Shown piece by piece: positions 1 through 64,000 of a stretch of DNA of 64,000 nucleotides. The DNA is from Candidatus Woesearchaeota archaeon (GTDB lineage Archaea > Nanobdellota > Nanobdellia > Woesearchaeales > 0-14-0-80-44-23): the NCBI GenBank assembly GCA_038874135.1, contig JAVZCZ010000001.1, positions 383,097 through 447,096 of the forward strand, written 5' to 3'. The notes beneath the pieces were generated by a model, which was given only the letters and a program-made list of their open reading frames with translations, was not told the DNA's origin and did no database searches. The stretch's first letter is position 1. The number at the start of each line of letters is the position of its first letter. The position numbers and the translations under genes are program-made.

Positions 1-345
1 TGGCTGCTCTACTCCTGTGAGGAGCTCTGCAAGATTCTCAGTTTAAGAGAGTGTGAATCGGAGTTGCGGCGCTTAAGAATAAGGATGGAATATGGAGCCA
101 AAGAAGAGCTCGTTCCACTTCTGCGCCTGAAAGGAATTGGAAGGATAAAAGCAAGAATTCTGTATAACAACAGGATAAGAGACTTGGGAGATGTTAAGAA
201 GACTCCCATGGCAGCTCTGACAAGCATCCTTGGAAAGACCCTGGCTATAAGCATAAAGGCTCAGGTTGGAGAATCTCCCAAGGAAGAAGCTGAAAATTCA
301 GGAACGCTCTTAAATGGAAGTTGGCATCCTCTTTCTGAAGAGTAG
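1..345 (+). CDS. Hel308/Ski2-type helicase, C-terminal fragment (5' end outside window)
   Basis: Frame 1 is open from nt 1; the track only reports it from an internal Met at 64. The tail has a helix-hairpin-helix signature LLRLKGIGRIKARILY, as in the last domain of archaeal Hel308-like helicases. Confidence 0.5.
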   Translation, partial: WLLYSCEELCKILSLRECESELRRLRIRMEYGAKEELVPLLRLKGIGRIKARILYNNRIRDLGDVKKTPMAALTSILGKTLAISIKAQVGESPKEEAENSGTLLNGSWHPLSEE

Positions 346-346
346 C

Positions 347-1057
347 TTATCTACGCTGCAGTTTTCTGAACATCAGCTTTATTTCAGGAAAGGATAGCTT
401 TCTATACCTTCCGGGAGCCAGCCCATTTATTGAGAGGCTTCCTATTCTGACTCTGAGAAGTCTTACTACCTTGTAGCCAAGTACTTCAAACATCTTCTTT
501 ATCTGATGCTTTTTACCCTCATGCATTATAATCCTCACGGCCTTTGAATCTTCTAATGTTTCAGCTTTGAGAGGCCAGCTCTTACTACCATTAAAATCTA
601 CACCCTGTCTCAACAATTTAAGATCCTTGCTTTTTATGGGCCTGTCAATCCAGACGAGGTACTCCTTTTCTGTTTCATATCTAGGATGCGTTATAAGGTT
701 TGTGATTTCCCCATCATTTGTAAGGAGCACAAGCCCTTCTGAATCAAAATCCAGCCTGCCAGCAGGGTATACCCTCTCTTTAACCCGTACAAAATCTGCA
801 ATGCTCTTTCTTCCAGGCGTTTTTTCCATACTGCATAGAACAAATTTTGGCTTATAGAATAGGATATAAGTTTTTCTTTCATGCGCGAGTTCCCTGCCGT
901 CAACCATTATCCTATCTACAAAAGCGTCTGCCTTGTCTCCCAACTGGCACCTCTTCCCATTAACACTTACCCTGCCTTCAAGGATGAGCTGTTCAGCTCT
1001 TCTCCTGGAGCAGTATCCTGAATTTGCTATTATCTTCTGAACCCTCTGCAACGCCAT
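347..1057 (-). CDS. pseudouridine synthase, RsuA/RluB family (S4 domain + catalytic domain)
   Basis: N-terminal S4-like segment (QKIIANSGYCSRRRAEQLILEGRVSVNG) and the catalytic-Asp motif GRLDFDSEGLVLLTNDG. Confidence 0.85.
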   Translation of the reverse strand: MALQRVQKIIANSGYCSRRRAEQLILEGRVSVNGKRCQLGDKADAFVDRIMVDGRELAHERKTYILFYKPKFVLCSMEKTPGRKSIADFVRVKERVYPAGRLDFDSEGLVLLTNDGEITNLITHPRYETEKEYLVWIDRPIKSKDLKLLRQGVDFNGSKSWPLKAETLEDSKAVRIIMHEGKKHQIKKMFEVLGYKVVRLLRVRIGSLSINGLAPGRYRKLSFPEIKLMFRKLQRR

Positions 1058-1092
1058 TTTTACCTAAACCTGCTGGAGAACATCCTCTCTTT

Positions 1093-1794
1093 TTAAACCT
1101 GCGCAGTGCAGTAAGCACATCTAAGCCTCAAAGAACAATTAGAGCATTTAGGCACCTTCTGGCAGAACCTCTTGGCGTGCTCAACAATGAGGGCGTGAAA
1201 TTCTTGGTACACTTCAAACTTTTTTGGAAGGCAACTTTCAAATTTTTCCCTTACTTCATCATATTCAGCATTCTGGCTTATTAAGCCAAGGCGTGAGAAT
1301 ATCCTTCTAGTGTAGGCGTCCACCACAAATATTCTCTGCTTGTAGGCATACAGCAGTATTGAATCAGCTGTTTCTTTGCCTACACCCCACACTGAGAGGA
1401 GTTCATCCCGTGAGGGGATTCTCCCTCTAAGTTTTATGAAGAATCTTGAAAACTCAATAAGCTTTCTCGCCTTCTGATTGAAGTATCCTGCTGGGCGTAT
1501 CGCTGAAGCAATTTTATATTCTTTTAAGCGCAGAATCTTTTCAGGATTAAGAGCCCCTAACCTTTTAAGGTTTAAAATGGCTTTTTCAACATTCTTCCAA
1601 GAGGTGTTCTGGGTAAGTATTGCTCCCACACAGATCTCAAAAATATCACTTTCTCGCGTTGGAAATGAATAATCTCCAGGATGATATCCCACCTTGGAAG
1701 CTGACTTTTTATCAGCAGCACTTAGAAGGGGCCACCAGCCTTGAGGCCCATAATCTTTCAGGAGTTGCTTGTAGACTTCTAAAAATTCGTTCAT
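1093..1794 (-). CDS. endonuclease III-related HhH-GPD base-excision repair protein with C-terminal 4-Cys cluster
   Basis: HhH-GPD region (LLSVWGVGKETADSILLYAY ... VVDAYTRRI) and a C-terminal CxxxxxxCxxCxxxxxC pattern (CQKVPKCSNCSLRLRC). Confidence 0.8.
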   Translation of the reverse strand: MNEFLEVYKQLLKDYGPQGWWPLLSAADKKSASKVGYHPGDYSFPTRESDIFEICVGAILTQNTSWKNVEKAILNLKRLGALNPEKILRLKEYKIASAIRPAGYFNQKARKLIEFSRFFIKLRGRIPSRDELLSVWGVGKETADSILLYAYKQRIFVVDAYTRRIFSRLGLISQNAEYDEVREKFESCLPKKFEVYQEFHALIVEHAKRFCQKVPKCSNCSLRLRCAYCTAQV

Positions 1795-1870
1795 TAAAAA
1801 GAGATTGTTAATTTCTGATTTAAAATATTTTTCAAAAACCTTTTATATTCAACAGCACAATACTGGAAAT

Positions 1871-3190
1871 ATGAAGATAGCTGTGCTCACAATGTTTAAA
1901 GAAGGGCTTGGGGGAGGGGCGGGAAGAGCAGCTTACGACTTGGCAAGGTGCCTGGCAAGGCATAACAAAGTAGCTCTGCTATGCCCTGGAGAAAATACTG
2001 GCGTGCTTAAAAGGGAAAAAAATTTGATCATGTTTTCGTTAAAGGCAAAAAGCAAGGGCAACATCAGCATTATTAAGTGGGATGAAAAGAACTTTAAGTC
2101 TTTCAGAAATTTTTTGGACGATTTCAAACCTGATGTCATTCATGCTAACGACTTTATAGACATTGACTTTTACGGAATGGTTTATGCGGTAGAGCGGAGA
2201 ATACCCTTCTTCTACACTGGCCACGTGCTTCCTTCTAAGTGTTTGGAGTTCTCACTGCCAAGAGCACTTACTCCTGGAGCGAGAATTCTGGAGAAGGGAG
2301 TAATAAGAAAATACTTGAAGAGATTCTTCGCAAACTGCGATGGCATAGTAACTATGAACAAGTTCAACTATGCTGACCACGCCAAGTTCTGCCAGAGAAG
2401 CAAGCTTTACATAATTCCTAACGGGAAGAATCTTAGAGTCTATGAGAAGGTAAAAATTGCGGGAAGGAATTCTCCCAAAAACATAATATTCATAGGGTTT
2501 TTGAGCGATAGGAAGAATCAGGCTTTTCTTATAAAGAGCATGAAGTACCTCCCTCAAGAGTACAACCTCATACTTGTAGGTTCTGAGCTCTACCCCGGAT
2601 ACAGGAAGAAGCTAGAAAGGCTCGCTGAGGATTACAATGTCAGAAATCGCGTGGAATTCGTAGGAGAGGTACCCTATGATAAGATACCCTTACAAATTGC
2701 CAGAGCCAAGGCATTTGTTTCAGCATCCTTAATGGAAGTTCAAAGCCTAGTAGTGCTAGAAGCACTAGCCTCCGGAAGGCCCGTTATCGGGTTGAAGAAC
2801 GAAACAATTTCAGAAGTCATTGACGGTTCAAACGGAATTGCTCTACCAAAGAATTGCACTCCTAAGCGATTTGCAGAAGCGGTTAGAAGCGTTCTTGAAA
2901 TGCCTTACGAGGAATATAAAAAAATGTGCGTTAATGCAAGAAAATCAGTAAGAAGATTCGGCTGGGATTCTGTAGAGGGCCAGCTGCTAAAAATGTATCA
3001 ACATGGATTGAGTAACTACAAGGAGAAGAGTACTGCTGGAATAATAAGAACTTATGAAAAGTGGAATAGGCTGCTTTCTTCTGTTATTTATTTCGCAATC
3101 TTCATAGATGAAAAGTTCAGAAGATTTAACAGTAAGATATTAAATTCTTTAAAGAAGATAAAAAAGAAAGTGGTTAAGAGGAGAGCTTGA
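1871..3190 (+). CDS. glycosyltransferase, GT4-like (GT-B fold)
   Basis: Typical N-terminus MKIAVLTMF..GLGGGAGRAAYDLARCL and a C-terminal EVQSLVVLEALASGRPVIG motif. I moved the start to the ATG at 1871; the track ORF begins at 1805. Confidence 0.8.
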   Translation: MKIAVLTMFKEGLGGGAGRAAYDLARCLARHNKVALLCPGENTGVLKREKNLIMFSLKAKSKGNISIIKWDEKNFKSFRNFLDDFKPDVIHANDFIDIDFYGMVYAVERRIPFFYTGHVLPSKCLEFSLPRALTPGARILEKGVIRKYLKRFFANCDGIVTMNKFNYADHAKFCQRSKLYIIPNGKNLRVYEKVKIAGRNSPKNIIFIGFLSDRKNQAFLIKSMKYLPQEYNLILVGSELYPGYRKKLERLAEDYNVRNRVEFVGEVPYDKIPLQIARAKAFVSASLMEVQSLVVLEALASGRPVIGLKNETISEVIDGSNGIALPKNCTPKRFAEAVRSVLEMPYEEYKKMCVNARKSVRRFGWDSVEGQLLKMYQHGLSNYKEKSTAGIIRTYEKWNRLLSSVIYFAIFIDEKFRRFNSKILNSLKKIKKKVVKRRA

Positions 3191-3191
3191 T

Positions 3192-4376
3192 ATGAAGGTT
3201 TTCAGCCACTCCAGGATTCAATCCTATGAGCAGTGCCCTCTCAAATTCAAGTTTGCATATATTGACAATGTTGAAACGGAGATATCTGAGAGCATTGAGA
3301 GCTTTCTTGGATCAAGGGTTCATGAGGCATTGGAAAAGCTTTACAGAGACCTGATGTTTGAGAAGTTAGATTCTGTTGAAGAGATCCTGCAATTTTACAA
3401 TGAAGAGTGGAAGAAAAATTGGAATGACGGCATAGTAATAGTAAGAGAGAATGAAGGCTATTCTGCCGAGAATTATCGTAAGATGGGTGAGCGCTTCTTA
3501 AGAGATTATTACAAGAGGTATTATCCCTTCAATCATTCCAGAACAATTGCACTAGAAACTGAAGAGAAGGTTGCCCTGGATGATGAGCACTACATTCACA
3601 TTAGAATAGATCGCCTTGCCATTGCTCCTGACGGAACATACGAAATTCACGATTATAAAACTAGCAGTAGCATTAAGACCCAGGAAGAACTGGATAAAGA
3701 TAGGCAGCTGGCGATATACGCTTATGGTGTTAAGAAGATGTTTCCAGATGCTAAGAAAGTATCTCTGGTATGGCATTATCTGGCATTTGATAAGGAAATG
3801 CGTTCTGAAAGAACAGATGAACAGCTGGAAAAGCTGAGGGATGAAGTGCTCTCAATAATAAGGGAGATAGAGTCAGAAGACAAGTTTGAGCCGAAGATGT
3901 CTGCTCTGTGTGACTGGTGCGAGTTTAGGCCTGTTTGCCCAAACTTCAAGCATCTTTACGAGCTTGAGAAGAAGGAACCAGAGGAATTTTTAGATGATGA
4001 GGGGGTTAAGCTAGTTAATGAGTATGCTGCAATTTCGGAAAGAATTGAGGAGCTCTCTGAAAGGGCGGAAGAGTTAAAAGAAAAGATAAAGAGGTTTGCG
4101 ATTCAGAAAAATGTTAATTTTGTTTATGGTTCTGAGGTCAAGGCATTGGTTAAAGTTTATAGTCGGCTTAACTTTCCCGGCAGGGACAACCCTAAGCGCA
4201 AAGAGCTTTTTGAGCTTCTCAAAAAAGTCGGGCTCTGGGAACAGATAGCAGAGCCAAACTTTTATGAACTCTCAAAATTGTTAAACTCTGGAGAGATTCA
4301 TCCTGAGATTAAGGGCCTAATTGAAAAATATGTGGAAAAATGTGATACAGTGTTCCTAAGGCTTATGAAGAAATAG
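3192..4376 (+). CDS. PD-(D/E)XK nuclease family protein (RecB/Cas4-like, with 4-Cys cluster)
   Basis: N-terminal Cys (YEQCPLKFKF), core IRIDRLAIAPDGTYEIHDYKT, and a C-terminal CDWCEFRPVCPNF triad. The start is 1 nt after the GT stop. Confidence 0.7.
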   Translation: MKVFSHSRIQSYEQCPLKFKFAYIDNVETEISESIESFLGSRVHEALEKLYRDLMFEKLDSVEEILQFYNEEWKKNWNDGIVIVRENEGYSAENYRKMGERFLRDYYKRYYPFNHSRTIALETEEKVALDDEHYIHIRIDRLAIAPDGTYEIHDYKTSSSIKTQEELDKDRQLAIYAYGVKKMFPDAKKVSLVWHYLAFDKEMRSERTDEQLEKLRDEVLSIIREIESEDKFEPKMSALCDWCEFRPVCPNFKHLYELEKKEPEEFLDDEGVKLVNEYAAISERIEELSERAEELKEKIKRFAIQKNVNFVYGSEVKALVKVYSRLNFPGRDNPKRKELFELLKKVGLWEQIAEPNFYELSKLLNSGEIHPEIKGLIEKYVEKCDTVFLRLMKK

Positions 4377-4411
4377 AAAGTTTTATAACAAAAAAAGAGA
4401 ATGAATTTTTT

Positions 4412-4936
4412 ATGAACCACAATAACCATAAGGATGTAGTAAAGAAGGGCGACCTGGTTAAGATTGATTACTCCGCCTCATTGCCTGACGGGGTGATATT
4501 TGACACTTCCATAGGTTTTGTTGCAGACAGGTGCGGCATTTTAGATGATGTAAGAGAGTATAAGCCTATGGAATTCATAGTTGGATCTGGCAGCGTGATT
4601 CCTGGGCTTGAAGAGGCTGTTTTGGGAATGAGAATAAATGAGTCAAAAACTGTAATGATAAGTGCGAATGAAGCATTTGGAGAACACGATCCTGAAAAGA
4701 TCAAGAGGGTTCCGAAGGAGCTCTGCGGAAAGCAGAGCATAATAAAAGGGGAGCACCTTGTTATAACAGATGGGAATAAAGCAGTGCTTTGCCATGTAGA
4801 AGAGGTAACTGAAGATTCAGTAGTCCTTGACTTAAACCACCCTCTGGCCGGTAGGGACATAATTCTGAACATAAAGGTTCTAGCAATAAACGGCAAGCCT
4901 GAGAGCAATCAGAACGGCAATTCACAAACTTTATAA
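4412..4936 (+). CDS. FKBP-type peptidyl-prolyl cis-trans isomerase (SlyD-like)
   Basis: VKKGDLVKIDYSASLPDGVIFDTS ... FIVGSGSVIPGLEEAVLGM ... HPLAGRDI. Confidence 0.85.
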   Translation: MNHNNHKDVVKKGDLVKIDYSASLPDGVIFDTSIGFVADRCGILDDVREYKPMEFIVGSGSVIPGLEEAVLGMRINESKTVMISANEAFGEHDPEKIKRVPKELCGKQSIIKGEHLVITDGNKAVLCHVEEVTEDSVVLDLNHPLAGRDIILNIKVLAINGKPESNQNGNSQTL

Positions 4937-4960
4937 ATAAGCCCAATTTTCTGAGATAAT

Positions 4961-5305
4961 ATGCAGTATAAGAATGGCTCTCAGCAGAATTCTGAAAATC
5001 CTGAAGAGGATTTTAGACACCTCAGAGTCCCAAGGGGCAAAGAGACCTTTGGAATAGTTGAGCAGCGCCTGGGAGCTTCCAGGATAAGAGTTAGGTGCTT
5101 AGACGGAAAGAACCGTGTCTGCAGAATTCCCGGAAGACTTAAGAGAAAGCTCTGGGTTAGAGAAGGTGACACAGTTATTGTTGAGCCTTGGGAGTTCGGC
5201 GGCGATGACAAGGGAGACATAGTATTCAAGTACCGCCCAACTCAGGTGAATTATCTTAAGAGAAGCGGCTATTTGAAGGAACTTGAAGACTTCAACGAGT
5301 TTTAG
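4961..5305 (+). CDS. eif1a: translation initiation factor aIF-1A
   Basis: S1-like core [49 protein letters not shown]...GDIVFKY. Confidence 0.9.
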
Positions 5306-5780
5306 TCCTCACTTCTTCACTAATTACTGACAGAATTAGAATAAAGCAGCCAAGGCTTATCATGGAATCTGCGAGATTAAAAACTGGCCACGCCTTCAAA
5401 TCTAAAAAGTCCAGAACTGAACTGTAAAATATTCTGTCATAAAGGTTCCCGAGTATGCCAGCGCTTATGAGACCTAAAGATAGTGAGAGTTTGCTCTTGT
5501 TTATCCAAAAAGTTGAGGAAGCTGCAATTACTGCTAAAACGAACAGGGAGAATATAATTAAGAATCCGGCTGAGTGGGGAATTATGCCGAATGCTGCCCC
5601 ACTATTTCTAGTTGGCGTTATAAAGATTAGATTTGCTATAAGTGGGTAGGATTTGCCAATTGGAAATTTTAGAAATACCAAATGTTTAGTTATCCTGTCC
5701 ATCAGAAAACCTAAAGTTGTAAGTAAGAAGAAAGATGTTAGATTTTTTATATTGTGATTCTTATCCGCACGCTTCACCAT
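5292..5780 (-). CDS. lspA: lipoprotein signal peptidase (signal peptidase II, peptidase A8)
   Basis: Four TM segments with the conserved blocks TRNSGAAFG and NLYDRI...VLDFLD...[14 protein letters not shown]. Confidence 0.8.
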
Positions 5781-6118
5781 CGTCTCTCCTTCATAATCAT
5801 TTCAAGGTTTGAGAGGCGCTGGTTAAGATTCTGCAGCATCATCTGGATTGAGTCCAGCTTGGCAGAAAGTACTTCCATCTGCTTCTGAAGCATGTAAGTA
5901 GGGTCCATTCCCCCGCCGTACTGGAAGGCTGCTTGCTGCTGAAATGCTGTTGGCTGCGGAATGCCCGTTTGGAATCCGGACGGATATGTTCCCTGAGGAG
6001 TGCTTGCTGTTGCAAGCGGATCCTGAATTCCGGTGTTAAGTCCAGGCTGCCCTCCCAGGTCAAGCTTGGAAAGGTCTAAAGGTTCATCTTTCTTTTTTCC
6101 AAAAGAGAATAGTCCCAT
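5774..6118 (-). CDS. hypothetical P/Q-rich protein with C-terminal coiled coil
   Basis: The ORF overlaps the lspA start by 7 nt. It has a low-complexity Q/P/G middle and a heptad-like tail (LSAKLDSIQMMLQNLNQRLSNLEMIM). Its N-terminus MGLFSFGKKKDEP resembles MPILGKKEEKP of the 35992 ORF. Confidence 0.5.
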   Translation of the reverse strand: MGLFSFGKKKDEPLDLSKLDLGGQPGLNTGIQDPLATASTPQGTYPSGFQTGIPQPTAFQQQAAFQYGGGMDPTYMLQKQMEVLSAKLDSIQMMLQNLNQRLSNLEMIMKERRW

Positions 6119-6135
6119 TTTCCATCACGCTCTTT

Positions 6136-6822
6136 TTATTTTCTCTTTTTGCTGCTTATAGTTTTGGAAAGCTTTTCCAGTAGTTCTTTTCCACATTTTG
6201 AAATTGCTTCAGCGCCCTTTCTTCCTTTCTTTAATAGGTTTCCAGCAACATTGTAGTCCCAAAGCACTCCTGGCATGTCCTTTATCCTGTTCCCCCACCT
6301 TTCAAAGAAGCAGGTGGACTCTAAAGTGTTTATGGAGTGCATTTCAGGTTTTTCTGCTGGATGCCCAATTGGAAGTATGGCTTCTATTCTAACATGGTCT
6401 GGATTATCTATTATTCTCTGGATAGCATTCTCTTCAAATGCTCCAACCCAACAGGAAGCGAGGCCTAGGGCGTGAGCTGCGAGAAGCATATTCTGTATTG
6501 CTGCTGCGCAGTTCTGAATTGCGTAGAGACGCTCACCCCTTATTCCGTAAAACTTTCTTATCCTCTCCATATCAGAGCAGACAACTATTATAACTGGAGC
6601 CTTAGAAATCCAGTGCTGCTGAGCGCATGCCTCTGCAATCTGCTTTTTCTTTTCCTCTTCTGTGATTATTACGAATTTCCAGTTTTGAAGGTTTCCTGAA
6701 GATGGAGCGTGCATTCCGGCTTCTATGATCTTCACGACATCTCCCCAATAGACTGGTTCATCAGTAAACTTGCGTATGCTCCTCCTCTCTATCATAGCTT
6801 CAAACAGGTCCATACCCTTCAT
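6136..6822 (-). CDS. nitroreductase family protein
   Basis: ERRSIRKFTDEPV ... APSSGNLQNWKFVII ... classic nitroreductase blocks. Confidence 0.85.
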   Translation of the reverse strand: MKGMDLFEAMIERRSIRKFTDEPVYWGDVVKIIEAGMHAPSSGNLQNWKFVIITEEEKKKQIAEACAQQHWISKAPVIIVVCSDMERIRKFYGIRGERLYAIQNCAAAIQNMLLAAHALGLASCWVGAFEENAIQRIIDNPDHVRIEAILPIGHPAEKPEMHSINTLESTCFFERWGNRIKDMPGVLWDYNVAGNLLKKGRKGAEAISKCGKELLEKLSKTISSKKRK

Positions 6823-6902
6823 AATGTTATCTTTTCATTAATAAATTTATCTGAAATGCTAGATTTATAACTGCAATTTTAAGTGAGAGTAAAAGATTAG
6901 AA

Positions 6903-6975
6903 AAATTATTAGAATAATTTAAACTACTAAAATTATAATAATTTTAAAAAAATTATTTTAATTAAAATAATTTTT
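6903..6975. repeat. three consecutive perfect AT palindromes sharing an AAATTAT half-site
   Basis: aaattatt-ag-aataattt (6903-6920), aaaattat-a-ataatttt (6929-6945), and a 28-bp perfect palindrome aaaaattattttaa|ttaaaataattttt (6948-6975). They lie in the ~245-bp almost pure A/T divergent intergenic region. Confidence 0.7.
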
Positions 6976-7068
6976 AATACTTAAATTTTAAAAATAGTAA
7001 AATATTTAAATATCAAATATTATTTAGATTAAAAAAATTATAAAAGTATTTTTACAGCGTCGAGAAGA

Positions 7069-7242
7069 ATGAAGAAAGTTAATATTGGATTGAGCGATGA
7101 AATTCATGCGCAGGCAAAAATAATCTCAGTTCTAAAAAAGATAACACTTCAGGAATACCTTCAAGACGCGATTGAAAGTGCGGTGAAAAAGGACAGGGCA
7201 ATACTTGGGAAGGTGCGAGGTGAGAAAGAAGAAATAAGCTGA
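7069..7242 (+). CDS. small ribbon-helix-helix (CopG/Arc-like) protein, 57 aa (hand-translated, below track cutoff)
   Basis: MKKVNIGLSDEIHAQAKIISVLKKITLQEYLQDAIESAVKKD...: beta-strand (VNIGL) followed by two helices, the usual RHH layout. ATG at 7069, TGA at 7240-7242. Confidence 0.5.
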   Translation: MKKVNIGLSDEIHAQAKIISVLKKITLQEYLQDAIESAVKKDRAILGKVRGEKEEIS

Positions 7243-7251
7243 ATCATGCTC

Positions 7252-7348
7252 CAAGGGGCTGTGCCAGTAGGTATTGAAGTCAAAGACTTCTCAACTGATG
7301 TTGACACCCCCAATCTCGACATCAAATACCTAGCAAAACAGCCCCTTG
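7252..7348. ncRNA. candidate structured RNA (Y-shaped, GC-rich island); function and strand unknown
   Basis: An 11-bp perfect closing stem caaggggctgt/acagccccttg continues as ggtatt/aatacc. Inside are two hairpins: gaagtc-aaa-gacttc and gatgttga-(11 nt)-tcgacatc. The element is followed by ccccctttt. Confidence 0.35.
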
Positions 7349-7430
7349 CCCCCTTTTAATTCTAAAAAATTTAAAATTAGAAGAAAAAAATTATAAACTG
7401 GTCCAGATAAACCATTCTTTGGGAGTTAGT

Positions 7431-8165
7431 ATGAAGGAAAGTTATCTTGATGAAATCATAATCGGATTATACTCTGAAAAACCTTGTGAAGAGCTCAGGC
7501 GAGAGTTCATAGAAAGAAAACATGTGATAGGAATTGCCGGCAATATAGGCGTAGGAAAATCCACCCTTGCAGAGATCCTATCAAAGGTTCTAGAATGCCC
7601 GGTTTACAAAGAATTGGACGAACCAAATCCTTACCTTGAAAGATTTTACAAGAATCCAAAAGAATGGGCTTACAAGAGCCAGATGTTCTTCTTAGAAGCC
7701 AAAGCAAGAAAGATGAAACAAATTCAAGAGTCAGAAAAATCTGCAATAATTGACAGGACAATCTATGAAGACATATACATATTTGCAAGGGCACAACTTG
7801 AACTCGGCAACATGACAAGAGAAGAATGGCGAAGTTACGAGGAAAGAAAGGATGAACTGCTAAAAGGCATACAATACCCTGAAATGATAATATACCTCAG
7901 GGGAAATGCTCAGCCAACGCTCTGGGAAAGAATAAACAGCAGAAAGAGGCCTGAAGAGGTGAATGGCACTTCCTTGGATCAGGAATATCTATACTTCTTA
8001 GGCGGGCTTTATGAGGTTTGGGTGCACTCTTCAGAGCTGAATAGCAAAACAGAGGTCAGAGTAATAGAAACTGACGATTTCAGAAAGCAGCCTCAAGCCG
8101 ATGAGTCAATAAAAAATGTTGCATACAAAACAGTAATTGCGTTACACACTTTTTTTGTTAAATGA
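7431..8165 (+). CDS. deoxynucleoside kinase (dAK/dGK/dCK family)
   Basis: P-loop IGIAGNIGVGKSTLAEIL, then the ER(F)Y...P and DRTIYED blocks. Start set to the ATG at 7431; the track starts at a TTG at 7419. Confidence 0.8.
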   Translation: MKESYLDEIIIGLYSEKPCEELRREFIERKHVIGIAGNIGVGKSTLAEILSKVLECPVYKELDEPNPYLERFYKNPKEWAYKSQMFFLEAKARKMKQIQESEKSAIIDRTIYEDIYIFARAQLELGNMTREEWRSYEERKDELLKGIQYPEMIIYLRGNAQPTLWERINSRKRPEEVNGTSLDQEYLYFLGGLYEVWVHSSELNSKTEVRVIETDDFRKQPQADESIKNVAYKTVIALHTFFVK

Positions 8166-8606
8166 TCAATTAACAAATCTTCTTGCCACTAGAGGAATCA
8201 ACCCGAAAGAAGCAATCCCTGCACAAACTAAAAACCCTATTAGAGGGTTTGGAGTTTTAGGCGGACATTCAGAACTTAAAGGTATGTCTATCCGAAAGCT
8301 CATTATGCTATTTTCAGATGTTTTCAGTTCTAAATATGAGAAAGAGCACTCCTTAAGTGCAGTGACATTTATTGTTTGCGAGCTTCCAGCCTCAACTACA
8401 ACATTCTGCAATGAGGCAATAAACATTCCAGAATTCTCAGTAATAGAAACATTAATCTTTTCATTTCCTGTGTTGAAAATTGTGAGCTGCAAGTTCTGCT
8501 GAGAAGCTCTGAAGTCCAGCCTATCAGGGGAAACTCCCAGAGATGCTGCATTTGTTACATAAACCAGCATTATAAATAAAAAAATTAGAAGAATCTGCCT
8601 TTTCAA
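8166..8606 (-). CDS. secreted protein with C-terminal TM anchor, hypothetical
   Basis: Signal peptide MKRQILLIFLFIMLVYVTNA, a beta-rich middle (LGVSPDRLDF...), and a C-terminal hydrophobic anchor. It lies immediately downstream of the LTD protein gene. Confidence 0.5.
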   Translation of the reverse strand: MKRQILLIFLFIMLVYVTNAASLGVSPDRLDFRASQQNLQLTIFNTGNEKINVSITENSGMFIASLQNVVVEAGSSQTINVTALKECSFSYLELKTSENSIMSFRIDIPLSSECPPKTPNPLIGFLVCAGIASFGLIPLVARRFVN

Positions 8607-8610
8607 AGTC

Positions 8611-9936
8611 TCACCCCGATCTGGCAGTCAAGAATATAACTCCTGAGTAAATGCCCTCTTTTGAATCCGAAGGAACATCTATCCTTATAGATACTGGGAC
8701 AAGTTCAGAAGGGTTGAGATATGGCCCCTCCCGCAGACTTTCGTTTAGAGTTAACATATCTCCCGCACTTTCTGAGAATGATATTGAAACGATACTCGGC
8801 GGAAGTGTTGAGGCTTTACCTGAAAACTCTGTTGAGAAGGCTCCTATCCTGAAAGCCTTATTCCCAAGGTTTGCCAGGGTGGGCCTGTCTGATGTTGAAA
8901 AGTCTGAGTCGCCCAGCCACTCAAAAGATGCTCCGGCGCTTATTGAATCAATCCTTATCTCTTCAGAGTCAAGGCTGAAGGCTATCATAGGCTCGTACTC
9001 AAATGTTAGGGTTGAGTTATATGCCGAACCGCACGGCCCAGCCCTCACAGTGTAATTTCCAGGAGCATCATAGTAATTCATACTTAGATTGGATATCATG
9101 CCCGAATCGGTTCTTATGAATGTAAAGTTTTTATTCACAAATTCATTTGAGAGAATTCCGCAGAATGAGCTGTTGACTGTTGTGTTAATGAATATTTTAA
9201 CCTGTCTGCTTGCTCCTGGCTTGGGTGTTATTTGTATTCCCTCTTTGGTAGGATTCTCATCTTGAAGGAGCAGCAAAGTTGAACCTGTTTGATACATTAC
9301 TGTAAATGTGAGTTGAAGTGAGGCTGAGGGGGTTTTCTCTTCTGCTTGACTTCTGGAATTCTGCGGCTCTGGATAATCTCTTATTATGAAGTCTGCAGAG
9401 TTGTTGTTTGAGTCAATATAATTTCCCCCTGCCGGGATTAGCATTCCGGGTTTCCTCTCAAAACTTTTTCCAGATTGTGGGTTCGGCATTGGAGTGCCCT
9501 CATAGAGTAGGCCATCCATGTTGGAAGGATTTCCCCAGCCAAGAGCATCCAAAATCTCTCCATCAGGGCTTAGAAGGGCAACCCCTGCGTCAGAATTTGC
9601 CAGGGTTATTGCCTCTTCATAATCAGCATCTGGCCAAGAAGAATTGTCTTTAGAGGATGCCCAGCCTGCGTCTGCAATTAGGAAGAATCCGTATGGCGGT
9701 ATGATGGAACCGTTTGGCAGGACTGCATCCCTCGAGGAAGACTTTGTCATTATTGAATACCCGCTTATATCCACTGCAAATCCTTCTGTGTTGTAAAGCT
9801 CAACTGCCTCTCCGCCAGTGTCTGTTAAAACAGGGTCTACTATGACCTCACTTATAAGCACCCTTGCTCCTGCCTGAATTGTGAGGAGCAGAATTATGCA
9901 CAGATAAGCTGCTGGCTTGTAAAGCATTTGCATCAC
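8611..9936 (-). CDS. secreted lamin-tail-domain (LTD) protein
   Basis: Signal peptide followed by the LTD signature RVLISEVIVDPV..TGGEAVELYNTEGFAVDISGYSI. Confidence 0.7.
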   Translation of the reverse strand: MMQMLYKPAAYLCIILLLTIQAGARVLISEVIVDPVLTDTGGEAVELYNTEGFAVDISGYSIMTKSSSRDAVLPNGSIIPPYGFFLIADAGWASSKDNSSWPDADYEEAITLANSDAGVALLSPDGEILDALGWGNPSNMDGLLYEGTPMPNPQSGKSFERKPGMLIPAGGNYIDSNNNSADFIIRDYPEPQNSRSQAEEKTPSASLQLTFTVMYQTGSTLLLLQDENPTKEGIQITPKPGASRQVKIFINTTVNSSFCGILSNEFVNKNFTFIRTDSGMISNLSMNYYDAPGNYTVRAGPCGSAYNSTLTFEYEPMIAFSLDSEEIRIDSISAGASFEWLGDSDFSTSDRPTLANLGNKAFRIGAFSTEFSGKASTLPPSIVSISFSESAGDMLTLNESLREGPYLNPSELVPVSIRIDVPSDSKEGIYSGVIFLTARSG

Positions 9937-10045
9937 CAGAAAGGATTTTGGAAAAGGTTGTTTATAACATTTGATAATGAAATCTCGGAAAGTATTCAGA
10001 AGAATCGGAAAATAATTAAATAGAATGTGATAAGATTATCTTGGG

Positions 10046-11038
10046 ATGAGAGAGGCACTTTTTTATAGAAAGCTGAAAGGCAAAAAGGTTGAGTGCCAGC
10101 TCTGTCCGAGAAAGTGCGTTATTGGTCCTGGAAAGCTTGGATTCTGCAAGGCGCGAAGGAACATCGGCGGAAAGCTCTTTTCGCTTGTTTATGGAATGCC
10201 AGCTGCTCTACACGTAGACCCTGTTGAAAAGAAGCCACTCTTCCACTTTCTTCCAGGCTCTACAGCACTCTCATTAGGCACTACTGGCTGTAATTTCAGC
10301 TGCGACAACTGCCAAAACTTTGAGATTTCACAGAGCCAGCCCGCTGAGTTTGAAGAGGTTAGCCCTGAGAGGATTGTTGAACTGGCAGTTGAACACAGCT
10401 GCAAAAGCATTGCCTTCACATATAATGAGCCCACAGTTTTTTATGAATACATGCTGGACATTGCTCTCTTAGCAAAAAAGAAGGGAGTAAGGTGCATTAT
10501 TGTCAGTAATGGATTTATCAATGAAGCGCCTCTGAAAAAGATCCTACCCATAATTGATGCTGCCAACATAGACCTAAAAGGAGATGCAAATTTTTATAGA
10601 AGGGTGGCTAAAGGCGAGCTTGATCCTGTTTTGAATTCACTTAAGCTATTGCGAAATGCGGGCGTATGGTTGGAAATAACCAACCTGCTTATTCCCGGAT
10701 ACAACGATTCTGAAAAGGATATTGAATGGCTTTCTTCCTGGATTGAACGCAACCTTGGAAGGGATGTGCCATTACACATCTCAAGATTCTTTCCCATGTT
10801 TAGGATGGCTGACGTGCCAATAACTCCAGAGTCGCGCATTGAAGAAGCGTATATGACTGCTAAGAAGCATCTGGACTTTGTGTACACGGGCAACCTATTC
10901 AACGGGAGAGAGGACACCATTTGTCCAAATTGTTCAAACTGCCTAGTCGGGCGCTCCGGCTACTTCATTAGAGAAAACAACATAGAAAGGGGAAAATGCA
11001 AGTTCTGCAGAAGAAAAATTCCCGGAGTATGGGATTAG
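10046..11038 (+). CDS. amrS: AmmeMemoRadiSam-system radical SAM enzyme (PflA-related)
   Basis: N-terminal CQLCPRKCVI..GFCKARRN, DPVEKKPLFHFLPGS, and the radical SAM cluster GCNFSCDNCQN. Confidence 0.8.
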   Translation: MREALFYRKLKGKKVECQLCPRKCVIGPGKLGFCKARRNIGGKLFSLVYGMPAALHVDPVEKKPLFHFLPGSTALSLGTTGCNFSCDNCQNFEISQSQPAEFEEVSPERIVELAVEHSCKSIAFTYNEPTVFYEYMLDIALLAKKKGVRCIIVSNGFINEAPLKKILPIIDAANIDLKGDANFYRRVAKGELDPVLNSLKLLRNAGVWLEITNLLIPGYNDSEKDIEWLSSWIERNLGRDVPLHISRFFPMFRMADVPITPESRIEEAYMTAKKHLDFVYTGNLFNGREDTICPNCSNCLVGRSGYFIRENNIERGKCKFCRRKIPGVWD

Positions 11039-12060
11039 CCCTTTATCCTTGATAGAAACTTATTAAAATCTTCTTTCTTGATGGAAAGCCCGCAGGCATT
11101 ATCGTGCCCTCCACCATAGCCATCCAGTCCTGAGAGCGCCCTCTTTATGTTATCGGGAAGGTTTCCCTTCTTGGAGCGCAAGCTGCACTTGAGATAGCCC
11201 CCCTTCTCTCTACATATTATGTTCATCCTATCGGGAAACCTGTAAAGTATCTCATTGCTCAATTCTCCAGTGAAGCTCATCTTCGTACTTGGATAAATAT
11301 AAACTATAGGGTTGTCGCGCGAATGCTTCTCAAGAATGTCATTTATCAGGGCGTCATATTCCTCCTTAACTTCCAAGTATTTCTTGTAGATGAATCTTCC
11401 TGCAGGAGTTTCCTGCATTAGTATCTCCTGCGGGCTGGTTATTCTTGTAAGTATTTTTATACACCTCATGACCTCAGAGCTTCTGCCTTTAAGTATGAAT
11501 GAGAATATCCTGCTAAGCTCTCCAAGTTTAGTATTAAAGAGCGCATCAGGCGCGTTTAGCATGTTGGGAGGGAGAAGCTGCGGGTATTCCTTTGAAAACT
11601 TTTCCGCAAGCTGCGGGTCTATGAACCAGTCGCCTATCATCCCTACCATGGCAATCCAGAGATCTTCTCCAACAACCTTGTAAGCCCAATAAGATGTTGG
11701 CCTTCCATCTTCTTTATTTTCAATCCTTGGATTATAGTAGCGAGTCCCAGGAAGTCCTGCTGGAAAGTGGTGGTCCAGCCAGATTATTGGCCTGTCACAA
11801 TTCTCAACAAAGTCCGGGCTTAGAAGAGGCTTGTCAAGTATAAACACATAATCTGCATCATACTCGTTGACCTTAGCAGCGTACTCTTCCTTAACCTCTG
11901 GACTTGACTTAACTATTATGCCGCGGCCAAGATGATTGCTCCTGTAAAATAGTAGAAATGAGCATAATCCGTCTGGATCGTCATCAAAAAAGTAGATTGG
12001 GCGCTCAGCTTTGCTCAAATACTCCCTTATCTCTTGAAGTTCTGATTCTGAAAGTGCCAT
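11035..12060 (-). CDS. DHH/DHHA1 family phosphoesterase (RecJ-like)
   Basis: DDDPDGLCS, IIWLDHHFP (DHH motif), and a C-terminal GGGHDNACG (DHHA1 motif). Confidence 0.7.
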   Translation of the reverse strand: MALSESELQEIREYLSKAERPIYFFDDDPDGLCSFLLFYRSNHLGRGIIVKSSPEVKEEYAAKVNEYDADYVFILDKPLLSPDFVENCDRPIIWLDHHFPAGLPGTRYYNPRIENKEDGRPTSYWAYKVVGEDLWIAMVGMIGDWFIDPQLAEKFSKEYPQLLPPNMLNAPDALFNTKLGELSRIFSFILKGRSSEVMRCIKILTRITSPQEILMQETPAGRFIYKKYLEVKEEYDALINDILEKHSRDNPIVYIYPSTKMSFTGELSNEILYRFPDRMNIICREKGGYLKCSLRSKKGNLPDNIKRALSGLDGYGGGHDNACGLSIKKEDFNKFLSRIKG

Positions 12061-12230
12061 TTTTAGAATCTTTCAAAAGATGGCTATATTAATCTTTTGC
12101 TTTTAAAATATTGATAAAGCATTCTGAATTTAGAGGTGTATTAGAAAGCTTTTTAAAGCATATTTGCTTCCTGTTTTTAAGGGTTTTTAGACGGAAAAAC
12201 CATAAAATTTTGAGTGGAGAGAATGGAAAA

Positions 12231-12806
12231 ATGGAAAATGGCTTAACATGGGAAAAAAGCGTTCTGGCGCGTGCCATAATTGAGATACTCGGAGCGCCTA
12301 AGGAGTATTTGCAGGAAGCGATGAAGGCGATTTTGGAAGATATTAAGAAGCATGATTACCTCAAAGTTGAAAGAGAGGAACTTTTTGAGCCGAAAGAGAG
12401 CGGCAAGCTATTCACCTCGTTTATGGAGCTGGAGCTCAGATTTAAGAACCTTGAATATCTATTCGGTTTTTGCATAGATTATCTTCCAGCTTCAATTGAG
12501 ATATTGGAGCCTGAAAGGCTGGAATATGGGGCTGCTGAGCTTACTCAGAGCATAAACGACCTGCTGGCTAAGCTTCACAGAATTGACGCTGCCTTAAAAG
12601 AAAAAACTGCTGAAAACGAAGTACTTGAGAGAAATGCAATGTTACTATTCAGAAACAATGTAATAATAACCCTGGGAGATAAGAAGATGAAAATTAATGA
12701 AATAAGTAGAATGGTTGGAATATCTGAAGAGCAGTTAAAGCCATTCCTGGACATCTGGATTAAGGAAGGTTTTATCAAGTGCGATAATGACTTGTATTAT
12801 GTGTGA
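12231..12806 (+). CDS. hypothetical protein with C-terminal winged-helix-like segment, upstream of scpB
   Basis: Start moved to the ATG at 12231 (the track ORF starts at a TTG at 12111). The C-terminus MKINEISRMVGISEEQLKPFLDIWIKEGFIKCD looks wHTH-like. No ScpA motifs recognised. Confidence 0.45.
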   Translation: MENGLTWEKSVLARAIIEILGAPKEYLQEAMKAILEDIKKHDYLKVEREELFEPKESGKLFTSFMELELRFKNLEYLFGFCIDYLPASIEILEPERLEYGAAELTQSINDLLAKLHRIDAALKEKTAENEVLERNAMLLFRNNVIITLGDKKMKINEISRMVGISEEQLKPFLDIWIKEGFIKCDNDLYYV

Positions 12807-12816
12807 GGGTGCATAA

Positions 12817-13851
12817 ATGGCACACAGAGGTAAGATAGACAATTTTGAAGATTTGAAGAAGAGTGTGGAAGCTGTTCTCTTCGCAGCTGGCAGAAGGATG
12901 AAACTCTCCGAGATTGCCAAGGTAGTAAAACAGAACGAAGAAGATGTAAAAAGTGCGCTTGTAGCACTTATGGATGACTATCAAAAGAATGACTCTCCAA
13001 TGATCATCCTAGAAGAGGGCGAATATTATAAGATGACTGTCAGGGAAAGGTATCTTGGTTATGTGAAGAAGATAGTTCCCAAAACGGACATGAGTAAGAG
13101 CGTGATGGAAACGCTTGCCACAATTGCCTGGAAAGCACCTGTGCTCCAGTCAGAAGTTATAAGGATAAGGACTAACAAGGCGTATGATCACATAGACCAG
13201 CTAGAAGAAGCAGGGTTCATTTCAAAAAAGAAGCAGGGCAAGTCATACTTAATAATGCTCACTCAAAAGTTTTACGACTACTTTGACATTGAAAGTGAAG
13301 GAGAACTGAAAAAGGCATTTAAGAGGATAGACGAGATTGCCAAAAAGTCTAAGCTTGCTGAAGAGCAGGACGCTGAGATGAAAAAGGCGGTAAGCAGTAT
13401 GGAAGTGTATACTGAAGATGGAAAGGAGAAAGAAATCAGAGTTGTAGTTGAACCTGGCGAGCCGAAAAAGCCAGAGGCAATTCTATTTATAGATGAATCT
13501 GCCGTTGAGTCTGAGCCCCAGAAGCTGACTGTTGAAACGCAAAAAAGAGGGGAAAGTGAAGAGGAGAATAAAATTATTGAAAGGATGCTTTCCAACAAAA
13601 ATCAGGAAGTAAAGGATCAGGTTCAAAGTGAAACTCAGAGTTCAAACTTGAATAAGAGTGTTACTGAAATAGAAGAGGGAGCAAAAAATCTTTCAGAGTT
13701 AAACGAGACGCTCTTAGAAAAAGAAAAAACGGATACTTCAGAGCATAAGAAAAAGGCGAAACTTGACTTGTTTGAAGGAGAAGAAGAGCAGGATGAAGAA
13801 GATTCAGAATTGGAAGCTCTTTTCAGAGAAGAAGGAGATAATCAAAAATGA
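12817..13851 (+). CDS. scpB: segregation and condensation protein B with long acidic C-terminal tail
   Basis: VEAVLFAAGRRMKLSEIAKVV ... SKSVMETLATIAWKAPVLQSEVIRIR ... EEAGFI, followed by an E/K-rich tail. Confidence 0.8.
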   Translation: MAHRGKIDNFEDLKKSVEAVLFAAGRRMKLSEIAKVVKQNEEDVKSALVALMDDYQKNDSPMIILEEGEYYKMTVRERYLGYVKKIVPKTDMSKSVMETLATIAWKAPVLQSEVIRIRTNKAYDHIDQLEEAGFISKKKQGKSYLIMLTQKFYDYFDIESEGELKKAFKRIDEIAKKSKLAEEQDAEMKKAVSSMEVYTEDGKEKEIRVVVEPGEPKKPEAILFIDESAVESEPQKLTVETQKRGESEEENKIIERMLSNKNQEVKDQVQSETQSSNLNKSVTEIEEGAKNLSELNETLLEKEKTDTSEHKKKAKLDLFEGEEEQDEEDSELEALFREEGDNQK

Positions 13852-13991
13852 AGAAGGTGTTAGTAGTCAGATGCCCTTTCTGCTCTCACAATATGAAATA
13901 TGCTCCTAAGGAGATGCGTCCATCAAACAGGAAGAGGTGCGTATACTGCGGGAGATATTTCAAAGTTGAAGGAAACTTAGAGGACAGTTAA
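13848..13991 (+). CDS. 47-aa zinc-ribbon micro-protein (hand-translated)
   Basis: [47 protein letters not shown] has CxxC...CxxC. Its ATG overlaps the scpB stop (ATGA) and it ends 1 nt before the gyrA ATG. Confidence 0.5.
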
Positions 13992-13992
13992 G

Positions 13993-16470
13993 ATGAGTGA
14001 AGAAAAAAATGTTCAAAACAGGGAGATACAGGAAGAGATGACTGCTTCCTACATAGACTATGCAATGTCGGTCATAATAGGAAGAGCACTTCCGGATGTT
14101 AGGGACGGTTTAAAGCCGGTTCACAGGAGAGTTCTGTATTCAATGAGGGAGCTTGGATTATTACACAATAAGCCAACTATGAAATCTGCTAGGATTGTTG
14201 GCGATTGCCTTGGAAAGTATCACCCTCACGGAGACATGGCTGTTTATGATACATTGGTGAGGATGGCTCAGGACTTCTCAATGAGGTATCCCTTAGTCGT
14301 TGGACAGGGCAACTTTGGAAGTATAGATGGGGACAGCCCTGCTGCTATGAGGTATACGGAAGCTAAGCTTTCTAAGATTGCAGAAGAAATGCTTCAAGAC
14401 CTGGATAAGGAATCAGTGGACTTCACGCCAAACTTTGACGGCACTTTAAAAGAGCCGACTGTACTTCCAGCAAAGCTTCCCAATCTTCTAATAAACGGAA
14501 GCTCAGGAATTGCAGTTGGAATGGCAACTAACATACCACCCCACAATCTGAAAGAGGTTGCAGATGCCATAGTCGCTGTTTTAGATAACCCAGGCATAAG
14601 CGTGAAGGAGCTTTGCAGTATTATTAAAGGCCCGGACTTTCCAACTGGCGGGATCATTTACGGAAGGAATGGAATATTAAATGCTTATCTAACTGGCAAT
14701 GGAAAGGTCATAATCAGGGGAAAAACTGAATTTGAAGAGAAGAAAAACAGAAAAGCGATAGTTATAAAGGAGATTCCCTTTGCAGTGCAAAAGTCTCTGA
14801 TTGTTGAGAGTATAGCGGACGCTGTTAGGGATAAGAAGATTCTGGGAATATCAGATATAAGGGATGAGAGCAATAAAGAAGGAATAAGGATAGTTCTAGA
14901 GCTCAAACAGGATGCAAATGAGGAATTCGTGCTCAACCAGCTGTATGCTCATACTCAGCTTCAGTCAAACTTTGGAATAATAATGTTGGCAATAGTGGAT
15001 GGCTCTCCAAAAGTTCTTAACATAAAGCAGATTATAGAGCACTTTATAAGTCACAGGAAGAATGTTATTGAAAGAAGAACGCGCTATGATCTTAAAAAGG
15101 CAGAGGAGAGAAAACACATTTTGGATGGGTTAATAATCGCAATACAGCACATTGAAGAGGTTGTTCAGAAAATAAAGTCTGCAAAGGGAACTGAAGCTGC
15201 TTTAGAAGTGCTTCAGAGGGACTATGCCCTTACTGAAATTCAGGCGAGAGCAATTCTGGATATGAAGCTACAAAGGCTCTCTTCGCTGGAACGGGAGAGG
15301 CTAATTCTGGAAAATGAGGAAGTAACTTCCTTAATAAAGAGGCTCAAAGAGATACTTTCCTCAGAATCGGAGATAATTAAAATAATTAAGGAAGAAACAC
15401 TCACGCTAAAAAGGGAATACGGCGATGAGAGAAGAACTGAAATCGTAGATGTTGAAGATTCTGACTCGGTTATAAACTATGAGGACACCATAAAGAGGGA
15501 AAATACTGTAATAACAATAAGCAAAGACGGCTATATCAAGAGAACATCCCTTTCAGAGTTCAGACTGCAGAAGAGGGGCGGTAAGGGCTTGATAGGTGCA
15601 AACAAGAAGGAAGAAGATCTTATGGAGCTGGTAAGAGTTGTAAACACCCATTCTGACATGCTCTTCTTCACTAACCTTGGAAGGGCGTACAGGATAAAAG
15701 CTTATGAGATTCCCGAATCGGAAAGAAACTCCCGGGGAAGACCTGTTGTAAACTTTATGAATCTTTCTGAAGGAGAAAAAATATCTGAAATGATTGAAGT
15801 TCCAGAATTCTCTGATGGAAAATTTATAATACTCGCGACCAGCAGGGGAATAATAAAGAGATCTAGCCTTTCAGAGTATGATTCACGCAGGGAATCCATA
15901 AAGGCAATAATATTAGATGATAAAGATTTTGTAGTTGGGGCTGCAATAAGTGATGGGAATATGGACATAGTTCTGACCACACGGGAGGGGCTTGCAGCCA
16001 GGTTTAAAGAAGAGGAAGTCAGATGCACCGGCAGGGTTGCTCGCGGCGTGACTGGCATAAAGCTTGGTAGTAACGATTCTGTGATTGACTTGTGTGTAGC
16101 AACTCCTGAAAAATGCCTTCTCAGCGTAACTGAGAAGGGCTTCGGGAAGAGGACTTTTGTTTCTGAGTACAGATTAACTGGAAGAGCTGTTAAAGGGGTT
16201 AGGAATATTAGGATCTCTCAAAAAACCGGGCTGGTCGCTGGAGTAAAGGAGGTTGAAGATGGAGATGAGCTTCTCCTAATAACGAAGGAGGGCAGCTCAA
16301 TAAGGTTCCCAGCAGTTCAGGCTTCTTTAGTGGGCAGAAACGCTCAGGGCGTTAGACTGATAAAGCTTGAACCTAATGACATTGTTGTTTCAGTAGCCAA
16401 GATAAGTAGAGAAGCTGTTTCTGAAGCTCAAGAAGATAAGGAGAATGATAGCACTAAAAATGCCAATTAA
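13993..16470 (+). CDS. gyrA: DNA gyrase subunit A
   Basis: [49 protein letters not shown], and C-terminal beta-pinwheel repeats. Confidence 0.95.
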
Positions 16471-16473
16471 GCA

Positions 16474-17976
16474 TTATGCAGCTTTAGGGGATTTATTTTT
16501 CTTGCCCTGAGTTTGTCTTGTTCTCTTAGGCTTTATCTTTTTAGCTTCTTCTTCATAAGACCTCATACGTATCTTAGAATAATTCACAGGGTTCCTTATT
16601 TTTTGACAGAGAGAATCTGGAGTGCATATGCCAATATCTGAGTAATACATCTTATTGGAACAGTTAGGCGGGAGGACCTTCCTACCCCTCTTTTTGTATC
16701 TCAATTGAGACCTAACATAGTTTTCACGCAGGGGCTCCTTATTGCTCTTATTCCATTCAAGTATGAGTTTTTCAGCATCTGCATAATCCCAGCCCACGCT
16801 AGAAAGAAAGTTTTCAAGAATGAACAAGGCACGCTTACGCCCGTCAGATAAGCCTTTAAGAATGTTCTGTATGCATGGAGGGAAGAACTCTTTTGGAATT
16901 GCAGAAATTTGCATCTCATCTACAAGGTATTCACCAGCATCTTCTCTTTTAACGAACTCTTTTTCCCTCGTATAAAACTCCCAGTCAAAGGCGTTTTTGA
17001 ACAAAAGTTCTGCTTCTCCTTCAACTGCATGCTCCCGACAGAGGAATTTAAACCTTGAAGGACTAACCTTTTCGGGCTGAGCGTTCTCCCTCTTAAAACT
17101 CATAATCTCTTCAACACCTATTGGAAGGCTTACCAGTCCTGATTTCTCATTTATTGAATAAGCCAACCGGTAAAGGTGTCTAGGCGCTATTAGCACCGTG
17201 TCAATTTCGAGAAATGAACTTATGTTTAGGCGTGGTGGGGGAAGCTCCTTTCCACTACGTATCAAATTCTTATACTCCTCTGGAGAAAGCTGCTTCCAAA
17301 CCCCTTCTGAGTTTAAGAATCCATATTCTATTATCTCTGTTTTTCCAACCTTCTTAGCTATTGCGGAAAAGTCGCTGTTTTCAAACTTAAGTATCATCTC
17401 AGCCAGTTTAGGTTTTATCATCTCAGCAATATAGCGAGCTATTGTGCGCGGCGCTTCCGGGAATAAAAGGCGCACTTCTCTTTTCTCAACACGCCCAGTT
17501 GCAGAAAGTACTGGAACATGCTTTGGAAATGCTTCAAAAGGCACTCCAATGTGAAAACCCTTGTTCCCTGAAAACTTTACGCTGACACTTCTTATTCCTA
17601 ACCTTTTAAGCTGATTAACAACAAGACTTGCTGCCATTCTGGAATATTCAAACTCTCGGCAGTCAATATCTAACACTAAGTCCCATCCCTCTCTTATTGA
17701 ATCTAGGAACTGCCTGTTGGACTCCTGAGTGAGGAGCATCGGATTTTTCCATATTTCTTCTGAAACATGAAAGGAGGTTGCTCCCTCTTTTGCAAACTGC
17801 AATATATCATTAAGGTAGAGGAGCACATCAGGCCGTTTTCCAAATCCTGAGCTTCCATACCTTACTGCCACTTCCCGCTTTGGGCAGTTGTAAAGCATCT
17901 CTTCTTGTATTTCCCTTCTGGAGTAGTATTCCAATACTTTCTTTCTATCCAGAACAGCTTGCTCCTCCATCTTCAT
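16474..17976 (-). CDS. DNA primase, fused PriS catalytic domain + PriL-like C-terminal Cys domain
   Basis: AEP primase motifs LVLDIDC and KFSGNKGFHIGVP. The C-terminal part has PPCIQNILKG...RKRALFIL...PPNCS...CTPDSLC, resembling the Fe-S region of the large subunit. Confidence 0.7.
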   Translation of the reverse strand: MKMEEQAVLDRKKVLEYYSRREIQEEMLYNCPKREVAVRYGSSGFGKRPDVLLYLNDILQFAKEGATSFHVSEEIWKNPMLLTQESNRQFLDSIREGWDLVLDIDCREFEYSRMAASLVVNQLKRLGIRSVSVKFSGNKGFHIGVPFEAFPKHVPVLSATGRVEKREVRLLFPEAPRTIARYIAEMIKPKLAEMILKFENSDFSAIAKKVGKTEIIEYGFLNSEGVWKQLSPEEYKNLIRSGKELPPPRLNISSFLEIDTVLIAPRHLYRLAYSINEKSGLVSLPIGVEEIMSFKRENAQPEKVSPSRFKFLCREHAVEGEAELLFKNAFDWEFYTREKEFVKREDAGEYLVDEMQISAIPKEFFPPCIQNILKGLSDGRKRALFILENFLSSVGWDYADAEKLILEWNKSNKEPLRENYVRSQLRYKKRGRKVLPPNCSNKMYYSDIGICTPDSLCQKIRNPVNYSKIRMRSYEEEAKKIKPKRTRQTQGKKNKSPKAA

Positions 17977-18870
17977 TCACATTGATTCCAAAGCCTTGAT
18001 CCTATCCTCAATCGGCGGGTGAGTGCTGAAGAGGTTAAGGAACCAGTTAGGCTTTTTGAAAGGGTTTGAAAAATACATGTGCTCAACTGCAGGATTCGCA
18101 TCCCTCATCACTTGCTCGTCCTTTGCAATTTTTCTCAAAGCGTTAGCAAGTCCCTTAGGGTATCGGGTCATCAGAGCTGCATCCGCATCTGCCAGGAATT
18201 CCCTCCTGCGCGAGATTGCAAACTTTATGAGCTGGGCTGCAATCACTGAGACGAGCGCAAACACTAGCCCTAATATTGCCATCAATATAAAGCCGCCTTC
18301 ATTTTCACGCCTGTCCCTCCTTGAAGGGCCGAACCAGAAGAATCCTCTAAGTAGCCAATTTGCTAGTATTCCAACCACTCCTACGAGTAGTGCGACCAGC
18401 GTCATGAATCTCATGTCGTAGTTCTTTATGTGGCTTAGCTCGTGAGCTATGACCCCTTGAAGTTCGTCCCGGTTTAGCTTTTCAAGAGCGCCTCTGGTTA
18501 CTGCTATTGAGGCGTGCTTAGGATTTCTTCCAGTAGCAAATGCGTTTATTGCAGCGTCTTCAATTATGTAGACTTTAGGCTTAGGTATGCCCGCGGCTAT
18601 TGAGAGCTCTTCAACTATGTTTAGGAGTTGAGCATTGTCTTTTTTTGAAGCTGGAACCGCCCTGTGAATTGCCAGAACGAGCTGGTCTCCGATGAAATAG
18701 CTAATGGATATTGATATGAGTGCGAAGATTGTGGCTATCACTATCGCAACTGAGCCAAAGCCGAATATGATGTCAAAGAAGTAGCCTAGGCTCCAGATTA
18801 TTAGCAAGAACAGGATTATCAGCATAACTGAGCTTCTCCTGTTTGCAGAGATTCTGTCATAAACGTTCAT
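17977..18870 (-). CDS. htpX: zinc metalloprotease HtpX (M48)
   Basis: HELSHIKNYD, TM segments, and a C-terminal STHPPIEDRI. Confidence 0.9.
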   Translation of the reverse strand: MNVYDRISANRRSSVMLIILFLLIIWSLGYFFDIIFGFGSVAIVIATIFALISISISYFIGDQLVLAIHRAVPASKKDNAQLLNIVEELSIAAGIPKPKVYIIEDAAINAFATGRNPKHASIAVTRGALEKLNRDELQGVIAHELSHIKNYDMRFMTLVALLVGVVGILANWLLRGFFWFGPSRRDRRENEGGFILMAILGLVFALVSVIAAQLIKFAISRRREFLADADAALMTRYPKGLANALRKIAKDEQVMRDANPAVEHMYFSNPFKKPNWFLNLFSTHPPIEDRIKALESM

Positions 18871-18884
18871 GGCTTTTCACCTCC

Positions 18885-19451
18885 CTATCCAGATATGTCA
18901 ATTTTGACATCGCTTTTTGAAGCATCATCTGCCTGAAAGAATTCTGCCGGCTTAAAATTGAATATTCTTGCTATTATGTTGTAGGGGAATTGGTCCAGCA
19001 TCGTATTGTAGTCCATCACGACATCATTATAAAACTGCCTTGCGTAGCCTATCCTGTTCTCCGTTGAAGATATCTCTTCCTGCAATGCTAGGAATTGCTT
19101 GTCAGCTTTCAGCTGAGGGTAGGACTCTGCAACTGCAAAGAAGCTAGATATGCTTTTGGAAAGGCGCTTGTCCGCCTTGGCAACCTCTGAGAATGAGGAA
19201 GCCTTGAGAAATGCGCTTCTCGCTTCAACTATCTCCTTTAAAACACCCTTCTCATAATCTTTGTATCCTTTTACTGCTGCAACGAGTTTAGGGATTAGAT
19301 CAGCTCTCCTCTTGAGCTGCACATCAATCTGTGCGAGTGCATTTTTCACCCTGTTCTTTTTGGTGACAAGTAAGTTATAGATTATTATAAATGCCAAAAC
19401 TAATGTTAATATTAATCCAAAAAAAGCTCCTTTTAAGTCCAATTTTTTCAC
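18885..19451 (-). CDS. lemA: LemA family protein
   Basis: N-terminal TM followed by ...QLKRRADLIPKLV...YPQLKA...L.EEISSTENRI..AR..YN, the typical LemA pattern upstream of htpX. Confidence 0.85.
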   Translation of the reverse strand: MKKLDLKGAFFGLILTLVLAFIIIYNLLVTKKNRVKNALAQIDVQLKRRADLIPKLVAAVKGYKDYEKGVLKEIVEARSAFLKASSFSEVAKADKRLSKSISSFFAVAESYPQLKADKQFLALQEEISSTENRIGYARQFYNDVVMDYNTMLDQFPYNIIARIFNFKPAEFFQADDASKSDVKIDISG

Positions 19452-19537
19452 CCCGCAAATCAGATATTCTACAGTTGGCTTATAAACTTTTCCTAACTTA
19501 GTTTAAAATTCTAATATTAGAAAAAATTAGAGAAGTC

Positions 19538-20569
19538 TCAAACTTTTATTTCGCTCTCTTGCAGCCTGCTGCTCAGCTTGTGCCTTTCAAGAGCGTGATA
19601 AAGAATCCTTCTTATTAAGCCATCATAAGAAAGCCCTGCTGCGCTAGCTGCTCTAGTAAATGCAGTATCATTAGGTCCTATGTCCGGGTTGGGGTTCACT
19701 TCAAGAATGTAAGGATTGTTGTTTGAATCTAAGCGCAGGTCTATCCTTGCATAGTCCTGGCATTCTAGAACACGATATGCTGCAAGTGCCGCCTTCTTTA
19801 TCCTGTTTTCAACAGTTTTTGGAATCTGTGCTGGGCAGGTCGGTATTGTGTGCTTGAACTCGTCTGATTCGGGAATCCACTTTGCAGAGTAGGAGCATAT
19901 CTTCGGTTGGTTTTCTGAAAAGTTTTGAAATTGAAGCTCTTCAATTGGAAGTGCGGTTGGCTCGCTGTTCCCTAGTATAGAAATGTTAAACTCTCTGCCA
20001 TCTATAAACTCTTCTACCAATGCGTGCTGCTTGTATGTCTCTATTACATAGGCAACTCTCCTTCTCAGCTGCTCTTCATCCCTAACTACAGATTCTTGCG
20101 TTATCCCTATACTGGCATCTTCATGTATAGGTTTCACTATTAGTGGAAATTTGAGGGTGAGCGGCAATTCTTGTTCTGGAGTGGTAAAGATGTGAAACTT
20201 GGGAGTAGGTATTCCTGCTGAGATTAGTATCTGCTTTGCTCTCGCCTTGTTTAGGCATACTGAAAGTGTTAGGGAGTTTGAGCCAGTGTAGGGTATTCCC
20301 ATCATATCCAGCATTGCGGGGATGTATGCTTCTGCCAAAACATTACTTCCAAAGCCTTCTGCAAGGTTGAAAACTACATCAGGCTTTAGAAGAAGAAGGT
20401 TTTCATACAAGTTTTGATCAGCCTGCAAGGGTACTGTCTCGTGCCCATCCTTTTTTAGCACCTGTTCAACTGCTCTTACAGTGTTTAGTATGTCCTGATC
20501 AGCAATTATATCAGCATCCTGTCCTCGCGAAAGCTCGCTCATAAAGTTATAAAGTATTACTACTTTCAT
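19538..20569 (-). CDS. D-alanine--D-alanine ligase family ATP-grasp protein (paralog 2)
   Basis: Ddl-like N-domain (KPDVVFNLAEG...IPAMLDMMGIPYTGS) and an ATP-grasp core (PLIVKP..EDASIGI ... LVEEFI.GREF ... EVNPNP). It overlaps the upstream paralog by 4 nt. Confidence 0.75.
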   Translation of the reverse strand: MKVVILYNFMSELSRGQDADIIADQDILNTVRAVEQVLKKDGHETVPLQADQNLYENLLLLKPDVVFNLAEGFGSNVLAEAYIPAMLDMMGIPYTGSNSLTLSVCLNKARAKQILISAGIPTPKFHIFTTPEQELPLTLKFPLIVKPIHEDASIGITQESVVRDEEQLRRRVAYVIETYKQHALVEEFIDGREFNISILGNSEPTALPIEELQFQNFSENQPKICSYSAKWIPESDEFKHTIPTCPAQIPKTVENRIKKAALAAYRVLECQDYARIDLRLDSNNNPYILEVNPNPDIGPNDTAFTRAASAAGLSYDGLIRRILYHALERHKLSSRLQESEIKV

Positions 20570-21651
20570 TTCCTGCTCCTCTTGTACGCCTGTTCAACCC
20601 TCTTCTGAAGATCCTTTACGACTAAGGATTTCTTGAACTTCATCTTTAAGCCGTACCTCGCCGCTGCGTGGTAGAGCACTGTGTTTATGAGCTGCTCATA
20701 TGTCAGGCCCATGGAGTACCACATTGTAGGAAGGTTGCTGTGCTCTTCCGGGTCTGGAATTATTCCCGGAAGTGGGTTTATTTCAAGAACCTGAGGCCTG
20801 TTGTGAGCGTCCATTCGCATGTCAATTCTGCACCAGTCCCTAACATTCAGTGCCTTGTATGTTGCCAGGGCAAGCTCTGATATTCTCTTTCTTAATCGCG
20901 AGTTTATCTTTGCAGGGCAAGACACCATGTTTATCTTGTTCTCCTTAGTGTCCCAGAGCCACTTTGCTTCATAGGAGTAGATGGGATTTGCCCCTTTGGG
21001 AAGCCCGTCAAAGACTAATTCCAAGATTGGAAGCACAACAGGGTTTTCATTTCCGATAACTGCAACTGTGAATTCTCTGCCACTTAGGAAGTTTTCTACA
21101 AGTGCTGGCTCCTCATATTTTGTGATTATTTCGCAAACTTTTTTTCTAAGCTGCTTCTCATTTTTAACGAGAGAATTATTTCTTATCCCCTTGCTGGAGC
21201 CCTCGTAGAGGGGCTTTACAATCATTGGAAATTTTAGCCTGCTGCTAATCTTCTCGTTTCCCTTATAAAAAACTTGAAATGGCGGCGTGGGTATTCCATT
21301 CTGCATTAGTATCTCCTTTGTCATTGCCTTGTTGAGCCCTATGGACAATGTTGCCGGGTCTGAAGCCGTGTAGGGTATTCCTAAGAGTTCCAACATAGCT
21401 GGAATTTGGGATTCTCTATTCCTGCCCCTTACTCCCTCGGCTATGTTGAAAACAATATCCGGCTTGAATTTTTTCAGTTTTATAAATGCATTCTCGTCTG
21501 CTTCAATTCTTACTGTTTTAAACCCTCCCTTTCTTATTGAGGATTCTATTGCTGCGATTGTTGTTTCGTCGTCACATTCAGAATAGAAATCTTTTGGGAG
21601 CCCCTTTTTCGGTTTCTTTTTTAGGTTGTAAGTTATTCCTACCAGTGTCAT
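20566..21651 (-). CDS. D-alanine--D-alanine ligase family ATP-grasp protein (paralog 1)
   Basis: KPDIVFNIAEG...IPAMLELLGIPYTAS, PMIVKPLYEGSSKGI, LVENFLSGREF, LEINPLPG. Confidence 0.75.
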   Translation of the reverse strand: MTLVGITYNLKKKPKKGLPKDFYSECDDETTIAAIESSIRKGGFKTVRIEADENAFIKLKKFKPDIVFNIAEGVRGRNRESQIPAMLELLGIPYTASDPATLSIGLNKAMTKEILMQNGIPTPPFQVFYKGNEKISSRLKFPMIVKPLYEGSSKGIRNNSLVKNEKQLRKKVCEIITKYEEPALVENFLSGREFTVAVIGNENPVVLPILELVFDGLPKGANPIYSYEAKWLWDTKENKINMVSCPAKINSRLRKRISELALATYKALNVRDWCRIDMRMDAHNRPQVLEINPLPGIIPDPEEHSNLPTMWYSMGLTYEQLINTVLYHAAARYGLKMKFKKSLVVKDLQKRVEQAYKRSRK

Positions 21652-21672
21652 TTTGTTTCAACCATTATTACT

Positions 21673-22743
21673 TTAGGGCAGTGGATATTCATATCTTTTT
21701 CCTTCATAATTTCTAAGAATGATTTTTCTCTTCCCATTCTTTTCCTTTTTCTCTCCAAGGTAATACTTGGGCAACAGCGGAATCTTTCCTCCTCCGCCAG
21801 GCGCATCTATAACATAGTGCGGTACTGCCATTCCACTTGTAAAGCCCCTTAGCGAGTGGATTATTTCAATGCCTTTTGAAACTTCTGTGCGGAAGTGTTT
21901 TGTGCCCTTCACAATGTCCGCCTGATATAAGTAGTAGGGCTTTACTCTCATGCGCAGTAGTTTGTGCACGAGCTCCTTCATTATCTTGGGATCGTCATTT
22001 ACTCCTTTTAGAAGCACTGATTGGTTTCCTACGGGAATTCCTGCGTCTGCAAGCATTGTGCATGCCCTTATGCTTTCAGGAGTTATCTCCTGAGGATGGT
22101 TGAAGTGGGTATTTATGTATATTGGGTGATATTTTTTTAGGATGTTGCACAGCTTTTTTGTTATTCTCTGCGGCAGAGCGCATGGCATTCTCGTTCCTAT
22201 TCTGATTATCTCCACATGCTTTATTGCCCTCAAGTTTTTCAGTATGAACTCAATCTTATCATCTGTTAGCATTAGAGGGTCTCCACCTGATATTATTACA
22301 TCTCTAACTTCGGGATGACTTTTTATGTATTGAATCCCCTTCTTCATTTCTTCTATTGAGATTTCCCTGTCGGGATGGCCTACTCTTCTCTTTCTCGTGC
22401 AGAATCTGCAGTACATTGAGCACTGGTTGGACACTAAGAAAAGTACCCTGTCTGGATATCTGTGCACTATTCCTGGAACTGGGCTTTGGTGTTCCTCTTG
22501 AAGTGGGTCTGGAAGTCCTTCTGTGTCTTTCAGTTCAAGCTCGTCCGGGATACACTGCTTCCAAACGGCATCTCCCCTCTTCTTTATTAGGCTTAGATAG
22601 TACGGGTTTACCCTCATTGGATAAACCGAAGCGACTCTTTTTATCGTATTTAGCTCTTTATCCGAGAGCTTGAATTTGGAGAGAGCCTTCTTTAGATTGT
22701 TTTCATCTTTTGATTCGGAAAGAAGTTTTTGCCAGAGTTCCAT
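21673..22743 (-). CDS. kamA: lysine 2,3-aminomutase family radical SAM enzyme (short KamA/EpmB-like form)
   Basis: CSMYCRFCTRKR cluster, GGDPL, YYLYQADIVKGTKHFRT, and VIDAPGGGGKIPL. Confidence 0.85.
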   Translation of the reverse strand: MELWQKLLSESKDENNLKKALSKFKLSDKELNTIKRVASVYPMRVNPYYLSLIKKRGDAVWKQCIPDELELKDTEGLPDPLQEEHQSPVPGIVHRYPDRVLFLVSNQCSMYCRFCTRKRRVGHPDREISIEEMKKGIQYIKSHPEVRDVIISGGDPLMLTDDKIEFILKNLRAIKHVEIIRIGTRMPCALPQRITKKLCNILKKYHPIYINTHFNHPQEITPESIRACTMLADAGIPVGNQSVLLKGVNDDPKIMKELVHKLLRMRVKPYYLYQADIVKGTKHFRTEVSKGIEIIHSLRGFTSGMAVPHYVIDAPGGGGKIPLLPKYYLGEKKEKNGKRKIILRNYEGKRYEYPLP

Positions 22744-22964
22744 TTTTCAGTCTTGCCCCTCTTAGAAGTACTTAGAAGGTATCACCCGCCCGAAGGCAGT
22801 TTTTAAGAAGGTTTTCTGTTCTTTGTAAGGATAACAGGCACATTTCAGAACTTTCATTTGTATGTGGGTGTTTTTATCCCGTTGACACCTCGTTGAAACT
22901 TTTTTTATTTGTATGTTAATATGGTATGCTAAGCTTATTTAAATATTTAACTTTTTGAAAAAAA

Positions 22965-23040
22965 TTTCCGACGAGAAAATTTTAAAATTTATGTTTATCA
23001 AAAATTTGATAAAAAAATTTTGTAATTTTTCCGACGAGAA
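22965..23040. repeat. two exact copies of the 13-mer TTTCCGACGAGAA, 63 bp apart
   Basis: Copies at 22965-22977 and 23028-23040. They sit in the 297-bp spacer between the hef stop and the kamA start; the second copy abuts the hef stop codon. Confidence 0.6.
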
Positions 23041-25332
23041 TCATTGTAAGAGATTTTTCTTAGATGATCCTGCATATTCAGAATCAATTATGCGCCTTAT
23101 TGCTCTGGCTTTCTTTTCTCCTATGAGTGCAACTTCCTTTAGTTCTTCCTCAGAAGCATTGAAAACATTTCTTACTGAGCCGAAGTGGTGTAGGAGTTCT
23201 CTAGAAATGTCAGCGCCTACTCCTGGAAGTGAAGAGACAATATATTCTTGCTGTTCCCGCTCTGTTTGAAGCTTCTTTTCAGCATGCATATTAAAGTCAG
23301 AGCCCTCATTAAGTTGTTCCCTCCTTGCTATTACCATTAAAAGAGCTGCGGTCTCTCTGAAGTTCTTTGTCTGAACTACAGGCACTCCATAACTTACAAC
23401 TATGGTAGCTAGCATTCCCCTAATAGCATTTGGATGTATATTCCGTATAGAGTAGATATCTTCTGTTCCTTCCAAGATTAAAATGGGGCGCTCGTAAGAA
23501 TTAGCTAAGTTTTTAAGCTGAGATAATAATCTTCCATCAATTATTGAGTCCACAAAGTCAGGTATTCTTTTTATCTCAACTGCCACTCTGTCGCTTAGTA
23601 CATAATCTGCAACTTCAAGGCTTTCCAGGCTTATCTCTACACCTGCATTGGAAAGTTCTCGTAGGAGCATTGAACCCTTTTCCCGCGAGTCCGCTTTAAC
23701 CCTTATTCTTATCCCTTCAGGATTGAAATCTGAAAGCTTAAGCTCTTTTGAAACACTTTCCTGTTTTGATACATAGCCATTAAGAGTTAGTCCTTTTTTT
23801 AGTTCCTGAAGCGTGTTTCGCATCTTCCTCTCCTTATAGAAGGCAGACCACCTGTACATCTCATCCCTTGTGTTCTTTGTTATCAGCATGATTACTCTTC
23901 CAGACTCGTGCCTTCCAGTCCTGCCCCGCCGCTGTATCGTCCTTATTGCTGAGGGGATTGGCTCATAAAATATCACTATATCCACTTGGGGAATATCTAA
24001 GCCTTCTTCACCTATGGATGTTGCCACAAGTATGTTAAAATCTCCTCTTGAGAAGCTCTCCAGTAGCGCCTTCTGTTCCTTCTGACTCATGCCCGTGTCT
24101 TTCTTCTTGGCCTGTCCCACAAATATCTTCGGAAATGCCCCTTGAATTTTTGATATTTCTTCAATAATGCGCGAGGCAGAATCCCTATATTGAGTAAAGA
24201 TTATCATCTTCACTGAAGATTTCTTTCTGATTTCTTCAGCAACTATCTCTGAAAGTTTGGCAAGTTTAGGATGCTCAAGTCCCCTCTCCACTATCTCTCT
24301 AGCTTTAATTACTGCCTTCTTGAAGTTTGGGTCTGCTACAAGATTCTTAACTGCTCTAACTCTGGTAGAAACTGATTCCTCTTCAAGCTTTTCAAAATAC
24401 TCATTAAGCTGTCTTATTCCCTGAGTTTCAAGAAGTTCTAGAGCGTGCTGAACCTTCATTGCCTCTGCTAGAAGTGAAACTGCCTGCATTGCTTCAAAGC
24501 TTTTTTCGCCAGCTGCAATCTGGGCGTGAAGGCTTCCTTGAAGCATCAGAATCTCTTTTTTTGAGATTGTTTTCGGTATCCGTTCAGTTATGCCCAGATT
24601 ATTAACTGCTTCAACCTTAGAATTAAAACACTCTTCCAATAACTTTTTTACTTCCACGAACTCGCTAGGTAGTTCTACGCTTACCCATTCAAATTCCATC
24701 TTTTGTATGTAAGGCTTAACATCCGGGTCGTGTTCTGAGCGTATCTCCACAGCTTCTATGAACAGGTTTCTGCAAACCTCCATTATTCCCTCAGTGGTGC
24801 TTCCAGGGGAGGCGGTAAGTGCTAATATTCTCGGAAATCTAGCTTTCTGGACATAAGCGTTGGCTATAAACCCATATGCGTAGTTGCCAACAGCCCTGTG
24901 AGCCTCATCAATTACCAGCAGGCTAACCTCTGAAAGGTGTATCTTTCCTCCAATGATATCATTTTCCAGCCCTTGAGGCGTAGAAGATATGATCCTGAGC
25001 TTGCCCCAAAGTTCTGCCCTTTTTTGAGGGCTCATCATTCCTGTAAATACTGCTGCTTCATTCTCATTAATTGAAAGGAATCTTAAAAATGATTTGAGGT
25101 GTTGCTCTGCCAGCGGCTTTGTTGGGGATAAGATTACCACCTTAGAGGTTGGAAATGCGTTCAGACGGTGAGCAGCGAGCATTATGGCTATTGCAGTTTT
25201 GCCTAGACCTGTTGGCAGCACTACCAGAGTGTTTTTCTGAACTGCTGTAGCAAAGATTGCCTCCTGATAGAGCCTTGGCTTGAAGTCGCGAATCTTAATC
25301 GTAGCATCCTCTCCTAAATTGCCACCCTCCAT
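23041..25332 (-). CDS. hef: Hef: SF2 helicase fused to ERCC4/XPF nuclease and (HhH)2
   Basis: LVVLPTGLGKTAIA, VIDEAHRAVGNYAY, QRRGRTGR, an ERCC4 block (ADSRE...VAVEIKRIPDFVDSIIDGRL), and a C-terminal LPGVGADISRELLHHFGS...IGEKKARAI. Confidence 0.9.
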   Translation of the reverse strand: MEGGNLGEDATIKIRDFKPRLYQEAIFATAVQKNTLVVLPTGLGKTAIAIMLAAHRLNAFPTSKVVILSPTKPLAEQHLKSFLRFLSINENEAAVFTGMMSPQKRAELWGKLRIISSTPQGLENDIIGGKIHLSEVSLLVIDEAHRAVGNYAYGFIANAYVQKARFPRILALTASPGSTTEGIMEVCRNLFIEAVEIRSEHDPDVKPYIQKMEFEWVSVELPSEFVEVKKLLEECFNSKVEAVNNLGITERIPKTISKKEILMLQGSLHAQIAAGEKSFEAMQAVSLLAEAMKVQHALELLETQGIRQLNEYFEKLEEESVSTRVRAVKNLVADPNFKKAVIKAREIVERGLEHPKLAKLSEIVAEEIRKKSSVKMIIFTQYRDSASRIIEEISKIQGAFPKIFVGQAKKKDTGMSQKEQKALLESFSRGDFNILVATSIGEEGLDIPQVDIVIFYEPIPSAIRTIQRRGRTGRHESGRVIMLITKNTRDEMYRWSAFYKERKMRNTLQELKKGLTLNGYVSKQESVSKELKLSDFNPEGIRIRVKADSREKGSMLLRELSNAGVEISLESLEVADYVLSDRVAVEIKRIPDFVDSIIDGRLLSQLKNLANSYERPILILEGTEDIYSIRNIHPNAIRGMLATIVVSYGVPVVQTKNFRETAALLMVIARREQLNEGSDFNMHAEKKLQTEREQQEYIVSSLPGVGADISRELLHHFGSVRNVFNASEEELKEVALIGEKKARAIRRIIDSEYAGSSKKNLLQ

Positions 25333-25382
25333 AAATCCGGAATATCGTTCTCTTCTTTAAAAACATTTTGGGAAGGTGTCCA

Positions 25383-25844
25383 ATGACAAAATATTTATAC
25401 AAATTCGGGAATAGTTTCAGTATGGCTGAAATTCTCTTTGTGCTCATGCTCCTGGTAGGAGCTCTTCTAATCTGGGTTGGGTACATACTTGGAAGAAGAG
25501 TTGAAGATTACCTGTGGAAGAAGGAAAAGTTAAAACCTGTAGTGCAGGAGAGGATAAATGCTTCAAGAGCAGTTTTAGGAGGACAGTTCAGCGAGCAGCT
25601 AGCACCATACCTTCCAGAATTCCAATACAGCCCGACGGAGTGCAGATTCATAGGAAAGCCTGTGGATTTCATAGTGTTCAGGGGAATGGATTCTGGAGAA
25701 ATTGAAGAAGTGATATTCTTAGAGATAAAGAGCGGTAAGACAGCCTCTCTTAACCACAGAGAGCTCAGCTTAAAAAGGGCAGTGCAAGACAAGAAGGTCC
25801 GCTGGGAAATCTACAGAGTGCCTGAAGGAATTCTAAAAAAATAG
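25383..25844 (+). CDS. membrane-anchored endonuclease related to Holliday junction resolvase (Endonuc_Holl-like)
   Basis: N-terminal TM followed by GKPVDFIVFRG...EVIFLEIKSGKTASLNHRELSLKRAV. Start uncertain (TTG 25368, ATG 25383 or ATG 25422). Confidence 0.55.
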   Translation: MTKYLYKFGNSFSMAEILFVLMLLVGALLIWVGYILGRRVEDYLWKKEKLKPVVQERINASRAVLGGQFSEQLAPYLPEFQYSPTECRFIGKPVDFIVFRGMDSGEIEEVIFLEIKSGKTASLNHRELSLKRAVQDKKVRWEIYRVPEGILKK

Positions 25845-25853
25845 AGTAGTTTC

Positions 25854-26591
25854 TTATTTCATCTCATAATTGAAGAAGTAGTACGCCCAAGAGAGTATGC
25901 CTATCAAAAGTCCCCCGATAATTATTAGCGGAATGCTTTTTAAGAGCAGAATTAGAAGCCCTGTGGCTAGCACCGCTGCAAGGGAAAAAGCATAGAGTGG
26001 CCTGGCAGCATAAAGAACCTTGCTGCCATCCAGTGGAGGTATTGGAAGCATTGAAAATAATGCCATTAGCACATTGAATTTTATAGCTAATGGAATTAGG
26101 GGGCTTGGAAGTCCTGAGAAGAACTTGAAGAATAATGCGAGAATAAGATTAGCAACTGGGCCCATCATCGCAATTATTCCCAGAGAGAAGTAGTTTATGT
26201 TGTATCTGAAGTATCCGAGTCTGTGGCCCGGTAGCATTGTAACTGCGAAACCTCCCAACATCAGTATTGGCAGCCAGCCGTTTGTCAGGAAGCACAGAAA
26301 TAAAGATGTGAGTATTCCTGTAAGCCAGAATTGGTATTCCAGCTTGTAGCCTATGTGCAGCGCGTATATCTTCTGAACTGAAACCTTGAAGAGCAGGGAG
26401 AGTGTTATTATTAGAAATGCGTTGAAGAGGTTTCTCAATCCTGCTGAGAAGTCAAAAGTGGCTCCACCCCACTGCCTGAAGGAAAGTATGAAGGCTGATG
26501 TGAGTATTGTTATCAGAAGCGCTCTAATTTCTAACTGAGAAAATTTGAAATGTTCCCTAATCTTTCCGCGGAGGTCGTACAGGGAATACAT
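25854..26591 (-). CDS. M50/site-2-protease-like membrane protein without recognisable HExxH
   Basis: Polytopic protein that keeps MMGPVANL and FNVLMALFSMLPIPPLDGSKVLY blocks. Where HExxH is expected it reads QKIYALHIGY. Confidence 0.5.
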   Translation of the reverse strand: MYSLYDLRGKIREHFKFSQLEIRALLITILTSAFILSFRQWGGATFDFSAGLRNLFNAFLIITLSLLFKVSVQKIYALHIGYKLEYQFWLTGILTSLFLCFLTNGWLPILMLGGFAVTMLPGHRLGYFRYNINYFSLGIIAMMGPVANLILALFFKFFSGLPSPLIPLAIKFNVLMALFSMLPIPPLDGSKVLYAARPLYAFSLAAVLATGLLILLLKSIPLIIIGGLLIGILSWAYYFFNYEMK

Positions 26592-26633
26592 AAGAGCACT
26601 TCAATTTATTAATATTTAAAAATGTTTCTTAGC

Positions 26634-27968
26634 TCATATCCAGATGCGCTGCCCGTTCTGCATGAGATGTACATTTCTTCCGAGAGTGTACCCCATGCTT
26701 CCTGCGAGGTTGGAAAGTGCTGAGGTCATCTGAAGGTCGCCGTGAGCGGGAATTATGTGCTCAGGCTTTGTCATGCTTATGAGGTCTCTTTGGTCCTCCT
26801 TGGAAGCGTGTCCCGATACGTGTATTCCTTTGAAAATTCTGACATCCAGCTGTGAAAGCTTGTATTCCAGAATGTCCCTGTTGGCTATATTTACAGGTGT
26901 GGGTATGACATTGCATGAGAATATTACAAGGTCTTCCCTTCTGAGCTTTAGGGGAAGCTGCCCGTTAGCTATCTTTGATAGTACAGAGTTTGGTTCGCCC
27001 TGATGGCCTGTTGTTACGAGTAGGTACTTGTTTCTGTGCGGCGATTCTGAAATCTTTTTTAGCCCCTTCTTTATCTCGTCTCCGTATTGGAGTATTGTAG
27101 CATTTCTTGAAAACTTTATCAGGTTGAGCTTCTCAGCAGCCCTTATGTACTTAGCCAGATTCCTGCCTGCAAATATTACCTTTCTACCCATCTTCTGGCC
27201 CATTTCCAGTATTGAGCTCAGTCTTGCGATGTGGCTGGAGAAAGTGCTTATTACTATAAGGTTGTTCTGGTTTTCAGTGCCGAATAGTACGTCTCTGAGC
27301 ATTTCACGGGCAACTGCTTCTGAAGGGGTCTTTCCCGGCTGTTCGGCTCTGGTGCAGTCCATTATGAGAGCCTTCACTCCTTCTCTGCCAAGCTCTTTAA
27401 GCCTTTTTATGTTGGTGGTTTTTCCTATTACTGGAAATGAGTCAAACTTATAGTCGTTAGCGTAAAGTATTGTGCCCTCTTTTGTGTGCAGGGCTATCAT
27501 CGCAGTTTGAGGCGTGGAGTGCGTGGCGTGTATGAACTCTGCTTCAATATTTTTTGAGATTCTTATACGAGAGTTTGTATTAACTATTCTTTTCGGATTT
27601 TTTATGCTCTTCTTCTGGTCGTGAAGTATGCTGTTTAACACCTCAATAGTGTAGGGTGTCCCGATTATTGGGGCGTTGTAGGAAGATGCCATGAACGGCA
27701 GTGCTCCCAAGTGGTCAAGGTGAGCGTGAGTTGGGATTATCGCCTTAACCTGGCTTCGCAGCTCTTTCAAGACTGAATCGTCGGGAACTGCACCCATTCT
27801 TATGAGTTCTGATATTCCTAATTTTTCAATCTCCTCTTCACCGCTGTATGAGGTGTACTTCTCAACATGAAGTCCCATGTCCAGGATTACTACTTCATCT
27901 CCTACTCTTATGGCAGTCATGTTTCTGCCAACTTCGTTGTATCCGCCTATTGCGTAAATTTCTATCAT
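26634..27968 (-). CDS. rnj: archaeal RNase J (metallo-beta-lactamase / beta-CASP)
   Basis: IYAIGGYNEVGRNMTAI..ILDMG and PTHAHLDHLGALP, with beta-CASP and C-terminal His motifs (HVSGHAS, IPAHG). Confidence 0.85.
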   Translation of the reverse strand: MIEIYAIGGYNEVGRNMTAIRVGDEVVILDMGLHVEKYTSYSGEEEIEKLGISELIRMGAVPDDSVLKELRSQVKAIIPTHAHLDHLGALPFMASSYNAPIIGTPYTIEVLNSILHDQKKSIKNPKRIVNTNSRIRISKNIEAEFIHATHSTPQTAMIALHTKEGTILYANDYKFDSFPVIGKTTNIKRLKELGREGVKALIMDCTRAEQPGKTPSEAVAREMLRDVLFGTENQNNLIVISTFSSHIARLSSILEMGQKMGRKVIFAGRNLAKYIRAAEKLNLIKFSRNATILQYGDEIKKGLKKISESPHRNKYLLVTTGHQGEPNSVLSKIANGQLPLKLRREDLVIFSCNVIPTPVNIANRDILEYKLSQLDVRIFKGIHVSGHASKEDQRDLISMTKPEHIIPAHGDLQMTSALSNLAGSMGYTLGRNVHLMQNGQRIWI

Positions 27969-28181
27969 ATTATTTCACTTCCTTTTCAGATCATTGTGTC
28001 AATCCTTACCTATTTTTATTTTTTCTTTATTTTTATCTTTCTTTTGAAAATTTTTTAAGATTATAAGTTTCTTATGCCTCTTTTTTTATAGTTTAGATGC
28101 GATTAGAAGAAGCCCTATTCTTAAAAAACTTAAAAAGTGGAAATGCCGTGCAATTTAAAAATGTATCGGAAAAGATGTTAA

Positions 28182-28256
<75 letters not shown>

Positions 28257-28282
28257 ATTTCTTAAAGGAGTCCTAGTTCTCC

Positions 28283-28293
28283 TTTAAAAATAT
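28283..28293 (-). promoter_or_regulatory. TATA-box candidate for tRNA-Val
   Basis: tttaaaaatat lies about 27-37 nt upstream of the mature 5' end, reading on the minus strand. Confidence 0.45.
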
Positions 28294-28346
28294 TGCTCTC
28301 AGCCAGTTCAAAAAAAGAAGAAAAAGATAAAGCAAAAATGAAAAAT

Positions 28347-28384
28347 TGCAGGAAGGGAAAGATAGCCCGCTAAGCCTTCCTGCA
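28347..28384 (-). terminator. 10-bp perfect hairpin flanked by A/T runs, downstream of the dacZ-like gene
   Basis: tgcaggaagg-(18 nt)-ccttcctgca, with T-runs following the stem on either strand. Confidence 0.5.
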
Positions 28385-28438
28385 TTTTTCAGCATGAATC
28401 GCTTGAGTTTTCTTTTGACTTTTGACATTCAGACCACT

Positions 28439-29734
28439 TTAGAGGCGCATCATTATCTGCCCGCCCTTAAATATTCTGATCTGGCCTCCTGACTGGCTAA
28501 GTACCACTGCAATGCTTTTTGTGAGCTTTGTTATTGCTGCGCAGCTCCTATGTCTCGTTCCCAGCCCGCTGAGCGCGTCTGATATCTCCTTGTCTACATT
28601 TACATTTAGGTAGGTGCCTGCTGAAACTATCGTTCCATTCTTATCCACTATGAAGACTCCGTCCAGCTGTGCAAAGCTCTTAATAGTATCTCTAAGGGAT
28701 GGGTCTGTTATCTTCTTTTGCTCGTCAGGTAGAGATTGGAATGGGTTTATTATCATCTGCTTAGTATATTGGGCTATCTCATCCTTATCCCCTATAATGA
28801 AGGCAGTGCCTATCGGCTTTCCTTCAAAGCCCTCTCTACCTATATCCACTGCAATTCCTATTACTGCTTCCAGGATGTCAGGGCTGACTATATCAGTAAG
28901 ATGAGTCATGCTTATGTTGAAGAATATGTTGTCCACATCAAATATGAAGAGCATTCCCTTGTAGCCCAAGCCGATGCTCTCATTTTCTACACAGACCACC
29001 CTGTCGCCCTTCTTTATGTACTCACGCTTTATCGCCTCTGTTAGAAGCTCCTTTACAGGTATTATGGAGCCCTGCAGCATCTTTTTCATTTTTGTCCTAT
29101 AAGCCACTTTTTTGTATGAGTTGTTTCTTCCCTTCCTGAATATGACCACTTCAACATCTAAGCAGTTGTCTTCAATTCCTCCTGAGAGGTCCGGCTTTCT
29201 CTCAACTGAAACTATGCAGTTTGCCCCGACATCCTTTCCAATATTTGTTGCGGCCAGGCCTATTACTTCGTCTATGTTTTTTATCTTGTTGTTTATCAGG
29301 TCCTCGCTTACTGAAGATACGCCTATCTCGTACTGTTCTCCTCCTGAGGATCCAACTGTGGCTAAGCATTCTGCACTTGAGGTTTGAGCTGCGGTTTGTT
29401 GCTGAAGACCTTCTAAGCTAGCATCCTGTTTTTGTTGCGGCTCTGACTCTTGAGATTGTGCCTGTACCATCTCATTTTGAGTTGTTGAAAATTGTGCAGT
29501 TGTTCTTTTTTCCTGCTCTGTACTTGGAGAAAGGTACATTACTAGTTTTCTCTGATCATAAAGACGTTTTACAGCATCCACTGCCATTCCGAATATTGAG
29601 TTTTTGGTGTAAACAACAGGATCTGCCGAATCGCTCCTTTCAGAGGGCTGTTTTAAAAGTTTAAGCCCCTTAGGGATATTTGACTCTGCCTTTTTTAATT
29701 TCAGCATCTTTTCCCCCAATCTCGTTTTGTTCAA
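28439..29734 (-). CDS. dacZ: diadenylate cyclase (DacZ-like DAC domain) with long Q-rich N-terminal extension
   Basis: C-terminal DAC blocks GTAFIIGD, DGVFIVDKNGTIVSAG, GLGTRHRSCAAIT, with a Q/S/T-rich low-complexity N-terminus. The track start is a TTG at 29734; the first ATG is at 29707. Confidence 0.75.
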   Translation of the reverse strand: MNKTRLGEKMLKLKKAESNIPKGLKLLKQPSERSDSADPVVYTKNSIFGMAVDAVKRLYDQRKLVMYLSPSTEQEKRTTAQFSTTQNEMVQAQSQESEPQQKQDASLEGLQQQTAAQTSSAECLATVGSSGGEQYEIGVSSVSEDLINNKIKNIDEVIGLAATNIGKDVGANCIVSVERKPDLSGGIEDNCLDVEVVIFRKGRNNSYKKVAYRTKMKKMLQGSIIPVKELLTEAIKREYIKKGDRVVCVENESIGLGYKGMLFIFDVDNIFFNISMTHLTDIVSPDILEAVIGIAVDIGREGFEGKPIGTAFIIGDKDEIAQYTKQMIINPFQSLPDEQKKITDPSLRDTIKSFAQLDGVFIVDKNGTIVSAGTYLNVNVDKEISDALSGLGTRHRSCAAITKLTKSIAVVLSQSGGQIRIFKGGQIMMRL

Positions 29735-29760
29735 ATGTGAATTTTGTGAGCGTGAAAATG

Positions 29761-29817
29761 ATTTGGCTCCCTAATTGTGGGGTGGGGTGGAGCAAAGAAG
29801 CAGTTAGGGAGCCAAAT
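29761..29817 (-). terminator. 14-bp perfect inverted repeat hairpin between the 29834 ORF and the dacZ-like gene
   Basis: atttggctccctaa-(29 nt G-rich loop)-ttagggagccaaat. On the minus strand it follows the stop at 29834 and precedes cattttc. Confidence 0.4.
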
Positions 29818-29833
29818 TCAACATGCTTCAATG

Positions 29834-30247
29834 CTATTTTTCAGGCTTTATCTGGTGAGCAGGCCTGTCAACCTCTCTCAGCCACATCAGGCCTATGGAA
29901 ACCATCTCGTTGTTGAACCTTTTTGATATTCTGTATGTTTTCTTGTAAAGGTCGTAGTCTATCATTCCCATACTCTTCATTGGAGTAAGTATCCTATCGT
30001 AAAACTGTCTCTTGTTGTATGAGACCTTTACCTTTTTTCCTGCGAATGGGGGCTCTTTTATTGTAGTGATGAGCTGTCCCTCGTGGAGCTTTGTGGCGAA
30101 CATTGACATTTCTGTTTTGCCAATCTCGCCGCCGTTATCCTTCATGTATTCTATTATGAGTTTTGCCACGATTACCTGCTGCTTTGTGGCAAATATTATC
30201 TCATATATGTCTTCCGGAAGGTTGAACCTATCAAATAATATGACCAT
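29834..30247 (-). CDS. hypothetical protein (137 aa)
   Basis: Clean ORF with an AT-rich upstream region. No motif recognised. Confidence 0.45.
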   Translation of the reverse strand: MVILFDRFNLPEDIYEIIFATKQQVIVAKLIIEYMKDNGGEIGKTEMSMFATKLHEGQLITTIKEPPFAGKKVKVSYNKRQFYDRILTPMKSMGMIDYDLYKKTYRISKRFNNEMVSIGLMWLREVDRPAHQIKPEK

Positions 30248-30570
30248 AAAAGGATTAAAGCACTACTAATATATAAATATTACTATTTTGTATACTAATA
30301 GTGAAAATATTAAAAATTGGGCTTGTTGCTAACTAGCCAAAGAAATTTAAAAGCTCAGTTGGAAAAATCCTCACACTCTAAAACCTCAATTGAGAAGTCC
30401 TCACTCCCATCAGAAGAAACATACTTAGAAAAATATGCGCAACTTGCCCTCTTTAAACACGAGCTGCATAAAGAAGAGCTTGCTTGCTTGGATTTCATCA
30501 AAATTAAATTATGGCTGTCGTTTAAATATTTTTTGATTTTTGAAAAAAGTAGAAAAAAGCGAAGTAAGAG

Positions 30571-30644
30571 TGGGCCCGCGGAGATTTGAACTCCGGACCA
30601 CTCGATTATCAGTCGAGCACTCCACCAGGCTGAGCTACGGGCCC
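30571..30644 (-). tRNA. tRNA-Ile (anticodon GAT)
   Basis: The reverse complement is GGGCCCGTAGCTCAGCCTGG...CTCGA-CTGATAA-TCGAG...CGGAG-TTCAAAT-CTCCG-CGGGCCC-A. Confidence 0.9.
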
Positions 30645-30647
30645 GGA

Positions 30648-30719
30648 TGCGTCGGCCGGGATTCGAACCCGGATAGGCGGCTTGGAAGGCCGCAATCATA
30701 GCCGTTAGATCACCGACGC
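30648..30719 (-). tRNA. tRNA-Gly (anticodon TCC)
   Basis: The reverse complement is GCGTCGG...GCGGC-CTTCCAA-GCCGC...CCGGG-TTCGAAT-CCCGG-CCGACGC-A. It lies 3 nt upstream of tRNA-Ile. Confidence 0.9.
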
Positions 30720-30745
30720 GTTTTCATTCTGAAATTTGGCAGGCG

Positions 30746-30754
30746 TATTTAAAT
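30746..30754 (-). promoter_or_regulatory. TATA-box candidate for the tRNA-Gly/tRNA-Ile unit
   Basis: tatttaaat lies about 27-35 nt upstream of the tRNA-Gly 5' end on the minus strand. Confidence 0.45.
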
Positions 30755-30777
30755 CTTACGCGGAATAGTCAGAGATT

Positions 30778-32985
30778 CTAACCCATCGTTATTCCTGAGG
30801 TTGAAACCTGCATTATCTTTGAAGCCACCAGGTTAAAGATTATTATTACTGCAAGGGACAAAAGGGTGTAAAGTATGACGCTCTTAGGCATCTCAGTGCC
30901 CAAAGCGTATCTTTCTCCTAAAGAATCAGCCCCCCTTTCAATGCCGTTAGATATGACTATGAGTATGTAGGTAACTTCAACAAGGTAGATGCCAACAATG
31001 AGCTGAAAGTAGTATGGGGGAATTCCATCACCGAACATTCCTGACATAGCATTCATGCTTCCAAGTTCTCCACTTCCAGCCTGCTGCTCCCTAAGCGTTT
31101 GAGCAAGTCCTCCTAATATTGTCGTAATCATAGAAGTTATCCCAACAACAATGCCCGCTATTGCCGGAGTTAGGAAGGATATCTGAGACTTCATTGAGGA
31201 AAGGATATCTGCCAATAGGTCTTTCAAGCGCTCATCCACCCTGTGTATCTGCTTTATGTACTCTGCCACGTTCATCAAAGACTGGGAAACAACGAGAGGT
31301 CCTTTCTTAGCGCTTTCTATGAGCACCTTCATTGAACTCTCTATCATGTTAGAAGGATACTTCTTTATTGCCCCAACCCTGGGATCAAAGATTGCCTGGG
31401 CAACACCCATTCCGAGCTTTCTTATGTTTATGCTTACCAGCTCAAAGAAGTTTCCAGAAGGAGTGCCCTTCATTATCTCAGCAACCTTGCCGCAGGCGAG
31501 CTCTATTGGAAGGCCATCTCCAACCCTGTTTCCGAGCTGGAAGAGTGCAGAGGCGAACTCGTCCTCTAACTTTCTAGCGTTTTCCCTTATCTTTATCAGG
31601 TTCCTGGATCTAATTAGATAGTAAAGCCCGATTGAGAGTCCAAGTCCCAGCGGGATAAATAGGCTGAGTATTGTCGCTCCAATCCCATAAGGGCCAACTA
31701 TCGCATCCTTGTTCACAGCATTCTTATTAAGCGTCTGTCTGTATCCTAAGAAGGGAAGCCCGAACAGGTTAAAATCAAATTCCGGATTTAAGGCGTGTAT
31801 CACTAGCGGGCTTATGCCTATGAGCAGACATATTGAGAAAGTAAGCACAGCGACAAACAGCGGGCTTAGTACATATTCAATGTTTCCAACCTTCACTATC
31901 ACATTCTCATAGTATTTCATCTTAGGATTCTCAGCAGAGATGTCTACATCTCCATAGCCGGTAGGCCTTGTGGATAGTATGCTCTTGCCCAGGTAATAAA
32001 CTGCAAGCGGCAGGATGATGTTATAAAGAAGGGCGATGTGATACCACTTCACTCCTTCCATGAATGAAACCACAAGCGGCAATATGACAAGTCCCAGAAT
32101 TGGCAGTATAATCCCTAACATGTGCAGCATGGTAATTGGAGACTTAAGATTGTGAGCGTAGTGAAGCATCCTTTCATAAGTCTCATCTAATATCAAAGAG
32201 AGCGACCTGTCAAGTAGGTTTAAACGCCTATCCTCAGAACTCTCATAGAGGGAACTCTCAATAAGGTGGAATGCCTCTACAAATTCCATATTCCACTTCT
32301 TCCAGGTTTCAAAATACTCATCTAGAGACTCCTTTACAGAGGGATATTTTCCGCTTTCAACATTCCATAGAATCTTTTTTATGTCAATAGAAAGCGGGGG
32401 AGCGAGATGCTCTGAAGCGAAGTTAAGAGATAGTTCCAGATTTGAAGTATGCCTCATATAGGTTACAACATAAAAGACGCAAAGCACCATCTGATTACTA
32501 GCCCTCATCCTCCAGTTGTTAGCCAGCAGTTCAGGAATCTTTTGCAGGAAAAAGAATGCGCTTGCAGCTAAAACGAAGAAAAGAAGTAACAGAAACATTG
32601 AATTGAAAAGCAGCAGTCCAAATATTAAACCTGTTAAAAGTATAGCCACAGGGTATAAGATGGATGCACTTATGACTCCTGATGGAGTTATGTTGAGATG
32701 GCATATATTAATGTATTCGTTCAGCTCAGCTTCTGTCTTCTTGTCTGCGGATATGTGAATTGTTCGTTCAGCAAGCACGCAGAGCTTTTCAAAAAGGGTG
32801 TACTGAGCGGGCATGTTCTCCCGTTTAAACTCTGCATACTGCCTAGAAGTAAGCTTCTGAGCGGAAGCGTTATTTGCCTCATATGCTGAGTCCTGCCCGA
32901 ACTGGCTGCTGAGCTTTTTCTTGTACTTCTCCAAAAGCTCGTCCATCTGAGGATTTGCGCCTTCGCTGCCCGGATTAACAGCCAT
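30778..32985 (-). CDS. FlaJ/TadC-like (T2SS-F family) polytopic platform protein, paralog 1
   Basis: Multiple TM blocks separated by two helical cytoplasmic domains (e.g. FASEHLAPPLSIDIKKILWNVESGKYPSVKESL). It sits directly downstream of the FlaI-like ATPase and is clearly paralogous to the 49943 ORF. Confidence 0.6.
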   Translation of the reverse strand: MAVNPGSEGANPQMDELLEKYKKKLSSQFGQDSAYEANNASAQKLTSRQYAEFKRENMPAQYTLFEKLCVLAERTIHISADKKTEAELNEYINICHLNITPSGVISASILYPVAILLTGLIFGLLLFNSMFLLLLFFVLAASAFFFLQKIPELLANNWRMRASNQMVLCVFYVVTYMRHTSNLELSLNFASEHLAPPLSIDIKKILWNVESGKYPSVKESLDEYFETWKKWNMEFVEAFHLIESSLYESSEDRRLNLLDRSLSLILDETYERMLHYAHNLKSPITMLHMLGIILPILGLVILPLVVSFMEGVKWYHIALLYNIILPLAVYYLGKSILSTRPTGYGDVDISAENPKMKYYENVIVKVGNIEYVLSPLFVAVLTFSICLLIGISPLVIHALNPEFDFNLFGLPFLGYRQTLNKNAVNKDAIVGPYGIGATILSLFIPLGLGLSIGLYYLIRSRNLIKIRENARKLEDEFASALFQLGNRVGDGLPIELACGKVAEIMKGTPSGNFFELVSINIRKLGMGVAQAIFDPRVGAIKKYPSNMIESSMKVLIESAKKGPLVVSQSLMNVAEYIKQIHRVDERLKDLLADILSSMKSQISFLTPAIAGIVVGITSMITTILGGLAQTLREQQAGSGELGSMNAMSGMFGDGIPPYYFQLIVGIYLVEVTYILIVISNGIERGADSLGERYALGTEMPKSVILYTLLSLAVIIIFNLVASKIMQVSTSGITMG

Positions 32986-32990
32986 CTTGT

Positions 32991-35327
32991 CTACTCCCTC
33001 GCTAGCTGCTTTGCAAAATTGGTTTTTATGTAATGCTTAAGCCAGCTTTCCCACTTGACAATCACTCTTTTGCTGTCTATAGAGCCAACCTCATTTTTTA
33101 TCTCATCGCATATCCTGTGGAACTGGTCATTTGCAACAACAACATGCTGTGCCTCCATAAGCTCAGGAATCTTAAGCTTGTTTGCATACTGAACTATTAG
33201 CTCCTTAGTTTTTGCTCTCAGAAGGATGTTGTCCCAAACAGCATCCCAGTTGCCAGCCCACTCTTTCACATTTCCAGCTATCGCCTTGAGCACGTCAGAG
33301 TCGCCATTTATAAGGTCATCAGTTGGCTCCAGCTGGTCTGTCTTTGCCTGGTATTTCATAAGGTCAGAGAATCCGTTCTCAGAAAGAGGGTCGTCATTCC
33401 AGAACTTTCTAACTTCTGTAATCTGAGTAACGCGCCTCCACCTGTGCAGCTGGTCTGCACTCTTCAAGGGGTTGGCAACTATGATTATATCCGTAGCCTT
33501 AAAGCTGGTCTTTGGAACTTCCAAGTCGTTAACAACCCTGTCAAACACGCCGTACGGGCTGTCTCCATGTATTGTTCCGGCAACAACATTTGCAAGAGCG
33601 CCGACCCTCATAGCCTCATAAAGAGCCCTTGCCTCTGTGGAGCGGACCTCTCCTACAATCAGGCAAGAATCTCCAAGCCTAAGAGTTGTTCTTATACCCT
33701 CATCAGCAGCCACTTCTGAAGTGCCCTTAGTCATCGCACTGGCGACCTTCATTGACTGAATGTTGTAGCCAATCTGCTTTAAAGGCCTAACCGGAAGCTC
33801 CAGAGTGTCCTCTATTGTTATTATCCTAAGCTTCCTCATAATCTCAGTCATGACAGAGCCGAGCAGAGATGTCTTTCCAGCAGACCTAGTACCAGCCACA
33901 AGCATTGTTCTTGAGCCGTCTACCAAGAAGCTAATTAGTCCCGCTGCCAGCGGATTTATCATCCTGGTATTGATAAAGAGGGGAAGCGTCCAGGGCTTGT
34001 CCCTATGCCTCCTGAAAGCATAGGCCAATCCGCTCGGGTTTAACGGCTCGGATATTACTGCAACCCTGGCGTTTGCTCCTGGGAGAGTTATCTCAGTATC
34101 TAAGATGGGGTTTGCCTCATCCAGAGGCCTTCCCGACATCATTCTCAGCTTGGAAGCCCAAGATTCTGCTTCGCTTAGGGTTGGAATTATGTTAGTCATG
34201 CAGTCGTCAAAGTCCTGGTGCACTATGAAAACAGGACTCTGTCCCATGGGGCTGTTTATAGTTACATCCTGAATCTTATCATCCTGCAGCAGGACTTCAA
34301 TAAGTCCGAAGCCCACTGTGTAACGCACAAGTATATCTGTCAGTTCATCAATCTCTTTTGTTCTAAGCTTCATGCTCTGATATGCTGCCAGTTCTTCTAT
34401 AAGGTCGTGTCCTACATTGTAGAAGACGCGCCTCATACGCTCAGGATCCACAAATTCGGATTTACTGGGCTTGTGCTCTGCAATTATCTTCCTTGCAGCA
34501 TCCAACAAGTCGTACTTTTCTTCAGAGAGCTTAAATTCTGGAGGGGTCATATGGTATAATTTCTGAATTGAGTCGTTAAGCGCAAAAATTGTTATTTCAG
34601 TATTGTCTCCTACCATGTAGGTATCCAACTCCTCTGCATTCTGAGGGTAAGATGCCATGAGCTTAGTGAACATGAAATCTGGTTTTATGGTTGGAGAGAA
34701 TATCTTTCTATAAACATCCCTGTTACCGAGGATGTATCCAGAAAGGTATGGCTTTGCCAGTGCAACCAACTTAGTTTTTTCAAGGGAATCCTTAAGATAT
34801 GTTAAAAGGCCTATAAGCTTCTCTTCGCAGTTTATGCACTCTGTTGAGTTTGTCTTGTCCTGGTTTATTCGCTCCCTGCGAATCATCCTTGTGAGCTGAA
34901 CATACGCTCCTAAGGGATCGCTCTTTATAAGATTATAAACTATGTCGTGAAGCTCGTTGTACCAGCGCGTCACGCACTTGTTGCAGTTCGGATTAAATGA
35001 AGAGAGGTAGTGATAGCTTATCAGGTTCTTCTGCCGGACAATCTCATTGTAGATCTTTGCAATTTCTAGAAGCATCTCAACCTGGTTGTAGTCATATTCA
35101 AAATCCCTCTTCTGAGATAGAACTATTTTAGTTGCATCCGAGTTCTCAATTAGGCGCTCCACCATAGAAGCCATACAGAAGGCGTTGTCCTCAATTGAGG
35201 GGGGATAATTGCACTTTGAACAGTTTACTCTTAGAACATTATCCTCTCCTTCCCTCTGCATCTCAGAAGGACAATTGACACCTATCTTAGCTTCATCCAC
35301 TACCAATCCCTCTTTTTCCCATGGCAA
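32991..35327 (-). CDS. FlaI/PilB/VirB11-family type II/IV secretion ATPase with ~330-aa N-terminal extension
   Basis: Walker A VAGTRSAGKTSLLGS, Walker B/Asp box LIVGEVRSTEARALYEAMRVG, and His box AGTIHGDSP. The track start is a TTG, so the true start is uncertain. Confidence 0.85.
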   Translation of the reverse strand: MPWEKEGLVVDEAKIGVNCPSEMQREGEDNVLRVNCSKCNYPPSIEDNAFCMASMVERLIENSDATKIVLSQKRDFEYDYNQVEMLLEIAKIYNEIVRQKNLISYHYLSSFNPNCNKCVTRWYNELHDIVYNLIKSDPLGAYVQLTRMIRRERINQDKTNSTECINCEEKLIGLLTYLKDSLEKTKLVALAKPYLSGYILGNRDVYRKIFSPTIKPDFMFTKLMASYPQNAEELDTYMVGDNTEITIFALNDSIQKLYHMTPPEFKLSEEKYDLLDAARKIIAEHKPSKSEFVDPERMRRVFYNVGHDLIEELAAYQSMKLRTKEIDELTDILVRYTVGFGLIEVLLQDDKIQDVTINSPMGQSPVFIVHQDFDDCMTNIIPTLSEAESWASKLRMMSGRPLDEANPILDTEITLPGANARVAVISEPLNPSGLAYAFRRHRDKPWTLPLFINTRMINPLAAGLISFLVDGSRTMLVAGTRSAGKTSLLGSVMTEIMRKLRIITIEDTLELPVRPLKQIGYNIQSMKVASAMTKGTSEVAADEGIRTTLRLGDSCLIVGEVRSTEARALYEAMRVGALANVVAGTIHGDSPYGVFDRVVNDLEVPKTSFKATDIIIVANPLKSADQLHRWRRVTQITEVRKFWNDDPLSENGFSDLMKYQAKTDQLEPTDDLINGDSDVLKAIAGNVKEWAGNWDAVWDNILLRAKTKELIVQYANKLKIPELMEAQHVVVANDQFHRICDEIKNEVGSIDSKRVIVKWESWLKHYIKTNFAKQLARE

Positions 35328-35462
35328 AGTTTAATAATGCAGGACCCCAAAATCGCCGTAACAGGGGTTTAAAATTGATAGATTTATAAAACTGACATAT
35401 TTATAAATATTTGTATCATAAAAATCCTCAGCATATATTCATTAACAGCACAGGTGATAAAG

Positions 35463-35948
35463 ATGGTTGATGATGAACCAGATTTCTCAGCTATTATGAA
35501 TGGAAACTTTAATCCCGAATCCTCAGCCAATATTTCTCCTACATCTGGACCACAAGCGCAAAAAAAGATTGATGTGAATTTAGACATTTCAGCGCAGACC
35601 AGTAACCTGGAGAGAAGGCTCAGAATGCTGGAAGAAAGATATGGGCTGATGCAGAAGAGGGAGCAGATGGTTGAGCAGAACATGCTCTCTGCAAACAAGA
35701 AGATAAACACTGAAATAAAAGCCATAACTGAAGAAATCGCTGAAATCAGACAGGAAATCGCACAGATTAAAGAAAAGGTTGAAGTAATAATTCAGGAATT
35801 AAAGCAGAGCGCACGCAGGGAAGAAATAAAGGTCATAGAAAAATATCTTGAACTCTGGGATCCGAGCAGGTTTGCAACTCAGACGGATGTAGAAAACATA
35901 GTAAGAAGGATGCTCTCCAAAAACAGCGAAAGTTTTAAAAAAGAATAA
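35463..35948 (+). CDS. coiled-coil protein, hypothetical
   Basis: Divergent from the ATPase gene. Heptad-rich (EIAEIRQEIAQIKEKVEVIIQELKQ). Start set to the ATG at 35463; the track uses a GTG at 35454. Confidence 0.5.
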   Translation: MVDDEPDFSAIMNGNFNPESSANISPTSGPQAQKKIDVNLDISAQTSNLERRLRMLEERYGLMQKREQMVEQNMLSANKKINTEIKAITEEIAEIRQEIAQIKEKVEVIIQELKQSARREEIKVIEKYLELWDPSRFATQTDVENIVRRMLSKNSESFKKE

Positions 35949-35991
35949 ACTGTTTATAACCTGAGGAGTCTGGAAAAAAGAGGGATCTTAA

Positions 35992-36720
35992 GTGCCAATC
36001 TTGGGAAAAAAAGAAGAAAAGCCTGCAACTCAGAGTTCTCAACAGCAAGGCATCCCCGTGGATATAGTGCTCGGACTCAAAGCAAAAGGGCTCTCTAACA
36101 ATCAGATAATAGAGATTCTGCAAAGGGACGGCTATAAGACATATCAGATATTTGACGCCCTGAGCCAGGCAGAGCTTAAAAGCGCCTCTCCAGTATCGGC
36201 AGAGCCCCCAAAAAATCCAACTATAACACAAGCACCAACTTACACTGAAAATAACCCAATACCAGACTTTAATCCTGAAATAACAGGACAACAAAGTGCT
36301 AACGCGCAGGTATTCCCACAGCCGGAGCCGTTCCAACAGGCAGCTCCCCCAGAAGGCGGAGTTCCAGTAGTGGGAGAAGCGACTGACGCAATTACCGAGC
36401 AGATAGAAGAGATAGCAGAAGCAATAATTGATGAGAAGTGGAATGAGTTCATAGTTAATGTAAATAAGATAATTGCGTGGAAGGAAAAAACCGAAGCTAG
36501 AATGACAGCTCTGGAAAAGAGGATGGATGATTTAAAAGCCAGCGTGGACCAGCTGCAAAAAGCCATACTAGAAAAGGTAGGCGAGTATGACAAACACGTT
36601 ACTGAAGTTGGCGTTGAATTAAAGGCGATGGAAAAGGTTTTTCAGAAAGTACTTCCCACATTTACCTCTAACATCAACGAGCTCAGCCGTATTGCTTCTG
36701 AATTAAAAGAGAAGAAGTAG
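35992..36720 (+). CDS. P/Q-rich + coiled-coil protein, hypothetical
   Basis: GTG start preceded by GAGGAG/AGAGGGA. N-terminus MPILGKKEEKP, a P/Q-rich linker, and a long C-terminal coiled coil. Confidence 0.5.
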   Translation: MPILGKKEEKPATQSSQQQGIPVDIVLGLKAKGLSNNQIIEILQRDGYKTYQIFDALSQAELKSASPVSAEPPKNPTITQAPTYTENNPIPDFNPEITGQQSANAQVFPQPEPFQQAAPPEGGVPVVGEATDAITEQIEEIAEAIIDEKWNEFIVNVNKIIAWKEKTEARMTALEKRMDDLKASVDQLQKAILEKVGEYDKHVTEVGVELKAMEKVFQKVLPTFTSNINELSRIASELKEKK

Positions 36721-36724
36721 AATT

Positions 36725-37381
36725 TTATCTAAGATTAACTGGCCCATATATCGCGTGCTTCTTTCCAAGTTTTGCTGCCCGGTACGCGTCTCCATAGCTC
36801 CAGTGCCACCATTCTAAAGGGTAGTTCACGAAGCCCTCCGCCTGCATGCAATTCTTTAGAATCTGCCTGTTCTTGCGAGCAGTTTTACTTATTGCTCTTG
36901 AATCTAACGCGGATTTTGCTGTAAAGCTGTCCAATTCTGTGCCCATCTCAAGTTCTCTCCCTTTTGAATCTGCAAGAGTAACATCTACCGCTCCGCCCGT
37001 AGAGTGAAAGGTTATCTTGTCCGGATTTGCTATGTACATGTCAGTTATTCTAAGAAGTTTTTTCTCACTCCAATTCGGATGCTTCTTTCTCAGCTTTCTC
37101 AGAAGGTTATCATGCATCCTTCTCTGCGCTTCAATACTTCTGTAACCATCCAACACTACAAGCTTTATTCCTTCTGGAAGCATCTTGGCAACTCTACAAA
37201 GCTTTTTTGCAACACTAACCCGCACATAGCATTCGTCCCTCTTAAAGTTTTGAAGCATCCTACTCTCAGGATCTATCCTTATCAATATGTGTGGGCAGAC
37301 GCTCTTTAGAGCCACCAGCTTTTCACCATTATCTACAATCTTAATTCTGGCAAGTTTTTCATCAGGAATAAATCTTATCAC
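36725..37381 (-). CDS. D-alanyl-D-alanine dipeptidase-like protein (VanX/DdpX, peptidase M15D)
   Basis: LVVLDGYRS.EAQ, HSTGGAVDVTL, and YPLEWWHWSYGD blocks. GTG start. Confidence 0.75.
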   Translation of the reverse strand: MIRFIPDEKLARIKIVDNGEKLVALKSVCPHILIRIDPESRMLQNFKRDECYVRVSVAKKLCRVAKMLPEGIKLVVLDGYRSIEAQRRMHDNLLRKLRKKHPNWSEKKLLRITDMYIANPDKITFHSTGGAVDVTLADSKGRELEMGTELDSFTAKSALDSRAISKTARKNRQILKNCMQAEGFVNYPLEWWHWSYGDAYRAAKLGKKHAIYGPVNLR

Positions 37382-37404
37382 CGAATATCACCTTTAAAGA
37401 TAAT

Positions 37405-37504
37405 AGTGCCCTCTCCGGGAATTTCACCATAAAGCTCTGGTTTTGAACCCGGGTCATGGCCTCCGCAGGGCCATATCTTATCCAGACTGGACTAAGAGGG
37501 CACT
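37405..37504. ncRNA. candidate structured RNA (GC-rich, multi-stem) between the membrane-protein triplet and the vanX-like gene
   Basis: A 10-bp perfect closing stem agtgccctct/agagggcact encloses ccggg...cccgg (37415-37452) and the hairpin atggcc-tccgcag-ggccat (37456-37474). Confidence 0.35.
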
Positions 37505-37543
37505 GCAAATCAAGATTCGGGTTTAGATTAAATATTTTTTGGA

Positions 37544-38089
37544 TCACTTCATGTATGGCGGAGTGGTTAGAAGGAGAATTGCGAACATTGAAACTATAAG
37601 TATGAAGATTATGCCGAGCACCTTAGGATGAAATATTGCCTGAGCAACATTCTTTCCGTAGTCTGTGGCTTCTACAGAAGTTGTGTTTTGTGTTAAAGGC
37701 AAAAGCTTGTTGCCAAACACGGCAGCCAGTCCAACTGCAAAGATGAGGCACACAACAACTAAGAGGGCGATGTGCACTGGTCCCCAATGTTTCATCCCCT
37801 CTTTTATTGCTCCCTCTTCCATGCCTAAAAATCTGAGTCCTACCAGCATGAAGAATATGAAGAGCAGGAGAATAAAGAATAGGGGCATTATTGTTTTTAT
37901 TACATCCTGCGACTCGCTGGAGAGTATTACTAGAAAAGCAACTGCCATTGCAATCATAGCAATAAGATTGTTGCTATCTCCGAGAACTTTTGTGGTTTTT
38001 AGTATTGCATACACTAAGGTAAACACTAGTAGAAGTATGAAGATTGGAGAAAACTTGTCCAGAAAGAATATTTCTAAAAATGTTGCCAT
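37544..38089 (-). CDS. polytopic membrane protein, tandem paralog 3 of 3
   Basis: The N-terminus MATFLEIFFLDKFSPIFILLLVFTLVYAILKTTKVLG aligns with the two upstream genes. Confidence 0.6.
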   Translation of the reverse strand: MATFLEIFFLDKFSPIFILLLVFTLVYAILKTTKVLGDSNNLIAMIAMAVAFLVILSSESQDVIKTIMPLFFILLLFIFFMLVGLRFLGMEEGAIKEGMKHWGPVHIALLVVVCLIFAVGLAAVFGNKLLPLTQNTTSVEATDYGKNVAQAIFHPKVLGIIFILIVSMFAILLLTTPPYMK

Positions 38090-38108
38090 ATTCGCTGCGC
38101 CTTTTTAT

Positions 38109-38696
38109 TTATTTGTTATAGTGCTCAAATGATTTTCCAATGTCGTCCCACATCTTTTTGAAAGCGCTGTCCCCCTGAGGCTTTCCCGGCTCTGCAGTTA
38201 TCGCCCAAACTATCACTCCAAATACTAAAAGTGCTACCACTACTGCCACTGTCTCAGGATTGGCTGCCACTGCCGAAAACGCCCTTGAACCAAACCAGCC
38301 AGCTGCTGAGCCGAATATGATTATTATTGCTGCCAGCGAGAATATTACTATGGCTCCTCTCATACTGCTGCCCTCTCCAGTGTAGCGTATGCCCCAAGCC
38401 CCTATGAGCAGGAGAACCATTATAACTGCCACGATGATTGCAGTAACATTGGGTATTGCTTCATTTATTATTTCCACAACATCCGCTCCTGGAGGATAGC
38501 CGCCTGTAACGTGAGGTATTACTACTGTTAATGCGAGCACGAGGGATACTACCACATTAATGTTTTTTCTATCCTTTCCAAAAAGGTTTATGTTGCTCAG
38601 AACTGCAAAAAGTATTGCAAATATAAGGGTGAATGGCAGAAGCACATCCATAAGACCCATGCTTTCAAACGCGATTAACACTTCTTTAAAATCCAT
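38109..38696 (-). CDS. polytopic membrane protein, tandem paralog 2 of 3
   Basis: MDFKEVLIAFESMGLMDVLLPFTLIFAILFAVLSNINLFG..., followed by four or five hydrophobic spans. Confidence 0.6.
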   Translation of the reverse strand: MDFKEVLIAFESMGLMDVLLPFTLIFAILFAVLSNINLFGKDRKNINVVVSLVLALTVVIPHVTGGYPPGADVVEIINEAIPNVTAIIVAVIMVLLLIGAWGIRYTGEGSSMRGAIVIFSLAAIIIIFGSAAGWFGSRAFSAVAANPETVAVVVALLVFGVIVWAITAEPGKPQGDSAFKKMWDDIGKSFEHYNK

Positions 38697-38702
38697 TTTT
38701 CA

Positions 38703-39278
38703 TCACCCTTCTTTTTTTGGACTTGAAGTTATAAATGCTATTGCTCCTATCATGAGGCCCAGCAGCACTATTGTGCCTACAACGTCATTATTTACGCCTG
38801 AACTGCCAACTAGTGCGTTGCGTATTCCTGTGAAGATTATTGAAAGCACGCTCTGCCCTGAGGAGAGCTTAAATGCATTTAGGAATATCAGCACTATGCC
38901 TACAAACATTATAACCATAAATAGGTTCTTCCAGCCGCCTTCCAGGAAGACTCCTTCACTCGTTTGCTTTTGAAATGAGCCGACAAGAATTAGGAAGAGC
39001 ACTGAAAGCACTAGCAGAAGCACTGAGTTGGAGACTGTCTCGTTTATCATTGCAACTAGGCGAGTAGAGCCCACCACTAAGAGAGAAGTTACGAATGCTA
39101 CCATGGAGTTGAGGTTTTTTCTGCTGTACTTCTTTCCTCCAATCTCTTCGTATCCTAAGACAAGCGTCTTTTCTAATATGCCAAACACTAAGGTGAAAAC
39201 TAGAAGCATTGGAAGGATAACATCATAAACTCCGAGTTGGTCAAGAAAGCTTATGGTTTCTCTCAAGTTGGATGCCAT
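38703..39278 (-). CDS. polytopic membrane protein, tandem paralog 1 of 3
   Basis: MASNLRETISFLDQLGVYDVILPMLLVFTLVFGILEKTLVLG..., with the same layout as the two downstream genes. Confidence 0.6.
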   Translation of the reverse strand: MASNLRETISFLDQLGVYDVILPMLLVFTLVFGILEKTLVLGYEEIGGKKYSRKNLNSMVAFVTSLLVVGSTRLVAMINETVSNSVLLLVLSVLFLILVGSFQKQTSEGVFLEGGWKNLFMVIMFVGIVLIFLNAFKLSSGQSVLSIIFTGIRNALVGSSGVNNDVVGTIVLLGLMIGAIAFITSSPKKEG

Positions 39279-39348
39279 CTTACCCGATTTTTAGCCCTTA
39301 TCAATATTTAAATCTTTTGTTTTTAAAAAAAGATTTTTGGAATAGAAC

Positions 39349-40494
39349 TCATAGGAACTTTAGCTCAACTTCCAGCTGGTCAAATGTTGGGTATTGGTGC
39401 ACTTCAGTAGGAACTGCGCCCATCTCCTTTATTGTTTCACTTAACTGTTCCACTATTGGAAGGGCTGTAATTATGCGGAGTTTTAATTTGTCTACTTTTA
39501 TGAAGGAAGCAGGAATCTTATATTCTTTGATTAGAGCACTTCGTATTCTGTTAAGCCGTCTAAGTATTTTCTGCATTTCAGTTTTGCTAATCCTGGCAAG
39601 TTCTGCAGTATAGGCAAAATTCGGTTTTAGTTCTGGAAGGTATATTGCCCCTCTGATTAGTATTCCCTCGTTGTTGATTATGTCAAATTTTTCTGAAGAT
39701 TTCTTGGCTCTGAGCTTTATCCTGTTGGCAAGCTGTACTGCATCCTTCAGCTTGGCAGTGCAGTAGTGCACTGAGAACTTCTTTCTTATGCAGTGCCTCA
39801 TTATTCTTAGCGCAGTCTGCTCGCTTCCGGCTATTGCATATGAAATTTCATCTTTGGGATGGAACCTTCTAAGTAGCATTGCTCCCGCATTTGTATCTGA
39901 GATTTCCAGCTCATTAAGATTGAGAAACTTAATCTTTCCATCAAGGTAGTCAATCAGCCTAAATATTCTCTTTTCTTCCCCTGGAATTGCAGGGATTTCT
40001 ACTCCTACATCCCAGTTGAACTTCTGTGCTGCTGAAATTTTATGCCAGTACTTATCACAATAAATGTCAGGATGGAACCTTATCTCATCTAAGCCGGCTT
40101 TATGAAGTAGCCTCAGCTTTTTTTCATCCACTAGCTCCAGAGGTGCGTATAGGTGTATGTGAAATTCTTTACCGAAATGTCTTTTAAGAAGTCTGATGTA
40201 GCGGACAGTTCTCCCTATTACTAGAATTGGATCTCCGCCTGTGATGCTGGCTGAAGTAGCACTAGAGATTTTTGCCTCTTCAACTATCTCATAATCTTTG
40301 ACAATTGGTCTTTCGTTTGCGAAGATTACATCCTTGTTTTTCTTGCTGTCAGAAAGGGGGCAGTAGTAGCACTGCCTGCTGCATAGCCCTGTAACAAATA
40401 GCACTAACTTTCTTCCCTTCACGCAGAACCTGCAGCCCCTGCTGAGCCTTCCTATGCTCTTAGAATAGTAACCAGTATTTGTTATACGCCGCAT
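39349..40494 (-). CDS. radical SAM protein (PflA-related, function unknown)
   Basis: CxxxCxxC cluster GLCSRQCYYCPLS, preceded by GCRFC, and a GGDP block. Confidence 0.7.
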   Translation of the reverse strand: MRRITNTGYYSKSIGRLSRGCRFCVKGRKLVLFVTGLCSRQCYYCPLSDSKKNKDVIFANERPIVKDYEIVEEAKISSATSASITGGDPILVIGRTVRYIRLLKRHFGKEFHIHLYAPLELVDEKKLRLLHKAGLDEIRFHPDIYCDKYWHKISAAQKFNWDVGVEIPAIPGEEKRIFRLIDYLDGKIKFLNLNELEISDTNAGAMLLRRFHPKDEISYAIAGSEQTALRIMRHCIRKKFSVHYCTAKLKDAVQLANRIKLRAKKSSEKFDIINNEGILIRGAIYLPELKPNFAYTAELARISKTEMQKILRRLNRIRSALIKEYKIPASFIKVDKLKLRIITALPIVEQLSETIKEMGAVPTEVHQYPTFDQLEVELKFL

Positions 40495-40519
40495 GCACTA
40501 AGGAATCTTTAATCAGCAT

Positions 40520-41365
40520 TTAAATTATTGCTTTTTTTGTACGGTTTATAAGAGCGTAGATACTTTTCCAACTTTTTACATAGAAGTCCGAAGCGTTTAT
40601 CACTCCCATTGTAGGCTTATTTATTGCTATTTTTATTGTATTCTTTCTTCCGAAAATGTTCTCTGCTGCACTAAGCATTTCAAGGTCTTCATCAGCATTT
40701 AGAAAGAGCACTGCTCCTTCCAGAGATTCAGCACTTTGAATAAGAAATTTTTTCTTCTGGTAAGAATCAACTACTTTTCCGAGAATGCCTAAGATTCTTC
40801 CATCTCTTTCCAACAATTTGGTAGCATAAGCCTCAATGTGAAAAATGTTTTCCCCAATTTTCTTTACATATTCTTCCAAAACAGGATAAAAGGTTGTGCT
40901 TATGAGAACTGTTTTTTTATAATTTCTTGATATTTGAGAGAGGGTACTTATTGAGTAAGGATATGAAAAACGGCTTATGCTGCGAGCAGCGGCATGAACC
41001 TCTTCATAATAGAATCTTGTAAGGACTCTTTCGGAGAACTCTTCAACTATGCTTAGTAAGTCTTGTTCTCTTTCCAACCTTTTAATGCCCATCTTATAAG
41101 CCAAAACTTTAGAAGTGAAATAAACTCCATCAGCAGCATAGTTAAGCACACTATCTATTCCATGCTTAATTGCATAGGGTAGCAGAAGAAATGCCAGGTC
41201 AGCACTACTAGAATTATAAAATAGTCCGTTGAACATTCCCCTATGGATGGTGCCGTCCAAGTCAAGGAACAACCCAATTTCCCTGCCTTCAGAGTTGAGC
41301 AGTATCCCTTCCAAGTCCTTTTCAGAGTAGCTGTCTGAAAATATTCCTGGAAATATCTCTATCAT
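40520..41365 (-). CDS. HAD-superfamily-like hydrolase, hypothetical
   Basis: Motif I-like LFLDLDGTIHRG near the N-terminus. The remainder was not recognised. Confidence 0.4.
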   Translation of the reverse strand: MIEIFPGIFSDSYSEKDLEGILLNSEGREIGLFLDLDGTIHRGMFNGLFYNSSSADLAFLLLPYAIKHGIDSVLNYAADGVYFTSKVLAYKMGIKRLEREQDLLSIVEEFSERVLTRFYYEEVHAAARSISRFSYPYSISTLSQISRNYKKTVLISTTFYPVLEEYVKKIGENIFHIEAYATKLLERDGRILGILGKVVDSYQKKKFLIQSAESLEGAVLFLNADEDLEMLSAAENIFGRKNTIKIAINKPTMGVINASDFYVKSWKSIYALINRTKKAII

Positions 41366-41481
41366 AATAGAAGGAATATTGCTTTAATTTTTAAAACCTT
41401 TCAAGAAAAACAAAAAATTAGTCACTATTTAGTGATTACAAAAACGAAAGATTTATAAAATAGTTTGTCTTCCACAGGTTT

Positions 41482-42210
41482 ATGAGTGCTCAAACAACAA
41501 ACTTGGATGAATTGGTGAGAGATTGCCACACTTTACTCTATAAGAAGAAAGGAGCTGGATACAACAAAATTGTAATATTGACTGAAACAGCAATGGATGG
41601 AATGAACATGCTCAGGGAGGAATGCCGAGACATAGAAAAAAATTTTGGAAGGTTTTACGAATTCCCAGCTCTTCTTAAAGGTTATTATTTAAATAATAAC
41701 ATGATAGTAGTTACCGGATATACTCTTCCCGCAACATTTCAGCCTATAAACTCTGAAAGGGAGTTAGAAAAAGTTTTAAAGAAAGGAACAGAACCTGATT
41801 GCATCTTAGTAAGTACTAACAATAAGCACTATATTAAAATTTCAGACTCTTATGTTGCAAGAGCGTGGGCTGAGGCACTTAAAGATGGCAATGAAATAGT
41901 TGGTTTGGACCATGTGCATCCCTCATCTCCAGTGCCTTCCCCTAAGGATTTGAAATTTGTTGCCAGTGGGAAAATTCAGGAAGGCACAAAGAACAGAATC
42001 CTGATAGTCCAGTCCGGATCATCAGAAGCATACGAAGCTTATTGGGTAAATCCTGAACATATCAATAAGATTAGAAACATATTAGATATGATTACCCTTA
42101 AAGAAAAAGGAATTATGATGGACTTATTCTCACCGGTGAAGAAGACGAGTGACAAGAACGAAATTGAATACATATTAAGACAAGCATATACTCTGAATCA
42201 GCTCAGATAA
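41482..42210 (+). CDS. JAB/MPN-like metalloprotease-fold protein, hypothetical
   Basis: GLDHVHPSSPVPSPKD resembles the JAMM HxH...S..D motif (spacing one residue shorter). An upstream Glu context (YEFPALLKG) is present. Confidence 0.4.
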   Translation: MSAQTTNLDELVRDCHTLLYKKKGAGYNKIVILTETAMDGMNMLREECRDIEKNFGRFYEFPALLKGYYLNNNMIVVTGYTLPATFQPINSERELEKVLKKGTEPDCILVSTNNKHYIKISDSYVARAWAEALKDGNEIVGLDHVHPSSPVPSPKDLKFVASGKIQEGTKNRILIVQSGSSEAYEAYWVNPEHINKIRNILDMITLKEKGIMMDLFSPVKKTSDKNEIEYILRQAYTLNQLR

Positions 42211-42961
42211 AAACCCGCTGGTAGTTTGAATAAAGGATTTTGGCAACTTCTTCCTTGTCCATCCCTTTTATCTCAGCAACCTTGCCTATTGTCTCAGTTA
42301 TAAAAGCGGGCTCGTTCTCCCTTCCGGGATGTGGGCTTAGAAATGGGGAGTCCGTCTCGGTTAAAATGCGTGAGAGGGGAAGCTGTTTTGCCATCTCTTG
42401 AAAGTGTTTGCTCCTCACAATGTTAGTCGGTATTGAAAACATAAAACCCAAATCAAAACCCCTTTTTAGCAAGTTTTTGCTGCCTGAGAAGCAGTGAAGA
42501 ATTACCTTCTGATTAGAATATGAAGAGAGTATATCCATGCATTCTTTCTCTGCTTCACGCGTGTGCACTATCACCGGCTTTTTAATCCTCTGAGCAAGTT
42601 CCAGTTCCTTCTCAAATAGAAGTCTCTGCCTATGCCTTTCTGCTTCTTCTTTTATCCAGTGAAAGTCCAGGCCTATCTCCCCAACTGCTACTATTTTGTT
42701 CCTGTTCTCTTCTATGAAATGCAGTTCTGAATCAATTTGAGAATCTGAAAACTGCCTAATAAACTCAGGATGAAGTCCCAGAGCGGCATTTACTATTTTG
42801 AACTCTTCTGCAAATTTCAAAGACTTCCTGTTTGTTTCAGGAGTGGTGCCATTAGTTATTATCACCTTAACTCCTGCAGACTCAGCACTTTTTACTACTT
42901 CAGCTACCCTATTCTCGGTTTTGTAATAATCCAGGTGCGCATGCACGTCAGCTATTAACAT
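42203..42961 (-). CDS. tatD: TatD family metal-dependent hydrolase/DNase
   Basis: LIADVHAHLD, GEIGLDFH, VIVHTREA, HCFSG, TETDSPFL. Confidence 0.85.
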   Translation of the reverse strand: MLIADVHAHLDYYKTENRVAEVVKSAESAGVKVIITNGTTPETNRKSLKFAEEFKIVNAALGLHPEFIRQFSDSQIDSELHFIEENRNKIVAVGEIGLDFHWIKEEAERHRQRLLFEKELELAQRIKKPVIVHTREAEKECMDILSSYSNQKVILHCFSGSKNLLKRGFDLGFMFSIPTNIVRSKHFQEMAKQLPLSRILTETDSPFLSPHPGRENEPAFITETIGKVAEIKGMDKEEVAKILYSNYQRVFI

Positions 42962-42999
42962 TTTTGAAAGAAATCTGCTAAGGCTTTAAAAGGTTTTCA

Positions 43000-43485
43000 T
43001 TACTTAACATACTCCCTAGTCCAGTTTATAACAACATCCCGTGGTCCCATCTTATAGATTGTGAACCTAATGTTTGCAACCATCTTCTTACCAAGGGCTT
43101 TTTGGATTAGGTAGAATAGCCCAGTTCTTTCAGATAGATCTATAGCCTGCATTGAAGCAGAACATAATTTAATACTTAAGCAGTGAGCATCTTCTTCTTT
43201 CAACTTGAGGCAGAGCTGGTTTCCCGAGCCCTCACTGCCGTCCTCATCTGCCACATAGAGCTTTTCAACGCTGAATGGCAGTATATAATTTTTTGAAATC
43301 TTATCATATGAGCCGCCCAGGCAGACCCTGCTCACTGAAAGCTCTAAGTCTTCAAAGTTTTCAAAAGCCTGATTCTTCTCCTGCTGTGCAAGGTATCTTG
43401 AAAAGAAGGTGTATGCTCCTCCAAACAGGAGTCCTCCAAGAAGTAATCCGGCTACTATCCACATCCAAATTTCAACTGACTCCAT
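43000..43485 (-). CDS. N-terminally anchored small protein, last gene of the pilin-like block
   Basis: N-terminal TM IWMWIVAGLLLGGLLFGGAYTFF, then a Cys-containing globular part. It lies 1 nt downstream of the preceding gene. Confidence 0.5.
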   Translation of the reverse strand: MESVEIWMWIVAGLLLGGLLFGGAYTFFSRYLAQQEKNQAFENFEDLELSVSRVCLGGSYDKISKNYILPFSVEKLYVADEDGSEGSGNQLCLKLKEEDAHCLSIKLCSASMQAIDLSERTGLFYLIQKALGKKMVANIRFTIYKMGPRDVVINWTREYVK

Positions 43486-43486
43486 T

Positions 43487-43924
43487 TCACTCTATCCTAA
43501 CCAATTTTTTCTGGTAATCGTAAGAGATTATCGCCTTGTTGCTGGAGTCAAATGTTATTTGAAAGTTCGTCATGCCTGCCTTTGTTAACGAATCGCTAAT
43601 CTGCTCCTTTCTGACTGAGCTGCAGTCCGCGGTTATAATGTAGCATATCGGCTCATTGCCTTGTTGAAGGCGGCCTTGCTTTCCGTTTTCGTTACAGAGA
43701 CGGGCGTGCTTCACAATCTCACTTAGGAATTCGCTGCATGTAACATTTATTTTTTGTATGTCCCCTACTGGCTGTTCTGAACCGCATTCACCTGTTAGTC
43801 TGCAGATGAACTTCTGCGCACTTAGGCTGTTCTTCGCAATTATGCCGATTACTACGAAGACGGTTATTGTTGCCAGAAATATCAAAAAAGCGTATTGTAT
43901 GGTCATATCTGCTCTTCTTTTCAT
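43487..43924 (-). CDS. pilin-like protein (class III signal-like N-terminus), Cys-containing
   Basis: MKRRA|DMTIQYAFLIFLATITVFVVIGIIA. The tail (...ICYIITADCS...AIISYDYQKKLVRIE) resembles the C-terminal module of the large paralogs. Confidence 0.5.
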   Translation of the reverse strand: MKRRADMTIQYAFLIFLATITVFVVIGIIAKNSLSAQKFICRLTGECGSEQPVGDIQKINVTCSEFLSEIVKHARLCNENGKQGRLQQGNEPICYIITADCSSVRKEQISDSLTKAGMTNFQITFDSSNKAIISYDYQKKLVRIE

Positions 43925-43926
43925 TA

Positions 43927-44337
43927 TTACACCCTGCTGAAAACATCTAGCAGTTCTCTTAACATTGGAAGTATGAAGAAGTAGATTACTGCTCCCGTTA
44001 TTATTAGAGCTATTAAAATCAGTCCATATTTTAAGAGCGGATTCAGCTGCTCATTCTTTTCAACTAACTCTTCCTTAGGCTTTTCAAGTTCTATTTTCAC
44101 TGTTACTTCACTTTTTTTCTCCTGAGGCTCTTCAACCTTTTCCTGCTCTCTCTTTTCTTTGAGCGAATTTTCCTGTCTCAACTTTATTGTTATATCATCT
44201 TGGGATAGTTTTTGAGCGTTTCCAAAATGGTCAATCTCGTATATTCTGGACAGTGCTGACTCTTTTGAGAACTCATACGCTTCACGAAGTGTTTCAAATT
44301 CCCTTCTGCCCTTTTCACTGGATACCACATATGTCAT
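43927..44337 (-). CDS. tail-anchored E/K-rich protein, hypothetical
   Basis: Soluble N-terminus, a charged repeat region, and a single C-terminal TM YGLILIALIITGAVIYFFIL. Confidence 0.45.
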   Translation of the reverse strand: MTYVVSSEKGRREFETLREAYEFSKESALSRIYEIDHFGNAQKLSQDDITIKLRQENSLKEKREQEKVEEPQEKKSEVTVKIELEKPKEELVEKNEQLNPLLKYGLILIALIITGAVIYFFILPMLRELLDVFSRV

Positions 44338-44338
44338 T

Positions 44339-46456
44339 CTAGGTCACTACAACCTGGCGTTTAGTTGAATCGTATTCAACAAGTATGTTTGTATTTGTAT
44401 TTATATCTTTTGTGAAATTTATGTTGTCCGAATCTCCGCAGCCGTACTCCGAATCTCCAATTATGTGACACCATTGTCTATCCATCAGAATTTTTGCAAT
44501 GTCCCTCTCAGTTACTGCCCTTATGAAGTTATATTCTCGCGGCACTCCCAGTTCTGAGCAGAAGAAACTTGTTTTCTCCTGCCCGTATCTTGACTTGCGC
44601 CAGCAGTCTGCAATTGCTGAAACTATCTCCTCTTTAACAGGATACTTCGTATAGCTGAGTTTAAGATCGTCTGCTATCAGCTGAGTTGGGCCTGCTGTGC
44701 TAATCTTAAATGTAAATGTACAGTAGTCAGATGAACAGCTTTTTTCAAGCTCTTTAATTTCATCTGTCAAAGAAACTGTTTTTGACTCAGCATTTAAGTT
44801 TGTAGCTGTCATTACATCTTTACCTTCAATAGACAAGGTTACCCCTTCTGCTTTTATGTCGTAGACGATTTTTAGGTGGCTAATGCTAATTGTGCCGTCC
44901 CTTCCAGAGGACACTTCTAAAGGTATTATGCAGTTGCCTTCCTCATCTGGAGAGCATTCTGAGAGAGCTCTCTGCAGGGAATTTACAAAACCCTGCCCTG
45001 AAACCTTCCACGGAGAATTCACATTGTTTAGCTCGTCTTGGCGGTAGGCAAATTGTACTCCTGAAATGGAAAGCCCTATCTGGTTTGGATAGTTTGAGAT
45101 AACCATCTGCTTAACTGCCTCTGCTAATGCTGCCTCATCCCTAAATCCAAAGATTTTCCCCCCTGTAGAGGAAGCCAGCCTTTTCATCATACTAATTATC
45201 TGCCTACAATTGTTAATCACAACCTCGTTACAGTTTGGCGCTTGAACATTTATGCAGCTATAGGGATGTGAAGGACAGCATCCATCATAACAGCCTGGCC
45301 CGCTTCCTATGCTGAAGCCTTCTGGAGTGGTGCTGTCATCGTCTCCATAAACAACATTAACAAATATATTGTTCTGCTGAGCCTTCTGTATTGCCCTGTC
45401 GATTACTTCTTCCTCGTTTCCACTCATAGATACTGGCGTGGGGTATTTAGGAGGCGCATCATTAGAGCAGGGGCTGAATACAACTGATTGATAAACAGCC
45501 CCGTTGGGGTCCGAGTCGCTTATGAGGATTTCAATCCTCTTCGCATCTGAGAGCCAAGCATCTTCACCTTCTATCTGCGAGGATAGATAGTAAGATGCTA
45601 CACCCCAAGCTTCAGACGGCTGGTCTAAACCTATAGTTGAGTATGAACAACCAGCTGAAGAAAAGGAAAATTGGCATGTATTCATTGGAAGGCCTGTTTC
45701 TCTGAGTTGGTCGTATGTTATTTTCAGGTTCTTCGCTGGAATGGGACAGTTTTTTGCCACATTGGTTTTTCCGCACGGGTCTCCAACGCCGATTGCGTAG
45801 ACTCTAACTCTGTACTCTTCTATGTGCATTGCTGACAAGATTTTTGAAATATTACTTACTATTGAGCATACTGCACTCCACTCGTTAGTCATGCTTCCTG
45901 AAATGTCTATTGCAAAAGCGATATCGGTCTTTGTTGGATAGTTGCTTCCGTAAAGCTCTATGGAAGCATTTTTTATTATTGCATATTTTGGAATTTTTAT
46001 TAAGGCCGTGTTGGTTCCCCCTCTCAATGGATAGGGTGGCAGAGTAATGTTTGTTTCTCCAGAAGCAAAGGTTCTGAGCACAATGTTGTGAGGGGCCCCT
46101 ATAACTATTGAAGCGTTTTGAAGAATTGCATCCCTGTCCACTGTTATCTGAAAGGTCCGTTCAAGACGAGAATTACTGAATCCTAAGATTTTAGTGCTGC
46201 TCCCGTCTGAAAACTCAGATGATATAATCTGTTCTGCCTTTATGATTTTGACATCGTGAGGCCCAACGCCTGCGCAGAAGCTGTCCATTCGCGTGTTGTA
46301 AAAACGGGGAACATACTTGTGTGCAAGTTTGCAGTAGAACTCCTTACCGCTCCTCATCTGAGCTCCAAGGGAAAGCATAAGGGCTATTGCAAGAATGGTT
46401 ATCACTATTGAGAATACTACATTTATTGCAAGCTCACCTCTTTTTTTTACAGACAT
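44339..46456 (-). CDS. large pilin-like protein with von Willebrand factor A domain (paralog A, 705 aa)
   Basis: Class III-like MSVKKRG|ELAINVVFSIVITILAIAL. MIDAS motif DIAFAIDISGSMT (vWA roughly nt 45107-45928). Shared motifs CSPDEEGNCIIPLEV and a C-terminal 4-Cys module. Confidence 0.65.
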   Translation of the reverse strand: MSVKKRGELAINVVFSIVITILAIALMLSLGAQMRSGKEFYCKLAHKYVPRFYNTRMDSFCAGVGPHDVKIIKAEQIISSEFSDGSSTKILGFSNSRLERTFQITVDRDAILQNASIVIGAPHNIVLRTFASGETNITLPPYPLRGGTNTALIKIPKYAIIKNASIELYGSNYPTKTDIAFAIDISGSMTNEWSAVCSIVSNISKILSAMHIEEYRVRVYAIGVGDPCGKTNVAKNCPIPAKNLKITYDQLRETGLPMNTCQFSFSSAGCSYSTIGLDQPSEAWGVASYYLSSQIEGEDAWLSDAKRIEILISDSDPNGAVYQSVVFSPCSNDAPPKYPTPVSMSGNEEEVIDRAIQKAQQNNIFVNVVYGDDDSTTPEGFSIGSGPGCYDGCCPSHPYSCINVQAPNCNEVVINNCRQIISMMKRLASSTGGKIFGFRDEAALAEAVKQMVISNYPNQIGLSISGVQFAYRQDELNNVNSPWKVSGQGFVNSLQRALSECSPDEEGNCIIPLEVSSGRDGTISISHLKIVYDIKAEGVTLSIEGKDVMTATNLNAESKTVSLTDEIKELEKSCSSDYCTFTFKISTAGPTQLIADDLKLSYTKYPVKEEIVSAIADCWRKSRYGQEKTSFFCSELGVPREYNFIRAVTERDIAKILMDRQWCHIIGDSEYGCGDSDNINFTKDINTNTNILVEYDSTKRQVVVT

Positions 46457-46461
46457 GTCAA

Positions 46462-48654
46462 TCAGCTCACAATTATTGCTCCTTCCTTTTCAGAGTATTC
46501 TATAAGTACATTTCTTCCCGGAATTATTTTCTGAATTCTCCATTTTAACTGGTCGTACCTTCCGCAGTTAAAATCTGAGTTTCCAAGTGTTTCGCAAAGC
46601 CCATTTTCTTTTAAAATTTTCGTGATTTTGTCTTCATCTACATCTTCAACATAGGTGCAAGTTGAAGGTATAGTGATCTCATAGCAGAGCAGGTCTGAGT
46701 TGCGCTCTCCAAATCTTGCTTTTTCCCAGCAAGCAAGCGAGTATGCTGCAATAACTTCAGAAACGCTGCACTGCCCATATTCTATTTCAATTCCTGAGAG
46801 CACAATCTCTCCAGCGTCCTGTGAAGCTGCTGAGATTGTTACTTCGCATTTGTCCTTTTTGCAATTAGCTGCCTGTGAAACCTGTTTGGTTATGTCCAAC
46901 TGTATTGCTGGAGCATATGGCTTCATCACTTCAAAGTTTCCCACATCTACTCCAAAGACGTTTATTAGCACTCCTCTTATAGGAAGTTGGTAGTTTATAC
47001 TTAGATTTTCAATTGAGATTATTGGCTCAGAATTGAATATCATAGCGCTTATCTTCAGGGGAATTATGCAATTTCCATCCTGATCTGGAATGCACCTTCT
47101 CAGCCAGGAGTTCAATTTTTCAGAACTAATATGTGCTGTCCTGCCACTTTTGAATGAGCCGCTGCTCTGCCAGTCTGGCTGTGCCGAATTGCACGAATAA
47201 AATTTTATCCATGAAGATTTTTTCAAGCGAGAAATTATGGCGTTAATCATGAAGTTTGTATCTCCAAACTCCGATCCGAGCTGTTCTTCAATATTTGGAG
47301 CGATGTAAATCACGCTGCCATTGCCGTATGAGAACTCTATAACTGCCTGTCCAGGTCTTCCATAGTTTCGGTCTGCACATTTTAACTTAAGGTCCTTGTC
47401 AAGAGGAGATGGATTAGTTGAGTTGTAAACGAGGTCCGCAAGGACTTTTACCTTGGAGTTTGAATAGTTTACCTCAACGCAAGGAGTGTTATCATATATC
47501 ACAGAGTACTGCTTGTTTGAGCTTACTCCGTATTGCGCTTCTGCCTGTGCGGAGAATGTTATTCTTTGGCTCTCTCCACACCTGCCTCCAAAACCTACAG
47601 TTTCCCTGCACGGAACTATTGATTTATCATTGCAATTTTTTGGAATTGTTGCGTTGCACTCAGTTTTGTAATCTGCCTCATCAGGACTATTGCCTTTTGA
47701 AGGAATAAGTTGGTCTTGCTTCTTAGCCTGTAAAAGCCCCGGGCAGTTCTGGTATGGAGTTATTCTTTTGAAGTATGGCGTGATTTCTTTTTCAGGAAGT
47801 TGAGATTCGCTGAAGAGTTCAACTAGAAGGTTTATTGCCCAGCCGGTTACCATCAGCGTGTTTCCTTCTGCTATCCAATCCTTTAAGTATTCCCTGTCAG
47901 CACTATTTCCGATGGTTGTATTAAGCCCGCTTCCCACTATGAGCACAGAATGTTTTGCGAGTGTCTCTTTCCAGTTTGGGTCTCCCTTCCAGCACTTACT
48001 CTCATCATATGAGATGAGATAATAGTAGAGATATTTTCTCACATCATCAAAAATTCCGGAGCCGTACTGCTGGCCGCACTTGTTTGAGTAGCCCGTGAAG
48101 ACAAGCACTTCTGAACTTTCACCTTCCTGTTTAGAGTAGAAGTCAAAAGAAGCGTTAAGAACGTGGGCGTCCTTGGGAAGTTTCAGAAATAGAGTTTGCT
48201 CAGCTTCTTTTGAGAAGTCCAAAACTTTTGATGTGCTTCCATCGCTCAGAGTATTAACCCTTCCGAGAGAATATCCGAATATTGAAATCTTTGCTCTAGT
48301 TATGTTTGTAGCTGGGACTAGAATGTGAGCGGTAGCAGTTAAGCCAGGGCCTACACTTAAAACTTTTCTTTCAGAACCATCTGAGAAGCTTCTAAGGATC
48401 ACCTTTTCCATTTTGATTGTGCTGTTTTGCAAGCTATCATCTTGTGAGCAATATGCTTCTTCAGCTGTTCCGGAACTGAGCGAGAACATCACTTTTAAGG
48501 GCGAAAGTATACTGCAGTAAACGGAGCGGGATAAATACGGAAACTTTGAAAAGATTAACAGGAGAAAAATTGAAACTGCAATTATTCCTACAAATAGTGT
48601 AAATGCAAGAGTTATTGAAAACTCTCCTTTCCTGCTCATTAGTTTTAGCTTCAT
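46462..48654 (-). CDS. large pilin-like protein (paralog B, 730 aa)
   Basis: MKLKLMSRKG|EFSITLAFTLFVGIIAV. Repeated FSDGS...LNAS modules, CIPDQDGNCIIPLKI, and the C-terminal module ACWEKARFGE...CGRYDQLKW...VLIEY. Confidence 0.6.
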   Translation of the reverse strand: MKLKLMSRKGEFSITLAFTLFVGIIAVSIFLLLIFSKFPYLSRSVYCSILSPLKVMFSLSSGTAEEAYCSQDDSLQNSTIKMEKVILRSFSDGSERKVLSVGPGLTATAHILVPATNITRAKISIFGYSLGRVNTLSDGSTSKVLDFSKEAEQTLFLKLPKDAHVLNASFDFYSKQEGESSEVLVFTGYSNKCGQQYGSGIFDDVRKYLYYYLISYDESKCWKGDPNWKETLAKHSVLIVGSGLNTTIGNSADREYLKDWIAEGNTLMVTGWAINLLVELFSESQLPEKEITPYFKRITPYQNCPGLLQAKKQDQLIPSKGNSPDEADYKTECNATIPKNCNDKSIVPCRETVGFGGRCGESQRITFSAQAEAQYGVSSNKQYSVIYDNTPCVEVNYSNSKVKVLADLVYNSTNPSPLDKDLKLKCADRNYGRPGQAVIEFSYGNGSVIYIAPNIEEQLGSEFGDTNFMINAIISRLKKSSWIKFYSCNSAQPDWQSSGSFKSGRTAHISSEKLNSWLRRCIPDQDGNCIIPLKISAMIFNSEPIISIENLSINYQLPIRGVLINVFGVDVGNFEVMKPYAPAIQLDITKQVSQAANCKKDKCEVTISAASQDAGEIVLSGIEIEYGQCSVSEVIAAYSLACWEKARFGERNSDLLCYEITIPSTCTYVEDVDEDKITKILKENGLCETLGNSDFNCGRYDQLKWRIQKIIPGRNVLIEYSEKEGAIIVS

Positions 48655-48655
48655 T

Positions 48656-49531
48656 TTAACTTATTCTTATCTTCTTTGAGTTGTTTAAAAACTCTATCAG
48701 GATTGAGCCCTGCGGATGTATTGAAGTTAAATTCCATTCTATGTCATCTGAATCACCACACTCGTAGTCCAAGTTAGAGATTGCCCCGCATAAACCGTTA
48801 TCACGGAGATATTTAGTAAGCGTTGACTCATTTATGTTAAGCGGCGGACAGTTCCTTATCAGGATTGCCGCGCACGGAATATTTTCAGAGTAGCTTCCGA
48901 AGTTTGCGCTCTCCCAACAAGAGATTGTTGAGGCAGCAATTGCTTCAAGGAGGGGGCAATCCTTATAAGTTAGGGAGAGATCTTTAATCCAAACCTTGCC
49001 ACTGCTCCTTACACTTACATTTAAAATGCACGGGTACGCCTTGCATTTTGAGGAGCATTCTGCTAAATTTTTAACAAGTGAACCAGGGCTAGTATAATAT
49101 TTTGAGGGAACTGCTCCTTCTATCTGCCAGTCAGCATTTTTAGAACCGCATATGTAAAATTCTGCACTTCCAGACTCTGCCCTTGCTGAAAAGGAAAACC
49201 CGGTGAGGGTAGAATTTATTGGCAGGATGAAGTAGAAGGTGCTTTCACCATTAGAAGTAAAAGTTGTTGAATTGTCCGCAAACCTCTTAACAAAAATCCT
49301 GCTAGGTTTTACTTCAATGAAGTGCAGCATTGAAAATTCCCTGCAATAATCGGAACTTTGCCTTATTCCAGAGGGGAGGAATGATGCAGAAGCCACATAA
49401 AAAAATGTTTTGCAGTAAACCTGTTTTGCAAATACGGGCATCTGAAATGAAAAGAAGGATATGAGCAACACGATTGCTAAAACTGCTGTCAATCCGCCAA
49501 AGATTGCACTTATAGTAATTTCAGCCCTCAT
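48656..49531 (-). CDS. pilin-like protein (paralog C, short form)
   Basis: Start set to the ATG at 49531, preceded by GAGGAGG and forming an ATGA overlap with the upstream stop. MRA|EITISAIFGGLTAVLAIVLL, and the same C-terminal module SCWESANFGS...CGDSDDIEW...ILIEF. Confidence 0.6.
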   Translation of the reverse strand: MRAEITISAIFGGLTAVLAIVLLISFFSFQMPVFAKQVYCKTFFYVASASFLPSGIRQSSDYCREFSMLHFIEVKPSRIFVKRFADNSTTFTSNGESTFYFILPINSTLTGFSFSARAESGSAEFYICGSKNADWQIEGAVPSKYYTSPGSLVKNLAECSSKCKAYPCILNVSVRSSGKVWIKDLSLTYKDCPLLEAIAASTISCWESANFGSYSENIPCAAILIRNCPPLNINESTLTKYLRDNGLCGAISNLDYECGDSDDIEWNLTSIHPQGSILIEFLNNSKKIRIS

Positions 49532-49878
49532 TCCATCCTCCTCACAAGGCACTTTGAGGAGCTGCTGTAGATCTTAAGAGTGTAGCTTCCAGGTGCCAAA
49601 CTGTGAAATCCCTGAAACTCAAAATTGGAAGAGCTGTTAAGAACCCCTTCAGTTATCTCTGCCGTTATAAGGAAGCAGTCCCTCTCTGCAGGACCCCTGC
49701 ACAATTCGCAAAGACGGCTTATCTTGTGGTATAGTTGGCTGGCACTTCCCGAGAAGTTTTGAAGTTCGTCCTCTCGCGTTGGCTTTGCACCTATCACTTT
49801 GAAAGCAAAAGCCATAAGCAGGCCCATCACTGCTACTGCCACTACTAGAATTCCAACCTTCAGGTAAGTATCTTCCAT
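49528..49878 (-). CDS. small N-terminally anchored protein, Cys-containing
   Basis: MEDTYLKVGILVVAVAVMGLLMAFAF, then CELCRGPAERDCFLITAE. AT-rich TATA-like sequence lies upstream. Confidence 0.5.
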   Translation of the reverse strand: MEDTYLKVGILVVAVAVMGLLMAFAFKVIGAKPTREDELQNFSGSASQLYHKISRLCELCRGPAERDCFLITAEITEGVLNSSSNFEFQGFHSLAPGSYTLKIYSSSSKCLVRRME

Positions 49879-49942
49879 AATGCCTTATTTGCCCTTTCAA
49901 TTTAAATTTATTTCTCAAATTTTGATGCTGGAAGCATTCGTG

Positions 49943-52078
49943 CTAGCCAGTGGCTGAAATTCCTGAAGCCACCAGCATTTTTAGGAAAGTTGAACCTATC
50001 ACGGTTACGAATACGTAGACTATAATTGCAATAAGCACATTCTTGGCTATCTCCGCATCTCTGGATATCTCATCAAAGCCGTTCTCAACGCCGTTTGCAA
50101 GCTGCGATAATAGGAACACTGCTTCTATGGTGTAGATGCCTACTAACACCTGAAATATTGGCGGGGGAGTCACCCGTGTGAAGTTTATAAATTCAGTAAA
50201 AAATCCAGTATCCTGAGAGCCCAATGCGCTGCCTGCTAGCTTCTGCATTACGAGTTCCAATCTTCCCAACATGTCATAAAGGGATTTAATAATTACAAGG
50301 GTCAATGAGCCTACGATTCCTGCTATGAACGGTGCTAGGAACTTTGCCTGCATCCTTACTGAGGTGACTGTCTCTTCCAACAAGTCGTATATGAGCTCTT
50401 TTATCTTCTTCACATTGTCAAGGTAGACTGCAATCTTCTGCATTATATTGTATATAACCTGAGAGCCCTTCCTGGCGCTTTCAGTAAATATCCACATTAT
50501 CTCTTTTAAGAGGGTGGACGGGTACTCTTTTATTATGCCCTCTTGAGGGTGAAAGACTGCCTGTCCAAATGTCAGCCCGAGTGTCCGCATCTTTTCAAGA
50601 ATCCTATTAAAAAGGTGAAATATCTGCCTCTTTTTTAAGTTCATAACCTGATAATTGTTTACGAAGTTTTCAACTGCGATCTCAACCGGAATATTCTCTG
50701 TAAACTGGTTTGCTATGCTATACAGAGAGGCGTTTAAATCTTCTTCAATTTCAATTATCTCGTCCCTAAGCTTTATCTTCTGAACGCTCCTTCCATAATA
50801 GAAGAGAAATATGCCAACAGCAATTCCAACGGGTATTGTCAAGGTCATAAACATAACGCTCGACTCGTATTCGTGAGCCAGGGCTGGAGGAGGCGAAGCG
50901 TTTGCCGGAAGCTTGCTGGCTTCCAGGAATACGGGAATTGTAGCAGTGAAAAGGTGAAAAAGCCCCGGGCTCATTATCAAGAGTGCAGCTAAAATGGCAA
51001 CTGGGAGGACTGGAACAAGGTAAGACTTCTTTCTAACCAGCAGTCGGTATTTTCCCTTCGGAGGAAGATTAGGATTTCCAGAGATGTCTGGTGCTGAGAA
51101 AGCTCCTGGCCTCTTTGCAAGTATCCTGTTGGAAAAGAAGTATATCAGGGAGGGCAGTATTACGATGTAGCCGAAAAAGAGGTAGGATATTTTAATACTT
51201 GAAGACATGAATACGCTTATGATTGGAAAAGCAATAAGTCCTATGAGTGGTAGCATTAAGCCGAAGGTGTTTATTATCATTATCGGATTCTTCAAGTCGT
51301 GAGCGTAGTATTTCATCTTTTCATAAGTGTCCTGGAGTAGAGTGGAAAGGGCCTTATCAAGTATTGCAGATTGGTGTTCCTTGTCCGGCTGGGTGGTTAC
51401 GCTTAGAAGTATCATAAACGACTTTACAAAGTCGGGATTCCTCTTGAGCCAGAGCTCCATATAAAGTTTGAAGCCGTCGTGAATTGAGGATATCTTTCCA
51501 CCATCTAAAAGCCAGAGTATTCTCTTGAAGTCTCTGCCGAGTGGTCCATTAAGATGCTCTGTGGCAAAGGCTATTGCGTTTTCCAGCACCGGATTCACGC
51601 GCATGTAAATTGTTATATAGAGGAGAGCTAGTAGTGATTCCTGTTGGGCTCTTATCTTGGTAATCTGACTTGAGAATGCTGGGTATGTGTAAGCTATATA
51701 AGCTAAGAACATTCCCGTGAAGATAAAGAAGAATGCCAAGTCAATCCAGCCCAGAATTATTAGAGGAAGTGCTGACATAATGCCGAGGAGCACTGTTAGG
51801 ATTGCAGCTGCTAGCACCTGCTTAGGTCTTATGTGGAGCCTTGCAATTTGGATATCCTCATACATTTCCGGTTGAGATTCATCTTTTACATCTATAAAAG
51901 AAAGAAGTTTTCCTGCAAAATCAGCATATTTTTCAAAAAAAGTGGGAAGTGCAGCCTCCTCTTGCTCTTCCCGAGCAAATGAGGAAAATTGACTGGAAAC
52001 AAATTCCGACTGCTGCCCCTGCCCGGAAGCCAGCCTCTTTTTAACTTCTGCTTCTATCTCTTCAATGCTTTTAGGCAT
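49943..52078 (-). CDS. FlaJ/TadC-like (T2SS-F family) platform protein, paralog 2, with no adjacent ATPase
   Basis: Aligns by eye with the 30778 ORF (FATEHLNGPLGRDFKRILWLLDGGKISSIHDGF vs FASEHLAPPLSIDIKKILWNVESGKYPSVKESL) and has the same TM/cytoplasmic-domain alternation. Confidence 0.6.
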   Translation of the reverse strand: MPKSIEEIEAEVKKRLASGQGQQSEFVSSQFSSFAREEQEEAALPTFFEKYADFAGKLLSFIDVKDESQPEMYEDIQIARLHIRPKQVLAAAILTVLLGIMSALPLIILGWIDLAFFFIFTGMFLAYIAYTYPAFSSQITKIRAQQESLLALLYITIYMRVNPVLENAIAFATEHLNGPLGRDFKRILWLLDGGKISSIHDGFKLYMELWLKRNPDFVKSFMILLSVTTQPDKEHQSAILDKALSTLLQDTYEKMKYYAHDLKNPIMIINTFGLMLPLIGLIAFPIISVFMSSSIKISYLFFGYIVILPSLIYFFSNRILAKRPGAFSAPDISGNPNLPPKGKYRLLVRKKSYLVPVLPVAILAALLIMSPGLFHLFTATIPVFLEASKLPANASPPPALAHEYESSVMFMTLTIPVGIAVGIFLFYYGRSVQKIKLRDEIIEIEEDLNASLYSIANQFTENIPVEIAVENFVNNYQVMNLKKRQIFHLFNRILEKMRTLGLTFGQAVFHPQEGIIKEYPSTLLKEIMWIFTESARKGSQVIYNIMQKIAVYLDNVKKIKELIYDLLEETVTSVRMQAKFLAPFIAGIVGSLTLVIIKSLYDMLGRLELVMQKLAGSALGSQDTGFFTEFINFTRVTPPPIFQVLVGIYTIEAVFLLSQLANGVENGFDEISRDAEIAKNVLIAIIVYVFVTVIGSTFLKMLVASGISATG

Positions 52079-52096
52079 AATACACCACTATGTTTT

Positions 52097-53899
52097 TCAA
52101 GATACTGAAGGTTGATCTGGGGGAGGTGGAGGTGGGTTAGGCGGATTGTATGGAGGACTTGGTGGCTCGGGTGTAGGATTTGGCTCGTCCTTGTTATGAA
52201 CAAGTATTCCTTCAGCATAGAAGTCATTCACGCTTTCTATGCGTTTGAGATTGTAGGTTCTTATTTTTGTAGGGCTGCACTCTAATGAGATTACCCTTTT
52301 CAAAATAATGTTTTTCCCATCAAAACTGAATGCATAATCCCCTCTTTCAAGAGGTAATACTTTGAGATTTGGCGTCTCCCCTTTTGAATTCTCAGGAGAG
52401 ATTGAAGCCCAGCCCTTTAGAGTGTATATTGGATGCTCGTCAGTAAGTCTTAAAAATGAGCCGTCTTCAAAGGATACGGTGCAAAGGTGGTCCCTATATG
52501 GAGATTCAAGCTCCAGCACCCTTGCTGGAACATGCTTTCCAGTTTTAAAATCATAGCCGAGCACCAGCTCTCCAACTCTGACATCTTCAATATTTTTTAA
52601 GCTTCCATCAGCCATTCTTATTCTAGTTCCAGCAGGAAAACAGGAGGAAGGCGTATCACCTGTTGGCTCACAATGTTCTGGGCAGTCGCATTCGGGCTCT
52701 GGCGGGTTCGTAGTTCTGGTGAGGAATACGTGCACTAAAAGGTTGAACCTCAAATTTTCAAAACCGCTTTCAGAGATGGGATGCTGATACTTTGTGTCAG
52801 TACAGGTTATATTCATTATAAAGTCTATATTGTGCCTCTCTCCATAACCGTAGGGGGAGAATGGGCAGGTTATCAGAGTGTTAGGTTCAAGCTGTGTTCC
52901 GAAAGGAATCTCAACTTGGGGCTGCTCTGGAGGGCTTGGGATGTTCTGAGGATTTTCACATTTTCCGTCAGATTTTTGCCCGCTCAAACAGTTCTGCTTA
53001 AGATCTGGATAAGGGCATCCTGAAGCTGGCCAGATAACTCCGCATCCTGCCGGGCAGTTTATAGCTGCGCTGCACAATATTTCGGTTTTTGCATAAAGGC
53101 ATGGAAGAGTGTAGGTACACTTTACATATGAATCAAATGAGTCTTGAAGATGCTTCAATGACGAATCTGCTATTTGTTTAACATATTCCTCATTTATAAC
53201 ATATGCTGGACATGCACTTGTTCCAACTCCGTAATAAGTCATAAGTTTATCACAGCTATATTGCGATACGATGTTCTGCCTAGCCCATTCCTCAATCTTC
53301 CTGTAAAGGTACCAGTAGCGCAGGGGATAAGCATATGACTTGAACGCATTCTGCTCCTGAACCTCTTCTCCAGAATCAACTTCCTTAACAACTGCTGGAA
53401 TTGTACCCCTTCCCTCAGCCAAGAAGCCTTCATCTGCGCCTGCGGAACCGTCCATCTCATAAAGGTCTGTATCTGAAACGAGTATTTCAATAGATGATAT
53501 GTCACCCGCATCTTCAATCTTAAATTTTCCAAGATCCTCTCCACGTATTGAAGCAAGATACTGGTTAGTGTAGATGATTGCAAACCGGCTAAGATTACTC
53601 TTTGCTTCCCAAAGTTTAGGCGGGATTGAAGAGGAGTAGCTTATCCAGTATGAGTTCTGAGCACCTGCTCCAGAGCTTGCGCTGTCATAGGATGCACGTA
53701 TAAGAGCGTCTCTGAAAGAGTGAAAGGAGTAAGTTCTCAGAATTTCAGAGTAGCTGTTCAGCTGAGATTTCTGCTCTTGAGAAGTTGTAAATTCAACTAC
53801 AGCCTTCCTATTCTGAAGATATACCAGGTAGAATATCAGAATTACAAGTGCCACGAAAAAGAGCAGCATAAATGTTGATGCGCGCCTATTGAACTTCAT
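52097..53899 (-). CDS. pilin-like protein with Cys-rich middle, C-terminal Hint domain and poly-Pro tail
   Basis: Start set to the ATG at 53899, preceded by GAGGTGA (the track starts at a TTG at 53920). MKFNRRA|STFMLLFFVALVILIF. Hint blocks as listed in the next feature. Confidence 0.65.
   Translation of the reverse strand: MKFNRRASTFMLLFFVALVILIFYLVYLQNRKAVVEFTTSQEQKSQLNSYSEILRTYSFHSFRDALIRASYDSASSGAGAQNSYWISYSSSIPPKLWEAKSNLSRFAIIYTNQYLASIRGEDLGKFKIEDAGDISSIEILVSDTDLYEMDGSAGADEGFLAEGRGTIPAVVKEVDSGEEVQEQNAFKSYAYPLRYWYLYRKIEEWARQNIVSQYSCDKLMTYYGVGTSACPAYVINEEYVKQIADSSLKHLQDSFDSYVKCTYTLPCLYAKTEILCSAAINCPAGCGVIWPASGCPYPDLKQNCLSGQKSDGKCENPQNIPSPPEQPQVEIPFGTQLEPNTLITCPFSPYGYGERHNIDFIMNITCTDTKYQHPISESGFENLRFNLLVHVFLTRTTNPPEPECDCPEHCEPTGDTPSSCFPAGTRIRMADGSLKNIEDVRVGELVLGYDFKTGKHVPARVLELESPYRDHLCTVSFEDGSFLRLTDEHPIYTLKGWASISPENSKGETPNLKVLPLERGDYAFSFDGKNIILKRVISLECSPTKIRTYNLKRIESVNDFYAEGILVHNKDEPNPTPEPPSPPYNPPNPPPPPPDQPSVS
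52193..52642 (-). other. Hint (Hedgehog/intein-like) autoprocessing domain within the 52097 ORF
   Basis: Starts CFPAGTRIRMADGSLKNIEDVRVGELVLG, has the block-B-like RLTDEHPIYT, and ends FYAEGILVHN followed by K. The next 31 residues are Pro-rich up to the stop. Confidence 0.65.
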
Positions 53900-53909
53900 A
53901 AAAATCACC

Positions 53910-54428
53910 TCAGCCTGCAATCACAAGCAGTGCACCCCTCTCGTAGCTTCCCGAAGAGCAGGGTCTTGGAAATCTGAAATCATAGGATACATATTCAGTG
54001 AATTCTGGAGTACCAGATTCGGAGATTAAAGAGGAGGTGAGAAAAAGCGGTTTAGAGCCCTGGCTGTCTGATTTTAGGATTAGAGCCCAAGCATTTTTCC
54101 CGTATGTGGAGTCAAGCATTGCTCGTAAAGATTGAATTATGTTTATCTGTCCATTCCCGTAGTTTGCAGTTTCCACTCCGTAACAGGAATAAACACCCAA
54201 AAGTTCTTCTATTGGGATTCCCAAAGAGTTTCCTGCTGCATCCTTGGCGGTTATGTATGGAAATGAAAATCCTGTGGAGGCAACTCCTGATACGCGCATA
54301 TCTCTAAGTATTGCTTCTGCCCTGTTAAGAACAGATGCAGAGGTCTGCATCCTCACAAAGATTGCAATCAGAACTATTGTTGCCACAAGAACTATTATGC
54401 CTACGAACTCTGAGGACTGCGCCCGCAT
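53910..54428 (-). CDS. small pilin-like protein
   Basis: MRAQSSEFVGIIVLVATIVLIAIFV: a short charged leader followed by a hydrophobic helix, as in archaeal type IV pilins. Confidence 0.55.
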   Translation of the reverse strand: MRAQSSEFVGIIVLVATIVLIAIFVRMQTSASVLNRAEAILRDMRVSGVASTGFSFPYITAKDAAGNSLGIPIEELLGVYSCYGVETANYGNGQINIIQSLRAMLDSTYGKNAWALILKSDSQGSKPLFLTSSLISESGTPEFTEYVSYDFRFPRPCSSGSYERGALLVIAG

Positions 54429-54477
54429 ATCAACCCCTTTTTTGTGAATTAAATTCTCTTTCGCATATTTAAAGTTT

Positions 54478-55212
54478 TCAGTATTTTACTCTTACTGAAT
54501 TTGAACTTTCATTATAAGAGATTAGCACAAGAGATTTTCCTTTGGGAATTGTGAAGTTTCCAACACTGCATTCAAACCTAGGAAAGAAAAGGTATTCCCC
54601 AACATAGAAAGTGTTTGTAAAGTTATCATACCTTATGTTATAGTCTGAAATAAGAATGTGCTGCATCCCCTCATGGCTCCTGCAAGCCTGTTTTATCTTG
54701 CCATAAAATGAGGGGATGCTGCCGATGTAAGCGGTAATGGATGCAAATCCGGGATTTATAGTTGGCACCTCCGAAGGGTATCTTATAGCGATAGGAAGTG
54801 CTATTGTTAAAGTATCCTCTGCAAACTGCGGCTCATTCAAAAGGCCTATGCGCCACTCCTTCCCCGTAAGACTATCTACAACTCTGAATGTGTAGAGAAA
54901 GTCATACTGCTCTACGCAGGATATGTCCTCGTTACCCCTGTTGTAGTAGTCCAGCTTTTGCTGGTATAATACCGCCTGAGACGCAGTGGTCCAGCTTCCC
55001 TCTTTCTCCTTATATGCGAAACAATCGCTGGCAATCATCGCCTTGAGAAATGAGGTTGCAAGAGCATAATATTCAGATGTAAACTTGGCTTTCTGAGAAG
55101 AGGTTCTACTTCCTAGCAAGGTCATTATTACAAACATTAAAAAAATAACCGTGAATATGGCGAATATTGACTTTATCGTAAGATCCTCAGAGCCCTTTTG
55201 TGAAATCCTCAT
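54478..55212 (-). CDS. pilin-like protein
   Basis: MRISQKG|SEDLTIKSIFAIFTVIFLMFVIMTLL. Its start forms a 4-nt ATGA overlap with the stop of the upstream gene (55209 ORF). Confidence 0.5.
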   Translation of the reverse strand: MRISQKGSEDLTIKSIFAIFTVIFLMFVIMTLLGSRTSSQKAKFTSEYYALATSFLKAMIASDCFAYKEKEGSWTTASQAVLYQQKLDYYNRGNEDISCVEQYDFLYTFRVVDSLTGKEWRIGLLNEPQFAEDTLTIALPIAIRYPSEVPTINPGFASITAYIGSIPSFYGKIKQACRSHEGMQHILISDYNIRYDNFTNTFYVGEYLFFPRFECSVGNFTIPKGKSLVLISYNESSNSVRVKY

Positions 55213-55982
55213 CTTTCACCATTCACCTTCGCTCTTATTATCAAAAAAGCCAACACTAAAATTATACAAATTGCTACTAACGCAGCAATGAGCAGCTTGG
55301 AAGAGTTATCCTCTCTTTTCTGAATAGTTTTAATACAATCGGGATCTTTGTTTGGAGCGCAGTCAGGATCACAGATGCCGTCCTTAACCATATCGCAATA
55401 GCCGTCCCTGCTTCCAGATTTGCAGTCCTGCGGACAGCTAAGATATGTTTCAGTAGGATCGCAGACTGAGTTACCACAGCCTGAAGGGGATATGTTGATA
55501 GGGTTGGTTTCAGTTGGAGTGCTTGTGCTGCAATCTGCTGGACAGCTTATTTCACTTTCATATTTCTCACAAATGCCGTTTACTCGGCAAAAATTAGAAG
55601 TTTTAAAAGAAAAAATTTCTACACCTGATTTAAAGATTTTTATAGTGTCCGCATTGGCAAAAAAAGGAACTTTTAGTTCAATCAGAGTATTATTTGAGCT
55701 GATAGATACTGGCGGATCACTCATTATATTAAAACTAACAAAAAAGGGAAGTGAATATAACTCTTTATCTTCAGAATACACTTTTAGGTAATATTTTGTA
55801 GGAGAGTCTGTTGGAATCGTTTTATACCCTTCAAGCACTTTAGCATATGTTAAGTTTATTTCTCCAGTATTCCAGAATAAAATCTGCATGTCGTAGATTT
55901 TTTCATATGCCAGAGTCATATCTATTGAAATAAGTAGAAATAACAAAACTGTTGCACTTATTATGAGATTTTTCATTTTCAT
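55209..55982 (-). CDS. secreted Cys-rich protein with C-terminal TM anchor
   Basis: Start set to the ATG at 55982 (TGATG overlap with the upstream stop). Sec-type signal MKMKNLIISATVLLFLLISIDMTLA, then CGNSVCDP...CPQDC...DGICDPDCAPNKDPDC, and a C-terminal anchor. Confidence 0.55.
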   Translation of the reverse strand: MKMKNLIISATVLLFLLISIDMTLAYEKIYDMQILFWNTGEINLTYAKVLEGYKTIPTDSPTKYYLKVYSEDKELYSLPFFVSFNIMSDPPVSISSNNTLIELKVPFFANADTIKIFKSGVEIFSFKTSNFCRVNGICEKYESEISCPADCSTSTPTETNPINISPSGCGNSVCDPTETYLSCPQDCKSGSRDGYCDMVKDGICDPDCAPNKDPDCIKTIQKREDNSSKLLIAALVAICIILVLAFLIIRAKVNGER

Positions 55983-58033
55983 CAGCCACAATATTGTTGT
56001 ATTATTCTACTTCTTAAATAAGTATAGCTTGTGGAAGTGAATGCATATCCTTCGCTGCATCCATAACGGCATGCATCCATAGAGCACATTATGCTATCCT
56101 TTTCTGGAACATTTGGACAGCAATAAAGCTCCTCTCCTTCTGGGACATAACAATTATCGTAGCAGTCCCTTCCGCCAACAGTATACCAACCGCTAGGGCA
56201 AGAACTGCACCTGCCTCCTCCATAACCTTCATCACAAAGTCCAAAGGTGTGTCCCATTTCGTGAGTGCACACATTAGTAATGCGAGTACCTGAAGATACG
56301 AGTGCAGGGTAGTTTAGGTAGGTATATCCGCCAATACAACTTTCTCCTTCATTATACACGCAGTCCCCTGCAACTACACCTATGATTCTATCATACTTTC
56401 CCGCGTACCCCCAGGAAGTTGCACATTGTTGTATTATGTTTAGCGCATTACCATTTCTTCTGTCAGTTTCCGATACTGGACAAATTTTAGTATCTTCAAA
56501 TAAGTAGCACACTCTATCTGGACATTCCTTGAATGGACTTAGCGAAACCCAAGCGTCTCTCGCTGCCTTGGCAACATTTCCAAAGTTGCTTATAGGATCT
56601 ATTTTTATAAATAACATAGTAAACGAGCAGCTGTTTTTGCATGTATTTCCATCCCAGCTTTTTCCATTTGGACAGCAAGCCTTGTCATTACTATTCTTAG
56701 GATTTGACATGCATTTCAAGCCAGAGTTGCACTCTGCATCGCACTCACACCTTTGCCCTTCTGCTTTTCCTCCTGGTGTGATGCAGTATAAGCCGTTCTG
56801 CTTTTGGCACTTTTTTGTTCCGGAGGGACAGCATCCGCTGCTTTCTGCTCCTACACAGTTTGGACAGCATTCAGCAGTGCACTTGCAGTCATTAGGAGAG
56901 TTTTGGCAGTTTTCGCTGAATGGCTCACTAGTGTTGCAGATGCCATCATTTTTGTAGTTTGTGCACGCCCCGTTTTTGTAGTAGCTGTCTGGGGGGCAGC
57001 ATCTAAATGTGCCAAATCTTGTATCGCAGATTAGTTTTTCTCTATCTTGTGAGCATTGGCAGTCCTGAGTGCACTGCTGCCCCTTTGCTGATAGCTTCGT
57101 CTTTTCAATGCAGCCTCTTTCATCTAGGAAGTTTTGAATTGCTGGGCAGTCCGCCTTGCAGATCTGTGAATCTGAGCATTTGCAGTCCTGAAAGAGGGGG
57201 TAGTCTAAGCAGCTTTCTCCCCTGTTTGGCTCGCAAATGCCATTCCCCTTGTGAGGGCAGTCTGCATCATACTGGGTGCAGTCTGGATCGCAAACTCCAT
57301 TGGTGCCGAGGCAGTCTGGATCACAGATGCCATCCTTAATATTGTTAGTTGCTGGGTCACAGATTCCGTCATTTTCATAGTCTACGCAGTCAATATCATA
57401 AACGCCCTTGTCAAAGTTTGTATAGCATGCTGGAATGCAGATCTTGTCTGCATCTGCAGGGTCTATTCTACCATTCTTGTTGGTGTCCAAGCAGTAGGGG
57501 TTGCATACTGATTTTTCCATTGGACTCTTGCAAGCTGGATCGCAGATTCCGAGGGCAATACAGGCAGCATCGCACTTGTCATCTTCAAGGTTGCACTCCT
57601 CAGCTGCATTCGCCCTCGTTATTATGATGTAGTTATCTTTTTTGTAGATGTGTATGATTCCTGAGTTTTCAATATTTGATGGTATTACTACTGAGTTTCC
57701 TGGAAAGAAGTATGTTGTGCTAGTGAGGTTGTTGATTGCAAAATGAGCCAGAATCCTGTTCTGGCTAATGTTTATGGTATAGATTAGTGGGTCTTTGAGC
57801 GTTATTACGTATTCAACATTTGCGGGAGTGGATGCTGCTTTTTCTATTGCACTCTTTAAATCCTCAACTACTGAGATTGTGTAATCAATCTCAACCTGCT
57901 TCGCCTGTTGGAGAGCCAGGTTTCTTAGGACGCCTACTATTGCAAGAGAGATGAATATCATTCCTATTATAAGGATTGAATTTGTTAAAGTGGCGCCTCT
58001 TCTTCTGGTCCGGTTATTCAAAAATATTTTCAC
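55982..58033 (-). CDS. pilin-like protein with Cys-rich (DGICDPxC) repeat region and C-terminal HExxH metalloprotease-like domain
   Basis: N-terminus ...NNRTRRRG|ATLTNSILIIGMIFISLAIVGVL (GTG/TTG start). Cys-rich region about nt 56624-57601. HEMGHTFGLCDE at nt 56249-56263 and following. Confidence 0.6.
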   Translation of the reverse strand: MKIFLNNRTRRRGATLTNSILIIGMIFISLAIVGVLRNLALQQAKQVEIDYTISVVEDLKSAIEKAASTPANVEYVITLKDPLIYTINISQNRILAHFAINNLTSTTYFFPGNSVVIPSNIENSGIIHIYKKDNYIIITRANAAEECNLEDDKCDAACIALGICDPACKSPMEKSVCNPYCLDTNKNGRIDPADADKICIPACYTNFDKGVYDIDCVDYENDGICDPATNNIKDGICDPDCLGTNGVCDPDCTQYDADCPHKGNGICEPNRGESCLDYPLFQDCKCSDSQICKADCPAIQNFLDERGCIEKTKLSAKGQQCTQDCQCSQDREKLICDTRFGTFRCCPPDSYYKNGACTNYKNDGICNTSEPFSENCQNSPNDCKCTAECCPNCVGAESSGCCPSGTKKCQKQNGLYCITPGGKAEGQRCECDAECNSGLKCMSNPKNSNDKACCPNGKSWDGNTCKNSCSFTMLFIKIDPISNFGNVAKAARDAWVSLSPFKECPDRVCYLFEDTKICPVSETDRRNGNALNIIQQCATSWGYAGKYDRIIGVVAGDCVYNEGESCIGGYTYLNYPALVSSGTRITNVCTHEMGHTFGLCDEGYGGGRCSSCPSGWYTVGGRDCYDNCYVPEGEELYCCPNVPEKDSIMCSMDACRYGCSEGYAFTSTSYTYLRSRIIQQYCG

Positions 58034-58115
58034 CTCTTTTTAAATCCCGTATTTAGAAAAAGATATTTATAAATCCTTCTTTATTGTAAGATTAAATGGA
58101 ATGAAAAATAAGAAA

Positions 58116-58649
58116 TTATCTCTCTGTAAATCCAAACCTTACCTTCCAGTTCATCTGGCTTTCAGTGTCTAATCCGCACCCGTCATCTAAGCCCCTAGCA
58201 GCCAATTGGTCATATGTTGCTAGGTTGTTGTTGTCTGGATCTAAGAGTGTGTTCTTACAGGTTTCTCCAGTATATTTTCCGTTCTGACATTTATCCACTA
58301 ACACGAAGCAAGGCACCTTGTCCTCACAGAACTGCCACTTTCCATAAGTCACTTTATCCTTCAAATTTTGATTGCCGTTCCAATCAACCTGTATTGTTCT
58401 CTTGCAGAACTCAATTAGTGTGTTGTCATCATTTATTGCTTCGCATAACCCTTGACAGGTCTGTATTGCCTTATCAATTGTCGCCTTTGTAAAGTACTCT
58501 GTTGAAGCACCTTCCATCTTACCAGAGCTCTTCTCAGTAAACTTGAAGAATAGGCTAAGCACGACTAGCGAAATTATGAGTAGTACGAAAAGCCCGAATA
58601 TCATTTGAAGCTCCTTTTCTCCCTTTCTTGAAAAGAACACTTGTATCAC
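58116..58649 (-). CDS. small Cys-containing pilin-like protein, first gene of the block
   Basis: With the GTG start: MIQVFFSRKG|EKELQMIFGLFVLLIISLVVLSLFF. An alternative ATG at 58604 is preceded by AAGGAG. TATA-like tttatatattg lies about 30-40 nt upstream of 58649. Confidence 0.5.
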   Translation of the reverse strand: MIQVFFSRKGEKELQMIFGLFVLLIISLVVLSLFFKFTEKSSGKMEGASTEYFTKATIDKAIQTCQGLCEAINDDNTLIEFCKRTIQVDWNGNQNLKDKVTYGKWQFCEDKVPCFVLVDKCQNGKYTGETCKNTLLDPDNNNLATYDQLAARGLDDGCGLDTESQMNWKVRFGFTER

Positions 58650-58708
58650 CTCTGAATTAAGAAAAATTGGGTAATTTCAATATATAAAACTTTCTGTAAT
58701 TTCAATTT

Positions 58709-59926
58709 TTATTCCTCATATCTCAAGGCTTCTGCCGGCTGCAGTTTAGCTGCCTGTCTTGCGGGAAGGAAGCCTGCAAATGCACCTATTGCGAATGAGA
58801 ATATTAGCAGCATCACCAAAAGTGGTGGGTTTATTGATATTTTCAGGATTGACACTTTAAATATGTCCGTTGCTACAAAACCTATTGTATAAGATGCTGC
58901 TGTCCCGAGCACAACTCCAATTATTCCGCCTACGAGCCCTAAAAGGCCTGCTTCTAGAATGAAAATCGCCATTATTTCTGACTCCTTAGCGCCTATTGCT
59001 TTCATGACGCCTATGTCGCGAGTTCTTTCAAGTACCGAAGTGTACATTGTGTTTGTGATTCCTACTGCGCCTACCAGGAGTGATATCGCCGCTATTCCTA
59101 CCAGGAGTGCCTGAACTATTTTTAGAATGTCTAAGAAGGAGTTTATGATGTTTCTTGTGCTCTGCACGCTGAATGACTCCTCTCCTTTTTTCTCATTTCT
59201 TTCCCTGCGAAGAGTGTCTTTCAAGCGCTCTTCAACTGAGTTTATATCAGAGTTGCTTTTCACTATTACACTTATTGAAGAGAGCTCATCTTCTTTGTTA
59301 TCTAATGCTCTAGCAACATCTAAGGGCATCCTCACCACATAGTCAAAAATTCCGGAGCCTGCTGTTTTCTGTATGCCTATCACCTCAAATGGGATGTTGT
59401 CAATTGTAACTATGTCACCAACTCGCACCTTCTTAGAAAAAGCCTTCTCAGCTATTCCGCTTCCTATTATGATTTTATATTTGTCTCCTGGCTTGAAGTC
59501 TCGCCCTTTTTCTATTTCATAAAGACCGCTCTGCTCAGCATATCTAATTGTCTTCTCATCAGTGGATATGCCTCTAACATAGGCTTGTATTGATTCCTTT
59601 CCGAAGCTTATTTGCTTGCTGGTTATGTAAACTCCTATTGCATATTCTACGCCTTGAACGCTCATTGCTCTTTCAAGGTCCTTGTCAGTGAGCTTTACTG
59701 TTGTTCTAAGCATTGATATTCCAGCAGCTCCTGCTGGGCTTATTGTTAACCTGTTTGAGCCGAGCTTTGAGAATTGTGCATTAACCGCGTTTGTTAGCCC
59801 CTGTCCTAGCGATATCAGAGTAACAACTGCGCTTATGCCTATGAATATTCCTATTATTGTAAGGAAGCTTCTAATCTTCCTTTTGCTTATGTAATTCAAA
59901 ACTATTCTGAAAAGTTCGCTTAGCAT
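58709..59926 (-). CDS. ABC transporter permease, FtsX/MacB-like
   Basis: N-terminal TM, a large extracytoplasmic domain, and a C-terminal FtsX module (TNTMYTSVLERTRDIGVMKAIGA). Confidence 0.85.
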   Translation of the reverse strand: MLSELFRIVLNYISKRKIRSFLTIIGIFIGISAVVTLISLGQGLTNAVNAQFSKLGSNRLTISPAGAAGISMLRTTVKLTDKDLERAMSVQGVEYAIGVYITSKQISFGKESIQAYVRGISTDEKTIRYAEQSGLYEIEKGRDFKPGDKYKIIIGSGIAEKAFSKKVRVGDIVTIDNIPFEVIGIQKTAGSGIFDYVVRMPLDVARALDNKEDELSSISVIVKSNSDINSVEERLKDTLRRERNEKKGEESFSVQSTRNIINSFLDILKIVQALLVGIAAISLLVGAVGITNTMYTSVLERTRDIGVMKAIGAKESEIMAIFILEAGLLGLVGGIIGVVLGTAASYTIGFVATDIFKVSILKISINPPLLVMLLIFSFAIGAFAGFLPARQAAKLQPAEALRYEE

Positions 59927-59928
59927 TT

Positions 59929-61149
59929 TCAGAGCCTTTGCCTTATGCTTTCTACAACCTTCATCTTGGAAGCATGCCTTGCCGGTAGGAATCCTGAGAG
60001 CATTCCGAAAGCCATTGAAAATAGGAGAGCGCCTATTATAAGAATTGGAGAAAAGTATGCCTTGAGCAGGTTAGTTTTCAGTGCAATAAGCGCAAGCTGC
60101 TCTATTGCCTTACTTAGAAGAAAGCCGAAGAATACCCCTATTGCTCCTCCTATAAGACCAATGAGACCCGCTTCTATTAGGAATAGGAGTAGGATGTCTG
60201 AATTTTTTGCCCCAACGGCTTTCATTATTCCTATATCCCGCGTCCTTTCTAGGACTGAAGTGTACATCGTATTCATTATGCCAACTCCGCCTACAATTAT
60301 TGAAATTGCAGCTATTCCGAGCACAACTATCTGTACTGCACTTAGAATTGAGTTAAAGCTCTCTAATATTTGCTGAGGGGTCTGCACTGAAAAATCCTCT
60401 TTTCCCTCTTTCAGGTTTCTGCTTTTGCGAAGGTTCTTCTTTATTGCTTCTGCAGTCCTGTTAACTTCAGCTTCTGAAACTGATTCCACTATTATCATAT
60501 CATACTGATCTTTTCTTCCAAATATCTCCTCAGCGTCTGCTAAAGGTATTGCTATGCTGGTATCATCTGATGGGTTGCCCACTGGCTCCATTATTCCAAC
60601 AACTTCAAATTTTTTTCCTCTAATGAGCAGCGAGTCACCAACCTTAACTGGCTTGTGAAAAAAATCGTCAGGAGTTGCTAGCATACTTCCGCACATTGCC
60701 TTTCCCCGCTCTCCAGCTTCAACATACCTGCCCTGACTTATCTTTATATTCTGCATATTTTTAAAAAAGTTCAGGTTCTCAGAATCTGAAGGTATTCCGT
60801 TTACAATAGTGTACTTTGTTTCTCCGCTATGTTTAACCTCTACTGTTGAATAGATTATGCCTGCAGCTTTGGTAACTCCGGCTGTTGTCTTTATTATTTC
60901 AAGTTCGTCTTTTGTAAAGTAAGACTTGCTGGCTAAAGAATTAAATATTTCAGAACCGGGAACTATTATGAGCTTATTCTTTCCGAGGGCATCAAATTGG
61001 GCAACTATGGCACTCCTTACACCCTGACTTATTGAAATTAGAGAAACGATTGTGGAGATGCCTATAATTATGCCGAGTATTGTAAGCCAGGACCTCATTC
61101 GTCTCCGCCGAATCCCTTTTACGGCGAAGGCGAAGTATTCCCTTATCAC
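59929..61149 (-). CDS. ABC transporter permease, FtsX/MacB-like (second copy)
   Basis: Same architecture; MNTMYTSVLERTRDIGIMKAVGA. Confidence 0.85.
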   Translation of the reverse strand: MIREYFAFAVKGIRRRRMRSWLTILGIIIGISTIVSLISISQGVRSAIVAQFDALGKNKLIIVPGSEIFNSLASKSYFTKDELEIIKTTAGVTKAAGIIYSTVEVKHSGETKYTIVNGIPSDSENLNFFKNMQNIKISQGRYVEAGERGKAMCGSMLATPDDFFHKPVKVGDSLLIRGKKFEVVGIMEPVGNPSDDTSIAIPLADAEEIFGRKDQYDMIIVESVSEAEVNRTAEAIKKNLRKSRNLKEGKEDFSVQTPQQILESFNSILSAVQIVVLGIAAISIIVGGVGIMNTMYTSVLERTRDIGIMKAVGAKNSDILLLFLIEAGLIGLIGGAIGVFFGFLLSKAIEQLALIALKTNLLKAYFSPILIIGALLFSMAFGMLSGFLPARHASKMKVVESIRQRL

Positions 61150-61171
61150 AAAACATCACTTCCCAATTTGC

Positions 61172-62437
61172 TCACTTGTGCTGAACATGGGAGTGTTTCC
61201 TCTTCCTATAGATAAGGTAGATGACTGCAAAGGCTGCTGTTACGAGTATCCACAAGACTAATGAGTTATTCCGCTGATAGATGCCGAGAGCTCTCTGCTC
61301 CGAAGCAGTGTAAACTCTCAGTGAAACCGTTTTGTTCTCCGTATAAGTCCTTCCCAGTGAATCTGCATACCTTAACTTTACAGGAAGCTGCAAGGTGCCG
61401 TTAGCAGTCTTTGAAATATGAACTCTCAATTCAAGCGTGTCATAATCATCAGAAGATATCTCCCCAACATACTGCTTTGCCCCTGAAATTATGCTGAGGC
61501 CATCCACTTCTGAGGCTTCTGCTTCAATGAACCTTGCAGATCCAATTCCTGAGTTTACAATCCTTATGGTAACCGGACCCGTATATCCCTGGCTTATCGG
61601 ATTTGCGGATTCTAATAGTAGGTCAATTCTGGGCATGGGATTTATTAATATTCCTATCATTTCATTGACGGAGTGCTCGACATTAGCATCGTCCTTGTAG
61701 GTTATTGTTACTGGAATTTTGTAGAGTCCTGCAGCTGCGCTGGGAGAAACTATAAGTTTAAATGGGAAGGTCTGAATCCCGTTTGGTTCTATGCCGTAGG
61801 ACTTCTGCTGTAAGCCCGATTCGGTAGGGGCGAGTGGTAAGGCTTCATTTATTAAAAGTGCTACTGTTATGTCACGCATCTGCGCCTCTGCAAGGTTTTT
61901 TAGTGTTATGTTCAGCTGGGCTTCCTGGCCCGGTTCAAAATATTGAGATGATGTTGAAATTTTGTTAAGAACAAGACCCTTGAAGTATCGTCGGACTTCT
62001 ACTGAAAATTCTGGGAAGTCGACCCATTCTGAATTGTCAATTCTATACCTGAGTTTTATGGTGTTGCTTCCTGAAATTGCCCTTTCATCCACTCTGACCT
62101 TGTATTCTATTATTGGGGTGAGGGAGCCAGTCTGCAGGCTCTCTAGAGTTCCAATGTTTTTTATGCCGTCTTCTCCGGTGTCCAGATAGAATGGATATTC
62201 CTGGACGAGCTGAATTTGAACATTTTTAGCTATTTCTCTACCTAGGTTTTCAATCCTAAACCTTAAGGTTACATACTGTCCTGCATCCACTGGATATGGG
62301 TCCTGATTTATCAGGGTTGCCCTGAGATAGTAGCCGGGCATCAGCAATGCTTCAGAATTTCCCGCCAGTGTAACTAATACGAGAAAAACAACTGCCAGAC
62401 TTGTTAAGTGCTTTGTTTTCTTTTTCTTCATGCTCAT
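61172..62437 (-). CDS. secreted beta-rich (CARDB/S-layer-domain-like) protein with C-terminal TM anchor
   Basis: Start set to the ATG at 62437 (MSMKKKKTKHLTSLAVVFLVLVTLAG). Repeated Ig-like segments and a C-terminal anchor LVLWILVTAAFAVIYLIY. It is embedded in the ABC operon. Confidence 0.6.
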   Translation of the reverse strand: MSMKKKKTKHLTSLAVVFLVLVTLAGNSEALLMPGYYLRATLINQDPYPVDAGQYVTLRFRIENLGREIAKNVQIQLVQEYPFYLDTGEDGIKNIGTLESLQTGSLTPIIEYKVRVDERAISGSNTIKLRYRIDNSEWVDFPEFSVEVRRYFKGLVLNKISTSSQYFEPGQEAQLNITLKNLAEAQMRDITVALLINEALPLAPTESGLQQKSYGIEPNGIQTFPFKLIVSPSAAAGLYKIPVTITYKDDANVEHSVNEMIGILINPMPRIDLLLESANPISQGYTGPVTIRIVNSGIGSARFIEAEASEVDGLSIISGAKQYVGEISSDDYDTLELRVHISKTANGTLQLPVKLRYADSLGRTYTENKTVSLRVYTASEQRALGIYQRNNSLVLWILVTAAFAVIYLIYRKRKHSHVQHK

Positions 62438-62465
62438 ATTTTCACCTTCATATTTCACCTTTATC

Positions 62466-63149
62466 TTAATCTTTAACGATTCTTCCATCTTTTAAGCGTA
62501 TTATCCTGTCAGCATATCTCTCTGCTAAGGCTTGATCGTGAGTCACGAAAACGATGGTTTTTCCGTCCTTCTCATTAAGCTCCCTTATCATTTCCATAAT
62601 CTCGTGCCCAGCTTTTGAGTCCAGGTTGCCGGTTGGCTCGTCAGCGAGTATCATTTGAGGATCATTAGCTAAGGCTCTGGCTATTGCAACCCTCTGCTGC
62701 TCTCCGCCTGAAAGTTCAGTTGGCTTATGTTCAAGCCGATGTTCCAGGCCTACTCTTTTTAGCAGCTGGCGGGCTCTTTCCTCTTGGAAAGTTTTGGGCA
62801 TGTCTTGGAACATCATTGGAAGCATTACATTCTCTTTTGCAGTAAAGGCGGATATGAGATTGAACTGTTGGAATACGAAGCCTATCTTTTTTCCTCTTAT
62901 CCTTGCAAGAGAGGACTCTGAAAGGTGTGCGATGTTCATTCCATCTAAGAGTACTTCGCCCCTGCTTGGAATATCTAAACATCCAATCAGGTTCATTGTT
63001 GTGGACTTGCCAGAACCGGAGGGACCCATTATTGAAACAAATTCGCCTTTATGTATCTTAAATGTTAACCCTTTAAGTACATCTAGCTTGTTCTTTCCTA
63101 AAAAGTACGACTTCCACACTTCTCTAAATTCTATGACTGGCTTTTCCAT
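62466..63149 (-). CDS. ABC transporter ATP-binding protein (MacB/LolD-like)
   Basis: GPSGSGKST, LSGGEQQRVAIARAL, ILADEPTGNLD. Start set to the ATG at 63149, preceded by GGAGG. Confidence 0.9.
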   Translation of the reverse strand: MEKPVIEFREVWKSYFLGKNKLDVLKGLTFKIHKGEFVSIMGPSGSGKSTTMNLIGCLDIPSRGEVLLDGMNIAHLSESSLARIRGKKIGFVFQQFNLISAFTAKENVMLPMMFQDMPKTFQEERARQLLKRVGLEHRLEHKPTELSGGEQQRVAIARALANDPQMILADEPTGNLDSKAGHEIMEMIRELNEKDGKTIVFVTHDQALAERYADRIIRLKDGRIVKD

Positions 63150-63269
63150 AAAATTCCTCCAATGCTTTAAGAGCAAAAGGGAAGGGAAAGATAGGGGCTT
63201 TTAAATTTTTTCAATAAAACTTTTAAAGATGCCTTAGATATTGTTTTTGTGAGGAGTGAGGTGGAGAAA

Positions 63270-64000
63270 ATGAGTGAAGATCTTAAAAAATTATTCGGAA
63301 CAAACCTTCTAAAGTATGGACTTGCTCAGATGCTTAAAGGAGGAGTCATAATGGATGTAACAAGTGCTGAACAGGCGAAAATTGCTGAGGAGGCTGGAGC
63401 AGTTGCAGTTATGGCTCTGGAAAGGGTGCCTGCTGACATAAGGAAAGAGGGCGGCGTTGCGAGGATGGCGGCCGTGCAGAAGATTAGGGAGATACAAGAA
63501 GCTGTTTCAATTCCAGTCATGGCTAAAGTTAGAATTGGGCATTATTCTGAAGCAGATTTGGAAGAGTCCTTGGGCGTTGATTTTATAGACGAGTCCGAGG
63601 TTTTAACACCTGCTGACGACGAGCACCATATTAACAAGTGGAAGTATAAGGTTCCCTTCGTGTGCGGTGCGCGCAACCTTGGAGAAGCACTCAGGAGAAT
63701 ATCTGAAGGGGCTGCAATGATAAGGACTAAGGGTGAAGCGGGAACTGGAGATGTAAAGGAAGCCGTATCGCACATGAACACAATCAGAAGGGAAATTGCA
63801 GTTCTAGTCGGCTACAACGAGCTTGAAGTTTTAGTAAACAAATATTCGGAAAATGAGGAATATAAGAATCTAGCAGTCAACTCTCTTGAGAAGTATCCTC
63901 TTCTAAGAGAAATCAGTTACGATTCTGAAAGAATAGTTAAGACAATCGGACTTTTGAAACTTAACCGTTATTATCAGAAGAAAAACATACTTGGAATGGA
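63270..64000 (+). CDS. pdxS: pyridoxal 5'-phosphate synthase lyase subunit PdxS, 3' end outside window
   Basis: Hand-translated: [50 protein letters not shown] ... [11 protein letters not shown] ... [13 protein letters not shown]. The frame stays open to nt 64000. Confidence 0.85.

Follow-up and report, generated by a model that had tools for sequence, protein, structure and literature searches.

In bacterial type IV pili, modular pilins such as Streptococcus sanguinis PilB, whose vWA domain is an adhesin module (PMC8179133), and PilC, which bears a lectin module (PMC8179133, PMC9934059), carry a class III signal and a hydrophobic N-terminal helix on large module-bearing proteins, among which peptidase modules have also been reported; these subunits are of low abundance, and their genes lie next to those of the machinery. 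The type IVa minor-pilin/PilY1 tip complex and the TadE, TadF and TadG set of the Tad pilus, to which the priming of assembly and adhesion are attributed, also consist of several minor (pseudo)pilins encoded together with a vWA-containing protein. In archaea, the type IV filament loci of the Epd pili ("system 1") and of subsystem 4A, some of them in DPANN genomes, encode numerous predicted minor pilins and large proteins predicted to be adhesins, and sometimes contain two platform genes (Makarova et al., 2016, PMC4858521; Sivabalasarma and Albers, 2026, preprint). The class III signals of the Sulfolobus bindosome (Bas system) belong to large functional surface proteins, not to small structural pilins.

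The locus described here, from a Candidatus Woesearchaeota MAG, is a block of fourteen ORFs (g01 to g14), all on the minus strand, at positions 43000-58649 of the 64-kb stretch of DNA analysed (the window), where the initial annotation had placed them. Their junctions, measured with the longest ORFs, are 82, -10, -4, 49, -11, 18, 64, -25, 1, 5, 1, 2 and 1 nt. Like the bacterial modular pilins, the block has class III signals and N-terminal helices on large module-bearing proteins, peptidase-like and vWA modules, the latter with the metal-binding DxSxS motif, and subunits of proposed low abundance whose genes lie beside the machinery. It differs in being archaeal, in gathering at least five or six modular proteins in one locus, and in a 4-Cys module at the extreme C-terminus, with the other modules apparently inserted instead of C-terminally grafted. 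As in the type IVa tip complex and the Tad pilus, several predicted minor pilins and a vWA-containing protein are encoded together, and the ATPase linked to the block resembles TadA and FlaI about equally. In contrast, PilY1 is a non-pilin with a β-propeller, which was not detected in the block, and the Tad system uses two half-size platforms (TadB/TadC) and a small Flp pilin, whereas the window encodes full-length platforms (711 and 735 aa); Pfam and NCBIfam scans detected no sequence similarity to TadE, TadF or TadG. The Epd/4A adhesins are DUF2341/PilY-like, a match that profile scans did not find in the block, and their platform genes are adjacent, whereas those of the window are two full-length paralogues in separate operons. 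The pilin parts of the block match no curated family in Pfam or NCBIfam. The literature searched contained no description of the locus, in line with the initial annotation, which had not recognised it as a described system.

In our view, the block probably encodes one half, namely the subunits and the platform, of a lineage-specific, type IV pilus-like filament system (an archaeal type IV filament) in Woesearchaeota. This proposal is based on the observed gene content, motif conservation and synteny, on the linkage to ATPase and peptidase genes, on the vWA fold of g11 and on the relationship of g07 to T2SSF. In a comparison with the loci of 24 related Woesearchaeota species, the block was syntenic in many, with the order g01 to g14 kept or merely rearranged.

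N-termini and small proteins of the block

Nine proteins of the block, the same nine whose leaders had been quoted in the initial annotation, begin with [KR][GA] followed by a hydrophobic stretch. The whole window was scanned in six frames with a rule of our own, not a trained FlaFind/PilFind model, requiring [KR][GA] within 25 residues of a start and, over the next 18 residues, an average Kyte-Doolittle hydropathy of 2.0 or more. Eight of its nine matches fell inside the block, which makes up 24% of the window (binomial estimate ~1e-4), and the ninth such protein of the block, g04, lies narrowly below the hydrophobicity threshold. In orthologues drawn from up to 15 species these N-termini are kept position by position, with G/A at -1, K/R at -2/-3 and a mature part beginning [DEQ]-[ILV]-[ST]-[ILV]. 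Judging from these alignments, it is supported that they behave as class III (prepilin) signals, the layout proposed initially.

The candidate major pilin is g01 (58116..58649, 177 aa), with a probable GTG start at 58640 (MFFSRKG/EKELQMIFGL..., the slash marking the predicted cleavage site here and below). Its class III-like motif [KR][KR]G/[ED]K[SE]LQ is kept in 13 orthologues. Across orthologues the N-terminal 32 aa are 66% identical, compared with 34% for the remainder, the highest value among all families. The gene has a TATA-like box of its own (TTTTATATA) and an oligo-T run downstream of its stop, a second TATA-like box preceding g02. The related loci L020 and L023 have g01 in duplicate, and in L003 no other block gene was found next to the platform. 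The most conserved N-terminal helix, the promoter-like and terminator-like signals and the duplications thus make g01 the likely major pilin.

At the other end of the block, g14 (43000..43485, 161 aa) is pilin-like and leaderless, starting MESVEIWMW with an in-frame stop three codons upstream. Its orthologues in L017 and L018 bear leaders (KKG/QESVE and KKG/TESVE) that end right before the conserved ESVEVWMW, so that the start of g14 coincides exactly with the mature end predicted from them, and the comparison marks the predicted cleavage site. The N-terminal 32 aa of the g14 orthologues are 59% identical, compared with 31% for the remainder. Three further pilin-like proteins are g13 (43487..43924, 145 aa, KRRA/DMTIQ), with 12 orthologues showing KK[GA]/[DE]LSLN-type N-termini, g04 (54478..55212, 244 aa, SQKG/SEDLTIK), whose orthologues keep [KR]KG/xxxLTxK, and g05 (53910..54428, 172 aa, MRA/QSSEFVG), whose orthologues keep [KR][KR]A/Q[ST][SA]EF and reach 379-434 aa in L008, L009, L020, L023 and L028. 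The N-terminus of the 116-aa g08 (49528..49878), MEDxFx[KR]xG, is atypical; its single TM segment is N-terminal, and the gene directly follows that of the platform in 12 loci.

These N-termini could also be ordinary uncleaved signal anchors, in which case the block would encode type II membrane surface proteins beside a polytopic protein, with no filament assembly. The positive-inside rule does predict a basic residue ahead of a TM helix, g08 and g14 have no canonical leader, and no prepilin peptidase was found in the window. Nevertheless, across species position -1 keeps G/A and positions +1 to +5 keep their polar pattern, the leaderless g14 starts at the exact predicted cleavage point, and the block is repeatedly linked to genes for a T2SSF platform and a T2SSE ATPase, in one case also to a Peptidase_A24 gene, all of which makes this explanation very unlikely.

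Two conserved members of the block are not pilin-like. The 260-aa g03 (55209..55991) has Cys-rich repeats, a signal peptide of Sec type and, at the C-terminus, a TM anchor (TM segments at residues 9-27 and 234-252), with orthologues in the matching position in L006, L007, L012, L018, L020, L023, L028 and L029, and g12 (43927..44337, 136 aa) is tail-anchored, with a soluble N-terminal part, a charged linker and a C-terminal TM segment (orthologues in L008, L009, L016, L025 and L029).

Modular proteins and the C-terminal 4-Cys module

Cys makes up 4.3% of the secreted or pilin-like proteins of the block, compared with 1.2% of the soluble proteins of the window, and N-x-S/T sequons number 0.86 per 100 aa in the former and 0.49 in the latter. 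Three proteins of the block, g09, g10 and g11, have in common the C-terminal 4-Cys module noticed in the initial annotation, which the module alignment places at 48659-48955, 46465-46761 and 44342-44638, respectively. The pilin-like g09 (48656..49552, 298 aa; probable start at 49531, MRA/EITIS) contains a beta-rich insert; its orthologues keep K[GA]/[DE][IL][ST][IV], and it comes after g07 and g08 in most loci. The largest protein, g10 (46462..48654, 730 aa), is a paralogue of g11 with a central insert unlike that of g11 and found in few relatives: most related loci match only residues ~510-730, and a library search retrieved four relatives, some full-length and some fragmentary, with identities of 36-50% (P0065, P0066, P0069 and P0075). 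Its profile gave no match against the PDB.

The 705-aa g11 (44339..46456, KKRG/ELAIN) is a modular pilin-like protein composed of a beta-sandwich, a vWA/integrin beta-I-like domain (~45092-45931) with the motif DISGS, and two more beta-sandwiches. The vWA domain proposed initially is borne out by both profile and fold: the g11 family profile matches the I-like domain of integrin beta-6 (E 0.0044) in an alignment that includes the DxSxS motif, and in a Foldseek search with the AF2 model (pLDDT 71.7) all 21 matches with E<=1e-3 were integrin beta chains, other vWA-containing proteins following at weaker E-values. The DxSxS motif of this insert is conserved.

Among 1.84 billion representative proteins, the 4-Cys module was found in 139 clusters, almost always at the extreme C-terminus of proteins of ~180 to 770 aa that form four size classes (~180, 300, 450 and 680 aa). 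A strict class III N-terminus is present in 79 of the 139 clusters, the remainder being mostly fragments or having S at -1. The rarity and C-terminal position of the module, together with the size classes and the class III N-termini, fit a pilin body that would tolerate inserts, and sequence and secondary structure suggest that the extra domains are insertions, with the N-terminal helix on one side and the C-terminal module on the other.

The enzyme modules announced in the initial annotation are present, although mostly not as core parts of the system. The Cys-rich g02 (55982..58033, 683 aa; 9.8% Cys, DxDC-type repeats) has a pilin-like N-terminus with a probable TTG start at 58021 (MNNRTRRRG/ATLTN) and a C-terminal metzincin-like motif HEMGHTFGLCD (56231-56263). 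The motif of the protease-like HExxH domain claimed for it is thus there, but the profile scores are below cut-off (Reprolysin_5, E 0.0033; M6 domain, E 0.0044). HExxHxxGLx[HD] occurs in four of eight orthologue ORFs, two of which are fragments (present in L006, L012, L020 and L028; absent from L018, L019, L023 and the L017 fragment). The 607-aa g06 (52097..53920), with a pilin-like N-terminus (probable ATG start at 53899, MKFNRRA/STF), consists of a conserved ~400-aa domain with no recognisable function followed by a Pro-rich tail, and its orthologues align solely to residues 1 to ~417. Its Hint/bacterial-intein-like insertion (52193..52642; CFPAGT ... LTDEH ... GILVHN, then K) scores just above the Pfam cut-off (PF01079, E 4.5e-7, 30.1 vs 29.7 bits), which upholds the initial assignment, and matches NCBIfam intein_Nterm at E 0.0014. 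In the 11 g06 orthologues the insertion is absent, the CxC motif running straight into the Pro-rich tail; by this alignment, only the lineage of the window shows the Hint insertion.

Platform, ATPase and the putative filament

The 711-aa g07 (49943..52078) has at least seven TM segments and, in the absence of a direct Pfam match, is a member of the T2SSF platform family (FlaJ/TadC/PilC type) by transitive homology and fold. Its homologue P0042 (35% identical, E 7.6e-127) matches T2SSF at 5e-8 in two stretches. Along its full length, g07 shares 30% identity with the second platform paralogue of the window (30778..32985, minus strand, 735 aa), which matches T2SSF at E 0.017. Foldseek searches with the AF2 model (pLDDT 79.4) retrieved the EpsF cytoplasmic domain (probability 0.99, TM-score on target 0.68), SpoIIIAB (probability 1.00) and a PilC model, with probabilities of 0.69-1.00 and E-values (0.3-0.9) that are not significant.

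Profile scans of the block detected neither an ATPase nor, there or in the whole window, a Peptidase_A24, as the initial annotation had stated for the block. The platform itself is not really the orphan it was taken for, since a FlaI/TadA-like secretion ATPase of 778 aa (32991..35327, minus strand; Pfam T2SSE, E 4.4e-15) is encoded 15 kb away, directly upstream of the second platform gene, and adjoins the g07 platform in five species. In these (L013, L017, L022, L024 and L027), ATPase orthologues (60-68% identical) and conserved accessories lie next to, and convergent with, the g07-g08-g09 unit, and the ATPase and second-platform pair recurs in L030 and L032; among relatives, one ATPase module is paired with either platform paralogue. 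This ATPase is the likely motor of the system. Its accessories, a 242-aa coiled-coil protein (35992-36720, plus strand) and three paralogous ~190-aa proteins with 5-6 TM segments (37544-38089, 38109-38696 and 38703-39278, minus strand), accompany it in the same five loci and in L032, and match no Pfam family. An M15 peptidase gene (36725-37381) also lies within this span and is not a member of the module. A Peptidase_A24 gene (E 4.9e-11) stands beside the block in one of the 24 related loci only (L023), 150 nt after g14 on the same strand.

The ATPase matches the NCBIfam FlaI (2.3e-37) and TadA (1.5e-33) models, both under their cut-offs. FlaI being the best match might point to an archaellum or other motility apparatus, or to a DNA-uptake or DNA-transfer filament. 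However, the FlaI model has a cut-off of 550 bits and the ATPase scores 129, scans of the block and of window neighbours detected no family of the archaellin, FlaH, FlaF/G or FlaC/D/E kind, and DNA-binding or nuclease components are not linked to the block, so that such a function is exceedingly improbable.

The same machinery and prepilin processing could instead build a short cell-bound structure, comparable to the T2SS pseudopilus or the Sulfolobus bindosome, that anchors or releases enzymes and binding proteins at the surface with no long adhesive pilus. Most class III proteins of the block are indeed large (244-730 aa) with binding or enzyme-like modules, the membrane-anchored Sec protein g03 and the tail-anchored g12 are conserved members, and a recent survey puts forward the idea that archaeal type IV filament machineries are functionalised by binding proteins with SPIII signals (bioRxiv 10.64898/2026.04.22.720090). 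In contrast to the bindosome, the block has small pilin-like proteins (g01, g14) with highly conserved N-terminal helices, its profile scans detected no solute-binding-protein domains, and the ATPase fails the NCBIfam BasE model (48.9 bits against a cut-off of 1000). A display or secretion device of this kind is therefore rather unlikely.

For the type IV pilus-like filament that we favour, we infer processing, polymerisation, the identity of the major subunit, a tip location and an adhesive role as follows. A Peptidase_A24-type prepilin peptidase encoded elsewhere in the genome would cut the nine prepilin-like proteins behind their conserved G/A, g14 being made already "mature". The g07 platform, driven by the FlaI/TadA-like ATPase, would draw the subunits, once processed, out of the membrane and assemble them into a polymer, with g01 as the best candidate major subunit and g02, g04, g05, g06, g09, g10, g11, g13 and g14 as low-abundance minor pilins that may prime assembly and be located at or near the tip. 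Several subunits carry adhesion or enzyme domains of their own, and the large minor pilins would display the vWA/integrin-I-like (g11) and metzincin-like (g02) modules, the beta-sandwiches and, in the lineage of the window only, the Hint domain of g06. For this uncultured organism, the likely role would be adhesion to a surface or to a host cell, and host contact by the filament is plausible. Pilins with grafted modules are already established in bacteria (PMC8179133), and the locus would therefore be an undescribed variant of the well-known type IV machine rather than a novel kind of system.

Layout and conservation of the pilin-like block

The block (43000-58649) consists of 14 consecutive minus-strand ORFs separated by -25 to 82 nt, as described in the initial annotation, and all nine prepilin-like N-termini quoted there are present. 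These class III N-termini combine a short basic leader, a G or A at position -1 and a hydrophobic helix. Using a rule of our own rather than FlaFind ([KR][GA] followed by an 18-residue hydrophobic stretch), a six-frame scan retrieved nine class III-like matches in the whole window. Eight of the nine lie inside the block, which represents 24% of the window, a concentration whose chance probability we estimate at about 1e-4. Outside the platform protein, the block proteins contain 4.3% Cys (versus 1.2% in the soluble proteins of the window) and are also enriched in N-glycosylation sequons, in keeping with surface proteins. When all block proteins were scanned against Pfam and NCBIfam, a Hint domain and weak protease matches were almost the only results.

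A near-identical block (99-100% protein identity) is present in a second assembly, GCA_038873055.1. The platform alignment was used to scan one genome of each GTDB species, which yielded 24 related loci, all from Woesearchaeota-type MAGs, some of them under placeholder names (L013 is the same record as L005). Conserved synteny had been proposed as a check of the block, and when all block proteins were mapped onto the 24 loci, the gene order was indeed conserved in many of them. The order from the first gene, g01, to the last, g14, is essentially complete in L018 and L023, is cut short by contig ends in L006-L010, L016, and L025, and is rearranged in L012, L020, L028, and L029. The widely common parts are g01, the N-terminal and Cys-rich part of g02, g03-g05, the N-terminal domain of g06, g07-g09, g11 (the vWA protein), g13, and g14, while g12 was found in five loci.

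Class III subunits, as found in members of the TFF superfamily, are represented by nine block proteins, and orthologue alignments show that the motif is kept within each family, for example as [KR][KR]G/EKSLQMIFGL in g01, KKG/xxxLTxK in g04, KKA/QSSEF in g05, K[GA]/[DE][IL]S[IV] in g09 and g11, and KK[GA]/DLSLN in g13 (the slash follows position -1). With motifs conserved in this way, the reading of these N-termini as plain signal anchors is very improbable.

The block is flanked upstream by a MacB/FtsX-type ABC transporter and downstream by a TatD gene, neither of which is a conserved neighbour in the related loci examined; a functional tie to the upstream transporter was therefore discarded. 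A mobile element or virus was also rejected, given the even GC content across the window, the retention of the block across species, and the lack of integrase or capsid genes among the scanned proteins. Elsewhere in the window, all on the minus strand, we observed an ORF resembling signal peptidase II by eye (5292-5780), a secreted lamin-tail-domain protein (8611-9936), a protein with a DisA-type diadenylate cyclase domain (28439-29734), and a VanX/VanY-like M15 D-Ala-D-Ala dipeptidase (36725-37381).

Platform, ATPase, and candidate accessory proteins

The platform protein of the block, g07 (711 aa, at least seven TM segments), has no direct Pfam or NCBIfam match. Along its full length, it shares 30% identity (E 5e-99) with a 735-aa protein (30778-32985, minus strand) encoded after the T2SSE ATPase of the window. 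This second platform matches T2SSF at E 0.017, and a homologue of g07 (P0042, 35% identical) matches T2SSF at 5e-8 across two stretches. The AlphaFold model of g07 (46-sequence alignment, pLDDT 79.4, pTM 0.73) retrieved in Foldseek the cytoplasmic domain of the T2SS platform EpsF and the GspF-like SpoIIIAB with probabilities of 0.99-1.00 and target-normalised TM-scores of 0.66-0.70, at E-values that are not significant; searched against the PDB, the g07 family profile gave chance-level matches only. Through P0042, the 735-aa paralogue, and the AF2 model, g07 can be assigned to the T2SSF-family polytopic platforms.

The initial annotation regarded this platform as an orphan, which is at odds with the distribution of the ATPase. 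The window itself carries a linked ATPase of the T2SSE/FlaI/TadA type outside the block (32991-35327, minus strand; T2SSE E 4.4e-15), and in five species (L013, L017, L022, L024, and L027) an orthologue 60-68% identical to it adjoins a g07-g08-g09 unit in convergent orientation. In the window (30778-35327, minus strand), L030, and L032, by contrast, the gene after this ATPase module is the second platform paralogue. Therefore, as the module is found with either platform type, the block platform is not truly an orphan, and this arrangement suggests that one ATPase serves two platforms. In L032 (7612-9986), the match of the ATPase orthologue is split into two segments (residues 26-552 and 535-768) separated by a gap of about 100 nt, and no full-length gene is called, which could reflect a frameshift, a pseudogene, or an assembly error.

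Several proteins without a Pfam family accompany the T2SSE ATPase, both in the window and in L013, L017, L022, L024, L027, and L032, namely a 242-aa coiled-coil protein (35992-36720, plus strand) and three paralogous membrane proteins (about 190 aa, 5-6 TM segments) (37544-38089, 38109-38696, and 38703-39278, all on the minus strand). They are candidate accessory components of the filament system.

A prepilin peptidase was linked to the block in a single fetched locus. In L023, whose MAG has the complete block, a Peptidase_A24 gene (14621-15544, plus strand; PF01478 E 4.9e-11) lies 150 nt after the g14 orthologue on the same strand. No Peptidase_A24 was detected in the window or in the other fetched loci, where tblastn of the L023 peptidase was also empty. 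The sequence-level defining features of the TFF superfamily are all found here, except the peptidase, which was not found in the window.

An archaellum or a DNA-transfer filament was also considered. No archaellin, FlaH, or other Fla accessory family was found in the block or its scanned neighbours, and the FlaI model scored 129 bits against a cut-off of 550; the archaellum was rejected, and we consider either of these filaments extremely improbable. The main rival of a type IV filament is a short pseudopilus or a bindosome-like display or secretion device, which would use the same machinery. The bindosome (Bas) proper was discarded, with BasE at 48.9 bits against a cut-off of 1000 and no SBP domains, and a device of this broader kind appears unlikely.

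Small and modular pilin-like proteins

The best candidate for the major pilin is g01 (58116-58649, minus strand). Its N-terminal 32 residues are 66% identical, versus 34% for the remainder (14 sequences); the corresponding N-terminal identity is 31-40% in the other pilin-like families and 59% in g14. The gene has its own TATA-like box and an oligo-T run past its stop codon, and a second TATA-like box precedes g02 (these motifs were read by eye, a bacterial sigma-70/intrinsic-terminator scan having been set aside as meaningless for an archaeon). Moreover, two species carry duplicated g01 genes, and in L003 no block gene other than g01 was found next to the platform. The conserved N-terminus, the promoter- and terminator-like signals, the duplications, and the pairing with the platform in L003 together point to g01 as the candidate.

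At the other end of the block, g14 (43000-43485, minus strand) starts with a MESVEVWMW-type sequence in the window and in most relatives, with an in-frame stop just upstream. Leaders are found in L017 (2150-2686) and L018 (16514-17023), as KKG/QESVE and KKG/TESVE, showing that the leaderless forms begin exactly at the predicted cleavage site. Judged from its sequence, g14 is a pilin-like protein that is naturally encoded in a "pre-processed" form, with Glu residues at +2 and +5.

Several larger proteins carry additional modules. The Hint domain recognized in the initial annotation passes the Pfam cut-off in g06 (52193-52642, minus strand), with Cys1, a TxxH motif (TDEH), and a terminal HN (VHN). 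The next residue is Lys and not the Cys, Ser, or Thr nucleophile of splicing inteins, which indicates a cleavage-type, bacterial-intein-like domain; this mini Hint probably cleaves itself rather than splices. It is a precise insertion in the Pro-rich tail of g06, missing in all 11 orthologues examined, and the profile of the g06 N-terminal domain gave only chance-level matches against the PDB.

The HExxH protease-like domain of the initial annotation corresponds in g02 (55982-58033, minus strand) to the motif HEMGHTFGLCD, located after long Cys-rich DxDC-type repeats, and its profile matches fall below the cut-off. The metzincin motif HExxHxxGxx[HD] is present in four of eight g02 orthologue ORFs, two ORFs being fragments, and the g02 family profile found chance-level matches only in the PDB. 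Cys- and Asp-rich repeats (e.g., DGICDPDC and CPxDC) are common to g02 and g03 (55209-55991, minus strand); they resemble calcium-binding thrombospondin-type-3-like repeats, with no profile match.

The vWA domain of g11 is supported by both its family profile and its structural model. The 14-sequence profile matches the I-like domain of integrin beta-6 (E 0.0044), with the DxSxS metal-site motif aligned. In the AlphaFold model (pLDDT 71.7), the N-terminal helix leads into a confidently predicted beta-sandwich; an alpha/beta domain comes next, then two further beta-sandwiches, and the chain ends in an alpha+beta module. All 21 Foldseek matches at E<=1e-3 are integrin beta chains, and the weaker ones include TFIIH p44, Sec23/24, MDN1-MIDAS, and Ku, all of which contain vWA domains. 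Phmmer searches of g11 and g10 against the PDB found nothing. The word-indexed homologue search retrieved four g11 relatives, with the single sequence as with the 14-sequence profile, limiting the depth of the AF2 alignment.

The C-terminal 4-Cys module is common to g09, g10, and g11, in agreement with the initial annotation, and g10 and g11 also have in common N-terminal beta-rich "FSDGS" domains. A profile built from the three window modules retrieved 139 proteins (E<=0.001) among 1.84 billion representative proteins, in size classes of about 175-200, 280-335, 400-500, and 590-770 aa, and the module nearly always lies at the very C-terminal end. A strict [KR][GA]/hydrophobic N-terminus is found in 79 of the 139 (e.g., MKG/LALETIG), the remainder being mostly N-terminal fragments or having Ser at -1. 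Based on sequence and secondary structure, the simplest reading would be a pilin body composed of the N-terminal helix and the 4-Cys module, with g09, g10, and g11 as family members that carry inserted domains between these two parts. Matches to the central insert of g10 came from few relatives, and the g10 family profile gave chance-level matches only against the PDB. An hhalign comparison of g13 with the module was not significant, and we do not claim g13 for this family.

Modular pilins sensu Raynaud et al. (2021), i.e., class III pilins with a non-T4P domain, are represented by g11 (vWA/integrin-I-like) and g06 (Hint), and g02 adds a metzincin-like motif for which the profile support is weak.

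A putative archaeal type IV filament

Considering these results together, the locus is likely an archaeal type IV filament system. A prepilin peptidase would process the class III proteins, which the platform and ATPase would then assemble, with g01 as the major pilin and the remaining pilin-like proteins as minor subunits. In analogy to the tip complexes of bacterial minor pilins and to the S. sanguinis modular pilins PilB and PilC (PMC8179133, PMC9934059), the large ones would be located at the tip, where they would expose the vWA domain and further modules for adhesion. We infer the processing, polymerisation, stoichiometry, tip location, and adhesive target. A bolder version, unlikely as a whole, is a "grappling" pilus with which episymbiotic Woesearchaeota would engage a host. 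Insert-bearing pilins would make up its tip as a multi-protein complex, combining an integrin-like vWA adhesin, a metalloprotease and, in certain lineages, a Hint domain that cleaves itself; this complex would attach to the host envelope and breach it locally, and the ATPase module with the three membrane proteins would switch between the two platforms to produce two different filaments.

The initial annotation did not recognize this composition as a described system. Term searches found no comparable Woesearchaeota locus in an archaeal T4P census (PMC4858521) or in a 2026 archaeal TFF survey (bioRxiv 10.64898/2026.04.22.720090), nor did our other literature searches find a description of such a locus. 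However, the grafting of vWA, lectin, or peptidase modules onto pilins is well established in bacteria (PMC8179133, PMC9934059), and the locus is therefore a variant rather than a new kind of system. Its notable features are the number and size of the pilin-like genes, the insert-tolerant 4-Cys pilin family, the two platform paralogues with one conserved ATPase module, and the invisibility to Pfam and NCBIfam. Since the pilin, platform, and accessory families defined here are unrecognised by these curated libraries, automated surveys of archaeal type IV filaments may miss them.

Like other DPANN archaea, Woesearchaeota are abundant, for the most part uncultured, and considered to live attached to hosts; to our knowledge, their attachment molecules are largely unknown. 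With this locus, the "modular pilin" principle described in bacteria reaches the archaea, and does so in an extreme form: the pilin-like genes number about ten, and several encode proteins of 600-730 aa. The locus, which is conserved in many of the related genomes retrieved, is a concrete candidate for an attachment apparatus, with vWA as a named adhesin domain, a subunit that is probably the major one, and processing sites that can be tested.

Follow-up and report, generated by a model that had tools for sequence, protein, structure and literature searches.

Paralogous pilin-like proteins with different domains at one insertion site in a Woesearchaeota operon: candidate modular minor pilins of an archaeal type IV filament

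Three genes that lie next to one another on the reverse strand of a 64-kb stretch of DNA from a Candidatus Woesearchaeota archaeon (the whole stretch of 64,000 nucleotides is referred to below as the window) encode proteins that resemble each other at both ends and differ in their centres, which raises the question of what kind of protein is built in this way and what role the different centres might play. DPANN archaea are believed to need contact with a host cell, and to our knowledge the host-contact proteins of Woesearchaeota are almost unknown. The three genes, referred to as paralogs A, B and C, are the following:

Positions 44339 to 46456, reverse strand: paralog A, 705 aa, a pilin-like protein with a vWA-containing insert (A-type), assigned from its open reading frame, its paralogy to the other two and its split match to the minimal-form profile introduced below.
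Positions 46462 to 48654, reverse strand: paralog B, 730 aa, the same scaffold with a centre of about 300 aa (B-type).
Positions 48656 to 49531, reverse strand: paralog C, 291 aa, the scaffold with a single beta-sandwich insert (C-type); its ATG at 49531 overlaps the upstream stop codon as ATGA, with GGAGG 6-10 nt upstream.

The preliminary description of the locus had taken these proteins to be paralogs, and this is borne out by BLASTP scores far beyond chance: the C-terminal 218 aa of A and B are 28% identical (E 4e-29), their N-terminal 239 aa match with an E of 4e-10, and C is matched by B with an E of 3e-22 and by A with an E of 3e-13. The motif C.PD..GNCIIPL, which had been read in both large proteins, is present in the A-B alignment. 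The identity among the three is only 22-32%, the orthologs of paralog A are 46-56% identical to it, and the order C-B-A is kept in a relative at about 50% identity; a recent tandem duplication is ruled out by the low identity within the trio taken together with its preserved order.

An exhaustive search among 1.84 billion proteins found 162 representatives of the family, in size classes of about 180, 290 and 680 aa. Many of them are minimal, in the sense that a helix and a loop of the form YC...YC are followed directly by the C-terminal module. The profile of this minimal form matches A, B and C each in two pieces, one on either side of the insert, and in 58 longer members the break falls at one site, at about profile position 76/77. 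What had been called an "anchor" at the N-terminus and a "cap" at the C-terminus together make up a single ancestral protein of about 180 aa; with a profile match that is split around the insert, the C-terminal module is the globular second half of that protein, instead of a conserved cap that was added on, as had been proposed. The accompanying idea of a family that swaps its cargo survives insofar as the centres do differ, but swapping is not what is seen: the inserts fall into a few classes, each of them old and conserved and all at one fixed site (C-type, with one beta-sandwich; A-type, with a vWA domain; B-type), the A-type having about 27 representatives and the B-type about 9.

A further open reading frame of the operon, in which a weaker version of the module had been suspected, belongs to the same family:

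Positions 43487 to 43924, reverse strand: ORF of 145 aa, a divergent minimal-form member (minimal-form HMM E 9e-6, module HMM E 0.057), with orthologs in two related loci, L001 and L006.

The full-length minimal-form profile identifies this ORF as a distant member, in which both N-terminal Cys and the first four Cys positions of the module are kept and the last Cys pair is absent, but the module itself gives no significant match there, either by BLASTP against C (E 7) or with the module HMM (E 1.6, then 0.057).

The family is covered by no Pfam or NCBIfam family and by no solved structure. No match to any known pilin family was found in Pfam, NCBIfam or PHROGs with the three paralogs or the minimal forms, profiles of the module, of the A and B families and of the minimal form retrieved no solved pilin or archaellin from the PDB sequences, and a search of Pfam, NCBIfam, PHROGs and PDB sequences for a described domain matching the module found none. 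Tau, which appeared among the PDB matches, was rejected as a chance likeness to the CGxxDxI motif, and the giant multi-repeat outliers P0045 and P0120 are probably chance matches of the same kind. A phage origin was ruled out by the lack of PHROGs matches, the housekeeping neighbours and the flat base composition. A search for related loci with the A family returned only the CG07 Woesearchaeote. The sequencing runs that were found are of DNA, from hot-spring metagenomes.

The C-terminal module is an alpha/beta unit of about 105 aa with four invariant Cys, placed in the three paralogs as follows:

Positions 44342 to 44665, reverse strand: A residues 598-705, the alpha/beta module with four invariant Cys, C-terminal half of the minimal protein.
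Positions 46465 to 46788, reverse strand: B residues 623-730, the module with four invariant Cys and an optional co-varying pair, pLDDT 85-91.
Positions 48659 to 48982, reverse strand: C residues 184-291, the module.

Among the ORFs of the window the module HMM matches exactly A, B and C (E 1e-40 to 1e-45), in agreement with the earlier view of a disulfide-rich module conserved in all three. The invariance of its four Cys, which had been put forward as something to check, extends to 14/14 orthologs and paralogs, and across 141 family modules the four positions are conserved at 100%, 100%, 96% and 96%. The preliminary description had overlooked a further pair of Cys, which directly follows the N-terminal helix and is near-invariant (99% and 98%); all six Cys are invariant in 30/30 minimal forms. 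The optional third pair in the module co-varies, with both members present in 35 cases, neither in 99 and discordance in 7. AlphaFold predicts the N-terminal helix, the beta-sandwich and the alpha/beta module at pLDDT 85-90, and the stretch that joins the helix to the rest at below 50 in the C model. Foldseek searches with the whole C model, which were dominated by the beta-sandwich, gave no match at E <= 1e-3 against the PDB and viral structures, and no pilin among the top 50 PDB matches.

The N-terminal half of the minimal protein can be compared with the archaeal class III signal peptide, for which the criteria are a short charged leader, a charged residue at -2, G, A or S at -1, and a cut before the hydrophobic domain (PMC4371748). 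In paralog A this half is:

Positions 46241 to 46456, reverse strand: A residues 1-72, a class-III-like leader (MSVKKRG/ELAI), a hydrophobic helix and a YC...FC loop.

The corresponding N-termini (KRG/ELAI in A, RKG/EFSI in B, MRA/EITI in C) all have these features, and [KR][GAS] stands directly before the H-domain in 129/159 N-termini of the family, so that the pilin-type N-terminus reported before holds both for the trio and for most of its relatives. The hydrophobic stretch occupies profile positions 6-29, and the helix is predicted by AlphaFold at residues 2-30 in C and 9-37 in B. Against a reading as pilins it counts that an ordinary signal anchor, too, looks like a basic N-terminus with a helix behind it. 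No class III signal peptidase of the PibD/FlaK/EppA type was recognised among the polytopic ORFs of the 64-kb window.

The inserted material consists of beta domains in all three proteins, to which A and B add a large centre:

Positions 45941 to 46240, reverse strand: A residues 73-172, two beta units of about 48 aa (FSDGS...NAS), from hhalign of family sub-alignments and cross-matches of the Apre and Bpre HMMs.
Positions 45047 to 45940, reverse strand: A residues 173-470, a putative vWA domain, integrin-betaI-like with Cys-rich insertions, from sub-threshold Pfam VWA matches, an integrin beta6 profile match and invariant residues.
Positions 45893 to 45907, reverse strand: A residues 184-188, DISGS, the MIDAS DxSxS motif.
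Positions 44666 to 45046, reverse strand: A residues 471-597, beta domains including 'CSPDEEGNCIIPLEVSS', from the A-B alignment and cross-matches of Apost and Bpost.
Positions 47215 to 48126, reverse strand: B residues 177-480, a central domain conserved in about 9 representatives.
Positions 48983 to 49327, reverse strand: C residues 69-183, a beta-sandwich insert of about 115 aa, from AlphaFold strands at 70-191 (pLDDT about 80-89) and weak CBM/jelly-roll Foldseek matches.

The repetition of a beta module, which had been noticed by eye, is detected by hhalign at the level of family profiles, with E values of 2e-6 between the first and second repeats of B, 1e-6 between the second repeat of B and C, and 1e-5 between the first repeat of A and the second of B. 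The part of the B model equivalent to A residues 471-597 is confidently predicted as beta structure. The centre of paralog C, which had been described as almost nothing, is instead a predicted beta-sandwich, as the AlphaFold model and the split profile match both indicate. No function was drawn from the generic jelly-roll, CBM and BcsB similarities of the C and B models, none of which reached E <= 1e-3.

The centre of paralog A appears to be a vWA domain with the complete set of MIDAS-type metal site residues. Pfam VWA matches 5/5 orthologs of A, though in no case does the match reach the gathering score (23.8 bits; best match 15.8 bits, E 0.0026), and when a profile of 18 diverse A-type centres is compared with the PDB, the best solved relative is the betaI domain of integrin beta6 (E 1.5e-4) and 44 of the 46 matches are of vWA type. 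Invariant in these 18 centres are D13/S15/S17, D107, E111 and D143-S-D145, of which D107..E111 corresponds in the alignment to the D-x-P-E segment of integrin beta6 and D143-S-D145 to its S-D-x-D segment, with the register of the Glu off by one. An hhalign comparison with a stand-alone VWA protein of locus L004 matched only the 17-residue DxSxS strand. These results are in favour of the vWA domain with intact DxSxS that had been proposed for A. For the centre of B, in which a ThuA/GATase1-like fold had been faintly recognised, there are weak hints only: Glyco_hydro_42M matches 1/6 B-type members (E 0.016) and ABC_transp_aux matches a C-terminal extension of another family member (E 0.006), both of which we take to be Pfam families of the GATase1-like clan. 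B itself has no Pfam match, the B-family and B-centre profiles have 0 PDB matches, and a Foldseek search of the B model, in which residues 179-479 have a pLDDT below 50, found no PDB match at E <= 1e-3.

The genomic setting of the three genes resembles that of a filament system:

Positions 43000 to 58649, reverse strand: operon of 14 genes, with products of 177, 683, 260, 244, 172, 607, 711 and 116 aa, then C, B and A, then 136, 145 and 161 aa.
Positions 49943 to 52078, reverse strand: polytopic membrane protein of 711 aa, the presumed platform (FlaJ/TadC role) of a type IV filament (TFF).
Positions 32991 to 35327, reverse strand: FlaI/TadA-type secretion ATPase (Pfam T2SSE, E 4e-15).
Positions 30778 to 32985, reverse strand: polytopic membrane protein of 735 aa, adjoining the ATPase, a paralog of the platform.

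The operon is tightly packed, with gaps of 1-5 nt or overlaps around C, B and A, and most of its 14 products have class-III-like N-termini. The 711-aa protein, which has 8 predicted TM segments, is 30% identical over its full length to the 735-aa protein that adjoins the ATPase (E 5e-99), and neither has a Pfam or NCBIfam match. The ATPase matches the NCBIfam FlaI model with an E of 2e-37, below the model cutoff, and is 50% identical to the ATPase of L004. The gene set recurs in archaeal loci that are only distantly related: the operon is syntenic in L001-L003 and has homologs in L006 and L004, the 711-aa protein is conserved in L001, L006 and L004, and the linkage of the A/B/C family to a TFF ATPase and platform protein that is seen in the window recurs in these same three loci. 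In L004 a minimal form follows the platform gene and one small ORF, with the T2SSE ATPase about 5 kb away. The operon also encodes a 683-aa HExxH metalloprotease-like protein and a 607-aa Hint-domain protein, both with pilin-like N-termini; the Hint part is absent from the orthologs in L001 and L006.

The explanation which we prefer, and to which we would give a probability of roughly 0.6, is that the three proteins serve as modular minor pilins, or as tip adhesins, in a type IV filament of DPANN archaea (Woesearchaeota). The ancestral unit would consist of a short basic leader with [KR]-[GAS] at its end, a hydrophobic helix of about 25 aa, a short extracellular loop with a pair of Cys, and a head of about 105 aa with two or sometimes three further disulfides, and the extra domains of the paralogs would have been inserted at one permissive site between loop and head, as one beta-sandwich in C and as beta-sandwiches together with a large centre in A and B. 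The helix would insert the proteins into the membrane, a class III signal peptidase would remove the leader, and the FlaI-type ATPase and the platform protein would then assemble them at low copy into a filament. Their most likely position would be the tip, since the inserted domains are expected to be too bulky for the filament body. At the tip these domains may bind ligands, in the case of A perhaps through a metal-dependent contact with an acidic residue of a protein ligand, and, given the lineage of the organism, a host cell or another surface would be the likely target. A bolder form of the explanation, in which the 180-aa protein represents an undescribed, DPANN-only pilin family with a new disulfide-stapled head, C, B and A form a heteromeric tip complex, and A and B recognise the host, is put forward tentatively.

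It counts against a filament that no major pilin was recognised, and the same evidence from sequence and context would apply if A, B and C were class-III-processed and acted outside any long filament, in the membrane or in a short pseudopilus, with their binding domains held near the surface in the manner of the Sulfolobus bindosome. Archaea do use class III signal peptides on non-pilus proteins such as bindosome subunits (PMC4371748), the metalloprotease-like and Hint proteins with such N-termini in the same operon look more like a displayed toolkit, and the ATPase weakly matches the NCBIfam model of the bindosome ATPase (E 4e-13). The FlaI and TadA models are matched far better by this ATPase, however, the presence of more than 8 small pilin-like genes in an operon is typical of the minor-pilin sets of true filaments, and ultrasmall groundwater cells, likely CPR or DPANN by their size, bear pili-like appendages (PMC7906910), so that an arrangement without a long filament seems to us rather unlikely.

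A simpler possibility is that the N-termini are uncleaved signal anchors, in which case the proteins would be Cys-rich adhesins held at the surface by a type II membrane anchor and functionally unconnected with the TFF genes, whose proximity would be coincidental. Such an explanation would account for the lack of any pilin family or fold match, for the lack of a prepilin peptidase in the window and for the distance of about 8 kb between the ATPase and the operon, but it is improbable given the placement of [KR]-[GAS] directly before the H-domain in so large a share of the family, a linkage to the platform paralog that is kept in three loci at 31-76% identity, and the close association of minimal form, platform gene and ATPase in L004. 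Finally, the metalloprotease-like and Hint proteins with their pilin-like N-termini, and the presence of two platform paralogs for one ATPase, could also be understood if the locus encoded an effector-delivery or type-II-secretion-like apparatus, with A, B and C as pseudopilins or substrates that export or present these proteins, perhaps against a host, and with no part in adhesion. The invariance of the MIDAS-type residues of A in 18 diverse representatives argues instead for ligand binding by A itself, and the loss of the Hint part from the L001 and L006 orthologs indicates that it serves no core function; we consider a secretion role very improbable.

The architecture of a previously unannotated family of 162 representatives is now defined as a minimal pilin-like unit, held by disulfides, that accepts insertions at one permissive site, and paralog A is singled out as a candidate adhesin with intact integrin-like metal site residues. 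Should the family prove to be a DPANN pilin family that makes the host-contact tip, it would provide the first molecular handle on the attachment of Woesearchaeota to their partners, and the conserved 14-gene operon, with its pilin-anchored metalloprotease-like and Hint proteins, is a concrete target for work on host attachment.

The putative vWA domain of A can be compared with integrin betaI domains, to which it is similar in that its DxSxS followed by SM..E, its downstream D...E and its S-D-x-D strand align with beta6 over about 190 profile positions; from these and other vWA/MIDAS adhesion domains it is set apart by a Pfam match that falls short of the gathering score (15.8 vs 23.8 bits) and by large Cys-rich insertions. 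The locus as a whole resembles the archaeal Epd, Aap, Ups and PilA systems in its FlaI/PilB-type ATPase, its polytopic platform and its many small class-III-type proteins (PMC4858521; 10.64898/2026.04.22.720090), and some archaeal type IV pilus systems in having conserved Cys that are expected to form disulfides. Two platform proteins in one locus are on record for DPANN archaea (2026 preprint, 10.64898/2026.04.22.720090). It differs from those systems in that its 711- and 735-aa platforms match no Pfam or NCBIfam model and its pilin-like proteins match no described pilin family, and a term search of Makarova et al. 2016 (PMC4858521) and of the preprint 10.64898/2026.04.22.720090 brought up no pilin into which a vWA or beta-sandwich domain is inserted.

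In bacteria, the pilin fold of GspK is interrupted by an inserted domain, and GspK, CofB and TcpB make up tip complexes, or cap them, together with minor pilins whose genes are adjacent (PMC8179133). A, B and C are like these proteins if they are minor pilins enlarged by extra domains, but no homology to them was detected, the head in the archaeal trio is small, of alpha/beta type and with 2-3 disulfides, and the three are paralogs on one scaffold whereas the bacterial tip complexes combine unrelated minor pilins. A closer parallel is provided by Streptococcus sanguinis, in which PilB is a modular pilin whose vWA module sits at the pilus tip and PilC joins a pilin to a lectin module (PMC8179133). 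As in PilB and PilC, an N-terminal pilin-type leader and helix are joined to a bulky functional module, several such proteins are encoded side by side, and their bulk leads one to expect a location at the tip; as in PilB, one of the proteins has a putative vWA domain with a MIDAS motif. The combination by which Raynaud et al. 2021 recognise a modular pilin, a pilin-type N-terminus together with a non-pilus module, is found here in the vWA domain of A and the beta-sandwiches of A, B and C. Unlike PilB and PilC, however, A, B and C are archaeal (DPANN), their head has no relation to known pilin modules that could be detected in sequence or by a whole-model fold search dominated by the beta-sandwich, and the vWA domain of A most resembles integrin betaI domains. 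The "modular pilin" idea would thereby be extended from bacteria to archaea with a difference in construction, since the PilB-type module is grafted onto the C-terminus through a short linker, while the extra domains of A, B and C are internal, inserted at about position 76/77.

The three adjacent paralogs, here called A, B and C, belong to a locus that occurs in hot-spring metagenomes, and their genes are separated by gaps of only 1-5 nt:

44339..46456, minus strand: A, 705 aa
46462..48654, minus strand: B, 730 aa
48656..49531, minus strand: C, 291 aa, with its ATG at 49531

The start codon of C shares an ATGA overlap with the upstream stop codon, and a GGAGG is found 6-10 nt upstream of it. 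The preliminary description had read the three proteins as paralogs, and BLASTP bears this out: A and B match in their C-terminal 218 aa at E 4e-29 and in their N-terminal 239 aa at E 4e-10, B and C at E 3e-22, and A and C at E 3e-13, so that the similarity is significant for every pair (E <= 3e-13). The repeated beta unit that had been noticed by eye, 'FSDGS...P.xN(A/S)(S/T)', is recovered as a stretch of ~48 aa present in two copies in A, two in B and one in C, which match one another at E 1e-6 to 1e-5 in profile-profile comparison. An N-x-S/T sequon closes each unit at the same aligned position ('P..A.I.NAS'; residues 114 and 163 of A, 117 and 167 of B, and 113 of C), and may be an N-glycosylation site or a structural Asn.

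The HMM of the shared C-terminal module, built from the C-terminal 108 residues of 14 orthologous and paralogous proteins, matches exactly A, B and C among the 612 ORFs of the window (E 1e-40 to 1e-45). Its four cysteines, whose invariance the preliminary description had proposed to test, are invariant in the 14-sequence alignment, together with a W, two G, two E, a Y and an L. An exhaustive search with this HMM, which covered 1.84 billion representative proteins at a cut-off of E <= 1e-3, returned 162 proteins, 87 of them at E <= 1e-10. In this family the module cysteines are conserved at 100%, 100%, 96% and 96%, and a further pair in the N-terminal part of the protein at 99% and 98%; all six are invariant in the 30 of 30 aligned minimal forms described below. 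The B and C families carry an extra pair, both members of which are absent from A. In 141 family modules these two cysteines occur together in 35, are both missing in 99 and are discordant in 7; they come and go together, which is the pattern expected of a disulfide. Repeated matches of the motif 'CGxxDxI(x)W' to the microtubule-binding repeats of tau in the PDB ('KCGSKDNIKH') were rejected as spurious, and two giant multi-stretch outliers of the exhaustive search, P0045 and P0120, probably arose by chance in the same way.

By length the family divides into three classes, ~175-200, ~280-315 and ~620-770 aa. The shortest class is the minimal form, in which an N-terminus 'MKKG/IALETI...' and a hydrophobic helix of ~25 aa are followed by 'K..YC', ~20 residues, 'YC' and then the module, with no intervening domain. 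A profile of 186 positions built from 54 minimal forms matches A, B and C each in two pieces, positions 1-76 at the N-terminus and ~55-186 at the C-terminus, and the break falls at profile position ~76/77 in 58 longer members, whose inserts span ~110-125, ~210-270 or ~410-590 residues. This two-piece match with a single break position means that the large members consist of the minimal protein interrupted, at one permissive site, by additional domains. The preliminary description, which had read A, B and C as a cargo-swapping family with a pilin anchor and a separate disulfide-rich cap, is confirmed in what it observed and partly right in what it concluded: the split-profile match assigns anchor and cap instead to one minimal protein. 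For this protein there is neither a Pfam, NCBIfam or PHROGs model nor a solved structure. The family is real and unannotated, and its principle is one disulfide-bonded pilin-like unit with one insertion site and a few old classes of insert.

The smallest insert of the trio, that of C, is a single beta-sandwich in the AlphaFold model (strands at 70-191; mean pLDDT 76.6, with 85-90 in the module at 194-291). Foldseek returned nothing at E <= 1e-3 for this model against the PDB and viral structures, the best weak matches being BcsB, CBM6 and other jelly-rolls. Centres of the A type were counted in ~27 representatives, almost always with DxSxS at ~175-187, and 18 diverse centres share invariant D13, S15, S17, M18, E21, W22, D107, E111, W113 and D143-S-D-P..G148 (alignment positions). 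The profile of these centres matches the betaI domain of integrin beta6 at E 1.5e-4 over ~190 positions, then anthrax toxin receptor vWA domains and integrin alphaL I domains; 44 of its 46 matches are of the vWA type, and Pfam VWA matches five of five close A orthologs with a score under the gathering threshold. On these grounds, and with the DxSxS residues invariant, we accept the vWA domain with a MIDAS proposed earlier for A as the likely identity of its centre, most like the integrin betaI domains. The B-type centres, found in ~9 representatives, are harder to place: residues 179-479 of B are modelled at pLDDT <50, and neither the B-centre nor the B-family profile matches any PDB sequence. 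The GATase1/ThuA-like fold suggested for B is a hint, not a finding, its sole support being two matches to families of the GATase1-like clan: Glyco_hydro_42M at E 0.016 in one of six B-type members, and ABC_transp_aux at E 0.006 in a different family member, where it falls in the C-terminal extension.

A fourth ORF of the window had been credited with a weaker version of the module:

43487..43924, minus strand: 145-aa ORF, a divergent family member without the last Cys pair

It reaches significance neither in BLASTP nor with the module HMM (E 1.6 and 0.057), but is matched by the full-length minimal-form profile at E 9e-6. Many otherwise unrelated small pilin-like proteins, including this ORF, the 244- and 116-aa ORFs of the window, the 132-, 134- and 445-aa proteins of the archaeal locus L004 and products of the operon in a second comparison locus, L006, have similar endings of the form 'hhIEY...x..hxVx' (hydrophobic-x-hydrophobic), a motif which looks like a C-terminal beta-hairpin.

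The genomic setting of A, B and C is as follows:

58649 down to 43000, minus strand: tightly packed 14-gene operon that holds A, B and C
55982..58033, minus strand: 683-aa protein with a class-III-like N-terminus RRG/ATLT, an extended Cys-rich stretch and an HExxH motif (THEMGHTFG) in its C-terminal part
52097..53920, minus strand: 607-aa protein whose N-terminus is class-III-like; it carries a Hint domain at ~426-576 (Pfam Hint E 4.5e-7) and a tail rich in Pro
49943..52078, minus strand: 711-aa polytopic membrane protein inside the pilin-like operon
32991..35327, minus strand: FlaI/TadA-type ATPase
30778..32985, minus strand: 735-aa polytopic membrane protein adjoining the ATPase

The 711- and 735-aa proteins are full-length paralogs (30% identity, E 5e-99) which match no Pfam or NCBIfam model and are presumably divergent platform proteins of the FlaJ/TadC type. 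Entire gene order, including C-B-A, is retained at ~50% identity in a CG07_land Woesearchaeote, and most small operon ORFs are common to distant archaeal loci; identity to the platform-like protein is 53% in L006 and 31% in L004, whose ATPase is 50% identical to that of the window. L006 has non-adjacent A-type and C-type members and no B-type. The sole member in L004 is a minimal form, which comes after the platform gene, with one small ORF between them, and lies next to a T2SSE ATPase; a separate 445-aa protein there (14224..15561, plus strand) has a class-III-like N-terminus (MYKG/QVSFF) and a clear Pfam VWA, and in L004 the vWA function resides on this different pilin-like protein. Elsewhere in the window are three tandem small polytopic membrane ORFs of 181, 195 and 191 aa with 5-7 predicted TM segments and no family match (37544..39278, minus strand), with ORFs of equal size coming after the operon in the comparison locus L001; two tandem D-Ala-D-Ala-ligase-like ATP-grasp genes (19538..21651, minus strand) and a VanY/M15 D-Ala-D-Ala dipeptidase-like gene (36725..37381, minus strand), enzymes of the cell-wall-peptide type which are unexpected in an archaeon, here one of the DPANN; a lamin-tail-domain (LTD) protein (8611..9936, minus strand); and another protein that carries a diadenylate cyclase (DAC) domain of the DisA type (28439..29734, minus strand).

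In archaeal class III signal peptides, position -1 is G, A or S, position -2 is charged, and processing takes place ahead of the H-domain (PMC4371748). The pilin-type N-terminus claimed for A, B and C agrees with this description, as do 129 of 159 family N-termini, and a [KR]-[GAS] leader with a hydrophobic helix opens most products of the 14-gene operon. Because of these N-termini and the linkage to an ATPase and a platform protein, the best explanation is that a type IV filament system contains A, B and C as pilin-like subunits; that the N-terminus is an ordinary signal anchor with no link to such a system is improbable on the same evidence, even with no class III signal peptidase recognised within the 64-kb window. 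The operon also raises the reading that the locus is a secretion-type apparatus for its protease-like and Hint proteins. The 683-aa protein, with weak metallopeptidase matches (Reprolysin_5 E 0.003, M6 domain E 0.004) and homologs in L006 (569 aa, 44 Cys) and L004, looks from its sequence like a pilin-anchored metalloprotease; the Hint part of the 607-aa protein appears to be a lineage-specific addition, since alignment with the shorter orthologs of L001 (445 aa) and L006 (427 aa) is limited to the first ~417 residues. We regard the reading as a secretion-type apparatus as very improbable.

If A, B and C are pilin-like subunits, their leaders would be cleaved and the proteins polymerised into a filament, in which they may be low-abundance subunits at the tip, given that the inserts seem too bulky for the filament body and by analogy with bacterial modular pilins. 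The tip would then display a MIDAS adhesion domain (A), with a presumed ligand, an unassigned domain (B) and a bare beta-sandwich (C). Display in a bindosome-like structure or on a pseudopilus, with no long filament, would accommodate the same inserts and N-termini, and we consider it rather unlikely.

The interest of the trio would rise if it were the host-contact tip of a DPANN filament. Ultrasmall host-attached cells with pili-like appendages have been imaged, although these were not identified as Woesearchaeota (PMC7906910). Surveys of archaeal type IV systems report DPANN loci that have two platform proteins and components rich in Cys, and text searches of these surveys brought up no pilin into which a vWA or beta-sandwich domain is inserted (PMC4858521; 10.64898/2026.04.22.720090). 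Among known systems, a vWA module is found in PilB of S. sanguinis, which is modelled at the tip, and in GspK the pilin fold is interrupted by an inserted domain (PMC8179133). The nearest concept is that of the bacterial modular pilins, which have in common with A, B and C a pilin-type N-terminus joined to a functional module; the C-terminal grafting that defines them is not shared, because the domains of A, B and C are inserted internally.

Follow-up and report, generated by a model that had tools for sequence, protein, structure and literature searches.

The host gene and its surroundings

The window, that is, the whole stretch of 64,000 nucleotides of archaeal DNA that was analysed, carries on its minus strand a gene for a pilin-like surface protein (52097..53920; 607 aa from the listed TTG codon), which is named at NCBI [quoted passage not shown] and modelled there with 600 aa. 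The organism, a Woesearchaeota (DPANN) archaeon, is a tiny symbiont. The true start of the gene is almost certainly the ATG at 53899 (M8 of the listed TTG frame, yielding 600 aa), because an SD-like GAGGTGA lies 5 nt on its 5' side and the NCBI model agrees with it. The residue numbers used here, including Cys427, Asn576 and Lys577, are those of the listed 52097..53920 frame. No support was found for either of the plus-strand ORFs that overlap the region (52112..52285 and 52362..52556).

The protein begins with a segment (53813..53899, minus strand; MKFNRRA/STFMLLFFVALVILIFYLVYLQ) that a motif scan marks as a putative class III (prepilin-like) signal and membrane anchor. It fits a loose form of the pattern in which a short basic start is followed by a [KR][GA] cleavage site and a hydrophobic helix, and prepilin-peptidase cleavage would fall at MKFNRRA/STFMLLFF. 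This segment is kept in all orthologues (NRRASTFM or NKRASTFM); a Ser at +1 of a class III signal is atypical for the FlaFind pattern. Next comes a Cys-rich ectodomain, the N-extein (52643..53812, minus strand), which ends in ...CDCPEHCEPTGDTPSS and shares 57-64% identity with the orthologues P0002-P0006. Sequence searches of the ectodomain against Pfam, NCBIfam and the PDB found no relative, and the single weak match of a PHROGs search covered the Hint domain described below and no part of the ectodomain. The full-length AF2 model, built from a 6-sequence alignment, has a pLDDT of 39 and is therefore unusable for classifying the N-domain. Beyond the Hint, the protein closes with a Pro-rich tail of 31 aa, the C-extein (52100..52192, minus strand; KDEPNPTPEPPSPPYNPPNPPPPPPDQPSVS), which precedes the stop codon and is common to Hint-less orthologues.

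The gene belongs to a block on the minus strand (43487..58649) that resembles a pilin cluster, most of its members having class III-like N-termini in the motif scan: the host protein and eight further ORFs fit a loose form of the motif, which amounts to 9 of 13 ORFs in the block vs 5 of 45 elsewhere. Directly downstream of the host gene in this block is a 711-aa polytopic membrane protein (49943..52078, minus strand), shown by locus comparison to be syntenic in orthologous loci, which may be a filament-platform component. The nearest candidate for a filament-assembly ATPase is a type II/IV secretion-family protein (T2SSE; PF00437, 4.4e-15) about 17 kb away (32991..35327, minus strand); T2SSF and peptidase A24 had no match among the ORFs scanned, which were part of those in the window. 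The prepilin-like character that the sequence-only reading had given the host protein is plausible in view of the class III-like N-termini of the block and the T2SSE ATPase.

The Hint domain and its catalytic residues

Between ectodomain and tail lies a type A BIL-like mini-Hint of 150 aa (Cys427-Asn576; CFPAGTRIRM...FYAEGILVHN; 52193..52642, minus strand), identified by profile and fold searches. Translation places the codon of Cys427 at 52640..52642 and that of Asn576 at 52193..52195, so that the limits proposed earlier, with the initial Cys, the TDEH block B and the FYAEGILVHN end, are correct to the base. The 150 aa are continuous with mini-Hint models and an endonuclease insert is absent. 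No second copy of the Hint was found in the whole window.

The residues on which self-processing of such domains depends were counted over 245 related domains (all features on the minus strand). The Cys nucleophile of block A, at the N-terminal scissile junction Ser426/Cys427 (52640..52645), is present in 244 of them; in block B, T493-D-E-H496 (TxxH; 52433..52444), Thr is found in 238 and His in all 245; and the His-Asn pair of block G, His575-Asn576 (52193..52198), where C-terminal cleavage by Asn cyclisation is predicted, recurs in 226. The domain is a genuine Hint and, judged by its residues, catalytically complete, with the block A Cys/Ser and block B TxxH that mark the HINT superfamily both recognisable. 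The residue after the terminal Asn, at +1, is Lys577 (52190..52192), which as noted earlier is followed by a short Pro-rich tail, and translation confirms both this Lys and the tail length of 31 residues. A further feature is a co-varying Cys pair spanning 52277..52483, Cys480 (52481..52483) and Cys548 (52277..52279), which probably forms a disulfide: both Cys occur in 44 domains, one in 16 and neither in 185, counts that are uncorrected for phylogeny.

The identification does not depend on motifs alone. As a single sequence, the domain scores just over the threshold of the Pfam Hint profile (30.1 bits vs a cut-off of 29.7), in line with the earlier assignment, and gives full-length, sub-threshold matches to PT-HINT (PF07591; 22.6 bits vs 27.7), Vint and Intein_splicing. 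With a profile of the family, solved structures are matched far more strongly, namely 6y75/6tmm at 6e-23, 2lwy at 1.5e-18 and 8w20 at 7.6e-18, the values for inteins being at least 2e-9. An AF2 model of the Hint alone (pLDDT 97.8) has the horseshoe-shaped, all-beta fold by which the superfamily is defined. Foldseek aligned this model with BIL2 (TM 0.86, rmsd 1.8-1.9 Å), the Clostridium thermocellum BIL (TM 0.77/0.84) and Hedgehog 1at0 (TM 0.73), with a probability of 1.00 for BILs, inteins and Hedgehog over a TM range of 0.64-0.86. The match to the Hint fold is far beyond chance, and by profile and fold alike the domain is closer to solved BILs than to canonical inteins or Hedgehog. Of the two affinities suggested by the sequence-only reading, the BIL-like one has held (6e-23; TM 0.86) and the Hog-type one has not: the domain ends in His-Asn and lacks a sterol-recognition extension.

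Type A BILs are defined by a C-terminal His-Asn (PMC4031507). This pair, the lack of a +1 Cys, Ser or Thr and the location in a variable region are all found here, so that at the sequence level the domain has every feature of the type. The exception is the bacterial host implied by the name, as the host here is a Woesearchaeota MAG; since the subfamily extends over Nanoarchaeota and Thermoplasmatales as well as many phyla of bacteria, this is a matter of naming and not of mechanism.

Orthologues with and without the domain

The Hint is absent from four of the six orthologue clusters (P0003-P0006), all four of them syntenic; the orthologous locus encodes proteins of 660-333-247-181-452-711 aa and the locus in the window proteins of 683-260-244-172-607-711 aa. 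When the segment from Cys to Asn is deleted, the host protein aligns with Hint-less orthologues without a gap (CEPTGDTPSS/KDEPNPTPEPP vs CEPGETPPGN/NVEPTPPPDNP). The Hint-bearing orthologue, P0002, has intact catalytic residues at 53% identity to the Hint in the window, and its codon alignment with P0003 contains an indel of 165 codons, equal to the Hint within a residue; nucleotide identity is 49% at the 3' end vs 85% in the N-domain. By these alignments the Hint is an indel in the variable linker that joins the ectodomain to the Pro-rich tail. It had been called C-terminal, which is right as to its position near the C-terminus; it is nevertheless an insertion ahead of a tail that Hint-less orthologues retain. 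Since four syntenic clusters lack it, the domain is not an obligatory maturation step and is dispensable for the protein family, and the proposal of an unusual maturation route for a pilin falls on the same evidence.

The history of the indel was approached in several ways. P0002 is 87.7% identical to the Hint-less P0003 and 64% to the protein of the window, and independent gains or losses of the Hint were at one point deduced from such pairwise identities; this claim was dropped, as a bootstrapped NJ tree of the host proteins (54% vs 46%) cannot separate gain from loss. In a nearest-neighbour ranking, neither the Hint of the window nor that of P0002 comes first for the other (ranks 8 and 16), by margins of 2-8 percentage points that are too small to weigh. 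A compositional signature of recent insertion was likewise set aside, the GC content (0.404 in the Hint vs 0.437 in the N-domain) and a check of the flanks, where no repeats were found, being uninformative.

A widespread family with a conserved +1 lysine

Among 1.84 billion representatives, phmmer retrieved 5825 proteins at E<=1e-3, of which 149 reach E<=1e-30, and a genome scan with a 5-sequence alignment located the subfamily in Nanoarchaeota and Thermoplasmatales as well as in many phyla of bacteria. When 80 host proteins were surveyed with Pfam, no partner domain recurred, whether of toxins or of pilins. Of the 245 related domains, 105 have Ser and 50 have Cys immediately before Cys1. At +1, Lys is found in 171 (70%) vs a Lys background of 5.1%, Arg in 15 and Ser, Cys or Thr in 19, and Gly at +2 is also strongly conserved in the +1-Lys subfamily. 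Nine of the proteins end exactly at HNK (for example P0010 and P0011), 47 have no more than 40 residues after the domain, as in a Nanoarchaeota locus (L021) whose product terminates in LVHNKL, and tandem arrays are frequent among copies of the Hint, P0048 (MBU0757110.1) being one relative with such an array. Neither the conserved +1 Lys (and +2 Gly) nor the tandem arrays were found described in the BIL literature searched.

Proposed processing and its alternatives

The reading that is probably correct is that an intact type A BIL-like mini-Hint lies as an insertion in the linker of a prepilin-like protein and removes itself, mainly by cleavage and with some splicing. Type A BILs have no +1 nucleophile, are processed predominantly by cleavage and splice by aminolysis (PMC4031507, PMC7664689, PMC7765530), and they are located in hypervariable regions of non-conserved proteins and not at conserved sites of housekeeping enzymes (PMC7765530). 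In the host protein, the C-terminal part would be exported and the Hint would fold outside the cell. Attack of Cys427 on the carbonyl of Ser426 (an N-S acyl shift) would produce a thioester, and succinimide formation at His575-Asn576 would cut the Asn576/Lys577 bond. The behaviour of characterised type A BILs suggests that cleavage at the two ends of the domain, each uncoupled from the other, would be the main outcome, and a minor fraction would be spliced by attack of the freed amine of the Lys577 tail on the thioester. In both cases the Hint would be lost and the ectodomain, anchored at its N-terminus, would persist with the tail or without it, as the Hint-less orthologues produce it from the outset. 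Processing, its location and its product ratio are in this scheme predictions, placed beside the observed identity, fold, residues, indel and family conservation of the domain. Release of the ectodomain, as suggested earlier, is not expected, for the protein has its sole membrane or pilin anchor at the N-terminus and cleavage at the N-terminal junction would shed the Hint and the tail while the ectodomain stays attached.

Plain cleavage and aminolysis leave the strong conservation of the +1 Lys unexplained, and its retention even in proteins ending in HNK points to a role outside that mechanism. In an amine-directed acyl transfer, which is unlikely but has several observations in its favour, the thioester of Ser426 would be resolved by the epsilon-amine of a lysine to give an isopeptide product, and the Hint, used once as a ligase, would cross-link the adhesin or attach it covalently; the acceptor could be Lys577 in cis, a lysine of a neighbouring pilin subunit or one on the surface of the host cell. 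The closest solved relative, BIL2 of Tetrahymena, is reported to form an isopeptide between a Lys epsilon-NH2 and the C-terminus of its N-extein (PMC8616854), and in the authors' summary it conjugates its own N-extein to other proteins (PMC8616854 section 2.4), although the nucleophilic lysine belongs to the ubl5 extein, with no statement that it occupies +1. The excess of Lys at +1 over its background, the further 6% of relatives with Arg and the persistence of Lys as the last residue of a protein would fit such a transfer. Acylation of the Arg found at +1 in 15 domains is, however, impossible, so that the position may matter for its charge or for structure, and the Hint-less orthologues work without ligation of this kind. 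That the Hints of the +1-Lys subfamily are, by analogy, single-turnover ligases delivering the Ser426 thioester to a lysine amine, and not self-removing passengers, is unlikely.

The domain could also have lost its self-processing activity and be a relic, or serve only as a structural or adhesive module. Its dispensability in the orthologues and its probable extracellular location, where the thiol of Cys427 could be oxidised (a point counted against self-processing), lend this some appeal, but it is improbable given that the catalytic residues are all intact in both the window Hint and that of P0002 despite their 53% identity, and nearly invariant over the related domains. A Hog-like reaction, in which a lipid, sterol or glycan would be the nucleophile that receives the ectodomain, is very improbable. 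The fold shared with Hedgehog 1at0, the position near the C-terminus ahead of a short tail and the relatives with similarly short C-terminal extensions, such as the Nanoarchaeota example, could be read in this sense; yet the His-Asn that Hog domains do not need is retained, there is no adduct-recognition region, the tail being host sequence present also without the Hint, and sequence and structure are much nearer to BILs. Least credible, to the point of being nearly negligible, is an ordinary class 1 mobile intein that rejoins the tail or a pretoxin HINT freeing a toxin at the C-terminus. In favour of such readings are Cys1 and HN, a distribution among orthologues that resembles intein-plus and intein-minus alleles, and weak PT-HINT matches; both readings are refuted at the sequence level by the +1 Lys and the missing toxin domain. 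Lys occupies +1 here, in P0002 and in most close relatives, as expected from the earlier view that this is not a canonical splicing intein; the observation named there as a refutation, a nucleophile at +1 in an orthologue, is thus not borne out by P0002. Cys1 and HN, whose conservation had been singled out as a check, are intact in P0002 and across the family. In addition, the insertion lies in a low-complexity, Pro-rich linker, and the only sequence downstream of the Hint is the tail common to Hint-less orthologues, with no toxin domain and no immunity-like gene beyond it.

Implications

The type A BIL-like reading describes a known, very widespread protein module in a new host and no new kind of system. 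It brings the pilin-like surface proteins of DPANN archaea, whose surface appendages presumably serve to attach them to host cells, into the range of BIL-type self-processing domains. The syntenic locus, moreover, occurs in nature as two alleles, one bearing the Hint and one lacking it. The domain being dispensable for the host gene, the immediate biological consequence is probably small. With members in two domains of life, the Hint family is large and almost entirely uncharacterised, and the maintenance of its catalytic residues together with the conserved +1 Lys and the tandem arrays suggests a function beyond simple self-removal. Should amine-directed ligation be true, it would be a novel way in which surface structures are assembled covalently, and compact tools for protein ligation could be drawn from it; in the organism it would imply an isopeptide-linked filament or covalent attachment of symbiont to host, an archaeal counterpart of the sortase-built or thioester-domain adhesins in pili of Gram-positive bacteria.

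Comparison with known systems

Type A BIL domains, reportedly described by Amitai et al. in 2003 and Dassa et al. in 2004, are the nearest known system. The BIL of C. thermocellum (2lwy), matched over its full length by the family profile, has the same mini-Hint fold, N-terminal Cys, TxxH and C-terminal His-Asn, and type A BILs in general also lack a +1 Cys, Ser or Thr and an endonuclease and are situated in variable regions of non-conserved secreted or surface proteins. The present case differs in its DPANN archaeal host and prepilin-like host protein, and the subfamily in its strongly conserved +1 Lys (+2 Gly) and frequent tandem arrays. The best match in sequence and structure among solved proteins is BIL2 of Tetrahymena thermophila BUBL1 (6y75, 6tmm), at about 23% identity, which shares Cys1 and the C-terminal Asn, two residues that carry mutations in the construct that was crystallised. 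According to the summary of its authors, BIL2 is flanked by ubiquitin-like domains, the upstream one reportedly conjugated via an isopeptide; here a Cys-rich ectodomain precedes the Hint and a Pro-rich tail follows it.

The pretoxin HINT (PF07591) of polymorphic toxins, said to have been described by Zhang et al. in 2012, is likewise a Hint with autoproteolytic activity, situated towards the C-terminal end of secreted proteins, and the PF07591 alignment is full-length. Pretoxin HINTs are followed directly by a variable toxin domain, usually with an immunity gene; here no toxin domain follows and the score is under the Pfam threshold. In the related solved structure 8w20 the +1 residue is Asn. 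Hedgehog/Hog domains (1at0) belong to the same superfamily and are also near the C-terminus, where an N-S acyl shift at Cys1 yields a transferable thioester. They possess a sterol-recognition region and no block G His-Asn, the reverse of what is seen here, and the structural match is weaker. Class 1 inteins employ a +1 Cys, Ser or Thr for trans-esterification and occupy conserved sites of conserved hosts, often with a homing endonuclease; the domain in the window has neither the nucleophile, nor the conserved insertion site, nor the endonuclease.

Host Gene and Domain Boundaries

The minus-strand ORF 52097..53920 is a real gene and encodes a prepilin-like surface protein of 607 aa when read from the listed TTG start, from which residues are numbered here. 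Its true start is likely ATG 53899, which lies 5 nt downstream of GAGGTGA, agrees with the orthologues and gives a protein of 600 aa, as in the NCBI entry 'hypothetical protein QXT20_03400 [Candidatus Woesearchaeota archaeon]'; the TTG start, at the upstream end of 53899..53920 (minus strand), entails an 11-nt overlap with the upstream gene. Translation places the Hint domain on the same 150 residues (CFPAGTRIRM...FYAEGILVHN) that the sequence-only reading had delimited, from Cys427 (52640..52642, minus strand) to Asn576 (52193..52195, minus strand), with the block B motif TDEH at 52433..52444 (minus strand). Asn576 is directly followed by Lys, and a Pro-rich tail of 31 residues separates the domain from the stop codon. 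The domain occurs as a single copy, no second one being found in the 64-kb window.

An Indel in the Host Protein

A whole-protein search yielded six orthologue clusters, among which P0002 (611 aa) contains the Hint domain and P0003-P0006 (446–452 aa, 59–63% identity) lack it, their N-domain passing directly into the Pro-rich tail in the alignment. When Cys427..Asn576 is removed from the window protein, CEPTGDTPSS|KDEPNPTPEPP aligns without gaps to CEPGETPPGN|NVEPTPPPDNP. The locus of a Hint-less orthologue (660-333-247-181-452-711 aa) and the window (683-260-244-172-607-711 aa) have the same gene order, and the proteins are therefore true orthologues. The codon alignment of P0002 and P0003 contains a 165-codon indel that corresponds to the Hint domain to within one residue; nucleotide identity between them is 85% in the N-domain and only 49% in the tail, which marks the 3' end as a variable region. 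Bootstrapped NJ grouped P0002 with P0003 (54%) or with the window protein (46%). Since the domain is an indel absent from P0003-P0006, the maturation route that had been proposed for it is not obligatory for the host protein family.

Genomic Context and Topology

An N-terminal short basic segment followed by [KR][GAS] and a hydrophobic helix is present in 9 of the 13 ORFs at 43487-58649 and in only 5 of 45 elsewhere in the window, two of these being FtsX-type permeases. Together with a T2SSE ATPase (32991..35327) and the conserved 711-aa polytopic membrane protein encoded after the host gene, this makes the term 'prepilin-like' plausible at the motif level, short of proof. The sole anchor of the window protein is N-terminal, and cleavage at Ser426|Cys427 would thus keep the ectodomain attached and shed the Hint domain and tail, contrary to the earlier suggestion of ectodomain release.

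Two neighboring proteins have features of their own. The N-terminus of the 683-aa protein at 55982..58033 (minus strand) is of textbook class III form (RRRG|ATLTNSIL...) and is accompanied by long Cys-rich repeats and a C-terminal region with an HExxH motif (THEMGHTFGL) and weak Reprolysin_5, M64, and M6 matches; a zinc metalloprotease of pilin-like type is a possible identity. The 705-aa pilin-like protein at 44339..46456 (minus strand) carries FAIDISGSM, a DxSxS MIDAS-like motif suggestive of a von Willebrand A domain; Pfam gave no match to this protein at E ≤ 0.01.

The Wider Hint Family

The family was sampled as 245 full-length domains from the 156 best proteins. Conservation of the catalytic positions, raised as a check in the sequence-only reading, is high: Cys1 occurs in 244, block B Thr in 238, block B His in all 245 and the terminal His-Asn in 226. 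The +1 residue is Lys in 171 (70%, against a Lys background of 5.1%), Arg in 15 and Ser/Cys/Thr in 19; +2 is Gly in 94 (38%), and -1 is Ser in 105 and Cys in 50. No more than 40 residues follow the domain in 47 of the 245, and HNK is the protein end in nine members. Cys54 and Cys122 of the domain (Cys480 and Cys548; 52481..52483 and 52277..52279, minus strand) co-vary, with both present in 44 domains, one in 16 and neither in 185; these counts, which carry no phylogenetic correction, suggest a location outside the cytoplasm and a disulfide, probably one characteristic of an extracytoplasmic subclade.

One scan of species-representative genomes located the family in bacteria (Planctomycetia, many CPR/Patescibacteria lineages, Riflebacteria, Bacteroidota, Clostridia, and Gammaproteobacteria) and archaea (Thermoplasmatales, Nanoarchaeota, and Woesearchaeota). 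Among the host proteins inspected individually, some have a signal peptide, others regions rich in Cys or Thr/Pro, or an anchor at the C-terminus. Over all 154 hosts, 69 (about 45%) have an N-terminal hydrophobic run, and no recurring Pfam partner domain was found in the 80 examined for one.

Close relatives often form head-to-tail tandem arrays of 2–7 copies (P0047, P0048, P0050, P0055, P0059, P0060, and P0066), including seven in the 1285 aa of P0047 and four in P0048 (Nanoarchaeota MBU0757110.1). The spacers (n = 91, median 4 aa, 58 of ≤10 aa) are typically K, KG, KC, KGG, KGA, or KGS, and the literature searched gave no description of arrays of self-cleaving domains with 1–3-residue 'exteins'. 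Pro-rich segments C-terminal to the domain recur across the family, window protein included; in P0047, P0059, and P0066 a common collagen-like Pro-rich tail follows the arrays and closes with a conserved Cys motif (...NLCAEECDRLP, ...NLCEEECDKLP, and ...CDEECQVFP). In P0090 the domain precedes ...DIPEFSATGIIIVIVAVIAGALGFFVYKKRK, which resembles PEF-CTERM sorting signals or anchors; in relatives of this type N-terminal cleavage would truly free the ectodomain from the cell.

[quoted passage not shown] Weaker whole-protein matches include 610–690-aa proteins (P0017, P0020, P0023, P0025, P0026, P0033, P0038, P0039, P0042, and P0043) that combine a Peptidase_C1 (papain-family) domain with intein-type Hint matches, some also matching LAGLIDADG-type PF14528, with Hint blocks ~250 aa apart, like full-size inteins. 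Few inteins are known in peptidases, and these proteins therefore seemed an unusual intein host.

Typing and Predicted Autoprocessing

The window domain is already recognizable as Hint from single-sequence matches: Pfam Hint at 30.1 bits (cut-off 29.7), PT-HINT over its full length at a sub-threshold score, NCBIfam intein N-terminal models and, by phmmer against PDB, 8w20 (9.8e-8) and, over their full length, the Tetrahymena chains 6y75/6tmm (5.8e-7). Against 1.84 billion representative proteins phmmer returned 5825 matches with E ≤ 1e-3, of which 1456 reach ≤1e-10 and 149 reach ≤1e-30; the 36 A2 domains come from these matches. The A2 profile is nearest to solved BIL domains, Tetrahymena BUBL1 BIL2 (6e-23) and 2lwy, the 'bacterial intein-like domain' from Clostridium thermocellum (1.5e-18), followed by 8w20 (7.6e-18); canonical inteins appear only from 2e-9 upward. 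The AlphaFold2 model built with the A2 alignment (pLDDT 97.8) likewise retrieved BIL2 as best Foldseek match (TM 0.86, rmsd 1.8–1.9 Å), then 2lwy and mini-inteins; Hedgehog 1at0 scored TM 0.73. The earlier observation of a Hint domain is confirmed and its interpretation partly supported.

Reviews describe type A BILs as ending in His-Asn, like inteins, without a +1 nucleophile, and as residing in hypervariable parts of proteins that are not conserved; cleavage prevails, with some splicing via attack of the freed C-fragment amine on the thioester (PMC4031507, PMC7664689, PMC7765530). All sequence-level features of this type are present in the window domain, which probably undergoes autoprocessing of the same kind: an N-S acyl shift at Ser426|Cys427 and cyclization of Asn576 would lead mainly to cleavage and, through aminolysis, to minor splicing. 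The products would equal what the Hint-less orthologues make directly.

The type A scheme leaves the conserved +1 Lys unexplained. According to the authors of its structure, BIL2 forms an isopeptide bond between a Lys ε-NH2 and the N-extein C-terminus and conjugates the N-extein to other proteins (PMC8616854), which makes amine-directed transfer, to Lys577 in cis or in trans, a live rival, though one we consider rather improbable next to type A autoprocessing. Four further readings are unlikely: Hog-like adduct transfer, given the retained His-Asn and a tail shared with Hint-less orthologues in place of an adduct-recognition region; an inactive relic, given the intact catalytic residues here and in P0002; a canonical intein, given the +1 Lys and the lack of an endonuclease domain; and pretoxin release, given that only the Pro-rich tail lies downstream. 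The +1-Lys Hint family with its tandem arrays may merit its own study. Judged by its sequence, the window domain is a type A BIL-like Hint domain, of a known kind, in an archaeal pilin-like host.
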